This document shows, piece by piece, positions 1-32,000 of a stretch of DNA of 32,000 bases. Source of the DNA: Mycolicibacterium smegmatis (GTDB lineage: Bacteria; Actinomycetota; Actinomycetes; Mycobacteriales; Mycobacteriaceae). The stretch lies in the NCBI RefSeq assembly GCF_001457595.1, contig NZ_LN831039.1, forward strand, positions 90,001-122,000. The letters run 5' to 3'. The notes below the pieces were generated by a model. The model was given only the letters and a program-made list of their open reading frames with translations. It was not told the origin of the DNA and did no database searches. Numbering within the stretch: the first letter of the stretch is position 1; every line of letters begins with the position of its first letter. The translations under genes and the position numbers were made by a program.

Positions 1-2
1 AC

Positions 3-1175
3 GTGATCGACGCGATCGCGGTGCTCGACGAATCGCCGGTGTTCGACCGCACTGCGCTGAAACGCTTTGTGGGAATCGCACTTCCGGTCGTCGCGGCGAT
101 CATCACCGTCGGCACGCTGATCTCATGGACCCGCTCCGGGCACGGCTGGTGGTGGGCCGTCGCGCTCGGCGTCCTCGGTCTCGGCCTGCTCGGCGGCAGC
201 ATGGCCGCCAAGAGCCGCTACAACAGCCTCGACATGTCCGAGAGCCTGCTGCTCGCGGCGGCCCCCGTCCTCGCCGGTGCGGTGGGGCTCGCGGTGCCGC
301 TGCCGCGTGGTGTCGACGGGCTCGGTGCGCCGCAACTGGCCGGCGCGGCGGCCGTGGTGCTGCTGTTGACGTTGGCGACCCGCGGCGGGCCCCGCAAGCG
401 CGCCGAGGTCGCGTCGTTCGTGGCCGTGACCTCCATCGCCGTCACCGCGGCCGCCATCGCCTACGGCTACGGCTGGCAGGAGTGGGTGCCTGCCGGTGCC
501 ATCGCGTTCGGCCTGATCATCGTGACCAACTCGGCCAAACTCACCGTCGCCGTGGCCCGTATCGCCCTGCCGCCGATTCCCGCGCCCGGCGAGCACGTGT
601 CCAACGACGAACTGCTTGACCCGGTCGTCACGCCCGATTCGATCGACGACGCGTCCCCGACGTGGCAGGCGATCATCGCTTCCGTGCCGGAATCGGCTGC
701 GCGCCTGCAGGAACGCAGCCAGTTGACCCGCCAGCTGCTCGTCGGCTTCCTGTCGGCCGGTGCCCTGATCCTCACCGTCGGTGCGATTGCCGTCGTGGTG
801 CAGGGGCACTTCTTCGTGCACAGCATGATCGTCGCGTCGCTGGTGACCGTCATCTGCGGTTTCCGGTCACGGCTGTACGCCGAAAGATGGTGCGCCTGGG
901 CACTGTTGGCGGCCACCGTCGCCGTGCCGACGGGCTTGATGATCAAACTCAGTTGGTGGTGGCCGGATTCCGCGTGGATCGTGATGGCCATCTACACGAT
1001 GCTGGCACTCGTCGCGCTCATCGTCGTCGGCGCCACCGACGGCGTCCGCCGCGTCTCCCCGGTCACCAAGCGCATCCTCGAGCTGTTCGACGGCGCGGCC
1101 ATCGCCGCGGTGATCCCACTGCTGCTCTGGATCGCCGGCGTGTACGACCTGCTGCGAAATCTGCGGTTGCACTAA
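3..1175 (+). CDS. eccD1: EccD1, polytopic ESX-1 core membrane component (5'-partial: frame open to the window edge, C-terminal ~390 aa present)
   Basis: No stop upstream of position 3. The product is almost entirely Ala/Leu/Val/Gly-rich hydrophobic segments with many predicted TM helices (e.g. HGWWWAVALGVLGLGLLGG, LLLAAAPVLAGAVGLAV, ALILTVGAIAVVVQGHFF, AIAAVIPLLLWIAGVY). GC3 is very high. Its position matches eccD1 relative to the espJ/espK/espB/espL/eccE1/mycP1 homologs downstream. Confidence 0.85.
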   Translation: MIDAIAVLDESPVFDRTALKRFVGIALPVVAAIITVGTLISWTRSGHGWWWAVALGVLGLGLLGGSMAAKSRYNSLDMSESLLLAAAPVLAGAVGLAVPLPRGVDGLGAPQLAGAAAVVLLLTLATRGGPRKRAEVASFVAVTSIAVTAAAIAYGYGWQEWVPAGAIAFGLIIVTNSAKLTVAVARIALPPIPAPGEHVSNDELLDPVVTPDSIDDASPTWQAIIASVPESAARLQERSQLTRQLLVGFLSAGALILTVGAIAVVVQGHFFVHSMIVASLVTVICGFRSRLYAERWCAWALLAATVAVPTGLMIKLSWWWPDSAWIVMAIYTMLALVALIVVGATDGVRRVSPVTKRILELFDGAAIAAVIPLLLWIAGVYDLLRNLRLH

Positions 1176-1267
1176 CGGTTGCGCGGTGGGCATTCGATGG
1201 ACTCGGCGATCAATTGCCGGCTCGGGACATGCTCGGTGTTCTCGTGGCCCTGATTTGAGTTGAAGGT

Positions 1268-2368
1268 GTGCCGATGAATCTGCCGCCCCCTTCGGAACCG
1301 TACGGTCAGCGGCCGCCCACAGGCCCGCCACATTGGGGCACGCAACCGCAATGGGCCAGCGGGCCGCCACCGCCACCGAAAGGAGGCGGAAAGGCCAAAT
1401 GGATTCTGGGCGGTCTGTCCGTCGCCTTGGCGATCGCGCTCGCTGTCGTCATCACTGTGCTCGTCGTCCGTCCCGACGGTGAAAGCCGCAGCGCCGATGG
1501 TGGTTCGGGCATCACTGCTTCCGAGTTCGCCAGCGCCAATGACACGGGGCCGGTCAGCATCATCACCGAAGATCCGACGTGCGACGCGTGGAACACGGTC
1601 GTCGGCCAGTACTCAGAGGCAGCCACCGGCGTAAATTGGGAAGGTCGCGAGGCCGAGACTCCGGCGAGTTCGTGGACGCCAGAGCAGCGCAGGATGTACC
1701 AGGCAGTGGGAATGGCCATGACGCGTGCGACGGAGCAGGTGACGAAGCTTGCGATGCAGACACCGCACAGGGTCATGCGCGAACTCTATGAACAATTTGT
1801 TGCGTACACGGTTGCGTTTGTAGAGCGCATACCCGCCTATGTCGCAGAGGACAACAACCTTGCACTGGCATCAAACGCTGCCGGCAGTAGCGTCTCGAAT
1901 ATCTGCGGAGCCATCACTTTCCGCTCAGCACAAGCGTTAGCGATTTTGGTACCCAATTCTTCCTCCCCTTCAGCGCAGACCGGCCTGAAGACGTCGACAT
2001 CGAAACCTTTTATGTCGCAACCAAACTCGATTTGCCAGGCCTGGGCTTCAGAGGTTGAAGTGTTTTCTGAGGGCACTACCGAATGGCGGAAGATCGATAA
2101 GAATATTCCCGCTAGTGGGTGGACACCCGAACAGAGGGCCGTACATGACGAGGTAGCGCCGCTGATGTCTGCGAATGCTGACACAATGGAGGAACTGGGG
2201 CGAAAGAGTGGTGATCCGCTGCTTGAGGATTTCGCCACGCTAGCAACTCAATACAGGCGCGCATTTGTTCTTTCCCTGCCTCGCTACAGTAGTGCCGATA
2301 GCTACCTGGCGCTGGCAGCAACAAATTTGGTCAGGTTGATAAGCTCAGCATGCAAGGCTGCGTCGTGA
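1268..2368 (+). CDS. Family-A paralog A1: Pro-rich N-terminus, single TM helix, two tandem Cys-bracketed ~107-aa modules (uncharacterised)
   Basis: 366-aa ORF (GTG 1268; ATG 1274 lies 8 nt after GAAGG). Pro-rich head PPPSEPYGQRPPTGPPHWG..PPPPPKGG and TM helix KWILGGLSVALAIALAVVITVLVV. Module 1 spans C105..C213 and module 2 spans C256..C362. Both modules contain a PAS.WTPEQR motif and a VMRELYEQF / LLEDFATLATQY helix. Clear paralogy to the ORFs at 6086 and 20908 and to the fragments at 2544/4336 and 14043. Confidence 0.8.
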   Translation: MPMNLPPPSEPYGQRPPTGPPHWGTQPQWASGPPPPPKGGGKAKWILGGLSVALAIALAVVITVLVVRPDGESRSADGGSGITASEFASANDTGPVSIITEDPTCDAWNTVVGQYSEAATGVNWEGREAETPASSWTPEQRRMYQAVGMAMTRATEQVTKLAMQTPHRVMRELYEQFVAYTVAFVERIPAYVAEDNNLALASNAAGSSVSNICGAITFRSAQALAILVPNSSSPSAQTGLKTSTSKPFMSQPNSICQAWASEVEVFSEGTTEWRKIDKNIPASGWTPEQRAVHDEVAPLMSANADTMEELGRKSGDPLLEDFATLATQYRRAFVLSLPRYSSADSYLALAATNLVRLISSACKAAS

Positions 2369-2543
2369 CGACTAAAAAGGCTATCCCGACTGCTCCGAAG
2401 CCTCGCGAGTTTATTCGCAATGGGCACGCGTACGGATCGATCTCTGCAGGGGAATTTGCCGTCGAACCAGGAGCCCCATTAACGCCCCATCCGAGTCCGG
2501 TTGGGACAAGAAGAGAAGACGGGTATGCGCCCGAAGGGTTGAG

Positions 2544-2877
2544 ATGTGGAGGCTGTTAATGACCTTTTTTCCCTCCTCACGTGATTCGGCCCAACCCCCG
2601 TACGGCTCTCAGCCCTCGCAGCGTGGACCTGAAGGGCCGGGGTACACAGGTGCCTGGCAGCCTCCGTCACCGCGACGAGGCGGAGGGCTGAAGTGGATTT
2701 TGGCGGCCATCGTGTTGGTCGTTGTGATCGGGGTAACGGCCGCAGTGACATGGGCGGTATCTGAGAGAGGAAGCCACCGTGATCAGACGCATTCAAATGT
2801 CTCCCCGGACAAAACAGCGTCGGTACTGAATTCCGATATGGCGAGTGCAAACGACACCGCGCCAGTGGCGGTAATCG
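2544..2877 (+). pseudogene. Family-A paralog A2, N-terminal fragment truncated by the ISL3 element
   Basis: Family N-terminus (..SAQPPYGSQPSQRGPEGPGY.., GGGLKWILAAIVLVVVIGVTAAVT, ..MASANDTAPVAVI) reads straight into the IS left inverted repeat at 2878. The tail of the 129-aa track ORF is IS-derived. ATG 2559 (MTFFPSS..) fits the paralog N-termini better than ATG 2544. Confidence 0.8.
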
Positions 2878-4335
2878 GGCTCTTCGCACTTGATAGGGGT
2901 CTGGTGTTGTCCGACGTTGTGTCGTGTCGGTGATTGATTAGGGGTCCGCGCCCCTGTGAGCTGGGTGTTCTTCAGGCATCCAGGACAAGGAACGCGGACC
3001 ATGGTTGACGGTAGTTCACTGCTGCTCGATCTCGACGGTGTGGTCGTCGAATCGGTGCAGCGCCTCGAGGACGGCACCCGGTTGGTGCAGGTGCTCACCG
3101 CCCCCCAGTGGGTCGGGATCTGCCCCGAATGCGGGGAACGCTCCACCAGGTCGAAAGGCTGGGTACAGACCGGACCCCGCGACGTTGTGGTGGGTTCGGA
3201 CCGCCCGATACTGCGCTGGCGTAAGCGAAAGTGGTTGTGCCCCAGCACGGTCTGTACGCGCAAGGTGTTCACCGAGTCGGTGCCCGGAATCCCGGCGCGG
3301 GCGCGGGTAACACCGCGGGCCAAGGCGACGATGGCCACTGCGGTGCTCGACGAGGACCGTTCGGTGGCCGCGGTGGCCGGGCAGTACCGCTGCGGCTGGC
3401 ACACCGTGCACGACGAAGTCATCGCCACCGCCGAGGACGCCCTGGCCGGCGAGCTGGCGCCGGTGGCGGTGCTCGGCATCGACGAGACCCGACGCGGTAA
3501 GGCCAAATGGGAACACAACCCGGTACTCGGGCGGCGGGTATGGGTGGATCGCTGGGACACCGGACTGGTCGACATCACCGGCGATCAAGGCCTCCTTGGC
3601 CAGGTCAATGGCCGCACCTCGGCGGCAGTGATCGACTGGCTCGCTGGCCAGGACCCTGACTGGCGGGCCGCAATCACCCACGTAGCCATCGATTTGTCCC
3701 CGGCCTATGCCCGGGTGGCTCGCGAAGCACTGCCGCACGCGATCCTGATCGCCGACCGGTTCCACCTGGTCAAGAAAGCCAACGACATGGTTGATGCGGT
3801 GCGCCGCCGGGTCACCTGGACCCAACGGGGCCGGCGCGGCCGCAAGGCCGATGTCGAGTGGATCAACCGCCGCCGCCTGCTGCGCGGCTCCGAGCGGCTC
3901 ACCGCAGACCAACGCGCCACGTTGTTCGCCAAGCTGCTCTCCGCCGACCCCAACCAGGACATCGCCGCGGCCTGGATCGCCAAAGAACTGCTGCGCGACC
4001 TGCTTTCCTGCGCCGACCGCGGCGGGTTGCGCTACGAGATCACGACCGCCCTGGACCGGTTCTACCGTTTCTGCGCGGCCTGCACAGTGCCCGAAGTGAT
4101 CCGACTGGCCCGCACCATCGAGACCTGGCAGGCCCCCATCATCGCCGCCCTGCAGACCGGCCTGTCCAACGCCCGCACCGAAGGCTACAACCGCATCGTC
4201 AAACACGTCGGGCGCATCGCCTTCGGCTTCCGCAATCCTGAGAACCAACGCCGCCGAGTACGGTGGGCCTGCACTCGCCGATCACGACGAGTCACACCCA
4301 GCCGGCACCAACGCCACTGCTAACTGCGAAGAGCC
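2878..4335 (+). mobile_element. ISL3-family insertion sequence (1,458 bp, single transposase ORF)
   Basis: Terminal inverted repeats GGCTCTTCGCACTTGATAGGGG (from 2878) and GGCTCTTCGCAGTTAGCAGTGG (reverse complement ending at 4335). They enclose one ISL3-type transposase gene. The 8-bp flanks GGTAATCG (2870-2877) and GCTAAACC (4336-4343) differ, so there is no target-site duplication. Confidence 0.85.
2956..4323 (+). CDS. ISL3-family DDE transposase
   Basis: 455-aa ORF (GTG 2956; ATG 3001 MVDGSS.. is also possible). N-terminal Cys cluster (CPECGERS..., WLCPSTVC) resembles the ISL3 zinc-finger region. The C-terminal SNARTEGYNRIVKHVGRIAFGFRN motif is typical of ISL3 transposases. Same layout as the 440-aa ORF at 12610-13932. 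Confidence 0.9.
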   Translation: MSWVFFRHPGQGTRTMVDGSSLLLDLDGVVVESVQRLEDGTRLVQVLTAPQWVGICPECGERSTRSKGWVQTGPRDVVVGSDRPILRWRKRKWLCPSTVCTRKVFTESVPGIPARARVTPRAKATMATAVLDEDRSVAAVAGQYRCGWHTVHDEVIATAEDALAGELAPVAVLGIDETRRGKAKWEHNPVLGRRVWVDRWDTGLVDITGDQGLLGQVNGRTSAAVIDWLAGQDPDWRAAITHVAIDLSPAYARVAREALPHAILIADRFHLVKKANDMVDAVRRRVTWTQRGRRGRKADVEWINRRRLLRGSERLTADQRATLFAKLLSADPNQDIAAAWIAKELLRDLLSCADRGGLRYEITTALDRFYRFCAACTVPEVIRLARTIETWQAPIIAALQTGLSNARTEGYNRIVKHVGRIAFGFRNPENQRRRVRWACTRRSRRVTPSRHQRHC

Positions 4336-4719
4336 GCTAAACCCGGACTATCGGAACTCGCGTTGGGTCGCCCCAAGTCGACCTGTCAAGATTGGATTGC
4401 GTTGTCGGATCGATATGATGCTGACACACAGGCATGAGTGACTTCCGATCTCAAAATCCCTGCCTCCGAGTGGAGTCCTGAACAAAGAGCTTTGAACGAA
4501 GCGATCGGTCCGGTGATGGCAGAGAACACAGACAAAATGGAGCAATTGGGCAGACAGAGCGGCAATCCTGTTCTCGAGGACATTACAGTATCTGCAGCTC
4601 AATATCGGCGTGCGTTCGTGAAGGCATTACCGGAGTACACCTGGACGGATAACTACCTATCGCGTGTGGCTGTTTATCTCGCGGGTGCAGTAGATTCGGC
4701 GTGTAAGGCTAGTCGGTGA
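4336..4719 (+). pseudogene. Family-A paralog A2, C-terminal fragment (second module) with internal TGA
   Basis: The frame is continuous from the IS right end: AKPGLSELALGRPKSTCQDWIALSDRYDADTQA, then TGA (4435-4437), then VTSDLKIPASEWSPEQRAL..AQYRRAFVKALPEY..DSACKASR. It aligns with module 2 of A1 (ICQAWASEVEVFSEGTTEWRKIDKNIPASGWTPEQRAV). The TGA sits where all paralogs have Trp (TGG). About 130 central residues of the family architecture are missing between the two A2 fragments. Confidence 0.8.
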
Positions 4720-5244
4720 TGATCAGCTCGAAACACCGATGGAGAATAATTTCGGTCGGCACCGCGGTCTAGCCAGTCAGGCGTATGGTAACGATCAACG
4801 GGCCTGCGAAATTATCAATTTCATCGGACCGAGAGGTTGCATAGCCAAAGCAGCTCCTCCAGTTGAGGATCTTCGCGAGTCGGGCGGATCTCACCTTGAG
4901 ATGCAGCCTGAGTTGGTTACCAAGATAGAGCTGGTCGCCTCGGTCCCGTGGCTAGAGACGGACGATGCGGGTTTGTCGGCTCGATGTGTACCGGTCATGT
5001 CTTTCCGGCCGGAGGCGAGCCGGTGGAGCCGTGACCTGTTCTTCGCCGACATCGTTCGCACATGAGACTCGCACCGTCTGAGGTTGGCCCAGTGGTTTCC
5101 TGTCCACGCCGCCCGACTGCGGCGAATTGCCGCGCATGCGACAGGCAAGTGGCCGTTAAGCTGACTATGGATTACGCCGCGAACGCGGCGGAGGGACTAC
5201 TGGTGGGTGCGGTGCCGTGTATTTGTGCGGAGGGGGAATGACTA

Positions 5245-6042
5245 GTGGGATATCCCGAGTTCCGGGTCATTGAGGAAGCTCTCGATTGGGACCCTGCGGT
5301 GGTGGCGGTACCGCCCGTTCCTGACAACGCTGTCTATGTTCCGGGCGTCGACCCGGTGGGCTTACTTGTGAACGCCGTGATGCCGGGTATTGCGGCCGAT
5401 GTGAATCAGCAAGTTGCGAACACACGTGCGCGCGAGGAACGGTTTGCCAACAACTTGCGGTCCGCGCGAACTGCATATCATCGCACGGATAGTGCCGGTC
5501 AGGCGCAGATCGACAGCGCGGCAAGTACGATCGACCCAGCCGACGCCTTCGGAGCCGGCGTTCCCGTGCAGCCGACGTCGGCGGCCGCGCCTACCGGCGA
5601 TGCGAGCTTCAGCCAACTCACCCAGCTGATGGGCGCGGCGATGCAGGGGGTACAACAAGCAGTGCAAGTGCCGACGCAGGCTGTGGGCACGGGAGCGCAG
5701 ATGGTGCAACCCGTCATGCAGGGCGTCCAAGGAATTGTCCAGCAAAGCACGCCAGCCTCCGGGAAGTCGCAGGACGGCATGGACGGCGAGGGGGACGGAC
5801 CCGGTCATTCACGTGGCGTCGGCCATGAGGATAGATCACAGTCGTTGGCAGGTGAACGCAGTGACAACGGCACTAGGAATGATGTGCCCGAGGATGCAAG
5901 AAAGCCGGACCGGGAGTCGGCCGAGGCAATGGCCCGTGCAGGTGAAAGACCTCTGGCACCGGTCGGTGCACCTCAGGAAGATCCACTGCATCCGGCGAGA
6001 TCCCGATGGACGACACGTAATTCACCGGAGGTGGCGTTGTGA
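5245..6042 (+). CDS. espJ: EspJ-like ESX-1 substrate-type protein, copy 1
   Basis: 265 aa, GTG start. N-terminal helical region carries a YxxxD export-type motif (AYHRTD, nt 5476-5490). The centre is Gln/Ala/Val-rich (QLTQLMGAAMQGVQQAVQVPTQAVG..) and the acidic tail ends EVAL. It resembles my recollection of M. tuberculosis EspJ (..AADVYAKTDQSLG.., Q/A-rich centre). It heads a cassette containing espK and espB homologs; the paralog is at 20049. Confidence 0.6.
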   Translation: MGYPEFRVIEEALDWDPAVVAVPPVPDNAVYVPGVDPVGLLVNAVMPGIAADVNQQVANTRAREERFANNLRSARTAYHRTDSAGQAQIDSAASTIDPADAFGAGVPVQPTSAAAPTGDASFSQLTQLMGAAMQGVQQAVQVPTQAVGTGAQMVQPVMQGVQGIVQQSTPASGKSQDGMDGEGDGPGHSRGVGHEDRSQSLAGERSDNGTRNDVPEDARKPDRESAEAMARAGERPLAPVGAPQEDPLHPARSRWTTRNSPEVAL

Positions 6043-6085
6043 ACCGAAGGAGCCATTGTCGATTCCATGGCGCGGGGGTTCGTAG

Positions 6086-7219
6086 GTGAGCATGCCGCCC
6101 ACGCCTCCTGGATCTGTGCCTCCGCCTCATGGGTTTCCGCCGCCGAGTGGGGGACCAAGCGGATATCCCGGCCCGGCATTCCCATCGCGATCCTGGCAAC
6201 AGCCTCAAGGTCCGAGGCGGGGTAATGGCTGGAAGTGGGCCCTAGGGACCGTGGCCTTGGTCGCTGTAGTTGGAGTAACTGCGGCGGTGACTTCGACCGT
6301 GGTGCATAAGGAAGGTGAAAGTACTTCGCCGTCGGCGGAAGCGCCCACGTCAGCCACAGGCGGTGCGAGCGCAGAGATCGCCAGCTCTGACGACACTCGG
6401 CCGGTCACGGTAATCGCTGAAGATCCATCGTGTGCCGCGGCGACGCCGATTCTGGAGACCCGCGCGGCGATCCAGCGCAACGGTTGGGACAAACGCGACG
6501 CTTCCCTACCCGCTGCCGCATGGTCAGCAGAGGTGCGTGCGCAATATGAAGCAGTGGCGCAGTCGATGCGCCTATCCGCAGATCAATTGGTTCCCGTTGC
6601 AAAGCTCACTCCACATCGCGTCATGCGTGAGCTATACGAGCAAATTATTGCCTACTCGCGGGCGTATGCCGAGAGCGTTTCGGCGTATACGCCCGAAGAC
6701 AACGCCGCGCTGGTAAGTACTAATGCGTCAACCGCGGTATCGCTAATCTGCGTCGCTATCAAGAATGGATCCGCAGCGGCGAGAGGCCCGCTGACTGTTC
6801 AAGGGCCTACACGGTCAGATTTGCAACAAGTGGGCGATGTTTCCAGTCCAGGCCGATTTCTAACCGAGCCGAATCCAGAGTGTTCGACATGGGAAAAGGC
6901 TCTGAATGATTTTGACAATGACACGGTACAGTGGCGTGCGATTTCCGCAGATATCCCAGCAGGGGAATGGACGCCTGAACAGAAATCAATTACCGATGCG
7001 GTGATTCCTGTAATGCGCCGGCTGGCTACTCAGCAGGTACAGTCTGGAGAGCAAAGTGGGAATGCTGTCTGGCGGGACTTTGCTGATTTGTCTGCGCAAT
7101 ACCGCCTTGCATATGCGGAAGCGCTTCCGACGTATGTGGCTTCCGACGACGTTTTATCCGCAGTGTCGCTACGTTTAGGGTCGGTGGTGAGTTCAGCGTG
7201 TCGCCTAGTCGAGAAGTAG
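6086..7219 (+). CDS. Family-A paralog A3 (intact)
   Basis: 377 aa. Head MSMPPTPPGSVPPPHGFPPPSGG.., anchor RRGNGWKWALGTVALVAVVGVTAAVT. Module 1 is C116..C222 and module 2 is C266..C372, so both Cys pairs are spaced exactly 106 residues. Shared motifs are LPAAAWSAEVR / IPAGEWTPEQK and VMRELYEQIIAYSRAYAE / VWRDFADLSAQYRLAYAE. Confidence 0.85.
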   Translation: MSMPPTPPGSVPPPHGFPPPSGGPSGYPGPAFPSRSWQQPQGPRRGNGWKWALGTVALVAVVGVTAAVTSTVVHKEGESTSPSAEAPTSATGGASAEIASSDDTRPVTVIAEDPSCAAATPILETRAAIQRNGWDKRDASLPAAAWSAEVRAQYEAVAQSMRLSADQLVPVAKLTPHRVMRELYEQIIAYSRAYAESVSAYTPEDNAALVSTNASTAVSLICVAIKNGSAAARGPLTVQGPTRSDLQQVGDVSSPGRFLTEPNPECSTWEKALNDFDNDTVQWRAISADIPAGEWTPEQKSITDAVIPVMRRLATQQVQSGEQSGNAVWRDFADLSAQYRLAYAEALPTYVASDDVLSAVSLRLGSVVSSACRLVEK

Positions 7220-7281
7220 GGCCTGTCGTCGGCATTCCGAATGATGGCCGGCCCATGGCCGCCAGATGGGGGCGAGGCTGA

Positions 7282-9003
7282 ATGGCGACTCAACCCGACG
7301 AGAGCTACTACGGCGGGCAGACAGTCACCGGTGCTGGTTGGCCCCACGTTAATGAGGATGTACTCGACGCAACCGCGGATGCATTCGATGACTTGAGGAC
7401 ATTTCTGCGGGATGTAGTTGTTCCCGCTGCGGGTCGGCAGCGTACCAAGTTATCTGATCGCTGGGAAGGCGCAGGCGCGCAAGCCGCGTACGACGAGGCC
7501 AGCGCAATCATCCTCGCACACGAAGCTAGCGAACAAGCTGCTAAAGAAACTAGGGATCAGTTGCGTCTGATGTTCGCGGCGGTCAAGTTTGCGAAGACAG
7601 CTGCGAACAAAACGGCTGAGGAAGTACAGGCTGCCTGCGAGAAGATCATGGGTGAAAAGCCTCCAGCAGAGGGAGAGGACACCCGTAACAGGCGTGCAGC
7701 TGACAAAGTCAAGGAAGGCTATGAGGAGAACGTCCGCTTGGTTTCCGAGTTCTCCAAATGGTTAGCAGAGAAATTGGATGTTCCACCCGATACTCCGGGG
7801 GCGGATGGAAAAGTGCCAACGTCAGAAGCGGAGGGTAAGTCAACTTCACCCGCAGGAGAGGAAGCTGCTGTCGGCGGTAGGGGATCCGCTGGAGGAACAG
7901 GGGTTGTGGCGGATCAGCCACCCCCACCCTCGCTCTTTTCCCCCGTGGCGTACGGAGGTAAGGGTACGGCTCAAGGCACTGGCGTCGTCGCGGATTCGCC
8001 GCCTGCAGACGGTCCCGTGAAATCTGAATCGGGCGGTGGACGGGGTCCAGCCTCTGTGCCTAATGATGTTGACACCCCAGCGACTGTCGGTGGAGACAAT
8101 TCTCCATCGGCGAACAATCCCGAACCTGGCACTCCCAGCATATCGGTGTCCGGAGGCGGCGGTGCACCGTCGCCGAGCGGCGCACCGCAGGGGCCGAGAG
8201 TATCCCCAATGTCGTCGGGCACGGGCAAGGCGGACGCTGTGTCGGCTGAGACAGGTCTAGCCTCCTCCCCGACGCCAGCTACAAGTGGCGGGGCGCCGCA
8301 GAACCCCGCAGAGCAGTTCCAAAAAGGGTTGGCAGATGCGGCGAAGAACGGTGGGTCGCCACAGACGCTGTCGTCTACCCCGTCGCAGCCGCTTGGCGGA
8401 CCGCCAACGACACAGCCACTCGGCACTCCGCCCCCAACGGCAGGCCCTACCGCTCCGCCTACGACCGGAGGCCCGCCAGCACCGGTCGCGCAGGCAGCAG
8501 GTGGACCTGGCGGCGGGGCTGGGCCAGCACCTGTGGCGCCACCCCCAAGCGGAGGTGTCCCAGGTGGGGCGGTCCCGTTGGGACCTCCACCGACTCCTCC
8601 ACTAGCGGCGCCTGTGACGACGCCGTCGCCGGCGGCCGGTCCGCCTGTTGCTCCCACGGGTGCGGCAGCTGGTGCGGCCGGTGGTGGAGGTGCACAGGTC
8701 GCGCCGATTCCGGTGTCGGCGGCACGAGCCGAACGCGACCTTGCCCAACGAGCGGTTCGACGGTCGGGCGTGGATCCGATGGAGACTGCGCGCAGGATTG
8801 CAGCCGCGCTGAACGCCCCTGGGATGACCAACGTCGAGGATTTCAAGTTCTTCTGGGTCACAGGCCTCACGACCGACGGAAAGATCGTCGTCGCCAACAA
8901 CTACGGAATTGCCTACATCCCTCAGCAGGTGCATTTGCCTGAACAGGTGCATATGGCATCTGCCGATGGGCCGAACACAACGGGAAGACCTTGCGCGCAG
9001 TGA
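7282..9003 (+). CDS. espK: EspK-like protein, N-terminal/central part (copy 1); ends prematurely relative to M. tuberculosis EspK
   Basis: 573 aa. N-terminal helical domain with WxG (DRWEGAG), then a long Pro/Ala/Gly/Ser-rich linker. This is followed by [47 protein letters not shown]. That matches the EspK (Rv3879c) region I recall as [47 protein letters not shown]. The ORF terminates as ..[16 protein letters not shown]. Confidence 0.8.
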   Translation: [573 protein letters not shown]

Positions 9004-10517
9004 TCGCGACAGAGGATCAGCTGAAAAACTCCGATGCCGGCGTGCACCACGAGGTTTTGAAGCCTGAGGACATCCCTGAGAGCGGCAAGATGGCTGGTCG
9101 CGATCGCCTGCAGGTGATCGCTCCGGATGTGAGCTCGCAGTTGGCGCGGATCAGCGACACCGACCTGGTGAGCGTCCTACCGCCGGCGCCCGCTGATTCG
9201 AATCCGCCAGAAGACCGTCGGAAATCGTTGTGGGACAATGTCTGGAAGCCGTTGGCAAGTCGTTCCGCGAAGCGAGGGGAGAGGCACCTGACGGCCTTCG
9301 TGGCGTACGCGTCACACGCCCAGGAACACGCGCTTTACGCAGCACACACGGCAGCGCTCCCTGATGAGCAGCGGCAGGCGATCCGCGAGTTCATCTATTG
9401 GCAGCACGTCGGCCAATTGACGGCCGACGCCTTGGCCCCCGCGTGACGGTGCCAGTGATTCGACACGGAAAGCTGTTGCGCGCCGGTCGGGAAATTGACG
9501 CAAAACGCTCGGCCGAGTCGACCTTATGATTGCCTACGGAACACAACCGGGCGAGTTGGTGTTGACGGCAGCTGTTTGCGGGGGTGGCTTTGGATTCGCC
9601 AGTTTCGCGAATCTTCTGCCGCATCCGGTGTAGCGGACGCAGGGAGGGTGATCGGCTATGAGCGAGGAGTTGCAGTATGAGCTCCCAGGGCTGGAACGAA
9701 AAGCCCATGAATGCGAGTCGACTCGTCCCGAGGGCCCCGGCGACGCGACGAAGCCAGACGAACTCGCCACCACCGCGAGTGTCTATAGCAAGCTCATGGT
9801 GTCTGCCGCCAAACTGAAAGCGACGTTTGCAGCGGGAGACCGCGAGGGCGAGCGTATTGCGGCCGCCATCCGCGCCGCGGCGGGCGCCTACCAGAAGATC
9901 GAAGAGCAGAAGGCTGCCGAACTGAACCGTCAGATGAATGGCAGCGACGCCCCGCAGCCTGCGGCCGAGGCGGTGGTCCCTGACATGTCCGGTATCCCTG
10001 GCCCGTTGACCATCCCGTCCATGGAATACCCATCTGCTGCGGCTGCCGCGGACGAAATGGATTGGGAGGCAGCCGCGAGGATCATACATAGCGGCGATAC
10101 GCAGGCCCTGTCGATGAAGTACTTCCGAGATCAGTGGCGGGACTATCAGTCCACGCTGGAGGGCCACGGGCGGCATTTTGCGAACCCGGCGGAAGGTTGG
10201 TCGGGCGCAGCCGCAGAAACCTGTGCTGAGGCTCAGCGGAGACTGTCGACGTGGTGGGCTGATATGGGTGCGGAGTGTGGCCGTCTGGCCCAAGAGGCCA
10301 CGACATTTGTCGATGCGCACGACAAGTTGGTCGCGAACCACCCCACCTTGGAAAACGTCAGAGAATTCGAGGAAACAGAGTGGGCGTCTGAGTGGGATCG
10401 GCAAAACGCCTGGGCGATGCTGCAGGAGCAGTCGGAGGACGCGCTCGAGGCTTACGCAAACGGCAGCCAAATCCAAGAAATCCGTCCAGGGAAACCGCCG
10501 TCGATCGGTGGCCTTCC
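8476..10517 (+). repeat. Near-identical 2,042-bp core block, copy 1 (espK 3' part, espK-C ORF, 210-bp spacer, espB 5' 860 nt)
   Basis: Line-by-line comparison with 23305-25346 showed only three differences (9010 A/G, 9026 A/G, 9032 C/G). Mismatches become frequent immediately outside both ends (8475 G/T; 10518 C/T onward). Confidence 0.85.
8991..9446 (+). CDS. espK: EspK C-terminal domain encoded as a separate ORF (copy 1)
   Basis: 151 aa from TTG 8991, or 148 aa from GTG 9000, which overlaps the upstream stop as GTGA. [43 protein letters not shown].. matches the EspK C-terminus I recall ([43 protein letters not shown]..). The frame is -1 relative to 7282-9003. Confidence 0.75.
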   Translation: [151 protein letters not shown]

Positions 10518-11220
10518 CGCGGTGAATGACGGCGACGTCCAAGCCACGCCGACTTCAAGCCCGGGAGGACCAGGCGGACCGGGCAGTGGCTCGGGCGGCG
10601 GGGGCGGTGGTGGAGGCGGCGCGCCTGAGATGCCGGAGATGCCGTCGATGGAACCGGCTGTATCGCCTGTCGGGAATTCCCCAGGGGGAGAACAACCTTC
10701 AGGTTCGCCTTCCGGTGGTGGCTCGCCGTCTGGCGGTTCACCATCTGGTGGTTCGCCCTCTGGTGGTGGCGCGCCCTCCGGGGGTGGCATGCCGGAAGGC
10801 GGCCTTCCCACGGATATGCCTGGCGGCCCAGAGATTCCGGGTCTCGACGATCCCAGCCTGAACCCGGCCAGCGCCGGTGGTGGCGGCGGAGGGGGAGTTG
10901 GCGGTGGTGGCGGCGGGATGCCTGCCGCACCGCTGGGCCCCCCTGTCGGCGCGGACTCCGTGGCCCCTTCGCCGTCCAGCGCGCGTGGCGGCGCCGTGGG
11001 CGTCCCGGGTGGCCCGGCCGGCGGCGGTATGGGCGGCATGATGGGCGGCGGCATGGGTGGAATGGGCGCGGGCCACGGCCAGGGCGGCCAGGGCAAGGAG
11101 AAGCGCCGCGATCCGAAACTGTCTCCAGACGAGGACCTTTACACGGAAGACCGTGCTTACACCGAAGGGGTCGTCGGCCATCGTCCGCGCAGGGAGAAGG
11201 ACAGCGGCAAGCAGCAGTAA
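9658..11220 (+). CDS. espB: EspB-like ESX-1 substrate, copy 1
   Basis: 520 aa. The N-terminal helical PE/PPE-like domain carries YxxxE (AYQKIE, nt 9889-9903) and WxG (EGWSG, nt 10198-10206). The C-terminal half is Gly/Pro/Ser-rich low complexity. The conserved tail DEDLYTEDRAYTEGVVGHRPRR compares with M. tuberculosis EspB ..ALYTEDRAWTEAVIGNRRRQ. SD-like GGGAGGG precedes the ATG. Confidence 0.9.
   Translation: MSEELQYELPGLERKAHECESTRPEGPGDATKPDELATTASVYSKLMVSAAKLKATFAAGDREGERIAAAIRAAAGAYQKIEEQKAAELNRQMNGSDAPQPAAEAVVPDMSGIPGPLTIPSMEYPSAAAAADEMDWEAAARIIHSGDTQALSMKYFRDQWRDYQSTLEGHGRHFANPAEGWSGAAAETCAEAQRRLSTWWADMGAECGRLAQEATTFVDAHDKLVANHPTLENVREFEETEWASEWDRQNAWAMLQEQSEDALEAYANGSQIQEIRPGKPPSIGGLPAVNDGDVQATPTSSPGGPGGPGSGSGGGGGGGGGAPEMPEMPSMEPAVSPVGNSPGGEQPSGSPSGGGSPSGGSPSGGSPSGGGAPSGGGMPEGGLPTDMPGGPEIPGLDDPSLNPASAGGGGGGGVGGGGGGMPAAPLGPPVGADSVAPSPSSARGGAVGVPGGPAGGGMGGMMGGGMGGMGAGHGQGGQGKEKRRDPKLSPDEDLYTEDRAYTEGVVGHRPRREKDSGKQQ
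10702..10788 (+). repeat. Imperfect in-frame tandem repeat (15-21 nt units) encoding GSPSGG-type units in the EspB-like tail
   Basis: The read units are ggttcgccttccggtggt / ggctcgccgtctggc / ggttcaccatctggt / ggttcgccctctggtggt / ggcgcgccctccgggggtggc. They encode GSPSGG GSPSG GSPSG GSPSGG GAPSGGG. The paralog at 25540-25630 has a related but different unit series. Confidence 0.8.
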
Positions 11221-11324
11221 CGTCGTCAGGAAACCATGTCCCGCGCAACATGCTGCCAACCATGTTCTGAGGTCAAGGCTTTGGGACATTCCCGACGCCG
11301 GCGACGTAAACGTGTGTGCGGTGA

Positions 11325-11633
11325 GTGTTAAGGTTCGACGTGCTTGCCGCCACACGTACTTATCTCCTGCTGGGATTCTTCGTTCTGTGTGGAGCATGGA
11401 TTCTGCAGGCGACATCGCACGGCGTTCTCGTCACCATCGCAATCGTCGCGCTGTATGTGATCGGAATCGGGCTGATAGCGGTCGGTTGCTACTACTACCG
11501 GCAGCTTCCTTGGCCGGAACCTGAACGGCAGAGGAAGGTCGGCGCACCGGTCGCCGTTTTCGGCTTTATCGTCATCGCGATCAATCTGGGGGCCTTCGCA
11601 GTCTTCCTTATCTGGGAATACCTGCTGAAATGA
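11325..11633 (+). CDS. Small 3-TM membrane protein (102 aa), copy 1
   Basis: Three hydrophobic helices: YLLLGFFVLCGAWILQA, GVLVTIAIVALYVIGIGLIAVGCYY and VAVFGFIVIAINLGAFAVFLIW. It is conserved (most residues identical) with the ORF at 26147-26455 in the same position after espB. The start is ambiguous (GTG 11325 or GTG 11340). Confidence 0.65.
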   Translation: MLRFDVLAATRTYLLLGFFVLCGAWILQATSHGVLVTIAIVALYVIGIGLIAVGCYYYRQLPWPEPERQRKVGAPVAVFGFIVIAINLGAFAVFLIWEYLLK

Positions 11634-11673
11634 ACGTCCTGAGCGCCTGGCCTATTGAGGGCTGGGCGATCGA

Positions 11674-11785
11674 TCAGCGACCGTGCATCTCGCCGTCGAG
11701 GTCACCCGCCTTGGCCGCATCCGTGCGCTCGTACTTGGTGGCCGCTTCGTCCAACTTCTCGGCAAGTGACGTAGAAACGTTTTGC
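11674..11785 (-). pseudogene. 3' stub of an EspC/EspF-like gene, truncated by the IS1096-like element
   Basis: The reverse strand reads ..GDLDGEMHGR* with stop TGA at 11674-11676. At nucleotide level it matches the 3' end of the intact gene at 26468-26785 (..GDLDGEMHGS*) up to the IS left end at 11786. The 5' two-thirds are absent. Confidence 0.8.
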
Positions 11786-11849
11786 GGCTCTTCGCACTTG
11801 ACGGTGTAGAGACGATCAGCTGCTTTCGCGCTGTGATCGAGGGGTCTGG

Positions 11850-12602
11850 TTGGCTTGGGGTGTGCCGGAGAAGAAGCGGAAGAGCAAGAGGAAGAGCGGA
11901 GTGTCCGGGGGCAGTGTGGACCTGGCGTTGCTGCAGAAGCTAATGGCCGACGCTGGTCGGAACGTGTTCGCGGGAATGTTCGATGAGCCGACGCCCGAGG
12001 TGCGGGCGGTGCCGGATCGTGCGCGGGGCTTCCGGGTGCGCGTCGACCTGATGTACGCCAAGCCGCCGATCTGGCGTCGGCTGGACCTGCCGGGCGACCT
12101 CATGCTCGATGAGCTCCATGTTGTGCTGCAGGTCGTTATGGGCTGGCAGGACAGTCATCTGCATAAGTTCGGTGTCGGGGCGGACCGGCGGACCCGTGCC
12201 TACTTCGTCACCGGGTTTGATCTCAGCGAAGGCGACGACGGTGTCGTCGAGGACAGCGTGCGCCTCGATCAGGTGGTGTCCGATAAGGGCGAGCGGTTGT
12301 TCTACGATTACGACTTCGGCGACGGATGGGACCACGTGCTCGTGGTCGAAGACGTTTTCGATGATCCGCCCCCGGCTGCGGTGTGTCTGACGGGAAAGAT
12401 GGCCTGTCCGCCGGAGGACTGTGGTGGCCTGGGCGGCTATGAGGAGTTGGCTGCGTGGGTTCGCGGCGGGTACGACCCGCGGGAAACGCCGATGGGACTC
12501 GGTGCGCAGGAGATGAGGGACTGGCTGCCCCGGGGCTGGCACCCCGACCGTTTCTCGGTGGCCGAGACCAATGACGCTCTGGCCGCGTTGAACACGCGTT
12601 GA
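11850..12602 (+). CDS. tnpR: IS1096 TnpR-type passenger protein (pRiA4b ORF-3-like domain)
   Basis: 250 aa (TTG 11850 or GTG 11862). It has a Lys/Arg-rich N-terminus. The motifs FRVRVDLMYAKPPIWRRLDLPGDLMLDELHVVLQVVMGWQDSHLHKF..YDYDFGDGWDHVLVVE..CPPEDCGG are the conserved signature of the pRiA4b ORF-3 / IS1096 TnpR family. Confidence 0.85.
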   Translation: MAWGVPEKKRKSKRKSGVSGGSVDLALLQKLMADAGRNVFAGMFDEPTPEVRAVPDRARGFRVRVDLMYAKPPIWRRLDLPGDLMLDELHVVLQVVMGWQDSHLHKFGVGADRRTRAYFVTGFDLSEGDDGVVEDSVRLDQVVSDKGERLFYDYDFGDGWDHVLVVEDVFDDPPPAAVCLTGKMACPPEDCGGLGGYEELAAWVRGGYDPRETPMGLGAQEMRDWLPRGWHPDRFSVAETNDALAALNTR

Positions 12603-12609
12603 GGATTCT

Positions 12610-13932
12610 TCACCGCCGAGGTTGACGGAGCTGGGTTCGGAAGCCTCCGGTCTCGAGCAGGGACCGGGCGATGTAGTTGGTGAGGTTGCGGAAGCCCAGG
12701 GCGGATCCGCGCAGGTGTTCGAGGCGGCCGTTGATCGCTTCGGTCGGCCCGTTGGAGGTGCCGGGGCGGTCGAAGTAGGCCAGGACGTCGGCGGCACGCT
12801 TCTTCAGTGTCCGCCCGAGGGTGATCAGCTCGGTCAGCGACGTGGGGACGCCTGTGCTCAGCGTGGTGATCAGTGCAGCCATCATGGTGCGGCCCTTGGT
12901 GCGGTCTGGTTCGCGGTAGGCGGCCACGGTGCGTTGATACATCGCCCAGGTGGCCTCGATCTCGGCGTGCGCGTTGGCGGCGAACAGTGCGGCCAGTCGG
13001 GCTTTCTGGCGGTCGGTGAGCAGGTCGGCCCCGGTGTGCAGGGTGCGTCGCGATCGGTAGAGCGGGTCGGTGCTGCGGCCGCGGTGCCCGCAGGTGGCCA
13101 GCTGCACGCGGCGTCGGCACTCGTCGAGGGCGTTGCCGGCCAGGCGGACCACGTGGAAGGGGTCCATCACCGTGGCCGCGTCAGGCAGTTCTTCGGTGGC
13201 GGCGGTCTTGAACCCGGAGAACCCGTCCATGGCAACAACGTCCACACGATCACGCCACTCCTGTGGCCGCTGTGCCAGCCAGTCGGCGAACGCCTTCTTG
13301 GAGCGGCCCTCCACCATGTCGAGCAGCCGTGCGGGGCCGGTCCCGTCACGCACGGGCGTGAGATCGATGATGACGGTGACGTACTTGTCGCCGCGGCGAG
13401 TGTGCCGCCACACGTGCTCATCGACGCCGATCACCGCGACGCCATCGAACCGGGCCGGATCGGCGATGAGCACCCGCTGACCTTCGGCGAGCACGGCGTT
13501 GTTGGCAGTGTTCCACGACACCGCAAGCGCCTCGGCGACCCGGGCCACCGACAGGTGTTGGCAGACAAGGGCTTCCAGCGCCCACCGCAGAGCACGCCGG
13601 GACAGCCTGGCCCGCGGTTCGGCTGCGGCGCTGGCATCCTGGCGCCACACATGAGCGCAGCCGGCGCAACGGTAACGGCGGATCGTGACCAGCAAAGCCG
13701 TGGGTCGCCACCCGAACGGTTCATGAGCCAACGTGCGAGTCACGCTGTCACGTACAACGCCTTCTTCGCCGCAGCGGCGGCACCACCGATCCTCATCGGC
13801 GACCCGGCACGCCAGCACGGCCCGATCAGGGTCGAGGCGTTGGCCGGTCACCTCCAACCCGAGCTCGTCGAGGCGGCAGAAAGTCGTCAGGTCAGCGCAG
13901 GCGAAGCCCGCCCGACCGGTAGCGTCAGGCAC
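12610..13932 (-). CDS. tnpA: ISL3-family transposase (IS1096 TnpA-like)
   Basis: 440 aa, GTG start. Cys cluster (CRRCGEEG.., YRCAGCAHVW), then VIGVDEHVWRH..VAMDGFSGFKTA..VMDPFHVVRLA... The C-terminal SNGPTEAINGRLEHLRGSALGFRN motif is typical of ISL3 transposases. Confidence 0.9.
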   Translation of the reverse strand: MPDATGRAGFACADLTTFCRLDELGLEVTGQRLDPDRAVLACRVADEDRWCRRCGEEGVVRDSVTRTLAHEPFGWRPTALLVTIRRYRCAGCAHVWRQDASAAAEPRARLSRRALRWALEALVCQHLSVARVAEALAVSWNTANNAVLAEGQRVLIADPARFDGVAVIGVDEHVWRHTRRGDKYVTVIIDLTPVRDGTGPARLLDMVEGRSKKAFADWLAQRPQEWRDRVDVVAMDGFSGFKTAATEELPDAATVMDPFHVVRLAGNALDECRRRVQLATCGHRGRSTDPLYRSRRTLHTGADLLTDRQKARLAALFAANAHAEIEATWAMYQRTVAAYREPDRTKGRTMMAALITTLSTGVPTSLTELITLGRTLKKRAADVLAYFDRPGTSNGPTEAINGRLEHLRGSALGFRNLTNYIARSLLETGGFRTQLRQPRR

Positions 13933-14042
13933 GTCGAGGTCTTTCAGATGGATGGCGTAGGAACCTCCATCATCGGAAGACCTCGACCCCTATCCCGGCA
14001 CCGACGCGCCGACGACCTCTACACCCTCAACTGCGAAGAGCC

Positions 14043-14925
14043 ACCAATCTGTTGCCGGAATATTCGGATCAGTCTGCACCCACGCGGTGGTGTCAGACTT
14101 GAATTGGTCCATTACGTGCGCCCACTCATCACAAACAGGATCCCGAGTTAGCAGGAAACGTTGTGGGTCGTTCGTGTTCCCGATCGGCGAAACCTGAGTC
14201 GGTGGTGCGAGCGGTGTGACAAGTGGACCCCGAGCAGCCGCGGATCCGAACTCAATCGCTGAACAAATATTTCCGATTGTTTCAGTGATTGCGATTGTGA
14301 CACGTGCGAATTGATCGGCCGGTGGCGCGTAGTCAGGAATGCTCGCTGCATACGTACGGGAGTATGCGATGAACTGCTCATAAAGTTCTCGCATAACTCT
14401 ATGTTGTGCCATTCTGGCCACAGGTACGATCTGGTCAGCAGCGTTTCGCAGAGCGTCTGCCACCTCGTCGTACTGAGACCGAATTTCCGGACTCCATGAA
14501 CTCGCCGGAATTGATGGATCCCGTTGCCCCCATCCATTCTTAGATGTGCGTATCCAGGTAGTCATAATCGGGTACTGCGCTGCGCACGACGGATCGTCGG
14601 TGATTACAGAGACGGGACCGGTATCGTCGGCGCTGGCGACTTCTGCGCTAGCTGTCCCATTAACCGACGGCGGTGGCGCGCTTGTATTCGACCCACTATT
14701 CCCAGGGTCCTTGCTAGCGACCGACAACGTCACAGCTGCCGTCACCCCGATCACGACGACCAGTACTACTCCGCCCAAGATCCACTTCCATCCGTTGCCC
14801 CGCTTCGGAGATTTCGGAGGTTGATGCCAAGCATCAACAGGGTGTCCAGGTCCACTCAGCCCGCCTTGCGGCGGCTGGAAGCCATTCGGAGGCGGCACAG
14901 AACCAGGAGGAGGAGGAAAGCTCAC
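14043..14925 (-). pseudogene. Family-A paralog A4, 3'-truncated by the IS1096-like element (inverted orientation)
   Basis: GTG 14925. MSFPPPPGSVPPPNGFQPPQGGLSG..RGNGWKWILGGVVLVVVIGVTAAVT..DDPSCAAQYP.. runs to ..TAWVQTDPNIPATDW and then directly into the IS inverted repeat. The last 17 residues of the 311-aa track ORF are IS-encoded. The closest relative is A5 (20908). Confidence 0.85.
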
Positions 14926-14980
14926 CGATGAACCTCCGTACCAATACCGCTATGGCGCAACCCAATACCTCCACCGTTAC

Positions 14981-15103
14981 TCACAATGCGACCTCCGGCG
15001 CGGCTTCCGCGATCCTTTGATGTCGTTGCTTCTGTTTAACATGTTGCGAATCCAGCGAAGCATCAACCGGCGCCTGCGCCCCTTCACCGACATCTGCCCC
15101 AGC
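14981..15103 (-). pseudogene. 3' fragment of a third EspJ-like gene (inverted)
   Basis: The reverse strand encodes ..AGADVGEGAQAPVDASLDSQHVKQKQRHQRIAEAAPEVAL* (stop at 14981-14983). This is nearly identical to the C-terminus of the ORF at 20049-20852. The 55-bp spacer to A4 also matches 20853-20907. Homology stops at 15103, next to the IS1380-like element. Confidence 0.8.
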
Positions 15104-16804
15104 CCTGGGTGTCAGGGTGAGTTGAGTCCACTGGTACTTAGCCTGAATCCGTGGAGCGGCCCTCCTTGAGGTGTCCGTGTGTGGTTTCTGCTGCGTTCGG
15201 TGTTGCGGGCATGCGGTAGTTGCTGGTCTGCCCAGCTTTTCCTGTGTGCTCCGGTTGGGCCTGTTCGGCGCGTTGGTCAGGTCGTTGCCGGTAGCGGTGG
15301 GCTGTATCCGATGGTGTTGCGCCACAACGTGAGCCAGTGCTCTGTCCAGGGCCAGTGCTCGGGGAGGTGCAGGATCGGTCGACGCTGGGGTCGGGCCAGA
15401 CGGGCGGGAATGTTGACGATCTTGCGGCGCAGCGTCGCGCCGCGGGCAACCACGTGGGCACCTCCTGCGAGCACGCCGGCGGCGCGCAGCAGGTTGTGCG
15501 CGATCGCCGCGCACAACACCCACGCACTGTTGGCACCGAACTGTCCTGAGGGCATGTGGGCCAGGGGTCCGTCGATCAGATCGGCGAAGACGGTTTCGAT
15601 GATCGCGTGCTGGCGGTGGGTGATGTCAGCCTCGGCGGTCGGCAAGTCTGTGTTGGTGAAGAACGGGTGATACCGCCACACCGGGAACAGCGCGTCCCGA
15701 AATCTCGCGTCTTTGACTCGCCGCACCACCAACCGCGCGGTGAACCGATCTTTGGTAGAGGCGAAGGCGGTGTAGCTGACCTCGGCGACCTCGGCATCAG
15801 AAATCCAGTCACCGGTGTCGGGATCACGCACTGCACCGGGATAGTTGACCGGCTCCCAGGCCTGCTCGTCGATCGAACTGATGGCCCGATCAACCGCGGT
15901 ATTGCGGGTCATCACCACCGAGAAGTGCGCATTGTGGGCTCGGCAGGCGCCCACCACCGACCGGGTGCCGTAGGACGAATCGCCACGCACCAGCAGTTGC
16001 CCGCGCACGCCGGCGGCGCGGGCGGTGGCGATGGCTTGGGCGACCATGCGGCCCGCACCCTTCCCGGAACTGGTCTTACCGGCGCGCAGCCGCATCCCGG
16101 CGATCACCGGCGCCGCTCCGGGGGTGCTGATCGTCGTCGCCAACGGGGAGAGCCCTTTACGCAGAACCTGCTTACCAGCGATCTTGGTATGCCCGTAGGA
16201 GGCACCCTGTTTGGCGTGGCCATAGACCGGGCGCAGCAGTGAGTCGATGTCGATGAACGCCCCCGTGTCGGATCCGGGCAGCAGGTCCACCCGCGCACAG
16301 AGTGCGGCCAGATGATGACGCAGGACCGACTCCAACTGCCGGGCGTGTCCGAAGGTGAACTCCCGCAACAGTGTTCCGATCGTCGATGGTGCATAGACCC
16401 CATCGAAGAGCGTCTTCATCCCGCCGCCACGCACGAGGTCGAGGTCATCAATGCTGTCGGCGCCGGCGCACATTCCGGCGACCACGGTGAGCAGCTTCGG
16501 CGACGGGTTGGCCGACCCGGACTTGATCCGTGGTTCGCTGATACGAACCTTGTCGGCCAGCAACTGTGACAGCCCGGTCTGGGTGGCCAGCGTCATTACC
16601 GGCACCAGACCGGCGCACGACACGAGATGGGCATCATCGAAGACCGCCGACGACGCAGCGAACCTATGGGACACTTTCACCGGAAGTGCCTTTCGAAGTT
16701 GTGCCGATAAGTGCCTAGAGAACACTCATCATCACAGCTCAGAAGGCACTTTCCTCGTCACGACACCCTGCGACCAGCCAATTCATCGGTGGATCGAGGC
16801 TTAG
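15104..16804 (-). mobile_element. IS1380-family-like insertion sequence (ends approximate, about 1.67 kb)
   Basis: It has a single long DDE transposase ORF. Two alternative imperfect terminal repeat pairings (15104.. with ..16773, or 15137.. with ..16804) each match about 12 of 17-18 positions, so the ends are not resolved. It is bounded on the left by loss of espJ homology at 15103 and on the right by the IS3-family element at 16823. Confidence 0.55.
15277..16725 (-). CDS. IS1380-family-type DDE transposase
   Basis: 482 aa (GTG 16725; an internal GTG near 16680 is possible). The N-terminus ..FDDAHLVSCAGLVPVMTLATQTGL resembles that family. The C-terminal HRQHAIIETVFADLIDGPLAHMPSGQFGANSAWVLCAAIAHNLLRAAG motif is characteristic of IS1380/IS4-like transposases. 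The family call is from memory, not a search. Confidence 0.7.
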   Translation of the reverse strand: MFSRHLSAQLRKALPVKVSHRFAASSAVFDDAHLVSCAGLVPVMTLATQTGLSQLLADKVRISEPRIKSGSANPSPKLLTVVAGMCAGADSIDDLDLVRGGGMKTLFDGVYAPSTIGTLLREFTFGHARQLESVLRHHLAALCARVDLLPGSDTGAFIDIDSLLRPVYGHAKQGASYGHTKIAGKQVLRKGLSPLATTISTPGAAPVIAGMRLRAGKTSSGKGAGRMVAQAIATARAAGVRGQLLVRGDSSYGTRSVVGACRAHNAHFSVVMTRNTAVDRAISSIDEQAWEPVNYPGAVRDPDTGDWISDAEVAEVSYTAFASTKDRFTARLVVRRVKDARFRDALFPVWRYHPFFTNTDLPTAEADITHRQHAIIETVFADLIDGPLAHMPSGQFGANSAWVLCAAIAHNLLRAAGVLAGGAHVVARGATLRRKIVNIPARLARPQRRPILHLPEHWPWTEHWLTLWRNTIGYSPPLPATT

Positions 16805-16855
16805 CAACTTGGCAACTTGGCTTGATCTCGGGGCGAGAACGGAATCACCTGAACC

Positions 16856-17284
16856 ATGACGACGACGATGGCTGCTGTGCGCGAGACTGGAGCGGTGGCA
16901 CCTTCACCGCGATCTGATGGCCCGCGCCGGCGGCGCTCGATTTCTCCGGCGCAGAAGCTGGCCCACCTGGATGCCTATGAGCAGGCCTGTACGACCAACG
17001 ATGGTGGGGCGTACCTGCGCGGTGAGGGGTTGTATTCCTCGCAGATCGCCGAGTGGCGCAAACAACGCGATGCTGGGGTGTTGGAAGGCAAGGCACCTGG
17101 GGAGAAGGTCGGTAAACTCACCCGCGAGCAGGCCGAGATCGCCCGCCTGAAAAAGGAACTCGCCCAGGCCAATAATCGGCTGGCGACCACCGAGGCTGCC
17201 CTGGGGATCATGGGAAAAGCACACGCGCTCTTGGAGTCTCTCTCCGAGAGCGCGGACACCGACACGCCGCCGACCAAGCGCTGA
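16856..17284 (+). CDS. IS3-family OrfA (HTH / leucine-zipper type)
   Basis: 142 aa. ..ISPAQKLAHLDAYEQACTTNDGGAYLRGEGLYSSQIAEWRKQRDAG.. is HTH-like. It is followed by the coiled-coil REQAEIARLKKELAQANNRLATTEAALGIMGKAHALLE, typical of IS3 OrfA. The stop TGA overlaps the orfB ATG (TGATG at 17282-17286). Confidence 0.8.
   Translation: MTTTMAAVRETGAVAPSPRSDGPRRRRSISPAQKLAHLDAYEQACTTNDGGAYLRGEGLYSSQIAEWRKQRDAGVLEGKAPGEKVGKLTREQAEIARLKKELAQANNRLATTEAALGIMGKAHALLESLSESADTDTPPTKR
17212..17218 (+). promoter_or_regulatory. Candidate -1 ribosomal frameshift heptamer G_GGA_AAA in IS3 orfA
   Basis: In the orfA frame the codons read atg gga aaa gca, so nt 17212-17218 fit the X_XXY_YYZ slippery pattern. 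The orfB (-1) frame is open from 17176, so a slip here would give an OrfAB fusion. No downstream structure was assessed. Confidence 0.3.
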
Positions 17285-17939
17285 TGGATGCCTACAACGA
17301 TCTGCGGGATATCCAGATTCCGACCCGCAAGGCCGCGGAGGTGACCGGCATGCACCGCTCGACGGCCACTCGACGCGCCAAACCCGCGCCGGCGCCTGCC
17401 GATCGGGCACCACGACCGGTCCCGGTCAACAAGCTCACCGAGTCCGAATGCGCCCGGGTGGTTGAGGTGCTCAACAGTGCCCGGTTCGTCGATGCCGCGC
17501 CGATGCAGGTGTGGGCCACGTTGCTCGATGAAGGCAGCTACCTGTGTTCGGTGTCGACGATGTACCGCGTCCTCAATGCCAACAAGCTGGTCAAGGAGCG
17601 CCGTCGGCTGGCCCGGCACCGCAAAGCGGTCTGCCCGGAACTGGTGGCCACCGCGCCGCGGCAGGTGTATTCGTGGGACATCACCAAACTGGCCGGCCCG
17701 GTCAAAGGGGTCTACTACGACGCCTACGTGATGATCGACATTTACTCGCGTTACATCGTCGGGGTCCATGTGCACGCCCGCGAATGCGGCCAGCTGGCCA
17801 AGGAGATGATGGAACAGATCTTCGGCACCTACGGCATCCCACACGTCGTGCACGCTGATCGGGGCACCTCGATGACCAGCAACACCGTCGCCGGACTGCT
17901 CTCGGATCTGGGCGTCATCCGCTCGCATTCGCGGCCCAA
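17284..17939 (+). pseudogene. IS3-family OrfB (rve integrase-type transposase), 5' part, interrupted by IS256-family element
   Basis: ..QVYSWDITKLAGPVKGVYYDAYVMIDIYSRYIVGVHVH..YGIPHVVHADRGTSMTSN..IRSHSRPK is a DDE/rve core. The reading frame then enters the IS256-family inverted repeat at 17940. The tail of the 238-aa track ORF is IS-derived. Confidence 0.85.
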
Positions 17940-19427
17940 GAGGAATTGTCAATACCTGTGGATCGGGGTGTTTCAGGCGACCTCCGTTCCGGCGTGCTGA
18001 CCGCCGTCTGAGGGCGATGTTGGCGGGGTGATGTCGGTGGGTCGTTCGAGCAGTCTGCCTTTATGGAAGACCGCGCCGGCGCGGACCAGGGCGACCAGGT
18101 GTGGGGCGTTGACGGCACGCCAGCGGGCCGCGGCGGCGTCGATGAGCTTGTAGGCCATCGCTAGTCCGGCCGCTCGTGATCCGGGCCCCTTGGTGACCTT
18201 GGTCCTCAAACGCACTGTGGCAAAGGTGGATTCGATCGGATTCGTCGTTCGCAGATGAATCCAATGTTCGGCCGGATACTTGTAGAATTCCAGCAGCACA
18301 TCGAGGTCGTCGGTGATCTTAGCGACCGCCTTGGGATACTTCGCGCCGAAGTCGGCCTCGAAGGCCTTGACCGCGATCTGGGCCTTGTCGATATCCTCGG
18401 CGTTGTAGATCTCCTTGATCGCCGCCAGCGCCGACGGGTGCGCTGATTTCGGCAGTGCAGCAAGAACATTGGCCTGCTTATGAAACCAGCACCGCTGCTC
18501 TTTGGTGGCCGGGAAAACCTCGCGGACTGCTTTCCAGAACCCGAGCGCGCCATCGCCGATCGCGAGTACGGGGGCGGTCATGCCGCGGCGCTTGCAGTCG
18601 CGCAACAGATCGGCCCACGACTCGGCCGACTCGCGGTAGCCGTCGGTGATCGCCACGAGCTCCTTGCGGCCATCAGCACGCACGCCCAGCATCACCAGCA
18701 GACAGAGCTTTTCCTGGTCCAGCCGCACCTTGAGGTGAATGCCGTCGACCCACAGATACACGTAATCAGTGGCCGAGAGGTCGCGGGCCCCAAACGCGCG
18801 GGCCTCGTCTTGCCACTGCGCCGTGAGCCGGGTGATCGTGCTGGCCGACAGCCCAGCGCCGGAGCCGAGGAACTGCTCGAGGGCAGGGGTGAAATCGTTG
18901 CTCGACAGGCCGTGCAGGTACAGCAGCGGCAGTACCTCGCTCATCTGCGGCGACTTGCGCGCCCAGGCCGGCAGGATCGCCGAGGAGAACCGCTTGCGTT
19001 CACCGGTGTCGGGGTCGACACGGCGGTCGTTGACCCGCGGCGCTTTCACCTGCACCGCGCCGGCGGCGGTCAGCACCTCCCGGGGCTGGTGATAGCCGTT
19101 TCGCACCACCAACCGGTGACCGTTCTCGTCGAGTTGATCGGCGAACTGCGCCACGTAGGCGGCGACCTCGGCCTGCAACGCCGCGGCCAGCATCTGCCGG
19201 GCCCCGTCGCGGACGATCTCATCCAACAACGACCGACCAGCACCGCTGGCCTTGTCGTTGGCGTCCTCGGTGTCGTGAACTACGGTGAGCATGGGCGTAC
19301 CTTCCCAACCAGCGCGCCAACGCCGGTCTTGATCGAATACCTGATTCCGTGAAGATCATCCCCGGGAAGGTGCGCCCATCTTCACGCCCCCACACCGAGG
19401 CTCATCCACAGGTATTGATCATTGCTC
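17940..19427 (-). mobile_element. IS256-family element (IS6120-like, 1,488 bp) nested in IS3 orfB
   Basis: Inverted repeats GAGGAATTGTCAATACCTGTGGAT (17940..) and GAGCAATGATCAATACCTGTGGAT (reverse complement of ..19427). There is a perfect 9-bp target-site duplication GCGGCCCAA (17931-17939 and 19428-19436). Removing the element and one duplicate restores ..HSRPKVSNDNPYSESWF... Confidence 0.9.
17973..19292 (-). CDS. IS256-family (mutator-type) transposase
   Basis: 439 aa, ATG start. LLDEIVRDGARQMLAAALQAEVAAYV.., ..YVYLWVDGIHLKVR.., ..LAIGDGALGFWKAVREVFP..QRCWFHKQANVL.., ..HLRTTNPIESTFATVRLRTKV are the conserved blocks of IS256-family transposases. Confidence 0.92.
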   Translation of the reverse strand: MLTVVHDTEDANDKASGAGRSLLDEIVRDGARQMLAAALQAEVAAYVAQFADQLDENGHRLVVRNGYHQPREVLTAAGAVQVKAPRVNDRRVDPDTGERKRFSSAILPAWARKSPQMSEVLPLLYLHGLSSNDFTPALEQFLGSGAGLSASTITRLTAQWQDEARAFGARDLSATDYVYLWVDGIHLKVRLDQEKLCLLVMLGVRADGRKELVAITDGYRESAESWADLLRDCKRRGMTAPVLAIGDGALGFWKAVREVFPATKEQRCWFHKQANVLAALPKSAHPSALAAIKEIYNAEDIDKAQIAVKAFEADFGAKYPKAVAKITDDLDVLLEFYKYPAEHWIHLRTTNPIESTFATVRLRTKVTKGPGSRAAGLAMAYKLIDAAAARWRAVNAPHLVALVRAGAVFHKGRLLERPTDITPPTSPSDGGQHAGTEVA

Positions 19428-19436
19428 GCGGCCCAA

Positions 19437-19790
19437 GGTATCCAACGACAACCCCTACAGCGAGTCCTGGTTCAAGACCTTGAAGTATGCGCCGGCGTTC
19501 CCGGAACGCTTCGAATCCATCCATCACGCGAGGTCATGGACCGATTCGTGCAGTGGTACAACCATGAACACCGCCACAGCGGCATCGGGCTGCACACACC
19601 CGCCGATGTGTTCTACGGCCTCGCCGGCGGGAAAGACACCCAGCGCCGAGCCGTGCTCGCCGACGCCAGGGCGCGCCACCCACGCCGATTCGGCCGCGAC
19701 ACCGCACCCAAGGTCATCGACCTACCTGAATCCGCGGCGATCAACCCACCCAAACCGGCCGAACAGGAGACCGAAACGGAAGCCGCTTAA
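19437..19790 (+). pseudogene. IS3-family OrfB, 3' part, with an additional frameshift
   Basis: This part continues ..(K)VSNDNPYSESWFKTLKYAPAFPERFESIHHARSW in one frame. The expected ..DRFVQWYNHEHRHSGIGLHTPADVFYG.. then continues in the next frame to TAA 19788-19790. That implies a 1-nt indel near 19535-19540 (tgg-ac region). Confidence 0.75.
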
Positions 19791-20048
19791 CACCCACTGG
19801 ACTCAAACACCTTGACAAATTCCGAGGGGCCGTCTTTATCAGGCTGAAGGTGTGCCAGGGATAGTCGTAGAGGCATGACCCTCGCATGGGGTGGGTCCGG
19901 GCGCTGCTGTATCCAACGCCGATGACGTTGCGGAATTTGGCGTGTCCGTACTGCCATACCGACCGTTAAGCTGAGTGTGGCTAACGTTGCGCAGGTGGGT
20001 CGGACTACATCGCGGGTGCGCCACGGGTTCGTGTGAGGGGAAGGGCTA

Positions 20049-20852
20049 GTGGGATATCCCGAGTTCCGGGTCATAGAGGAGGCGATCGGATGGGATCCGG
20101 CCGAAGTGACGGTTCCCCCCTTGCCTGACAAGGCAGTCGCTGCGCCGGGTGGTGATCCGTTGAGCGCTCTAGTGGGCGCGGTGATGCCGAACCTCGCCAA
20201 CGACGTTAATAAGAAGGTTGCCGAAGCTCGGGCGCGAGAGGAAAGTTTCGCCTCGAACCTGAGTTCTGCTCGTACTGCATATCACGGGGCGGACAGCGCT
20301 GGTCAGGATCAAATCAATGCGGCGGCAGACCAGATTGACCCGGCCGATGCCTTTGGTGCCGGCGCTCCGGTGGAAAGTGCAAACGCTCTGTCATCGGGTG
20401 AGGGTGGTTTCAGCCAGCTCACCCAGTTGATGGGTATGGCGATGCAGGTGGGGCAGCAGGCGGCGCAGATGCCCATGGGCGCGGCGGGCACGATCGGACA
20501 GATGTCTCAGCCCCTGATACAAGGTGTCCAAAGCATCGTTCAACAGGCCGCGCAGGCATCGGAGGGCTCACGCCAAGGCGGTCAGGGCGAGGGCACGGGA
20601 GGAAGCTTTGATAGTGGGGTAGGCGCAGTGGCTCCTGAGTTGAAGCCTGAGGGCGGCAATCACGAGGAAAATGCGGCTGCCGACGGTGGCACGAGGCTTG
20701 ATGAGGAAAACGACCTGTCCGAGGATGCCGCTGGGGCAGATGTTGGTGAAGGGACGCCGGCGCCGGTTGATGCTCCGCTGGATTCGCAACATGTTGAACA
20801 GAAGCAACGACATCAAAGGATCGCGGAAGCCGCGCCGGAGGTCGCATTGTGA
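20049..20852 (+). CDS. espJ: EspJ-like protein, copy 2
   Basis: 267 aa. The first 27 nt are identical to copy 1 (gtgggatatcccgagttccgggtcat). It has the YxxxD motif AYHGAD, a Q/A/M-rich centre and an acidic tail ending ..QKQRHQRIAEAAPEVAL. It is clearly paralogous to 5245-6042 but much diverged in its C-terminal half. Confidence 0.6.
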   Translation: MGYPEFRVIEEAIGWDPAEVTVPPLPDKAVAAPGGDPLSALVGAVMPNLANDVNKKVAEARAREESFASNLSSARTAYHGADSAGQDQINAAADQIDPADAFGAGAPVESANALSSGEGGFSQLTQLMGMAMQVGQQAAQMPMGAAGTIGQMSQPLIQGVQSIVQQAAQASEGSRQGGQGEGTGGSFDSGVGAVAPELKPEGGNHEENAAADGGTRLDEENDLSEDAAGADVGEGTPAPVDAPLDSQHVEQKQRHQRIAEAAPEVAL

Positions 20853-20907
20853 GTAACGGTGGAGGTATTGGGTTGCGCCATAAAGGTATTGGTACGGAGG
20901 TTCATCG

Positions 20908-22059
20908 GTGAGCTTTTCTCCTCCTCCTCCTCCTCCTCCTCCTCCTCCCGGTTCCGTGCCGCCTCCGAACGGCTTCCAGCCGCCGCAAGGCGGGCTGAGT
21001 GGACATGGATACCCTGCTGATGCTTGGCAACAACCTCCGAGGTCTCCGAAGCGGGGCAACGGATGGAAGTGGATCTTGGGCGGAGTAGCACTGGTCGTCG
21101 TGATCGGAGTGACGGCAGCTGTGACGTTGTCGATCGCTAACAGGGGCCCTGGGAACAATGGGTCGAGTTCAAGCGCGCCATCGCCTTCGGTTAATGAGAC
21201 AGCTAGCGCAGAAGTCGCCAGCGCCGACGACACCGGACCCGTCTCTGTAATCACCGACGATCCGTCGTGTGCAGCGCAGCAGCCCATTCTCGATACGTAC
21301 GCGAGAGCATCCCAAAATGGTTGGCAGGACAGGGATCCCAATATTCCTCGCGCTAGCTGGACGCCCGAGGTGCGTACGCAGTATGAAGAAGCTGCGCAGG
21401 CGATGAAAAACGCCGCCGACCAGTTAGTGCCAATCGCTAAACTAACGCCGCACCGGGTGATGCGGGAACTATACGAACAATTCATCGCTTATGCGCGTGC
21501 CTATGCTTCGGCTGTACCGAATTACGACCCTATTGACGATAACATGGCCATCGTTGCTAACGCGACAGGCGACGCCATAACCTTTATATGTGCCGCGATC
21601 CAAAATGGTTCCGCGGGGGCCCGCGGTCCTCTAGTCGAGAAGATCCCAAGCCAGTCCTTCATCCAGTCGGATATAGACATCGAGAACCCCAGCCGATTTC
21701 TGCTGGAAACTAATCCAGCCTGTTCCACCTTGGATTCTGCGCTGGCCAGCTTCCAGGCTGATACGTCGGCGTGGCTGGAAACCGATCCAGGGATTCCCGC
21801 GAGCGACTGGTCACCAGAACAAAGGGAACGGAATGAGCAGGTAGCCCCTGTGATGCGGCGGTTCGCAACTCAACTGCAATCGGTTGGCAGACAAAGTGAC
21901 AACGCAGTTTTTCGTGATTTCGCGTATCTTTCAGCGCAGTATCGGAAAGCTTACGTCTCGGCTCTGCCAAGTTATGTGCCAGCGGATCGGTACCTTGCCA
22001 CCGTGTCGCTGCGCCTGGCAGGAGCGTTAAGCGCGGCATGCTCGGCAGCGGGAGCTTGA
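20908..22059 (+). CDS. Family-A paralog A5 (intact)
   Basis: 383 aa, GTG start. MSFS(P)10GSVPPPNGFQPPQGGLSG.., anchor RGNGWKWILGGVALVVVIGVTAAVT. It has two Cys-bracketed modules (..DDPSCAAQQP....TFICAAI; ..NPACSTLD....LSAACSAA) with the IPASDWSPEQR and VMRELYEQFIAY / VFRDFAYLSAQY motifs. Confidence 0.85.
   Translation: MSFSPPPPPPPPPPGSVPPPNGFQPPQGGLSGHGYPADAWQQPPRSPKRGNGWKWILGGVALVVVIGVTAAVTLSIANRGPGNNGSSSSAPSPSVNETASAEVASADDTGPVSVITDDPSCAAQQPILDTYARASQNGWQDRDPNIPRASWTPEVRTQYEEAAQAMKNAADQLVPIAKLTPHRVMRELYEQFIAYARAYASAVPNYDPIDDNMAIVANATGDAITFICAAIQNGSAGARGPLVEKIPSQSFIQSDIDIENPSRFLLETNPACSTLDSALASFQADTSAWLETDPGIPASDWSPEQRERNEQVAPVMRRFATQLQSVGRQSDNAVFRDFAYLSAQYRKAYVSALPSYVPADRYLATVSLRLAGALSAACSAAGA
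20920..20946 (+). repeat. (CCT)9 trinucleotide microsatellite encoding a poly-Pro run at the 5' end of A5
   Basis: Nine perfect CCT units followed by CCC give P10. The A4 paralog has only four Pro codons at the same place (rc of 14905-14925 reads gtg agc ttt cct cct cct cct). Confidence 0.9.
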
Positions 22060-22116
22060 CCGATTTCAGGATCGCGTTCTGGGTTGAAACTCTGGTTTAC
22101 GAGGTGACAGGCACGG

Positions 22117-23832
22117 ATGGGGTCAAAGCAGCCTGATGATAGTGAGTACGGTGGCCAGACCGTTACTGGAGCAGCGTGGCCACACATCGATGAAGAGCTA
22201 ATCGGTATCGCAGCAGATTCCTTCGGAGACCTCGCTATCAATCTGCGGGACAACGTCATTCCATCTGCTGGTCGCCAGCGAATGAGACTGTCCGACTTCT
22301 GGGAAGGCAACGGCGCTGAAGCGGCATTAGAAGAAGCTTCGAAAATAATCGATTATCATGAGCTTAGCCAGGCCGCCGCCGAGCGGGTGAAGGCTCGATT
22401 AAAGCTCATCGAGAAAAAAATCGCAGATACAAAAGACTTGGTAAATTCCACCGCCCGTCGTGTTCAGAAGATCTGCGAAGACATTCAGAACGAGGGATTC
22501 CCTTCTATCCCATTCAGGGACACTCGCTCAGAGAGAATTGACGACGAGATACTGAAAGGGCTAGAGGAAAACATCGGCCACGTTTCCGATGCCGCAATTT
22601 CTCTAGCGCAGCATCTGCATGTGCCATCCGGGACGCCTGGTGCTGACGGAAAGGTGCCGGATAACACCCCCGAAACGAGACCGCCCAAGTCTCATGACAC
22701 ACAGGACGGTGTCGTCCACCCGATCAACAAGTTCACGGCTCCGAGTCCGAACTATCCAGCTTCACCACCACCCGGAAAGGGGCAGGACGGTGTTATTCGT
22801 CCGGAGAGCAAGAGTCCCGGCCCGGCCCCCGTTGAAGGCGGGCCTCCCACACCTGCTCCGAAGGCACAGCAGGACGGAGACGTAGCTCCGCGACAGAAAC
22901 AGGAGGCACCGGTCCCGGCACCTGGGGTCCCGTCAAATCAGGCCCCTCAGCCAAGTTCTCCTGCTGGTCCGGTGTCGCCAGGCTCGCCGGCCGCTCCCGC
23001 GCCTACAAGCAGCGGTGGCGGACCAAAGAACCCTTCGCTGACAGGACTTTCGGGGACGTCAGAGTCGCCCGCATCGCCAAGTACGCCAGCGCCGACAAGC
23101 AATCCAGCGGCATCAGGTCTCCAGCCAAAGACTCCCTTGGAGCAGTTCCAAAAAGGACTTTCGGATTCAGCAAAGACAAGTGGGTCGCCACAGACGCTGT
23201 CATCTACGCCGTCACAGCCGCTCGGTGGACCGCCCACGACACAGCCACTCGGGGCTGCACCGCCAACAGCAGGTCCTGCCGCACCACCCGGTGCTGGCGG
23301 ACCTCCAGCACCGGTCGCGCAGGCAGCAGGTGGACCTGGCGGCGGGGCTGGGCCAGCACCTGTGGCGCCACCCCCAAGCGGAGGTGTCCCAGGTGGGGCG
23401 GTCCCGTTGGGACCTCCACCGACTCCTCCACTAGCGGCGCCTGTGACGACGCCGTCGCCGGCGGCCGGTCCGCCTGTTGCTCCCACGGGTGCGGCAGCTG
23501 GTGCGGCCGGTGGTGGAGGTGCACAGGTCGCGCCGATTCCGGTGTCGGCGGCACGAGCCGAACGCGACCTTGCCCAACGAGCGGTTCGACGGTCGGGCGT
23601 GGATCCGATGGAGACTGCGCGCAGGATTGCAGCCGCGCTGAACGCCCCTGGGATGACCAACGTCGAGGATTTCAAGTTCTTCTGGGTCACAGGCCTCACG
23701 ACCGACGGAAAGATCGTCGTCGCCAACAACTACGGAATTGCCTACATCCCTCAGCAGGTGCATTTGCCTGAACAGGTGCATATGGCATCTGCCGATGGGC
23801 CGAACACAACGGGAAGACCTTGCGCGCAGTGA
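22117..23832 (+). CDS. espK: EspK-like protein, N-terminal/central part (copy 2)
   Basis: 571 aa. The N-terminal domain with WxG (DFWEGNG) is only about half identical to copy 1 and is noticeably AT-richer. From nt 23305 onward the sequence is essentially identical to copy 1, including the same premature end ..MASADGPNTTGRPCAQ*. Confidence 0.8.
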   Translation: MGSKQPDDSEYGGQTVTGAAWPHIDEELIGIAADSFGDLAINLRDNVIPSAGRQRMRLSDFWEGNGAEAALEEASKIIDYHELSQAAAERVKARLKLIEKKIADTKDLVNSTARRVQKICEDIQNEGFPSIPFRDTRSERIDDEILKGLEENIGHVSDAAISLAQHLHVPSGTPGADGKVPDNTPETRPPKSHDTQDGVVHPINKFTAPSPNYPASPPPGKGQDGVIRPESKSPGPAPVEGGPPTPAPKAQQDGDVAPRQKQEAPVPAPGVPSNQAPQPSSPAGPVSPGSPAAPAPTSSGGGPKNPSLTGLSGTSESPASPSTPAPTSNPAASGLQPKTPLEQFQKGLSDSAKTSGSPQTLSSTPSQPLGGPPTTQPLGAAPPTAGPAAPPGAGGPPAPVAQAAGGPGGGAGPAPVAPPPSGGVPGGAVPLGPPPTPPLAAPVTTPSPAAGPPVAPTGAAAGAAGGGGAQVAPIPVSAARAERDLAQRAVRRSGVDPMETARRIAAALNAPGMTNVEDFKFFWVTGLTTDGKIVVANNYGIAYIPQQVHLPEQVHMASADGPNTTGRPCAQ

Positions 23833-25346
23833 TCGCGACGGAGGATCAGCTGAAGAACTCGGATGCCGGCGTGCACCACGAGGTTTTGAAGCCTGAGGAC
23901 ATCCCTGAGAGCGGCAAGATGGCTGGTCGCGATCGCCTGCAGGTGATCGCTCCGGATGTGAGCTCGCAGTTGGCGCGGATCAGCGACACCGACCTGGTGA
24001 GCGTCCTACCGCCGGCGCCCGCTGATTCGAATCCGCCAGAAGACCGTCGGAAATCGTTGTGGGACAATGTCTGGAAGCCGTTGGCAAGTCGTTCCGCGAA
24101 GCGAGGGGAGAGGCACCTGACGGCCTTCGTGGCGTACGCGTCACACGCCCAGGAACACGCGCTTTACGCAGCACACACGGCAGCGCTCCCTGATGAGCAG
24201 CGGCAGGCGATCCGCGAGTTCATCTATTGGCAGCACGTCGGCCAATTGACGGCCGACGCCTTGGCCCCCGCGTGACGGTGCCAGTGATTCGACACGGAAA
24301 GCTGTTGCGCGCCGGTCGGGAAATTGACGCAAAACGCTCGGCCGAGTCGACCTTATGATTGCCTACGGAACACAACCGGGCGAGTTGGTGTTGACGGCAG
24401 CTGTTTGCGGGGGTGGCTTTGGATTCGCCAGTTTCGCGAATCTTCTGCCGCATCCGGTGTAGCGGACGCAGGGAGGGTGATCGGCTATGAGCGAGGAGTT
24501 GCAGTATGAGCTCCCAGGGCTGGAACGAAAAGCCCATGAATGCGAGTCGACTCGTCCCGAGGGCCCCGGCGACGCGACGAAGCCAGACGAACTCGCCACC
24601 ACCGCGAGTGTCTATAGCAAGCTCATGGTGTCTGCCGCCAAACTGAAAGCGACGTTTGCAGCGGGAGACCGCGAGGGCGAGCGTATTGCGGCCGCCATCC
24701 GCGCCGCGGCGGGCGCCTACCAGAAGATCGAAGAGCAGAAGGCTGCCGAACTGAACCGTCAGATGAATGGCAGCGACGCCCCGCAGCCTGCGGCCGAGGC
24801 GGTGGTCCCTGACATGTCCGGTATCCCTGGCCCGTTGACCATCCCGTCCATGGAATACCCATCTGCTGCGGCTGCCGCGGACGAAATGGATTGGGAGGCA
24901 GCCGCGAGGATCATACATAGCGGCGATACGCAGGCCCTGTCGATGAAGTACTTCCGAGATCAGTGGCGGGACTATCAGTCCACGCTGGAGGGCCACGGGC
25001 GGCATTTTGCGAACCCGGCGGAAGGTTGGTCGGGCGCAGCCGCAGAAACCTGTGCTGAGGCTCAGCGGAGACTGTCGACGTGGTGGGCTGATATGGGTGC
25101 GGAGTGTGGCCGTCTGGCCCAAGAGGCCACGACATTTGTCGATGCGCACGACAAGTTGGTCGCGAACCACCCCACCTTGGAAAACGTCAGAGAATTCGAG
25201 GAAACAGAGTGGGCGTCTGAGTGGGATCGGCAAAACGCCTGGGCGATGCTGCAGGAGCAGTCGGAGGACGCGCTCGAGGCTTACGCAAACGGCAGCCAAA
25301 TCCAAGAAATCCGTCCAGGGAAACCGCCGTCGATCGGTGGCCTTCC
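23305..25346 (+). repeat. Near-identical 2,042-bp core block, copy 2
   Basis: Partner of 8476-10517 (offset 14,829). Confidence 0.85.
23820..24275 (+). CDS. espK: EspK C-terminal domain ORF (copy 2)
   Basis: The protein is identical to the ORF at 8991-9446 (three synonymous nucleotide differences). It has the same GTGA stop/start overlap with the upstream ORF. Confidence 0.75.
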   Translation: MRAVIATEDQLKNSDAGVHHEVLKPEDIPESGKMAGRDRLQVIAPDVSSQLARISDTDLVSVLPPAPADSNPPEDRRKSLWDNVWKPLASRSAKRGERHLTAFVAYASHAQEHALYAAHTAALPDEQRQAIREFIYWQHVGQLTADALAPA

Positions 25347-26052
25347 TGCAGTGAATGACGGTGATGTCCAGGCGAGTCCGACCTCCGCGCCCGGCGGACC
25401 TGGAGGACCCGGCAGCGGCACACCCGGCGGCGGTGGAGCCGGCGGTGGTGGCGGCACCCCTGAGATGCCGGAACTGCCGTCGACAGACCCGTCGATGTCG
25501 CCGATGAGCGCGAATTCCGCAGGGGAAGAGCAGTCTTCGGGCTCACCGTCCAGCGGCGGCTCGTCGTCCGGTGGTTCGCCATCTGGCGGTTCGCCTTCAG
25601 GTGGCGGTGCGCCGTCCGGTAGCGGGATGCCGAGCGGTGGCCTTCCGTCAGACATGCCGGGCGGCCCTGAGATCCCCGGTCTCGACGATCCCAGCCTGAA
25701 CCCGGCCAGCGCCGGTGGTGGCGGCGGAGGGGGTGTCGGTGGCGGTGGTGGTGGAATGCCTGCTGCGCCACTCGGTCCCGCCGTCGGCGCGGACTCGGTG
25801 TCACCGTCGCCGTCGAGTACCCGTGGTGGTGGCGTCGGAGTTCCGGGCGGCCCCGGCGGTGGTGCGGGCGGCATGATGGGTGGCGGCATGGGTGGTATGG
25901 GCGCCGGTCACGGTCAAGGCCAGGGCAAGGAAAAGAAGCGCGACCCGAAGCTTGCTCCGGATGAGGACCTCTACACGGAGGACCGCGCTCACACCGAAGG
26001 CGTCATTGGTCATCGCGCGCGCCGGGAGAAGGACAGTGGAAAGCAGCAGTAG
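24487..26052 (+). CDS. espB: EspB-like ESX-1 substrate, copy 2
   Basis: 521 aa. Residues 1-295 are identical to copy 1 (through ..LPAVNDGDVQA). The Gly/Pro/Ser-rich tail is diverged with small indels. The conserved C-terminal DEDLYTEDRAHTEGVIGHRARREKDSGKQQ is present. Confidence 0.9.
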   Translation: MSEELQYELPGLERKAHECESTRPEGPGDATKPDELATTASVYSKLMVSAAKLKATFAAGDREGERIAAAIRAAAGAYQKIEEQKAAELNRQMNGSDAPQPAAEAVVPDMSGIPGPLTIPSMEYPSAAAAADEMDWEAAARIIHSGDTQALSMKYFRDQWRDYQSTLEGHGRHFANPAEGWSGAAAETCAEAQRRLSTWWADMGAECGRLAQEATTFVDAHDKLVANHPTLENVREFEETEWASEWDRQNAWAMLQEQSEDALEAYANGSQIQEIRPGKPPSIGGLPAVNDGDVQASPTSAPGGPGGPGSGTPGGGGAGGGGGTPEMPELPSTDPSMSPMSANSAGEEQSSGSPSSGGSSSGGSPSGGSPSGGGAPSGSGMPSGGLPSDMPGGPEIPGLDDPSLNPASAGGGGGGGVGGGGGGMPAAPLGPAVGADSVSPSPSSTRGGGVGVPGGPGGGAGGMMGGGMGGMGAGHGQGQGKEKKRDPKLAPDEDLYTEDRAHTEGVIGHRARREKDSGKQQ

Positions 26053-26146
26053 GAACCGTGATCAGACCAGTGCGCTACGAAACATGTTCAAAGCACGTGG
26101 GTTTGGGAGCGCCAGGAGAGCAGCAGCGAGTACGTATGTGCGGTGA

Positions 26147-26455
26147 GTGTTAGGGTTCGACGTGCTTGCCGCCACACGTACATATCTTCTGCTCGGCTTC
26201 TTTGTCTTGTGCGGAGCATGGATTCTGCAGGCGACGTCACACGGCGTTCTCGTCACTGTCGCAATTGTCGCGCTGTATGTGATCGGAATCGGGCTGATAG
26301 TGGTCGGTTGTCACTACTACCGGCAGCTTCCTTGGCCGGAACCCCAAAGGTATAAAAAGGTCGGGGCTCCGCTTGCGGTGTTCGGTTGGATCGTGATCGC
26401 AATCAATCTTGGGGCGTTCGTCGTCTTTCTTGTTTCGGAATATCTACTGAAATGA
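26147..26455 (+). CDS. Small 3-TM membrane protein (102 aa), copy 2
   Basis: Paralog of 11325-11633 with the same three hydrophobic helices. Its stop lies 12 bp from the stop of the convergent espC/F-like gene. Confidence 0.65.
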   Translation: MLGFDVLAATRTYLLLGFFVLCGAWILQATSHGVLVTVAIVALYVIGIGLIVVGCHYYRQLPWPEPQRYKKVGAPLAVFGWIVIAINLGAFVVFLVSEYLLK

Positions 26456-26467
26456 ACGGGCGGCGCT

Positions 26468-26785
26468 TCAGCTGCCGTGCATTTCGCCGTCGAGGTCACC
26501 CGCCTTGGCCGCATCCGTGCGCTCATAATTGGTGGCTGCTTCGTCCAACTTCTCGGCAAGTGACGTAGAAACGCCCTGCATAGCCGCTGCCGCCGCGTCA
26601 CGTGAAAAGCCAGCGGCACCGATCGCCGCAATGGTGGGCGCGCACACAGGACCGTGGGTCACTGTGACCAAGGCGGTCGTATTGTTCGTGGCCTGCGCTG
26701 CCGTCGCGATGTTCTCAACGATCTGCCGCTGACGTTCCGACAGTTCACGCAGCGCTGCTGCCGTTACTTTCAGATCACCGCTCAC
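26468..26785 (-). CDS. EspC/EspF-like small ESX-1-associated protein
   Basis: 105 aa, GTG start with AAGGGA upstream. MSGDLKVTAAALRELSERQRQ..VTVTHGPVCAPT..LAEKLDEAATNYERTDAAKAG resembles M. tuberculosis EspC (..VAITHGPYCSQF..AAKIYSEADEAW). It lies immediately downstream of an EspA/E-like gene, as espC does after espA. Confidence 0.65.
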   Translation of the reverse strand: MSGDLKVTAAALRELSERQRQIVENIATAAQATNNTTALVTVTHGPVCAPTIAAIGAAGFSRDAAAAAMQGVSTSLAEKLDEAATNYERTDAAKAGDLDGEMHGS

Positions 26786-26818
26786 CGGGAGTCCCTTTCG
26801 TCGAGCCTCGGTACTTCA

Positions 26819-27553
26819 TTACTGCGCCTGAGCTTCCGCAGCAATACGGTCGTAGGTGGCGCCGGCGCGCCGGATCAACGTGGCGTTCTCCGATGAGTCA
26901 GCGATCATCCGATACATCCGCTGTGTGGCGATGGGGAGTGTCTTGGCGACCCCTCCCCACTGAATGATCTGGGAGGCGATTTCGCCCGAACCGGGCGGGG
27001 CGTTCCAAAACTTGGCGGCGATTGCCGCCGGTATCAGCCAGGTGAGCTCAGTCATCTGGTGATCGATCTGTCGCCGGGTGTCTTCGATCTCACCGGCTTC
27101 TTTGTCGAGGACCTCTTTCACGATGCGATCCGTCTCGGCCATGAGCGCTGCGCGCTCCTTCTGTTCGCGATTCCTGTCGGAGTAGGCATCCGAACTGCTG
27201 CCTTCCCAGCTGTCAGGCGAACGGGTTCCATCGAGGCCACTGCTGACCCCTGAAAATGCCTCAGCGCCCTGCCCGTAGCGATCTCCGTGTTCAGGACCCT
27301 CGACCCCAGTCAGGTTGCTCATGATTGTCATCGTTCTCAGGCCGAAAGCGATGATCGGTGTCGCCGCGGCCGCGGCGAGCTTCGTGTCGCCCAACTTCTG
27401 TGCGCCGTCTCTGGCAAGAGATTGCCCGAAACTGATGGCGTTCGCTCCCAAGCCCGCAGCCGTGTAACGGGTGTCTTCAGCCATACCTACTGTGTGCGAG
27501 TAGCCGCTGTACCAGTTGTTGGCTATGTCGTAAAGATCCCCGAAGTCACTCAC
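26819..27553 (-). CDS. EspA/EspE-like WXG-type protein
   Basis: 244 aa, GTG start preceded by GGGAGGG. The central SPDSWEGSSSDAYSDRNREQKERAALMAETDRIVKEVLDKEAGEIEDTRRQI parallels EspA GDGWLGSAADKYAGKNRNHVNFFQELADLDRQL..TTRDIL. It is shorter than EspA/EspE and the N-terminal 110 aa are unlike them. Confidence 0.5.
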   Translation of the reverse strand: MSDFGDLYDIANNWYSGYSHTVGMAEDTRYTAAGLGANAISFGQSLARDGAQKLGDTKLAAAAATPIIAFGLRTMTIMSNLTGVEGPEHGDRYGQGAEAFSGVSSGLDGTRSPDSWEGSSSDAYSDRNREQKERAALMAETDRIVKEVLDKEAGEIEDTRRQIDHQMTELTWLIPAAIAAKFWNAPPGSGEIASQIIQWGGVAKTLPIATQRMYRMIADSSENATLIRRAGATYDRIAAEAQAQ

Positions 27554-27627
27554 GTGGCGTCATCCCTCCCAGGTTCTGGAACAGCCTAACAACGCGCAGA
27601 CATGCTCCGATGCACCAATTTTCAAGG

Positions 27628-28296
27628 CTATGACCGGGAATCGCGCTCGCGCTGAACCGCCTGCATCTCGTGAAACCGCTCAACCGCACGATCATCGGCA
27701 AGCTCGACGCGAAGCTCTGGGTGCAGCCAGTAGAAACGCACGAACTCGTACAGTGTCCGCCCCTCTCGGGTGTACATGGCGGAGTTGTCGATCGAGTGCT
27801 GCTCGCCGTCGTCGGTCGTGATGACCAGAGGGTAGATGGCCTGTGGTCGGTCGGGGGCGGTGTCGCTGACGTCGGTGACTTCGTCCCAGTGTCGTTTCGC
27901 CGTTTTCCGGAAGGCTTCGGCGCGTTCGAATCCCTCGGGCCCCAAACGCAGATAGCCGATGCCGCCGAACTTCACGATCAGTACGAAGAACACCGTGAAG
28001 ACCCCGGCCAGTCCACCGCAGATCATCGGGACCCAGGCGAAGACGCCGCCCTCGGAACCCAGAGACTGCGTCGGAAGGTCCAATCGGCCCAATGCACTCA
28101 ACACCGCAGCGAGGCCGAGAAGGGGCGCACCGCCGAGTGTCGCGACAAGCATCATCCGGTCCAGGCGCCGGTCCGGGCGAATGGTGATTTCGCCGTTGGG
28201 GCACGTCACCCTCGGCTGCAGGGTGGGCATGATGAACTGGGCGACGGCGGGGATCGTCCACCAGGCGGCAATGCCGACGCACAGCAGTGCGGTCAC
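27628..28296 (-). CDS. Hypothetical membrane protein (at least 3 TM helices plus a soluble C-terminal domain)
   Basis: 222 aa from GTG 28296. TM helices LLCVGIAAWWTIPAVAQFIM, MMLVATLGGAPLLGLAAVLSAL and VFAWVPMICGGLAGVFTVFFVLIV. The C-terminal ~110 aa are soluble. The coding-like frame continues 36 codons upstream with no canonical start (see findings). Confidence 0.65.
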   Translation of the reverse strand: MTALLCVGIAAWWTIPAVAQFIMPTLQPRVTCPNGEITIRPDRRLDRMMLVATLGGAPLLGLAAVLSALGRLDLPTQSLGSEGGVFAWVPMICGGLAGVFTVFFVLIVKFGGIGYLRLGPEGFERAEAFRKTAKRHWDEVTDVSDTAPDRPQAIYPLVITTDDGEQHSIDNSAMYTREGRTLYEFVRFYWLHPELRVELADDRAVERFHEMQAVQRERDSRS

Positions 28297-28404
28297 GTAA
28301 CTACCGCGCAGAAAAGTGATGACCGCCCACGTCAGAAGTGCCGCCTCGATGATGCCGAGGCAGGTCAGCAGGATTCGCCGTTGCGCTTTCGTGGCCGTCT
28401 CCCG

Positions 28405-28935
28405 TCAGTTCCGTTCGCGGGTGTACCGCGCGGTGTACGCAGCCTCGGCCTCGGCGGCCTCTTCGGGTGTGGGAAGTCCGAGGGTTTCCTTGAGCATGCT
28501 GCGGACACCAGGGCTGTCGCCGACCTGCTGGACGGTGGAATACAGCAAAAATACGTACTGCCCCGCGCCGGCTTTCTTGGTCGCGATCTGCGCGAGATCC
28601 GCAATCTCGCGTGCCAGTTGACTTTCGGTCATGTTCACCACTGACGGCGCAAGGTCGATGCGCTGTAACCACCCGCTGAGATACGCGGTAACCGTGATGG
28701 TGCCCGGTGGGTTGGTGGCCGAGAAGAGCGGCCCTGGATCGGGTTCGTCGACTTCTGAGATCGGAGCCGACGCAACAGCGTCCAGCGCATCCAGACTGGA
28801 GTCGGCATCGCCTGCGGTCGGCAAGTACTCACCGAAGACACCTAGCTCTGAAGCGTCGGGAGCACTGTCGAACGCCGCTGAATCATCGCCCCAATCATCG
28901 TCGGACGACGAAAAGGGCGTGTTGTGGTCTGCCAT
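28405..28935 (-). CDS. EspD/EspH-family protein
   Basis: Best start is ATG 28935 (MADHNTPF..), 7 nt after the espL stop. The acidic N-terminus is followed by ..LFSATNPPGTITVTAYLSGWLQRIDLAPSVVNMTESQLAREIADLAQIATKKAGAGQY..LGLPTPEEAAEAEAAYTARY. This matches the EspD/EspH pattern I recall (LFTVTNPPRTVSVSTLMDGRIDHVEL..MSESQLASEILVIADLARQKA..WGLPSPEEAAAAEAEVFATRY). Confidence 0.8.
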   Translation of the reverse strand: MADHNTPFSSSDDDWGDDSAAFDSAPDASELGVFGEYLPTAGDADSSLDALDAVASAPISEVDEPDPGPLFSATNPPGTITVTAYLSGWLQRIDLAPSVVNMTESQLAREIADLAQIATKKAGAGQYVFLLYSTVQQVGDSPGVRSMLKETLGLPTPEEAAEAEAAYTARYTRERN

Positions 28936-28942
28936 CAACGGC

Positions 28943-29275
28943 TCAGACGTCCTCGGCGGTGATGTCGGCAACCAGCGCGTCGAGTCTCTCGCGGTCTGCC
29001 TCGATCGAGGCAGTGGCTGCCGCAGTCGCCTTCTGCAGGGCTTCGTTGAGCCGGTGCTCGACGGTCTCGGCGCCCAGCCGCAGAAGCCCGTCTTCGATGT
29101 ACACCGATGTCAGATGATGGTGGCCGTTGAGCGTCACCTCGACGGTGTCGGTTTCGTCAGCAGCGGTAAAGGTTTCGGTGTTCATCTTGTGAAGCTGGTC
29201 ATCCATGACCGACTGCAGTCGCTGCGCCTGGCGGAGTACGGCCGCCACCTGCGGATGGATGTCGTCGTCGCTCAT
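28943..29275 (-). CDS. espL: EspL (YbaB/EbfC-like ESX-1 accessory protein)
   Basis: 110 aa. ..FTAADETDTVEVTLNGHHHLTSVYIEDGLLRLGAETVEHRLNEAL.. matches M. tuberculosis EspL ..FRATDEAETVEVTINGHQWLTGLRIEDGLLKKLGAEAVAQRVNEAL. It lies directly downstream of eccE1, as in M. tuberculosis. Confidence 0.88.
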   Translation of the reverse strand: MSDDDIHPQVAAVLRQAQRLQSVMDDQLHKMNTETFTAADETDTVEVTLNGHHHLTSVYIEDGLLRLGAETVEHRLNEALQKATAAATASIEADRERLDALVADITAEDV

Positions 29276-29285
29276 GTTTGTCCCC

Positions 29286-30680
29286 CTATTGCTCCAGAGC
29301 CATCTGGTAGCGGCTTTCCTCCCGCGGGTTGATCAGCTGGATGGGCAGCTGGCGGTGCCGCGGTGTGTCGATGAAGTTGGGTCGCAGGATGACTCGGCCG
29401 ACGCCCTGATGCGGGCCCAGATATGTCGTCGCGTTCGGCCAGCCGATGCGCGGTGTGCGGCCGACGCGGCCGTTGATCATGGTGGCGAACTCGCGGAACT
29501 GCGGGCCCAGGGTCACCACCGCGCCTGCCGCTGCGGAGCGGATCACGAACTGCGTGAACAGCCGCGCGTCGCCGAGGTTGATGCTCACGTCGACGTTGTC
29601 GAACGGCATGTACACCGGATAACGGTCGGCGGTCTCGCCGACCAGCACACCGGCCGAGCCGATCGGCAGGTCGTAGTGCCTGTCGGAAACCGGCACGATG
29701 CCCTGCAGCGCGGCACGCTGACCGCCGAAAAGGCACGAAAAACCGCGCGGCGTGGTCGGATTCGCCAGCGTCGTCAGCAGGATCGCACTCGAGGGAGCCG
29801 CACCGGGACGCACACGCACCCGGGTGATCGTGTGATCGGCACGGGCAGACCACCACATGTCCGGGCCGCCGGGCGCGGTGTAGGCCGCGGTGAACGTGCT
29901 GCGGCCCTTGATCGACGACCACGTCTCGCGCTCGTAACTGATCTCGGTGGCCTTGTCGTAATCGTCGAAGCTGCGGCAGCAGCGTGCGTCGACCCCGTTG
30001 GAGGCCAACTGATCGGCGATGCGGGTGGCCGACGAGACCAGGTAGCGCGCCAGGCCGGACACCCCGGAGTCACGGCGATGCGCCGAGCGCTGCGTCTTCT
30101 CGGGATCGGCGCGCAGCACGATCCACGTGCGCCGGTTGGCCGGCGCCGGATAGGGTCCCACCACCTGCTCGTAGAGCGCGATCAGGCTGGCCGGCGCGGT
30201 CTTGCCGACGCGGTAGCCGGCCGAGACCACATCGGCCTCGAGGTCGGGGCAGTGCGCCTCGAGCAGTCGCTCGACCAATTTGGTGCTCACCACGTCGTCG
30301 GTCATCGCGCTGCCGTTGACGATCACGGTCGGCGTGAAAGGCCTTGGCACCAGTTCGATCACGGCGATGAGATAGTCACCCTGCCAGCGCACCGCGACGT
30401 GGTCGCCGGGCATCACGGTGGCACCGACGGCGGGTTCCGATGCGACGTCGGGCGTGCTGCGGTGGCGTCGTCGCCACGAGAAGATCGCGCGCACCCACCC
30501 GGTGATCCGCAGGCCGCGGATGGTGAGCACCGAGAACAACGCGATGAGTGCGCCGAGGGTGATGCCCAGCCACAGCAGATCGAAGTGCATGCAGACCGCG
30601 ATGCACGCCGGGATCAACGTGGCAGCCCAGATGCCGTGCCCGGTGGTGAACCGGAAACCGAACTGCCGCAAGAAGTTCAT
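29286..30680 (-). CDS. eccE1: EccE1, ESX-1 core membrane component
   Basis: 464 aa from ATG 30680 (MNFLRQFGFRFTTGHGIWAATLIPACIAVCMHFDLLWLGITLGALIALFSVL.. gives two N-terminal TM helices, then a soluble domain). The ATG overlaps the mycP1 stop as ATGA. The 616-aa track ORF extends upstream only as an Arg-rich out-of-context frame inside mycP1. Confidence 0.9.
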   Translation of the reverse strand: MNFLRQFGFRFTTGHGIWAATLIPACIAVCMHFDLLWLGITLGALIALFSVLTIRGLRITGWVRAIFSWRRRHRSTPDVASEPAVGATVMPGDHVAVRWQGDYLIAVIELVPRPFTPTVIVNGSAMTDDVVSTKLVERLLEAHCPDLEADVVSAGYRVGKTAPASLIALYEQVVGPYPAPANRRTWIVLRADPEKTQRSAHRRDSGVSGLARYLVSSATRIADQLASNGVDARCCRSFDDYDKATEISYERETWSSIKGRSTFTAAYTAPGGPDMWWSARADHTITRVRVRPGAAPSSAILLTTLANPTTPRGFSCLFGGQRAALQGIVPVSDRHYDLPIGSAGVLVGETADRYPVYMPFDNVDVSINLGDARLFTQFVIRSAAAGAVVTLGPQFREFATMINGRVGRTPRIGWPNATTYLGPHQGVGRVILRPNFIDTPRHRQLPIQLINPREESRYQMALEQ

Positions 30681-32000
30681 TGCTTCCGCCTCAGGGCGCG
30701 CCGTGCCAGCGCGCCGACACCGAGAGCGAAGGCCAGGGTGGCCCCGGCGATCACGACGGCTGTGATCGGTCCGCGGTCCGGCGGCGGGATGTACACCGGC
30801 GGCGGAACTTCCTTGACCCGGAACGGAGCCTTCTCGGGCCCGTCGGGGATCTCCCAGGTGAGCGCGGCGACGGGGTCGATCACCCCGGCGCCGACGTAGT
30901 TGTCCACGCCGCCACCGGGATGGCGCGCCGTCGCGGTGATGCGGTTGATGACCTGCGCGGGGGTGAGGTCCGGGAAGCGCTGCTTGATGAGCGCGGCAAG
31001 ACCGGACACATACGCGGCCGAGAACGACGTGCCGTTCAGCGGCACCGGCCCGTCCTCGCCGGGAGTGGCATTGACGGGCTGGCCGTCGTAACCGAGTGAG
31101 GTGAGGTTCTCGCCGGGTGCGGCGGCCCCCACCCACGGGCCCGACATGGAGAAGTTGCTGGGCTGGCCGTTCTGGCCGATGCTGCCGACCGTGAGGACCA
31201 GCGGGTCGTACCAGGCCGGGCTCACGATGGTCTGCACTTCGCGCCAGCCGCGCGGATCGGACGGCACCGACGGGTCCGGCGGCGGGTTCTGCGAGCAGTC
31301 CTGGCCCGTGTTGCCCGCGGCGACCACGATGACGGCGCCCTTGACGTTCACGGCGTAGTTGATCGCGGCGCCGAGCGACGTCTCGTCGATGCGGCGGGTC
31401 ACCTTGTAGCAGGCGGCCTCACTGATGTTGATCACCTGTGCACCGAGGTTCGCGGCGTGCACGACGGAGCGGGCGAGGCTGCGGATCGAGCCTGCGGTCT
31501 GGGTGGTGTTCGGATCGTTGGGATCCTGACGGGCGCCCTTCGGTTGGAACGCGACCGAGGTCTGCCGCAAAGAAAGAAGTCGCACATCGGGCGCCATACC
31601 GACGAACCCGTCGGTGGGGGAGGGGCGACCGCCGATGATTGCCGCGGTCATGGTGCCGTGCGCGTCGCAGTCCGACATTCCGTTGCCTGCCGCGTCGACG
31701 AAGTCGCCGCCGGGTTCGGCCGGGACCCGGGGGGACCCGTTCACGCCGGTGTCGATCACCGCGACGGTCACGCCGGCGCCGGTGGCAAATTTCTGCGCCT
31801 CCTGGATGCGGAGGTAGTCGTTTGCCCACGGGCGGTCGGCGAAGTTCGAGTTGGGCATCACCGTCGGCGTCGCGCAGATCTTGCGCTGCTCGGTGGGCTG
31901 GTCGGGGCCGGTTTCGTCAGGTGGTACGGCTCCGGCGTCGATGATCGGGGGATCGATCGCCCACGCCGGGGGCGCACTGAACAAAGCCAGCAAAACTGCC
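30677..32000 (-). CDS. mycP1: Mycosin MycP1, subtilisin-like serine protease (5'-partial: the signal peptide begins beyond the window end)
   Basis: Subtilase triad contexts VAVIDTGV (Asp), DCDAHGTMTAAII (His) and NGTSFSAAYVSG (Ser). C-terminal TM anchor ITAVVIAGATLAFALGVGALARRALRRKQ. The frame is open to nt 32000 (..AVLLALFSAPPAWAIDPP..). It is very close to the M. smegmatis / M. tuberculosis MycP1 sequences as I recall them. Confidence 0.93.
   Translation of the reverse strand, partial: AVLLALFSAPPAWAIDPPIIDAGAVPPDETGPDQPTEQRKICATPTVMPNSNFADRPWANDYLRIQEAQKFATGAGVTVAVIDTGVNGSPRVPAEPGGDFVDAAGNGMSDCDAHGTMTAAIIGGRPSPTDGFVGMAPDVRLLSLRQTSVAFQPKGARQDPNDPNTTQTAGSIRSLARSVVHAANLGAQVINISEAACYKVTRRIDETSLGAAINYAVNVKGAVIVVAAGNTGQDCSQNPPPDPSVPSDPRGWREVQTIVSPAWYDPLVLTVGSIGQNGQPSNFSMSGPWVGAAAPGENLTSLGYDGQPVNATPGEDGPVPLNGTSFSAAYVSGLAALIKQRFPDLTPAQVINRITATARHPGGGVDNYVGAGVIDPVAALTWEIPDGPEKAPFRVKEVPPPVYIPPPDRGPITAVVIAGATLAFALGVGALARRALRRKQ

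Follow-up and report, generated by a model that had tools for sequence, protein, structure and literature searches.

The mid region and its gene copies

The window, which is the whole stretch of 32,000 nucleotides that we analyzed, covers the part of the M. smegmatis esx1 locus from eccD1 to mycP1 (on a chromosome of 6,983,267 bp). It contains five copies of a gene family, family A: three intact genes (A1, A3, and A5) and two remnants (A2 and A4). All five lie where a preliminary description of this DNA had placed them. The features are:

3..1175, plus strand: 3' part of eccD1, left border of the mid region (Pfam EccD, E = 1e-35)
1268..2368, plus strand: A1, intact, 366 amino acids, anchor type mc2155/Nishi-like (46% to mc2155 Msmeg0070)
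2544..2877, plus strand: A2 5' remnant with head, TM, and stem (last residues ..APVAVI)
2878..4335, plus strand: ISL3-family insertion sequence (IS) between the A2 fragments (transposase 2956-4323)
4336..4719, plus strand: A2 3' remnant, module 2 only
5245..6042, plus strand: Msmeg0069-like gene of cassette 1, positional equivalent of espJ (weak PE/EspC-like match; weak EspC hit)
6086..7219, plus strand: A3, intact, 377 amino acids, cassette 1 (52% identity to Rabinowitchi Msmeg0070)
7282..9446, plus strand: EspK homologue of cassette 1 (Msmeg0071-like), split in two ORFs (PDB 8AKO_B match)
9658..11220, plus strand: espB copy 1 (Pfam EspB_PE and EspB_PPE)
11786..14042, minus strand: ISL3-type element that truncates A4 via its right end (transposase 12610-13932)
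11850-12602, plus strand: PRiA4_ORF3 passenger of that element
14043..14925, minus strand: A4, inverted remnant from the head to the start of module 2, truncated by the IS
14981..15103, minus strand: remnant of a third Msmeg0069-like gene (last ~40 codons), upstream of A4 (C-terminus comparison)
15277..19292, minus strand: IS cluster (DDE_Tnp_1_4 transposase 15277-16725; Mutator-family transposase 17973-19292)
17284-18000, plus strand: rve integrase fragment inside the IS cluster
19825..23803, plus strand: block of mid cassette 2 with the 0069-like gene, A5, and most of EspK (from comparison with the M. goodii esx1 locus)
20049..20852, plus strand: Msmeg0069-like gene of cassette 2 (Pfam PE just over the cut-off, 23.0 versus 22 bits)
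20908..22059, plus strand: A5, intact, 383 amino acids, cassette 2 (identical to P0001, which carries PF27060)
22117..24275, plus strand: EspK homologue of cassette 2, split like copy 1 (22117-23832 and 23820-24275)
24487..26052, plus strand: espB copy 2 (88% amino acid identity to copy 1)
29286..31993, minus strand: eccE1 (within ORF 29286-31136) and mycP1 (30677-31993), right border (Pfam EccE, Peptidase_S8)

Elsewhere, the usual order is compact (eccD1, 0069, 0070, espK, espB). Here, the mid region has been expanded to ~25 kb by IS-associated rearrangements and the presence of a second cassette. A1 lies directly 3' of eccD1 and has no 0069-like partner, and A3 and A5 each begin 44–56 bp past a 0069-like gene, an operon-like arrangement as in mc2155. 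The third 0069-like gene is identical to the C-terminus of the cassette-2 gene at 36 of 40 residues. The two EspK ORFs of cassette 1 (7282-9003 and 8991-9446) are in different frames, and both match the EspK C-terminal domain of PDB 8AKO_B (E = 1.9e-17 and 6e-42). EspK is broken by a ~64–66-bp deletion in both cassettes; ESX-1-linked functions may be altered in this strain.

A2 had been described as IS-disrupted. An IS with 14-nt terminal inverted repeats (GGCTCTTCGCACTT) does separate its fragments, but this was not a simple insertion: the element at 2878-4335 has no target-site duplication, module 1 (~140 amino acids) is absent entirely from the joined fragments, and the 3' fragment has an in-frame TGA at 4434-4436. 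The truncation of A4 by an IS is as described: the gene breaks off after codon ~294, precisely at the inverted-repeat end (14032-14042) of the element at 11786-14042, which has no target-site duplication either.

It might be that just one copy matters and that the others are silent or redundant, decaying by-products of IS rearrangement and an imported cassette, so that the five-copy arrangement itself has no function. In its favor, A2 and A4 have already been reduced to remnants that are flanked by IS ends, the DNA between the two cassettes is an IS graveyard, and neither cassette has an unbroken EspK. In addition, the locus of one M. goodii strain is compact, with one intact copy; past eccD1, it has just the first ~320 bp of an A1-like gene. 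However, none of the 21 residues that are invariant among 61 family members has been lost from A1, A3, or A5, which are all intact, and A3 and A5 retain their operon-like spacing. Furthermore, the ectodomain ω of A5 against an orphan relative (from outside esx1) in M. goodii is 0.09, and other M. smegmatis assemblies encode proteins that are identical to A1 or that cluster with A3 or A5 at 90% identity. We consider this explanation unlikely.

Domain organization and family membership

Each protein has, in order, a Pro-rich N-terminal head, one TM helix, a disordered Ser/Pro/Gly linker, a near-invariant stem (ASADDTGPVSVITEDPSC), and two modules. For A5, on the plus strand, these are:

20908-21063, plus strand: head
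21064-21129, plus strand: TM helix (residues 53–74)
21130-21216, plus strand: disordered linker
21217-21270, plus strand: conserved stem
21265-21603, plus strand: module 1
21604-21720, plus strand: inter-module linker
21721-22056, plus strand: module 2

The Pro-rich head and the single TM helix (A5 residues 53–74 in the AF2 model) were both found, as the preliminary description had it, and its division of the remainder into two modules is borne out by profile-profile comparison of module 1 with module 2 (hhalign probability 99.7%, E = 8.5e-27, 116 columns). The AF2 model of A5, which was built from a 61-sequence alignment, has a pTM of 0.73, with block-mean pLDDT of 93–98 across both helical modules and of 87 and 78 in the blocks over the inter-module linker. 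The region after the TM helix (the putative ectodomain) is predicted to be a tandem repeat of two homologous four-helix bundles. Each bundle has an invariant pair of cysteines (C121/C228 and C272/C378), the first where helix 1 starts and the second where helix 4 ends, and is probably held by a disulfide. There are 3–4 basic residues just ahead of the TM helix and a net charge of ~0 to +1 past it; we infer that the N-terminus is in and the C-terminus is out, with the bundles beyond the cytoplasmic membrane.

We found no solved structural relative of the modules. Among periplasmic four-helix-bundle sensor domains (4HB_MCP), the helical bimodular domain of McpS (PDB 2YFA) is also all-helical and extracytoplasmic, with two bundle modules after a TM helix, but Foldseek gave it no significant score (E = 0.55, TM 0.17–0.25). 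Also, long helices span both modules of McpS, whereas family A repeats the bundle in tandem as separate units, with one Cys pair in each.

A link to MSMEG_0070 had been suggested tentatively, and BLASTP bears it out: A1 is 46% identical to Msmeg0070 of mc2155 over 389 columns (E = 3e-120, as computed in a 10-sequence database). The reference orthologues were taken from the corrected Msmeg0070 set in Fig. S2 of Clark et al. 2022 (PMC9040860). A3, A4, and A5 are 48–54% identical to the Rabinowitchi and MKD8 orthologues (A5 versus MKD8_0070: 52%). In a search of 5.8 billion proteins, A5 was matched by D806_000760 of MKD8 (P0060; E = 4.3e-108), which agrees with the MKD8 row of Fig. S2 except for a few OCR differences, and all of the matches listed carry PF27060. 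A3 corresponds to the database protein P0008, whose start is two codons later. By these alignments, we identify family A as the Msmeg0070 (mid) self-identity family (Pfam PF27060, Mycobact_ESX1_assoc).

Genetics has established that Msmeg0070, a Pro-rich, single-TM, and highly polymorphic protein, confers self-identity, and that a shared allele blocks distributive conjugal transfer between cells, in mc2155, Jucho, and MKD8 (Clark et al. 2022, mBio, PMC9040860). By homology, family A would likewise block conjugal transfer between same-allele cells. Family A resembles Msmeg0070 and MKD8_0070 (PMC9040860) in its full-length homology, its position between eccD1 and espK/espB, its Pro-rich head and single TM helix, and its extreme divergence between strains. 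However, the strain analyzed here is a different one, and its five copies are all at most ~54% identical to the published alleles. Duplications and extra paralogs had already been noted in mid regions (PMC9040860). Our survey of copy number found tandem arrays of 4–5 or more family copies in other species, so a multi-copy arrangement is not unheard of, although the preliminary description was aware of none with five copies. Of the family members detected in other species, about half are orphans encoded outside esx1, one of which adjoins WXG100 and PPE genes.

Variation, selection, and recombination

BLASTP identity is 37–39% between A1 and the other copies, 51% for A3/A4, 56% for A3/A5, and 65% for A4/A5. 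The preliminary description had proposed a conserved anchor with a hypervariable ectodomain. Between A3 and A5, the anchor is indeed more conserved, but moderately so (head 67%, TM 71%, and stem 72%, versus 52–58% for the modules), and the anchor of A1 differs in type (LAIALAVV..VLVVRPD, with 25–38% TM identity to the other copies). The contrast between anchor and ectodomain is striking for A4/A5 because this pair is a recombination mosaic with its breakpoint at the conserved DDPSC stem (residue ~120): third-codon-position identity is 0.85–0.95 up to residue ~120 and 0.2–0.45 thereafter, and dS is 0.05–0.26 in the 5' third of A4 and saturated in the remainder.

Among 44 ESX-1-linked copies, helices 1 and 4 and the linkers are the most variable, and both the stem and module-1 helix 3 (TPHRVMRELYEQ) are nearly invariant. 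Mean pairwise identity is 0.77 for the stem and 0.71 for the module-1 turn and helix 3, versus 0.39 for module-1 helix 4 and 0.35 and 0.40 for module-2 helices 1 and 4. The four most variable helices include three in which variability recurs every ~3.4–3.6 residues.

The exposed domain had also been described as diversifying. In both modules, pS is 0.68–0.94 for every paralog pair, and this saturation at synonymous sites implies that the alleles are ancient. Wherever dS was measurable, the ectodomain is under strong purifying selection (ω of 0.03–0.36, with a summary value of about 0.1), and none of the pairs examined had ω above 1; we saw no indication that diversifying selection is ongoing. 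Instead of fresh hypermutation, the diversity suggests old lineages of alleles that were retained and reshuffled. Such lineages still fit the proposal of an identity determinant. Syntenic ESX-1-linked pairs have flanks with 80–93% nucleotide identity and ectodomains with 54–62%, and ectodomain identity plateaus at 0.45–0.55 even when the adjacent EspK C-domain is 90–100% identical. For orphan copies, divergence tracks the flanks, ectodomain identity within a class is 0.85, and ω is ~0.03–0.2, which suggests that the fold also has a non-polymorphic, possibly housekeeping, role.

Alternatively, the family might be mainly a conserved envelope or ESX accessory component, and the ESX-1-linked polymorphism might not come from mating identity. 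For example, phages, antagonists, or host factors might bind the exposed helices and select for escape, or constraint might be relaxed where recombinational repair is poor. The conserved orphans (including the one beside WXG100 and PPE genes), the lack of ω above 1, and a GC3 that is depressed family-wide (median 0.63 in ~65% GC genomes) are consistent with this idea. However, a plateau at ~50% identity between near-identical flanks favors maintained alleles over relaxed constraint, purifying selection is strong within an allele lineage, and direct genetics ties Msmeg0070 and MKD8_0070 to conjugal self-identity (PMC9040860). We view this alternative as very unlikely.

A probable role in self-identity and a possible secreted partner

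With a probability of roughly 0.7, family A comprises paralogous and allelic copies of Msmeg0070, the polymorphic mid gene that signals self to conjugating cells. The conserved stem and the helix-3 face would dock to a constant partner, and the variable helix faces would carry allele-specific recognition, whether homotypic or via a co-polymorphic partner. If both mating partners had the same allele, distributive conjugal transfer would be blocked. The alleles would be old lineages held by balancing (rare-allele) selection that travel as ~4-kb cassettes or are swapped at the conserved stem by recombination; rapid point mutation would not be their source. Beyond what was known of the family, our analysis adds a predicted fold and a tandem-repeat architecture with Cys pairs. 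It also shows that dS is saturated, locates recombination breakpoints, and sets the ESX-1-linked copies apart from the orphans.

Given an anchor in the cytoplasmic membrane, a linker of ~30 residues, and the mycomembrane in the way, direct homotypic contact in trans is questionable. This problem would be avoided if the 0070 ectodomain were an envelope receptor for an allele-matched, polymorphic ESX-1 substrate encoded alongside, either the PE/EspC-like 0069 or the WXG-containing N-terminal part of EspK/0071, arriving from the partner or from the cell itself. A secreted key would then be matched to a membrane lock, as in IdsD-IdsE of Proteus. The two cassettes differ in 0069 (53% identical), 0070 (56%), and the N-terminus of EspK (the ~440 N-terminal amino acids in cassette 2 have no BLASTP similarity to copy 1); outside these polymorphic parts, the last 129 amino acids of the first EspK ORF are 100% identical. 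The ~4-kb block at 19825-23803 is 99.6% identical to M. goodii, versus 88.6–89.7% for its flanks, and this block, which moved between species, contains exactly the three polymorphic parts. The order 0069, 0070, EspK is widely kept in other species. Also, two features are typical of T7SS substrates: the weak PE/EspC-like matches of 0069 and a WEGxG motif in the N-terminus of EspK. Nevertheless, linkage to a balanced polymorphism can by itself account for co-divergence, a 0069-like neighbor is missing from A1 and from the orphan copies, and in mc2155, a transposon insertion in Msmeg0071 left compatibility unchanged and Msmeg0070 alone complemented (PMC9040860). We regard a ligand-receptor pair as somewhat unlikely.

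As a putative mating-identity determinant, family A can be compared with other recognition systems. In the Ids system of Proteus mirabilis, IdsD is delivered by a type VI secretion system and IdsE is its membrane partner. As with family A, a polymorphic identity determinant lies in or beside a secretion-system locus, a match of alleles means self, and a membrane protein with a variable region adjoins a candidate secreted partner. There is no relation in sequence or fold, however, family A is linked to a T7SS instead of a T6SS, and a match permits the merging of swarms in Proteus but would block DNA transfer for family A; the 0069-0070 interaction is hypothetical. TraA of Myxococcus xanthus, the kin receptor for outer-membrane exchange, similarly combines a constant scaffold with a variable recognition region, has many allele groups per species, and has a specificity that is proposed to be homotypic. 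Unlike family A, which is an all-helical tandem bundle anchored in the cytoplasmic membrane and would prevent transfer upon a match, TraA is at the cell surface, has a PA14-like variable domain, and promotes exchange. Although family A is chromosomal, ESX-1-linked, and unrelated to type IV secretion, it is also like surface or entry exclusion (for example, TraS/TraT of F and Eex-TraG of SXT/R391), in which cells with the same determinant are blocked and the exclusion groups are allele-specific.

Family A copies and their relation to Msmeg0070

The preliminary description had reported a family of five paralogs (family A), with three intact genes (A1, A3, and A5) and two remnants (A2 and A4), and had tentatively linked it to MSMEG_0070, the polymorphic mating-identity (mid) gene. 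All five copies are real and lie where they had been placed, and BLASTP shows that the link was right, with full-length alignments to the mc2155, MKD8, and Rabinowitchi proteins. Six-frame ORFs and domain scans identify the window as the ESX-1 locus, with several transposases interspersed among the ESX-1 genes.

Features of the window other than the family A genes
3-1175: eccD1 (from the domain scan)
2878-4335: ISL3 element, between the two fragments of A2
7282-9446: split EspK homologue of cassette 1 (the cassette of A3), two overlapping ORFs in different frames
9658-11220: espB, first of two copies in one locus
11786-14042: ISL3-type element, whose right end truncates A4
22117-24275: split EspK homologue of cassette 2 (the cassette of A5), two overlapping ORFs in different frames
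24487-26052: espB, second copy
26819-27553, minus strand: EspA/E-like gene
within 29286-31136, minus strand: eccE
30677-31993, minus strand: mycP1

For reference sequences, we used the corrected Msmeg0070 orthologues in Fig. S2 of Clark et al. (PMC9040860), which were machine-read (OCR), with capital O taken as Q before aligning. A1 is 46% identical to mc2155 Msmeg0070 over 389 amino acids (E 3e-120, small database), A5 is 51% identical to MKD8_0070 (E 6e-125, small database), and A3, A4, and A5 align over their full length to the Rabinowitchi and MKD8 proteins at 48–54% identity. The match to A5 is independent of the OCR text: the database protein P0060 (MKD8 D806_000760), which is the MKD8 row of Fig. 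S2 save for a few OCR differences, matched A5 with E 4.3e-108 in a search of 5.8 billion sequences. Furthermore, PF27060.1 is in the precomputed annotation of database proteins P0001 (100% identical to A5), P0008 (A3), and P0011 (A4), and PF27060 (Mycobact_ESX1_assoc) is carried by 120 of the 120 matches listed. Our own Pfam and NCBIfam scans of A1 and A5 returned no family; the Pfam scans were empty because the copy that we scanned lacks PF27060. A match of A1 to Rv0361_Cterm was sub-threshold (E 0.0096, 16 bits versus a cut-off of 37) and was disregarded.

Msmeg0070 has been described as a proline-rich protein of 388 amino acids without known relatives and with one transmembrane (TM) segment, placed at 67–89 (PMC9040860). 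The translations of family A fit the pattern expected of this family, a proline-rich N-terminus followed by one TM segment at about residues 55–90 and a total length of ~370–390 amino acids. A3 and A5 occupy the mid position of esx1 (eccD1 to espK/espB, 3' of a 0069-like gene), a remnant of this context is found at A4, and A1 lies directly after eccD1 without a 0069-like gene. The anchor, which had been called conserved, is VVGVTAAVT in A2 (5' fragment), A3, A4, and A5, as in MKD8 and Rabinowitchi, but A1 has the LAIALAVV..VLVVRPD type of mc2155, Jucho, and Nishi. On sequence grounds, family A belongs to the Msmeg0070 family, a known kind of system. The host is a further strain beyond the five of Clark et al. 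2022, with an unusually expanded and IS-ridden mid region; duplications and extra paralogs in mid regions are mentioned in that study (PMC9040860).

Transposon mutants, complementation, and allele exchange established that Msmeg0070 and MKD8_0070 confer self-identity: two cells with identical mid do not conjugate, and the role is established for the mc2155, Jucho, and MKD8 alleles only (PMC9040860). In the literature searched, no study of the mechanism or structure of Msmeg0070 later than 2022 was found. To our knowledge, no kin-recognition determinant other than Msmeg0070 has been identified genetically in mycobacteria. A polymorphic toxin/immunity reading is unsupported, as domain scans found no enzymatic or toxin domain in the family A proteins or their neighbours.

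The window reveals no new system; it is a natural experiment, with three intact alleles on one chromosome that are mutually ~37–56% identical. What is new here is the fold model, the tandem repeat, the picture of old alleles and recombination, the separation of linked from orphan copies, and the exchange of a cassette between species. The earlier, vague “polymorphic, proline-rich membrane protein” becomes a testable model, in which a constant stem and helix-3 face would go with two Cys-bracketed four-helix bundles that vary on helices 1 and 4, and in which alleles would be ancient, conserved within lineages, and swapped as cassettes even across species.

By pairwise BLASTP, A1 is 37–39% identical to the other copies, A3 and A5 are 56% identical, A3 and A4 51%, and A4 and A5 65%. 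A4 is IS-truncated, as had been described: it ends exactly at the terminal inverted repeat (14032-14042) of the ISL3-type element at 11786-14042, which contains a PRiA4_ORF3-like passenger gene (11850-12602). A2 does flank an ISL3 element, but the “IS-disrupted” gene is not a clean interruption, as module 1 is absent from both fragments and an in-frame TGA lies in the 3' one. Neither ISL3 element has a target-site duplication (the 8-bp flanks of 2878-4335 are unlike, GGTAATCG versus GCTAAACC), so both mark rearrangement junctions; for A2, this and the absence of module 1 led us to reject a gene merely interrupted by an IS. Upstream of A4, a third 0069-like gene survives as its final 40 codons, and therefore there were at least three 0069–0070 cassettes, besides A1 and A2. 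The two elements have a common terminal repeat, GGCTCTTCGCA, and the left end of 11786-14042 is the end of the duplicated espB segment.

In the esx1 locus of M. goodii (L083), an A1-like gene directly 3' of eccD1 is reduced to its first ~320 bp, so the A1-type copy at this site appears to be older than the species split. The eccD1 region of the window (3-1591) is 89.7% identical to L083 6561-8147.

Predicted fold and the placement of variation

We built an AF2 model of A5 with a 61-sequence alignment (pTM 0.73). In the model, the head is disordered, a TM helix spans 53–74, and the linker at 75–103 is disordered. Two helical modules follow with pLDDT of 93–98 throughout (bundle 1: H120–135, H153–177, H183–205, and H208–232; bundle 2: H272–285, H303–329, H333–355, and H358–382), and pLDDT is 87 and 78 in the 10-residue blocks across the linker between them. 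The modules are homologous to each other (hhalign 99.7%, E 8.5e-27, 29% identity), which bears out the two-module architecture proposed earlier. Cys accounts for four of the 21 invariant columns: in each bundle, one marks where helix 1 begins and another lies close to where helix 4 ends; because these ends would meet in an up-down-up-down bundle, one disulfide per bundle is the natural expectation. Basic residues are clustered ahead of the TM segment (KRGNGWKW) and, together with the Cys at the bundle ends, suggest an N-in/C-out protein with an extracytoplasmic domain.

The earlier statement that the module has no described fold agrees with our searches for a solved relative: the best PDB match that Foldseek found for the AF2 model has E 0.34, with generic helical proteins as the top matches, and a profile search of PDB sequences gave nothing below E 0.5. 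McpS, a representative of the helical bimodular (4HB) sensors, has no significant likeness (Foldseek E 0.55, TM ≤0.25). Some family members are much longer: P0134 (944 amino acids) and P0174, P0175, and P0199 (655–672 amino acids) have 270–600 extra residues before a family A region at the C-terminus, and may be fusions with the upstream gene or gene-calling artefacts.

To describe variability by position, we used mean pairwise identity among 44 ESX-1-linked copies. The most conserved parts are the stem (0.77), the module-1 turn and helix 3 (TPHRVMRELYEQ; 0.71), and the TM segment (0.67). The most variable are the two linkers (0.33) and module-2 helix 1 (0.35), along with module-1 helix 4 (0.39) and module-2 helix 4 (0.40). 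In these three helices, variability has a period of 3.3–3.5 residues, which implies that one face varies and the opposite face is core; the periodicity was not clear in the remaining helices. This pattern suggests that docking uses a constant face and recognition uses the variable ones. Extracytoplasmic, disulfide-clasped bundles would display variable faces that recognise the “same allele,” and the constant face would couple to a conserved partner; the same allele in both partners is known to block distributive conjugal transfer (PMC9040860). Recognition of this kind may be homotypic, although, with the mycomembrane in between, it is uncertain that a membrane-anchored domain could make direct contact in trans.

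Cassettes, allele lineages, and recombination

The 0069-like genes before A3 and A5 (265 and 267 amino acids) have weak PE/EspC-type matches and are 68% identical to each other at the DNA level (self-BLAST). Downstream of A3 and of A5 lies an EspK homologue. In each, the first ORF (573 and 571 amino acids) closes with the opening part of the C-terminal domain of EspK (PDB 8AKO_B, E 1.9e-17), and the 151-amino-acid ORF that comes next matches the rest of it (8AKO_B, E 6e-42). EspK of M. goodii is a single 740-codon ORF (L083 11210-13432), and the split in the window is due to a ~64–66-bp deletion relative to this ORF. The deletion and the surroundings of its junction are identical in both window copies. 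Between cassettes, the N-terminal ~440 amino acids of EspK have no BLASTP similarity, the last 129 amino acids of the first ORF are 100% identical, and the 151-amino-acid ORFs are 100% identical, versus 55% for the ectodomains. Given these neighbours, the unit is 0069, 0070, espK, and espB. Recognition may also run through the products of the co-polymorphic 0069 gene or EspK N-terminus, in an Ids-like manner, rather than through homotypic contact between family A bundles.

By self-BLAST, 8311-11779 and 23140-26573 are 91% identical. The two espB copies are 88% identical overall, with identical first 296 residues (PE/PPE-like domains), and differ in the Gly/Ser/Pro-rich C-terminal half. GC3 is 0.51–0.64 in family A, 0.62–0.64 in the 0069-like genes, and 0.55–0.56 in the EspK N-terminus (1268-8310, 14043-14925, and 20049-23139), far below the 0.88–0.89 of the core genes eccD1, eccE, and mycP1. 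The whole family has low GC3, with a median of 0.63 where locus GC is ~65%. One idea is that there is less GC-biased gene conversion between alleles that are too diverged for recombination.

The exposed domain had been described as diversifying, with dN/dS along the paralog pairs as the proposed check. We ran it, but pS in the two modules is 0.68–0.94, at or beyond saturation, so dN/dS between the five paralogs is inapplicable. In its place we used the closest cross-species pair and 236 pairs from other genomes with unsaturated ectodomain dS, ordered by ectodomain pS. Between A5 and its 83%-identical orphan relative in M. goodii, ω is 0.09 in the ectodomain and 0.2–0.5 in the head, TM segment, and linker; in the 58 lowest-pS pairs with substitutions, ectodomain ω is 0.03–0.36. 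By these estimates, purifying selection acts inside an allele lineage.

For A4 and A5, third-position identity is 0.85–0.95 over a stretch that begins 180 bp before the start codon and runs to residue ~120, and it falls to 0.2–0.45 directly after the stem motif DDPSC. Judging from these third positions, the pair is a mosaic, in which a young common 5' part is joined to old, unrelated ectodomains. Taken together, this mosaic, the low ω values, the cassette exchange, and the contrast between linked and orphan copies (both below) describe family A alleles as old lineages that are internally conserved, persist next to ESX-1, and are recombined into new arrangements. Such a pattern is expected of a self-recognition locus where rare alleles have the advantage, and the domain is not one under current hypermutation.

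Whole cassettes also move. Window 19825-23803 is 99.6% identical to L083 8918-12896 (M. goodii esx1) over 3,979 bp, a block made up of the 0069-like gene, A5, and the part of EspK that precedes the deletion. The flanks are 89.7% (eccD1) and 88.6% (8 kb from the espK C-terminal part to mycP1) identical to M. goodii, and this difference points to a recent inter-species exchange of the whole mid cassette. The right breakpoint of the block coincides with the deletion that splits espK.

The paralog array could be a working archive of identity alleles, from which segments are recombined into an expressed copy; we give this roughly a one-in-five chance. Its stock of ectodomain segments would come from intact and broken copies and from whole 0069-0070-espK(N) cassettes acquired from another strain or species, and recombination would exchange them at either of two sites, the invariant DDPSC stem or the conserved 3' end of espK. 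The young 5' part of A4/A5 with its old ectodomains and the 99.6% cassette between species are compatible with such an archive. The three intact alleles may confer multiple identity, or only one of them may be in use. If the array is an archive, a lineage could change its mating identity, or carry several, in one step, and the array would be the bacterial equivalent of cassette switching of mating types or antigens.

ESX-1-linked and orphan copies across mycobacteria

Among ESX-1-linked copies, median ectodomain identity is 0.47–0.55 irrespective of how similar the adjacent EspK C-domains are, even in pairs where these are 90–100% identical. In syntenic linked pairs from other species, the flanks are 80–93% identical versus 54–62% for the ectodomains (nucleotide level). 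By these comparisons, linked copies are decoupled from their flanks. Orphans outside esx1 track theirs (flank 89%, gene 95%; flank 79%, gene 79%), and mean identity is 85% among orphans versus 50% among linked copies. This split between polymorphic linked and conserved orphan members guides the choice of control members.

A conserved orphan subfamily is found at ten loci in other genomes (L048, L054, L064, L069, L070, L072, L076, L077, L079, and L080, at ~10001-11000 in each); at L070, the orphan adjoins WXG100 (11465-11839, minus strand) and PPE (12148-13419, minus strand) genes amid housekeeping genes. The 83%-identical A5 relative of M. goodii (L081/L082, 10001-10978) stands alone between adh_short and aldehyde dehydrogenase genes, with no ESX gene anywhere near; its annotated start is too far downstream, as the ORF reaches upstream to a VSFPPPP start. 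Closer relatives, in the 90%-identity cluster of A5, lie in M. goodii esx1 loci such as L083.

Of 1.84 billion representatives of 50%-identity clusters, 411 matched the family profile at E ≤ 0.001; the profile also matched 311 stretches in species-representative genomes. The best 80 of these 311 all come from Mycobacterium, Mycolicibacterium, Mycobacteriaceae, or unnamed actinomycete MAGs; slow growers such as M. shimoidei and M. kyorinense are among them. Canonically, the gene order is eccD1, 0069, A, espK, espB, eccE, and mycP1. The preliminary description knew of no described five-copy arrangement; this copy-number survey found five adjacent copies in M. fortunisiensis (L011 9983-16124), with more on the same contig (NZ_VOMB01000004.1, L030), as well as tandem arrays of four copies in one MAG (L027) and two in M. 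porcinum. The arrays of M. fortunisiensis and of the MAG are larger than that of the window.

Follow-up and report, generated by a model that had tools for sequence, protein, structure and literature searches.

The mating-identity, or self-identity, locus (mid) of Mycolicibacterium smegmatis consists of Msmeg0069-0071 (with 0076-0078; Gray et al. 2013, PMC3706393; Clark et al. 2022, PMC9040860). Experiments on Msmeg0070, a single-pass membrane protein, established that it determines self-identity in conjugation (PMC9040860), and mid duplications, paralogs and insertion sequence (IS) elements have already been reported (Clark et al. 2022, PMC9040860). Only the alleles of mc2155 and MKD8 have a known self-identity effect in crosses by distributive conjugal transfer (DCT), and mid self-identity has been reported to be independent of ESX-1 secretion. 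The 32,000-nucleotide stretch analysed here (the window) resembles the published M. smegmatis mid in its position from eccD1 to the espB-eccE1 arm, in its triad of an Msmeg0069-like gene, an Msmeg0070-family gene and espK, and in its IS clusters. The clone differs in carrying two complete modules and three intact genes of the Msmeg0070 family (family A), and all five published A alleles are absent from it.

In M. tuberculosis, espJ, espK, espL and espB are single-copy genes. The ESX-1 segment that contains them (Rv3878-Rv3881c) shares with the window a homologous EspK C-domain and EspB PE/PPE domain, followed by a YbaB/EspL-like gene, eccE1 and mycP1, and differs from it in gene orientation. 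EspK is the chaperone of EspB, and the complex of the two is available as PDB 8AKO (PMC9811218). Homologues of Msmeg0070 have not been detected in the M. tuberculosis complex.

Myxococcus traA and Proteus ids are polymorphic bacterial kin-recognition loci. Both were named as parallels to mid in PMC9040860. As in family A, the determinant is surface-exposed and highly polymorphic, but neither has a sequence or fold relationship to family A. Variation by silent cassettes and gene conversion is exemplified by Neisseria pilE/pilS and yeast MAT/HML/HMR. The window is like these systems in placing complete and partial copies of variable genes near a conserved recombination tract, with gene conversion; unlike them, it shows no directed switching machinery or expression-site logic, and its conversion covers the conserved part rather than the variable part.

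Position and layout of the region

Its gene content identifies the window as the eccD1-to-mycP1 portion of the M. smegmatis esx-1 locus: M. smegmatis-named proteins match window proteins exactly, and canonical esx-1 genes occupy both flanks. Upstream, a sister assembly continues as eccB1-eccCa1-eccCb1-PE-PPE-esxB-esxA-espI-eccD1.

3-1175, + strand: 3' part of eccD1 (Pfam EccD, E=1e-35), the left anchor of mid
26468-31993, - strand: conserved esx-1 right arm (Pfam families on called genes)
26468-26785, - strand: full EspC-family gene, 105 aa (PF10824 match)
26819-27553: EspA/E-family gene of the right arm (Pfam), followed by two unnamed genes
28943-29275: YbaB/EspL-like gene of the right arm (Pfam)
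29.3-32.0 kb: eccE1 and mycP1 of the right arm (Pfam)

Between eccD1 (Msmeg0068) and the espB-eccE1-mycP1 arm, which is the position of mid, the triad of Msmeg0069-like gene, Msmeg0070-family gene and espK occurs twice in mid order, each time between eccD1 and espB. We regard the region as the mid locus because its family A is that of Msmeg0070, the self-identity determinant, and the interval from 1.2 to 26.6 kb is probably a compound form of mid, made up of two old haplotypes with a middle part homogenised by conversion. Both modules are complete and co-oriented (leader, J, A, EspK, EspB and a 102-aa protein each), and beyond them lie a third intact A gene beside eccD1 and three A relics.

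5153-11779: cassette 1 (self-BLAST)
5153-5244, + strand: leader of cassette 1, beginning with the motif CCGTTAAGCTGACTATGG
19963-26573: cassette 2 (self-BLAST), in the same orientation as cassette 1
19963-20048, + strand: leader of cassette 2, beginning with the motif CCGTTAAGCTGAGTGTGG

A reading made from the sequence alone (the sequence-only reading) had proposed two direct cassettes with the same gene order, and self-BLAST, a repeat search and the ORF order agree on this. The starts required correction: homology begins at 5153 and 19963, exactly at a conserved 18-nt leader motif, and not at 5105. This motif occurs exactly twice in the window (0.00 expected) and is also found upstream of J in the mc2155-like, L087 and M. 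goodii loci. Self-BLAST paired the right parts of the cassettes (8311-11779 with 23140-26573, 90.9% over 3478 nt, E=0), their left ends (5153-5744 with 19963-20545, 68%, E=1e-55) and an inverted piece (14348-15103 with 21506-20730, 82%); the repeat search recovered the same pairs, with a constant cassette spacing of ~14.8 kb.

An IS end is present at every junction of the compound region, in which there are five elements:

2878-4335, + strand: ISL3-a, ISL3 family, transposase 2956-4323
11786-14041, - strand: ISL3-b, ISL3 family, transposase 12610-13932 (-), passenger PRiA4_ORF3 11850-12602 (+)
15122-19806, + strand: IS3-family element, orfA 16856-17284, orfB 17284-18000 and 19422-19790
15277-16725, - strand: transposase of an IS1380-family insertion nested in the IS3-family element (NCBIfam IS1380, E=3e-99)
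17933-19434: IS256-family insertion nested in the IS3-family element

The IS cluster noticed earlier between the cassettes can thus be assigned to the ISL3, IS3, IS1380 and IS256 families by Pfam, NCBIfam and inverted repeats. ISL3-a matches DDE_Tnp_ISL3, Zn_ribbon_ISL3 and HTH_Tnp_ISL3 and has the terminal inverted repeats GGCTCTTCGCA...TGCGAAGAGCC, the first starting at 2878; it has no target-site duplication, since its flanks differ. ISL3-b, also supported by Pfam, is bounded by 31-nt terminal inverted repeats (11781-11811 and 14017-14047) with unrelated flanks. The nested cluster contains rve, Transposase_mut and DDE_Tnp_1_4 matches, with inverted repeats at 15122-15152/19776-19806 for the IS3-family element and 17933-17963/19404-19434 for the IS256-family element. 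By lying between the two, the cluster may cut cassette 1 off from the right arm's transcriptional context, a point against the compound-mid reading.

Identity genes

1274-2368, + strand: A0, intact Msmeg0070-family gene, type I, 364 aa (PF27060)
2559-2877, + strand: family-A N-terminal fragment, type II, ~106 aa, interrupted by ISL3-a (alignment, tblastn)
4336-4719, + strand: family-A C-terminal fragment, type I, a pseudogene with an in-frame stop (PF27060 on a 93-aa ORF)
5245-6042, + strand: J1 in the Msmeg0069 position (espJ-like), 265 aa, PE-like N-terminus
6086-7219, + strand: A1, intact Msmeg0070-family gene, type II, 377 aa (PF27060)
14044-15103, - strand: inverted relic c3, with the 5' three-quarters of an A gene (14044-14925), a spacer and a J 3' end (14981-15103)
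20049-20852, + strand: J2, PE-domain protein in the Msmeg0069 position, 267 aa (Pfam PE)
20908-22059, + strand: A2, intact Msmeg0070-family gene, type II, 383 aa (PF27060)

The earlier inventory of family A was incomplete, having missed the intact gene at 1274-2368 and two of the fragments. Precomputed PF27060 (Mycobact_ESX1_assoc) matches cover A0, A1, A2 and the C-terminal fragment, and the A genes are 37-53% identical to mc2155 Msmeg0070 and MKD8_0070, reference sequences that agree with Fig. S2 of PMC9040860. A0 directly follows eccD1 with no J gene ahead of it; its identity is 61% with the L087 allele and 52% with mc2155 Msmeg0070, but only 39-42% with A1 and A2. A1 is 57% identical to A2, 50% to MKD8_0070 and 40% to mc2155 Msmeg0070, and A2 is 99.7% identical to M. 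goodii MBU8825033.1. The proteins have the layout of the Msmeg0070 family, with a proline-rich N-terminus, one TM helix and a C-terminal domain of ~270 aa; in the AF2 model of A2 (pLDDT 83.6) the helix spans residues 54-77 and residues 110-383 form an ordered all-helical domain (pLDDT >90). There are four invariant cysteines and an internal repeat (hhalign probability 99.7%). Homologues number more than 950, the nearest non-cluster alleles being at most 58% identical. A PDB fold search with the A ectodomain returned no match.

The name espJ-like reflects two things seen in the J genes, their place as the first gene behind eccD1 or behind the leader and their PE-like features. J1 has weak EspC/PE Pfam matches and J2 matches Pfam PE at 23 bits (cut-off 22); at residue 78 they carry YHRTD and YHGAD, respectively. 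The two are 58% identical (pS 0.68), and J2 is 99.6% identical to an M. goodii protein. The inverted third piece seen earlier among the IS elements is confirmed as 14044-15103, 82-92% identical at the nucleotide level to 20730-21506 and cut by an IS end at each side. Its A3 piece is 65% identical to A2 in amino acids and is annotated as a 311-aa protein (P0081) in the 6,983,267-bp record.

A probable mosaic of old haplotypes

Identity between the cassettes is a mosaic of 40-70% on the left, ~100% in the middle and ~80% on the right. In 100-nt windows it ranges from 33% to 100% with sharp steps; a recent tandem segmental duplication, which needs uniformly low divergence, was rejected on this pattern. 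The left halves (J, A and the EspK N-terminus) are synonymously saturated, with pS of 0.68-0.83 and pN below pS. The middle consists of two paired arms:

8476-10517, + strand: near-identical tract, cassette-1 arm (EspK C-domain, intergenic region, EspB residues 1-287)
23305-25346, + strand: near-identical tract, cassette-2 arm, pairing with 8476-10517

Just 3 differences separate the arms over 2,042 bp. The edges are abrupt, the 70 nt on the left having 20 mismatches and the sequence directly on the right being dense in mismatches, and the adjoining sequence has dS of 0.5-0.9. A near-identical tract with such sharp edges inside diverged paralogous sequence indicates that the stretch from the EspK C-domain to the EspB PE/PPE domain was homogenised between the cassettes by gene conversion. 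Polishing could account for part of the tract's identity in this assembly, since it is only inside the tract that the sister assemblies differ from the window assembly.

To judge from their divergence and their relatives, the left halves were acquired separately and represent old haplotypes, allelic versions of the hypervariable mid core. Of the two differently diverged sets proposed earlier, what stands is that both are complete and co-oriented; they are distinct old haplotypes that came together and share a central conversion tract, and not diverged duplicates.

EspK, EspB and the fate of cassette 1

7282-9446, + strand: espK copy 1, ORFs 7282-9003 and 8991-9446 (EspK_C PF27215)
9658-11220, + strand: espB copy 1, 520 aa, C-terminal half divergent
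11325-11633, + strand: 102-aa protein copy 1, 3-TM by earlier description
11674-11779, - strand: EspC-family 3' fragment, ~35 codons, 94% identical to 26468-26573, at the right end of cassette 1
22117-24275, + strand: espK copy 2, ORFs 22117-23832 and 23820-24275
24487-26052, + strand: espB copy 2, 521 aa, canonical M. smegmatis allele
26147-26455, + strand: 102-aa protein copy 2, 3-TM by earlier description

The two espK ORFs noted before in each cassette are explained by a 59-bp frameshifting deletion, the same in both copies (at ~8968 and ~23797), which, seen against intact sister copies, removes part of the EspB-binding C-domain. An intact EspB-binding C-domain is present in 0 of the 2 window copies. 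Copy 2 is intact in the complete assemblies CP082846.1 and CP089215.1 and copy 1 in CP089215.1, being frameshifted in two of the three assemblies; the intact sister C-domain matches PDB 8AKO_B over residues 2-244 (E=6e-74). The frameshifts in both espK copies and the lack of a downstream EspC-family gene in cassette 1 count against the compound-mid reading.

The espB-like genes, as the sequence-only reading had it, encode genuine members of the ESX-1 substrate family (EspB_PE 79 bits and EspB_PPE 88 bits against Pfam cut-offs of 29 and 28; PDB 4WJ2, E=6e-192), with YxxxE (YQKIE, residue 78) and WxG (WSG, residue 181) in both copies. The score against the NCBIfam equivalog NF052471, 176 bits, is below its cut-off of 450; this model seems tuned to slow-grower EspB, and NCBI names the exact protein EspB all the same. 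Copies 1 and 2 are 91.8% and 97.7% identical to mc2155 EspB, and the exact copy-2 protein also occurs in L087, a strain with a different mid core. The 102-aa copies are 88% identical (dS 0.54), copy 2 being 99% identical to the mc2155 version.

These genes bear on a possible, if unlikely, account in which cassette 1 is an inert relic stranded by IS elements, like c3 and the A fragments, and cassette 2 alone functions. The five IS elements and three clear pseudogene fragments fit such decay, as do the end of cassette 1 within a truncated EspC-family gene, the frameshift of its espK in two of three assemblies, and the contiguity of cassette 2, with its canonical allele, with the conserved right arm. 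Against it, J1, A1, EspB1 and the 102-aa ORF of cassette 1 are intact, its leader motif is retained, its espK is whole in CP089215.1, and the conversion tract shows copies still interacting at the DNA level.

The region had first been described as a duplicated tandem substrate cassette through which one machine could export two alternative sets of EspJ-like, EspK and EspB substrates, which we consider unlikely. The term substrate cassette holds for EspB, and J has a PE-like N-terminus. YxxxD in J1 and J2, YxxxE and WxG in both EspB copies, C-terminal EspB halves that are 87% identical in amino acids, and a conserved leader for each cassette favour the export account. The term fails for A, among the most divergent genes, which is the membrane-anchored Msmeg0070 identity protein (PF27060) and not a recognised substrate. 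Moreover, the left halves are not products of duplication, the EspB chaperone genes are both frameshifted in the window, and the reported independence of mid self-identity from ESX-1 secretion also counts against this account.

Relatives in other genomes and assembly support

Comparison with other esx-1 loci of the M. smegmatis group, as had been suggested, found close relatives in M. goodii, L087 and Nishi. The interval 19848-25480 (cassette-2 core to the 5' part of espB) has a 99-100% identical counterpart in M. goodii JAHBOM010000014.1, a single-cassette locus with flanks only 88-94% identical to the window. L087, a strain with a different core, matches the right arm of cassette 2 at 99.8% identity, and other M. 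smegmatis strains match cassette 2 at 95-99.8% from the EspK C-terminus on. For the divergent right end of cassette 1 (10518-11779) the best matches reached 78-82% identity, and no source was found.

In strain Nishi (CP080273.1; Fig. 5, Clark et al. 2022) an A0-like gene after eccD1 is followed by J-A-K-EspB (521 aa), a small downstream ORF (97 aa as called) and an IS cluster in which ISL3-a recurs at 99.7% identity, together with the beginning of the A C-fragment. Beyond the cluster lie a cassette-1-type espK, a relic 99.7% identical in its N-terminal region to that of cassette 1, and a second EspB (522 aa), so that Nishi too has a compound mid region with two espB genes. It differs in that its second module has lost J, A and the espK 5' end to IS256 and its first is another haplotype, 70-75% identical to the window modules at the nucleotide level.

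A recent duplication in situ, with J, A and the EspK N-terminus then driven apart very fast by diversifying selection, is very improbable: quick diversification is expected of kin-recognition genes and the central tract is near-identical, but synonymous sites of the left halves are saturated and an M. goodii locus on an 88-90% backbone shares 99.6% identity with the core of cassette 2. Barely credible is a second cassette produced by assembly duplication or misjoin, which the sequence-only reading had named as its refutation: short-read drafts differ in their path through the repeat (the cassette-2 right half follows the cassette-1 left half in L086 and the cassette-2 left half in L108) and sister assemblies disagree within the tract, but left halves only 40-70% identical cannot be a duplicated read pile, each has its own close relatives in other genomes, and three complete chromosomes agree over all 32 kb. 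The layout recurs at 99.9% identity in CP082846.1 and CP089215.1 and is thus not an assembly artefact; since the three assemblies represent one clone (at most 3 SNPs outside repeats in 32 kb), this is technical confirmation of the arrangement and not evidence that it recurs in nature.

Proposed working of the compound region

Under the compound-mid reading, which makes the region a new example of a published phenomenon, the modules would be old, separately acquired units brought into one genome by insertion sequences, after which gene conversion would have partly homogenised their shared middle. By homology to the tested proteins, the A proteins would be anchored in the membrane, expose a helical outer domain stabilised by disulfides and label the cell as self, and the same A allele on two cells would block distributive conjugal transfer between them. 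The EspK C-domain would, also by homology, act as chaperone to EspB in its export by ESX-1. Provided that the intact A genes are expressed, as many as three different identity alleles could be on display in this clone.

A further, doubtful proposal is that the compound locus is a working identity repertoire, with several Msmeg0070 alleles shown together as a composite and changeable label of self. With an identical 2-kb direct repeat and with silent or partial copies available, the label could then change by gene conversion or through pop-out deletion of the 14.8-kb interval. Continuing exchange of this kind would have left its footprints in the patchy SNP and 59-bp differences that separate the three assemblies of this clone.

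Repeat structure and technical confirmation

The esx1 stretch had been described, in a sequence-only reading, as two direct copies of a substrate cassette plus an inverted partial third copy, and this description is correct. The self-comparison that the reading had proposed, run by self-BLAST and with a repeat finder, recovered the repeat pattern, with both approaches placing the co-oriented copies at a spacing of ~14.8 kb, and the two cassettes share an order of ORFs. The proposed bounds stand with small shifts only, as homology begins at 5153 and 19963 and the inverted piece occupies 14044-15103.

Cassettes and associated features in the window
5153-11779: cassette 1, with J (espJ-like), A, EspK (two overlapping ORFs), EspB, and a 102-aa ORF
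19963-26573: cassette 2, with the same order of ORFs
one per cassette: the 102-aa ORF, for which the 3-TM label is that of the sequence-only reading
26468-26785, minus strand: EspC-family gene (105 aa), its 3' end repeated at 11674-11779

Self-BLAST of the window aligned 8311-11779 with 23140-26573 at 90.9% identity over 3478 nt, 5153-5744 with 19963-20545 at 68%, and, in inverted orientation, 14348-15103 with 21506-20730 at 82%, rising to 90-92% across the 5' 540 nt.

The entire arrangement is present at 99.9% identity in two further complete chromosomes, CP082846.1 and CP089215.1, which excludes a duplication introduced by assembly. These chromosomes differ from the window by three or fewer SNPs outside of repeated sequence and are thus independent assemblies of one clone; the layout is confirmed technically, but as a single clone it is no demonstration of natural recurrence. 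In the sister assemblies the region is preceded by eccB1, eccCa1, eccCb1, PE, PPE, esxB, esxA, espI, and eccD1, and followed by EspC-family and EspA/E-family genes, two unnamed genes, a YbaB/EspL-like gene, eccE1, and mycP1.

Family A is the Msmeg0070 self-identity family

Family assignment on the called genes places "family A" of the sequence-only reading in the Msmeg0070 family (Pfam PF27060). To our knowledge, Msmeg0070 is the sole known determinant of self-identity in mycobacterial distributive conjugal transfer (DCT). The mating-identity region (mid) was mapped to Msmeg0069-0071 and Msmeg0076-0078 inside esx1 by Gray et al. 2013 (PMC3706393), and Clark et al. 2022 (PMC9040860) found self-identity to be conferred by Msmeg0070 alone: conjugation does not occur between partners that share an allele, disruption of the gene allows self-mating, and the orthologs are strongly polymorphic. 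The A sequences recovered here from mc2155-like, MKD8, and Rabinowitchi-like loci agree with Fig. S2 of that study. The window holds six family-A segments, of which A0 and the two fragments beside ISL3-a had been overlooked in the sequence-only reading.

Family-A segments in the window
1274-2368: A0, intact, 364 aa, type I; adjoins eccD1, with no J gene before it
2559-2877: A N-terminal fragment, left flank of the insertion sequence ISL3-a
4336-4719: A C-terminal fragment with an in-frame stop, right flank of ISL3-a
6086-7219: A1 (cassette 1), type II, intact
14044-14925: A3, type II, truncated and inverted
20908-22059: A2 (cassette 2), type II, intact

Type I comprises A0, Msmeg0070 of mc2155, and the allele of comparison locus L087 (52-61% identity among members), and type II comprises A1, A2, A3, the MKD8 and Rabinowitchi-like alleles, and that of locus L092 (50-65%), with 37-43% identity between types. 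The nearest matches among GTDB species representatives are no more than 58% identical. An A0-like gene or remnant sits at the same place in M. goodii (L090 7830-8781) and in strain Nishi (L115 7370-8302).

In an AlphaFold2 model of A2 built from 94 homologues (pLDDT 83.6), the proline-rich N-terminus is disordered, residues 54-77 form a TM helix, and residues 110-383 fold into an all-helical domain. Within this domain, a helical unit of ~115 residues is repeated in tandem (hhalign probability 99.7%, E=2e-26). Four cysteines are invariant, two per repeat, at the start and end of each. The model matched no fold in the PDB.

It should be noted that the window's clone (L113 10001-10972, CP089215.1) and a Rabinowitchi-like strain (L114, CP089233.1) also carry a single, isolated PF27060 paralog (323 aa), far from esx1 and beside ABC-transporter genes. 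Sequence P0169 was set aside as a separate paralog outside of esx1.

Mosaic divergence and separate origins of the modules

Divergence between the cassettes is mosaic. [quoted passage not shown] There follows a near-identical block (8476-10517 versus 23305-25346, ~100% identity), beyond which the EspB C-terminus and the 102-aa ORF return to ~80% identity, with dS of 0.92 and 0.54, respectively. The block is a tract of 2,042 bp with three differences and abrupt edges, a signature of gene conversion within otherwise old paralogous sequence. It covers the EspK C-domain and the EspB PE/PPE domain, a position suggesting that selection, or at least opportunity, keeps chaperone and substrate interchangeable even as the identity part remains different.

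A duplication with later divergence was rejected because the cassette halves have different relatives, and the modules are thus separately derived mid haplotypes. From J2 and A2 through EspK2 to about residue 330 of EspB (19848-25480), cassette 2 is 99-100% identical over 5.6 kb to M. goodii JAHBOM010000014.1 (L090 8940-14640), in which a single cassette lies right behind eccD1 and an A0-like remnant. The M. goodii flanks of this shared core reach no more than 88-94% identity to the window. The match indicates a recent transfer of the mid core between species, and a near-identical core set in diverged backbones shows that identity modules pass from one species to another. The right arm of cassette 2 is 99.8% identical to the L087 strain, whose type-I core differs. 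Relative to mc2155, cassette 2 carries canonical alleles (EspB2 97.7%, 102-aa protein 99%), and the corresponding cassette-1 proteins are 91.8% and 88% identical. No locus of those fetched came closer than 82% to the divergent right end of cassette 1.

The interpretation offered in the sequence-only reading is supported in part, and the region is better labeled a compound mid (self-identity) region that combines distinct haplotypes. Functionally, we infer that the outcome may be an identity with several alleles, a pair of EspB variants, or a relic that is inert. A natural clone that carries one type-I and two type-II alleles, all intact and deeply divergent, is a test case in which it can be asked if a single shared allele is enough to set identity or if the full set decides. 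The established picture is unchanged, but extended.

Draft L086 and two JGI metagenome contigs (L088 and L089) were considered as independent single-cassette strains, with a cassette-1 left and a cassette-2-like right, and rejected. Sliding-window comparison found 100% identity to the window on either side of a stretch, within the low-complexity EspB C-terminus, that is scrambled, and a sister draft (L108) threads the repeat the opposite way. Most likely, all four result from short reads threaded through the 2-kb repeat of this one clone. The joins connect the left half of cassette 1 or 2 to the right half of cassette 2, and such chimeras, by mimicking single-cassette strains, are a trap for comparative work at this locus.

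EspB, EspK, and a 59-bp deletion that varies between assemblies

The identity of EspB is secure by homology, with matches to Pfam EspB_PE and EspB_PPE, YxxxE and WxG motifs, and alignment to the M. smegmatis EspB crystal structure 4WJ2 (E=6e-192). The EspK C-domain, in the intact form of the sister assemblies, aligns with the M. tuberculosis EspK chain of the EspB-EspK complex 8AKO (E=6e-74); in M. tuberculosis this domain binds EspB, and it was shown to chaperone it (PMC9811218). J is a PE-like protein with YxxxD at residue 78, in the Msmeg0069 (espJ) position. Neither J, A, the EspK N-terminus, nor the 102-aa protein drew a family hit in local Pfam and NCBIfam scans.

The two-ORF form of espK noted in the sequence-only reading is seen in both window copies, each of which lacks 59 bp (at 8968 and 23797) between CGATG microhomologies, shifting the frame inside the EspB-binding domain of EspK. 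This state varies within the clone: both copies are deleted in the window, copy 1 is deleted and copy 2 intact in CP082846.1, and both are intact in CP089215.1. Almost all SNPs among the three assemblies fall within ~1 kb around the indel, inside the tract. These differences may reflect ongoing conversion in sublines of one clone or consensus/polishing that mixed reads of near-identical repeats, and the two-ORF espK is thus no stable property of the clone.

Leader motif and insertion sequences

The motif CCGTTAAGCTGANTNTGG opens each complete cassette, occurring exactly twice in the window (0.00 expected).

Leader motif
5153-5170 and 19963-19980: CCGTTAAGCTGANTNTGG, 18 nt, ~90 nt upstream of each J start

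This motif is retained upstream of J in haplotypes with saturated coding sequences and in M. goodii, which suggests a regulatory element common to them. It is a candidate for the mid operon's promoter or operator, and no other result here points to possible transcription of both modules. Searching the two leaders for sigma-70 promoters and terminators returned nothing, and such scans are uninformative for mycobacteria.

All of the cassette boundaries abut IS ends.

Insertion sequences in the window
2878-4335: ISL3-a, between the A N- and C-terminal fragments
11786-14041: ISL3-b, ISL3 family, 31-nt terminal inverted repeats, PRiA4_ORF3-domain passenger gene at 11850-12602
15122-19806: IS3-family element, with an IS1380-family insert near the left end and an IS256-family insert inside orfB

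No matching pair of target-site duplications was found at ISL3-a, ISL3-b, or the IS3 element. The junctions fit IS-mediated rearrangement, for which no order of events is proposed.

Comparison with other loci

Duplications, paralogs, and IS elements in mid had already been described by Clark et al. 2022. Comparison with other esx1 loci, also proposed in the sequence-only reading, found a compound mid in their strain Nishi (CP080273.1). Here, eccD1 is followed by an A0-like gene, a full J-A-K-EspB module, a small 97-aa ORF, and an IS cluster that shares ISL3-a and the beginning of the A C-fragment with the window, beyond which lie a cassette-1-type espK (99.7%) and a second EspB. A compound mid with two espB genes was thus already contained in a published genome. 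Among 87 other family-A loci, viewed 10 kb to either side, three had more than one A segment and none had two EspB. One of the three, [Mycobacterium] fortunisiensis TNTM28, carries five tandem full-length A genes (396, 392, 376, 377, and 376 aa; L012 9809-16127).

Literature searches on the accessions and on espB/espK duplication in M. smegmatis yielded nothing beyond Clark et al. 2022. This kind of feature is already known, and the window is a well-resolved new case; the haplotype content of the clone with its three intact alleles, the bounded conversion tract, and the M. goodii core match appear to be additions.

In mc2155 (CP001663.1), a 118-aa EspK_C fragment lies beside espB and a full espK beyond the IS cluster (L101 14999-15355 and 19245-20333), such that the reference strain has a partial duplication of the EspK C-terminus.

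Follow-up and report, generated by a model that had tools for sequence, protein, structure and literature searches.

Two esx1 mid cassettes in tandem in Mycolicibacterium smegmatis, with a near-identical EspK-EspB core between diverged flanks

The mid locus and its two cassettes

The window (the whole 32,000-nucleotide stretch of DNA that was analysed) is the esx1 mid, or mating-identity, region of Mycolicibacterium smegmatis, between eccD1 and eccE1/mycP1. An eccD gene lies upstream of two cassettes, and eccE and the S8 protease gene mycP follow downstream. The cassettes have the gene order of the mid locus, with an Msmeg0069-like gene, an Msmeg0070-like gene, Msmeg0071 (EspK) and then Msmeg0076 (EspB), the first three encoding proteins of 265/267 aa, 377/383 aa and, when EspK is intact, 742/740 aa. 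The Msmeg0070-like proteins carry a TM helix near residues 50-75 and belong to PF27060; Msmeg0070 was described as a Pro-rich protein of about 380 aa with a single TM helix (PMC9040860). Intact EspK matches Pfam family PF27215 (EspK_C), and a comparison of the EspB N-domain with the mc2155 EspB of PDB 4WJ2 shows 5 differing residues out of 296. Rfam searches of the window returned sRNA families of M. smegmatis. The features are collected in Table 1.

Six Msmeg0070-like genes or gene fragments are present in the window. The IS1096-like element is 100% identical to a copy picked up by a phage grown on mc2155, and most inter-strain SNPs outside the 2,042-bp block described below lie in IS copies. 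Use of PRiA4_ORF3 as a marker for the 3' end of cassette A was rejected, since it is a passenger gene of a multicopy IS; it served only to define that element. A plasmid origin of cassette A found no support in PLSDB, where a search in distant mode gave 0 matches. When genome contigs were searched for EspB, Gly/Pro-rich low-complexity patterns dominated and the sole return was from M. septicum (51%).

Table 1 Positions of cassettes, islands, genes and insertion elements in the window
Feature	Position	Strand	Remarks
Haplotype A cassette	~5150-11785
Left hypervariable island, haplotype A	5245..8475	+	dS 1.8 to saturated vs B; matches published mid genes
Msmeg0069-like (EspJ-like) gene, haplotype A	5245-6042	+	In left island A
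Msmeg0070-like gene, haplotype A	6086-7219	+	In left island A, followed by EspK N-part
EspK-A (Msmeg0071-like)	7282..9003	+	Truncated to 573 aa by deletion; hypervariable N-part up to 8310
Conserved core, copy A	8476..10517	+	Last ~101 codons of EspK Pro/Ala linker, EspK C-terminal (EspB-binding) domain, 211-bp spacer, EspB residues 1-286
Deletion junction in EspK-A	8964..8968	+	Retained CGATG; from alignment with intact copies L003, L004, L005, L007
EspK-A C-domain remainder, out of frame ('EspK-C ORF')	8991..9446	+	Keeps conserved Lys and Ser contacting EspB (PMC9811218)
22-bp patch	9011..9032	+	Holds all three A/B differences; copy B counterpart 23840-23861
espK-espB spacer, copy A	9447..9657	+	211/211 identical to 24276-24486
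EspB-A, chimera	9658..11220	+	N-domain resident-type, identical to B; tail from ~10573 almost identical to distant lineage L039/L040
Right hypervariable island, haplotype A	10518..11785	+	EspB tail, 3TM gene 11325-11633, EspC-like remnant cut by IS at 11786
IS1096-like element	11786..14042		PRiA4_ORF3 gene and ISL3 transposase; terminates cassette A
Inverted partial third cassette	14043..15103	-	EspJ-like 3' end and truncated Msmeg0070-like gene; 82-90% identical to B
IS cluster between cassettes A and B	15104..19960		IS4-like, IS3 interrupted by IS256-like element, debris
Haplotype B cassette	~19960-27540		Runs on into eccE1/mycP1
Left hypervariable island, haplotype B	20049..23304	+	ORFs 20049-20852 and 20908-22059, plus EspK-B N-part
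EspK-B	22117..23832	+	Truncated to 571 aa by same 64-bp deletion; remainder ORF 23820-24275
Conserved core, copy B	23305..25346	+	2,042 bp, 3 mismatches to copy A
Deletion junction in EspK-B	23793..23797	+	Same 64-bp deletion; copy intact in GCA_019930745 and GCA_021183665
EspB-B	24487..26052	+	Tail of a type frequent in M. smegmatis, mc2155 included
Right hypervariable island, haplotype B	25347..27540		EspB tail, 3TM 26147-26455 (+), EspC-like 26468-26785 (-), EspA-like 26819-27553 (-); Pfam families

The near-identical block and the truncated EspK genes

The initial annotation had described a 2,042-bp block with 3 mismatches inside strongly diverged cassettes, which is confirmed by an ungapped comparison of the two core copies and by a MAFFT profile. 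The ungapped comparison places the mismatches at 9011 (A/G), 9026 (A/G) and 9032 (C/G); the last two had been located correctly, whereas the first had been put at 9010. Sliding-window identity, which had been proposed as a check, is far from uniform along the cassettes: per 100 columns of the gapped MAFFT alignment it amounts to 0.97-1.00 in the block, 0.66-0.77 in the adjoining left part, 0.72-0.84 in the adjoining right part and 0.35-0.65 further left, the flanks overall being about 40-85% identical between cassettes A and B. The transitions, earlier called sharp, can be defined to the base (8475/8476 and 10517/10518), and the same edges occur in three complete genomes, namely that of the window, GCA_019930745 and GCA_021183665. 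When the 324 differences were permuted over the 3,478 alignable columns in 20,000 trials, the longest run with at most 3 differences was 243 bp, as compared to the 2,042 bp observed (P < 5e-5). The analytic P of the block is about 1e-217 at a flank divergence of 0.224 per site.

The protein divergences given in the initial annotation hold as well, with amino acid identities between A and B of 58% for the EspJ-like proteins, 56% for family A (Msmeg0070-like), 38% for the EspK N-part and 87% for the EspB tail; from codon 399 onwards the EspK sequences are 100% identical. At the 3' side the block indeed covers EspB residues 1-286, which include Pfam EspB_PE (11-84) and EspB_PPE (135-282), and its edge is at most about 5 codons away from the end of the structured EspB domain. 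The left edge, on the other hand, falls in the Pro/Ala linker and precedes the EspK C-domain by about 101 codons, which does not fit the earlier proposal that the block equals an interaction module. The espK-espB spacer is identical in the two copies, as had been noted, with an actual length of 211 bp instead of 210 bp. No sigma-70-like promoter was detected in this spacer, and no Rfam families were found inside the block.

Read in the true EspK frame, all three differences fall on third codon positions and are synonymous. They are confined to the 22-bp patch, where copy A has A-type alleles and copy B has kept B-type ones; the chance that 3 random sites of the 2,042 fall within 22 bp is 3e-4. 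In the 3' half of the block (9483-10517) the A and B copies show zero differences in all three genomes. Of about 445 synonymous sites within the block, 3 differ (dS about 0.007), as compared to a dS of 0.5-1.0 in the adjacent flanks and saturation further left. Since synonymous sites and the non-coding spacer are homogenised in the same way as replacement sites, selection is excluded as the cause of the identity, and by this substitution pattern the near-identity of the block is attributed to recombination. The locus shows hallmarks of ectopic conversion, among them a tract of near-identity with sharp edges in diverged copies that exceeds chance (comparison, MAFFT, permutation) and homogenisation that extends to silent and non-coding sites.

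Both EspK genes of the window are interrupted. A 64-bp deletion between two 5-bp direct repeats shifts the reading frame, by which the C-domain is broken off near residue 562 of the 742; intact EspK ORFs in other strains have 742 and 740 aa. The deletion is found in both copies in the window, in one copy in the second genome and in neither copy in the third, and an in-frame, intact EspK C-domain was not encountered in the window genome, where translation stops at 573 and 571 aa. The EspK-C ORF that had been annotated as separate does exist, but it results from this frameshifting deletion in EspK. A look-up of this 151-aa ORF gave no match, since gene callers start it at 148 aa.

In the structurally characterized EspK-EspB pair (PDB 8AKO; Gijsbers et al. 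2022, PMC9811218), the counterparts of both domains can be recognized. The intact EspK C-domain of sister strains matches 8AKO chain B with E = 1.3e-73 and is a homologue of Mtb EspK 484-729, the matches of the EspB N-domain are 4WJ2 (642 bits, residues 1-296) and 8AKO chain A, and the conserved EspB-contacting Lys and Ser are present. Binding of the EspK C-terminal domain to EspB, which the initial annotation had mentioned, agrees with published work, in which the EspK C-domain binds the EspB N-domain, with size-exclusion chromatography for the M. smegmatis pair, and EspK/EspB pairs of different species gave no cross-interaction (PMC9811218). The window differs from this system in that both of its EspK genes are cut in the C-domain and the contact residues occur only in the out-of-frame remainder. 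The presence of the deletion in both copies argues against selection for an intact EspK-C/EspB-N interaction module. Selection for a matched, functional EspK-C/EspB-N pair would not lead one to expect what is found here, where both EspK copies are frameshifted in the chaperone domain.

Origin of the near-identity

Comparison with outside sequences yields incongruent segment matrices: for the core, A = B = L007 >> L037 >> L040, while for the tail A lies near L040 and at a large distance from B. The right island of A is 78.5% identical to that of B and 97.9-99.3% identical to lineage L039/L040, of which the core is only 60-66% identical despite the match of 97.9% in the EspB tail and 3TM gene. 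Across the right edge of the block, cassette A passes in the space of 55 bp from identity with B to about 98% identity with this distant lineage. The island is also 99.6% identical to L042, where it is placed at the resident position and continues into the ESX core; compared with window B, the identity of L042 amounts to 100% in the core, drops to 70-90% for about 2.2 kb and reaches 93-100% beyond. At the left side, L007 has a third type of left island with its breakpoint at 8689, 213 bp further in. Since the 3' island of A groups with a lineage that has a distant core and is resident in L042, the flanks do not appear to be diverged descendants of one duplication, and cassettes A and B look like stacked haplotypes in tandem instead of one old duplication. 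The earlier statement that a single duplication age is unable to explain both levels of divergence is supported. The segment incongruence, a further hallmark of ectopic conversion, is as indicative of foreign flanks as of a converted core, and the block edges would mainly be joins of foreign variable islands to a conserved core that was not itself chiefly homogenised.

Exchange between the two core copies is supported by comparison of sister genomes. In three near-identical genomes, the A and B cores differ by 3, 5, or 13 SNPs plus an indel, due to swapped A-type and B-type alleles, which at 9 variable core sites have traded places among the genomes. Between the window, GCA_019930745 and GCA_021183665, there are 5-7 differing sites in about 28 kb outside the cores, as compared to 10 SNPs and 64-bp indels in the 4 kb of cores, an enrichment with odds ratios of 11-14 (p about 1e-6). 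Judged from the assemblies, window copy A equals copy A of GCA_019930745, and window copy B has A-type alleles at the indel, 8990, 8999, 9002, 9460 and 9482. The recombinant haplotype (deletion and 9011G on a B flank) also occurs, 100% identical, in an independent short-read assembly (L021). This copy-by-copy comparison concerns assembled genomes, of which the three complete ones, together with several drafts, may stem from repeated sequencing of a single strain lineage, and differences that are limited to repeats in near-identical genomes could equally be polishing or hybrid-assembly errors. Of the recent gene conversion proposed earlier for the core, the inter-copy exchange among sister genomes stands, and the edges are better ascribed largely to foreign islands on a species-typical core.

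We consider it probable that the locus consists of tandem stacked mid haplotypes with islands swapped onto a species-typical core, and that patchy gene conversion has taken place between the cores. The 2,042-bp block would then be this conserved core, in which the last part of the EspK linker is followed by the EspK C-terminal chaperone domain, then the spacer and finally the EspB N-domain. The block would be situated between a left island (Msmeg0069, Msmeg0070 and the N-part of Msmeg0071) and a right island (EspB tail, 3TM, EspC-like and EspA-like genes). Both islands are segregating alleles, either very old or exchanged horizontally. The block edges are recombination junctions from island swaps onto the common core, as the right edge demonstrates, and short, patchy, non-reciprocal gene conversion would continue between the tandem core copies. 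The genome comparison suggests that copy B of the window was overwritten by A-type alleles, including the 64-bp deletion, in all but the 22-bp patch, and the three remaining mismatches are those of this patch. The extent of exchange is probably set by the end of sequence homology and not by selection on the EspK-C/EspB-N interaction.

An unlikely alternative is that an old whole-cassette duplication diverged, after which one recent conversion homogenised exactly the EspK-C/EspB-N module, which was then kept so by selection. The sharp tract edges and the near-zero dS would agree with this, as would the binding of EspK-C to EspB-N without cross-interaction between species pairs (PMC9811218), the position of the right edge, no more than about 5 codons from where the structured EspB domain ends, and the lack of A/B differences over 9483-10517 in three genomes. 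However, the grouping of the A 3' island with a lineage that has a 60-66% identical core, its presence as a resident allele in L042 and the incongruent segment matrices weigh against it. The same holds for the left edge, some 101 codons upstream of the EspK C-domain and different from the L007 breakpoint, and for the spread of a chaperone-cutting frameshift deletion to both copies.

We also see little probability that haplotypes were stacked without any intragenomic exchange, the cores being alike by species-wide conservation and their differences being due to DCT imports or new mutations. The A-B core divergence of GCA_019930745 (13 SNPs, 0.64%) is within the normal range between strains, as illustrated by the 0.4-0.7% difference between L007 and the window core and by the 5 differing residues of the mc2155 EspB N-domain, so the original near-identity requires no within-genome conversion. 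Copy B of GCA_019930745 has 4-5 private core SNPs without a match in any sampled copy, and since DCT is known to make micro-mosaics a few bases apart (PMC3706393), the core exchange could be conjugal import instead of transfer from the neighbouring copy. What argues against such import is that 9 variable positions, including the 64-bp indel, match the allele of the neighbouring copy exactly in near-identical genomes, and that an outside import would need to miss the adjacent flanks each time.

It is very improbable that the copies were collapsed or cross-polished during assembly and are in truth more different. Differences between sister assemblies do cluster in repeats, and in draft contig L006 the block connects the A 5' flank with the B 3' flank, but the same edges are present in three complete genomes. 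Furthermore, short-read contigs break 127 bp inside both edges (L029 at 8602, L022 at 23431, L043 from 10391), and two draft assemblies carry a 287-aa partial EspB on a contig whose length is exactly 2,042 bp, which implies that the copies are truly near-identical over exactly that span. In the strain of L006 a separate contig of 1,392 bp (L044) holds the A 3' end, so both cassettes exist there. For this reason L006 was rejected as a true chimeric single cassette (A 5' + B 3') formed by inter-core deletion, which is further ruled out by a sister assembly that leads the B 5' flank into the block (L021). Finally, purifying selection alone cannot have kept the EspK-C and EspB-N coding sequences identical: both are structured, interacting domains, but identity at synonymous sites and in the 211-bp spacer is as high as at replacement sites, and neighbouring genes with a dN/dS of 0.08-0.19 still have a dS of at least 0.5.

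With stacked haplotypes and patchy conversion between their cores as the preferred reading, there is a slim chance that the conserved core might act as a portable homology anchor for stacking, exchanging or deleting whole mid cassettes. If so, a cell could carry several identity haplotypes and could change its conjugal compatibility by recombination, in a mating-type-cassette-like manner, and the Msmeg0070-like genes and fragments would form an identity reservoir.

Comparison with known systems

The mid locus decides which M. smegmatis cells mate, and Msmeg0070 was shown to determine conjugal compatibility or self-identity for mc2155, Jucho and MKD8 (PMC9040860). Polymorphism of Msmeg0069, Msmeg0070 and, for Msmeg0071, its N-terminal two-thirds has been published for this region, together with rearrangements, duplications, additional paralogues and IS elements (Gray et al. 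2013, PMC3706393; Clark et al. 2022, PMC9040860), and those who discovered it offered the speculation of an evolutionary hot spot, one that is 'continually revised'. The window agrees with these descriptions in species, position and genes, and the polymorphism of Msmeg0069 to the N-part of Msmeg0071 recurs here. It differs in that Msmeg0076-0083 are treated as conserved in PMC9040860, whereas in the window the part from the EspB tail to the EspA-like gene falls into two allele classes and makes up a second variable island. The terms 'gene conversion', 'espB' and 'espK' are absent from PMC9040860, and two complete stacked cassettes, base-level edges, inter-copy allele shuffling and the 64-bp deletion are not described there.

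The window offers a base-level view of how revision of the mid locus could happen, with islands swapped at breakpoints in low-complexity linkers. It suggests that whole mid haplotypes can be stacked, that duplicated cores trade short patches, and that core exchange can carry a deletion that disables the EspB chaperone into both copies. The window further points to the second variable island, hitherto treated as conserved, and to its very recent transfer between distant lineages. This is a refinement of a known variable locus and a clear, if fairly ordinary, case of recombination, which leaves the understanding of ESX-1 and of gene conversion unchanged.

Allele-specific centres with conserved recombination flanks are also found in yeast MAT/HML/HMR and in Neisseria pilE/pilS. 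The likeness to the mid locus lies in variable identity segments that are bordered by conserved sequence supporting non-reciprocal exchange among copies, be they tandem or dispersed. In contrast to those systems, the window gives no sign of a division into silent and expressed copies, of a dedicated nuclease or of switching under a programme, and the part that is seen exchanging is the conserved one, not the variable one. For M. tuberculosis, Uplekar et al. reportedly described in 2011 gene conversion between paralogous ESX-associated genes (esx, PE/PPE), with similar near-identical tracts in diverged type VII substrate paralogues and patchy exchange of variants. The present case differs in that the paralogues are alleles stacked at a kin-recognition locus and the host is a saprophyte that conjugates, with a tract that comprises two genes and the spacer between them.

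The esx1 mid region and its near-identical block

The locus is the esx1 mid (mating-identity) region, in which two cassettes, A and B, lie in tandem with EccD upstream and EccE and MycP downstream. The genes first annotated as 'EspJ-like', 'family A' and 'EspK' are Msmeg0069-, Msmeg0070- and Msmeg0071-like mid genes, and the EspB N-domain carries 5 substitutions in 296 residues relative to its mc2155 counterpart (PDB 4WJ2). The Msmeg0070-like family of self-identity determinants (PF27060) is represented by six genes or fragments within 32 kb, one copy being split by an ISL3 insertion and one truncated and inverted. Rfam reports two M. smegmatis sRNA families; since both matches are located inside the IS cluster, the 'sRNAs' are probably parts of IS ends.

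Coordinates of features in the window, with identity and Nei-Gojobori dS (A versus B unless stated)
Feature	Position	Identity	dS
Msmeg0070-like genes or fragments	1268-2368, 2544-2933 + 4438-4719, 6086-7219, 13990-14925 (-), 20908-22059	31-59% to first copy	
ISL3 insertion	2956-4323		
Aligned cassettes (gapped), A and B	about 5150-11780 and 19960-26573		
Three 5' genes		about 40-65%	
EspJ-like gene			1.8
Family-A gene and EspK N-part			saturated
Left flank of block	8311-8475	about 72-88%	0.85
Block (core), A and B	8476-10517 and 23305-25346	99.85%	3 differences in about 445 synonymous sites
64-bp deletion, A and B	8963/8964 and 23792/23793		
Right flank of block	10518-11779	about 72-88%	
EspB tail			0.97
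3TM gene			0.54
IS element	11786-14042		
Third cassette, partial, inverted	14043-15103		
Ms_IGR-7	16681-16798		
Ms_AS-8	19328-19402		

A gapped alignment of the cassettes gives three tiers of identity. The near-identical block proposed in the initial annotation was recovered in an ungapped comparison, with 3 mismatches in 2,042 bp at 9011 (originally placed one base off, at 9010), 9026 and 9032, and its edges are as sharp as described, to the base on both sides. When 324 differences were shuffled over 3,478 columns 20,000 times, no run with at most three differences was longer than 243 bp; given 0.224 differences per site in the flanks, such a block would arise by chance with a probability of about 1e-217.

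Both cassettes, with exactly the same block edges, are present in three complete genomes, namely that of the window, S1 (GCA_019930745) and S2 (GCA_021183665). Short-read contigs of other assemblies start or stop 127 bp inside both edges, and in two drafts a contig exactly 2,042 bp long encodes a partial, 287-aa EspB; de Bruijn assemblers behave in this way at a true near-perfect repeat of such length. Locus L006 was rejected as a single chimeric cassette, being an assembler path only: its A-type 3' end is found on a contig of its own (L044) in the same assembly.

Silent sites, the EspK deletion and probable exchange between the cores

The flank genes are under purifying selection (dN/dS 0.08-0.19) yet their dS is high, whereas the block contains no replacement differences besides its few synonymous ones, and the espK-espB spacer is identical at 211 of 211 bp as against 38-73% for the remaining spacers. 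Thus, the identity of the block reflects recent shared ancestry through recombination, not selection, and the earlier argument for recombination instead of a single duplication age holds.

In comparison with other copies, both EspK genes of the window have lost 64 bp at a pair of CGATG direct repeats. The frame is open in the sister genomes (742 aa in A, 740 aa in B) and stops in the window after 573 and 571 aa. The 'separate EspK-C ORF' of the initial annotation does exist as an ORF, but it is a product of this deletion. The intact EspK C-terminal region matches residues 484-729 of Mtb EspK (PDB 8AKO chain B, E = 1.3e-73), and the deletion begins about 60 residues into this domain. Two conserved EspB-contacting residues, a Lys and a Ser (K663 and S667 of Mtb EspK; PMC9811218), remain in the out-of-frame 148-aa remainder. 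Read in the true EspK frame, the three A/B mismatches, which lie 47-68 bp 3' of the deletion junction, are synonymous.

Outside the cores, about 28 kb of sequence contains only 5-7 differences among the window, S1 and S2, whereas the 4 kb of cores contain 10 SNPs plus the 64-bp indels (odds ratios 11-14, p about 1e-6). With locus L007 as outgroup, B-type alleles (64 bp intact, 8990T, 8999T, 9002C, 9011G, 9026G, 9032G, 9460C, 9482A) and A-type alleles (64 bp deleted, 8990C, 8999A, 9002G, 9011A, 9026A, 9032C, 9460T, 9482G) can be defined. In S1, copy A is purely A-type and copy B purely B-type (13 SNPs and the indel between them); in S2, copy A is a mosaic and copy B is B-type, both with the 64 bp intact (5 SNPs); in the window, copy A is purely A-type and copy B is A-type except for 9011-9032 (3 SNPs). 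These three remaining differences are clustered (P = 3e-4), and the most plausible reading of 9011-9032 is a patch that escaped conversion or was restored within a discontinuous A-to-B tract. Such shuffling of A- and B-type alleles among the three assemblies supports the inter-copy exchange initially suggested.

Polishing errors would likewise leave differences limited to repeats among near-identical genomes, and SNPs outside the cores fall mostly in IS copies; window, S1 and S2 may be re-sequencings of one strain lineage. The B flank, the deletion and 9011G are also combined in L021, an independent short-read assembly, so the recombinant arrangement is not one assembly's private error. Inter-strain SNPs in multicopy IS elements outside the block (3609, 3693 and 3694 in the ISL3 transposase, 15283, 17452) may be due either to conversion between IS copies or to errors in the polishing of repeats. 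The initial similarity of A and B needs no conversion within a genome, since the 0.64% divergence between the S1 copies is an ordinary between-strain level. Some core patches may also have come by conjugal import, as copy B of S1 (L004) has private SNPs. There are four of these in the core, at window equivalents 8490, 8493, 8841 and 9062, and none in the adjacent 15 kb; they match no sampled copy, and an unsampled donor is possible.

Variable islands, related loci and insertion elements

Related loci were found by exact-protein look-ups, and comprise S1, S2, several drafts, L007, L042 and the more distant L037 and L039-L041. L007 has a third type of left island (Msmeg0069- and Msmeg0070-like genes plus EspK N-part) and an intact EspK of 765 aa. 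L042 (GCA_009764675) carries an A-type 3' end at the resident position, 99.6% identical to that of cassette A and running straight into ESX core genes. Its identity to haplotype B is 100% inside the block, falls to 70-90% over about 2.2 kb that start at EspB codon 287 and take in the 3TM, EspC-like and EspA-like genes, and is 93-100% beyond this right island. The A- and B-type 3' ends are thus alleles of a second variable island, the B-type being the commoner (mc2155, M. goodii, others).

The identity matrices of the segments are mutually incongruent. In the core, A, B and L007 are 98-100% identical, followed by L037 (80-85%) and L039/L040 (60-66%); in the EspB tail and 3TM gene, A resembles L039/L040 (97.9%) far more than B (78.5%); along the linker segment of the block (8476-8688), A equals B, both are 98.6% identical to L037, and L007 reaches 49%. 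Compared base by base, cassette A is the same as B through 10517 and the same as L039/L040 from about 10573. The 55-bp junction between them (10518-10572) resembles neither source (B 71%, L040 62%) and may be third-source sequence or a recombination scar. L042 and L040 share about 1.5 kb of the right island at essentially 100% identity, against about 85% in their ESX core genes. In this stretch (EspB tail, 3TM and EspC-like genes), the A haplotype of L042 and window 10573-11785 is almost 100% identical to L040/L039, for which EspK-C/EspB-N identity is only 60-66%. This match points to a very recent transfer of the right island between lineages.

Across the EspK linker and the first part of the C-domain, L037:1-558 (window 8411-8968) matches cassette A at 98-99%, as against 80-85% in the rest of the core, and this between-lineage breakpoint adjoins the 64-bp deletion site. 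The EspB of a Logan contig (P0011, 523 aa) has a B-type proximal and an A-type distal tail, and is either a true A/B recombinant inside the tail or a unitig chimera from a two-cassette strain. Stacked cassettes are probably not unique to the window's lineage, since one further genome of 7,010,278 bp encodes two different EspK_C-containing proteins (P0022, P0024).

The IS element that follows cassette A, an IS1096-like unit with a PRiA4_ORF3 gene and an ISL3 transposase, has many copies in CP102342.1 and is 100% identical to a copy in Mycobacterium phage LouisV14 (MG099946.1), grown on M. smegmatis mc2155. In other strains (L030, L032 and L033), this same IS has entered the N-terminal part of EspK-A, or contigs break there (window equivalent 7726-7742); the cassette has therefore been hit repeatedly by IS elements. 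In L042, the element that occupies the window from 15104 onward has an end in the EspB N-domain, which it interrupts at the equivalent of window position 10158 (L042:1-35 equals window 15138-15104, minus strand).

Origin of the arrangement

On the simplest reading, variable islands, some of them exchanged between lineages, would have recombined onto a species-typical core, and two such haplotypes would later have been set in tandem, with the IS at 11786 and the IS elements in 15104-19960 marking the join. The block edges are mainly junctions of the common core with exchanged islands. The left edge lies about 101 codons 5' of the EspK C-domain, not at a domain boundary, and L007 has its breakpoint 213 bp deeper in the block; the right edge is at most about 5 codons from the end of the structured EspB domain. 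The initial annotation proposed that the block corresponds to an interaction module. The EspK-C/EspB-N interaction is real (PMC9811218), but where the left edge falls, and the fact that a domain-breaking deletion has spread to both copies, weaken the module reading; more simply, exchange probably reaches as far as homology does. A role of the core as a homology anchor, through which identity cassettes would be stacked and switched, seems to us very improbable. What the pattern mainly shows is a known polymorphic kin-recognition locus, with variable islands swapped around a fixed core, and it provides a new, well-resolved instance of known processes at a known locus.
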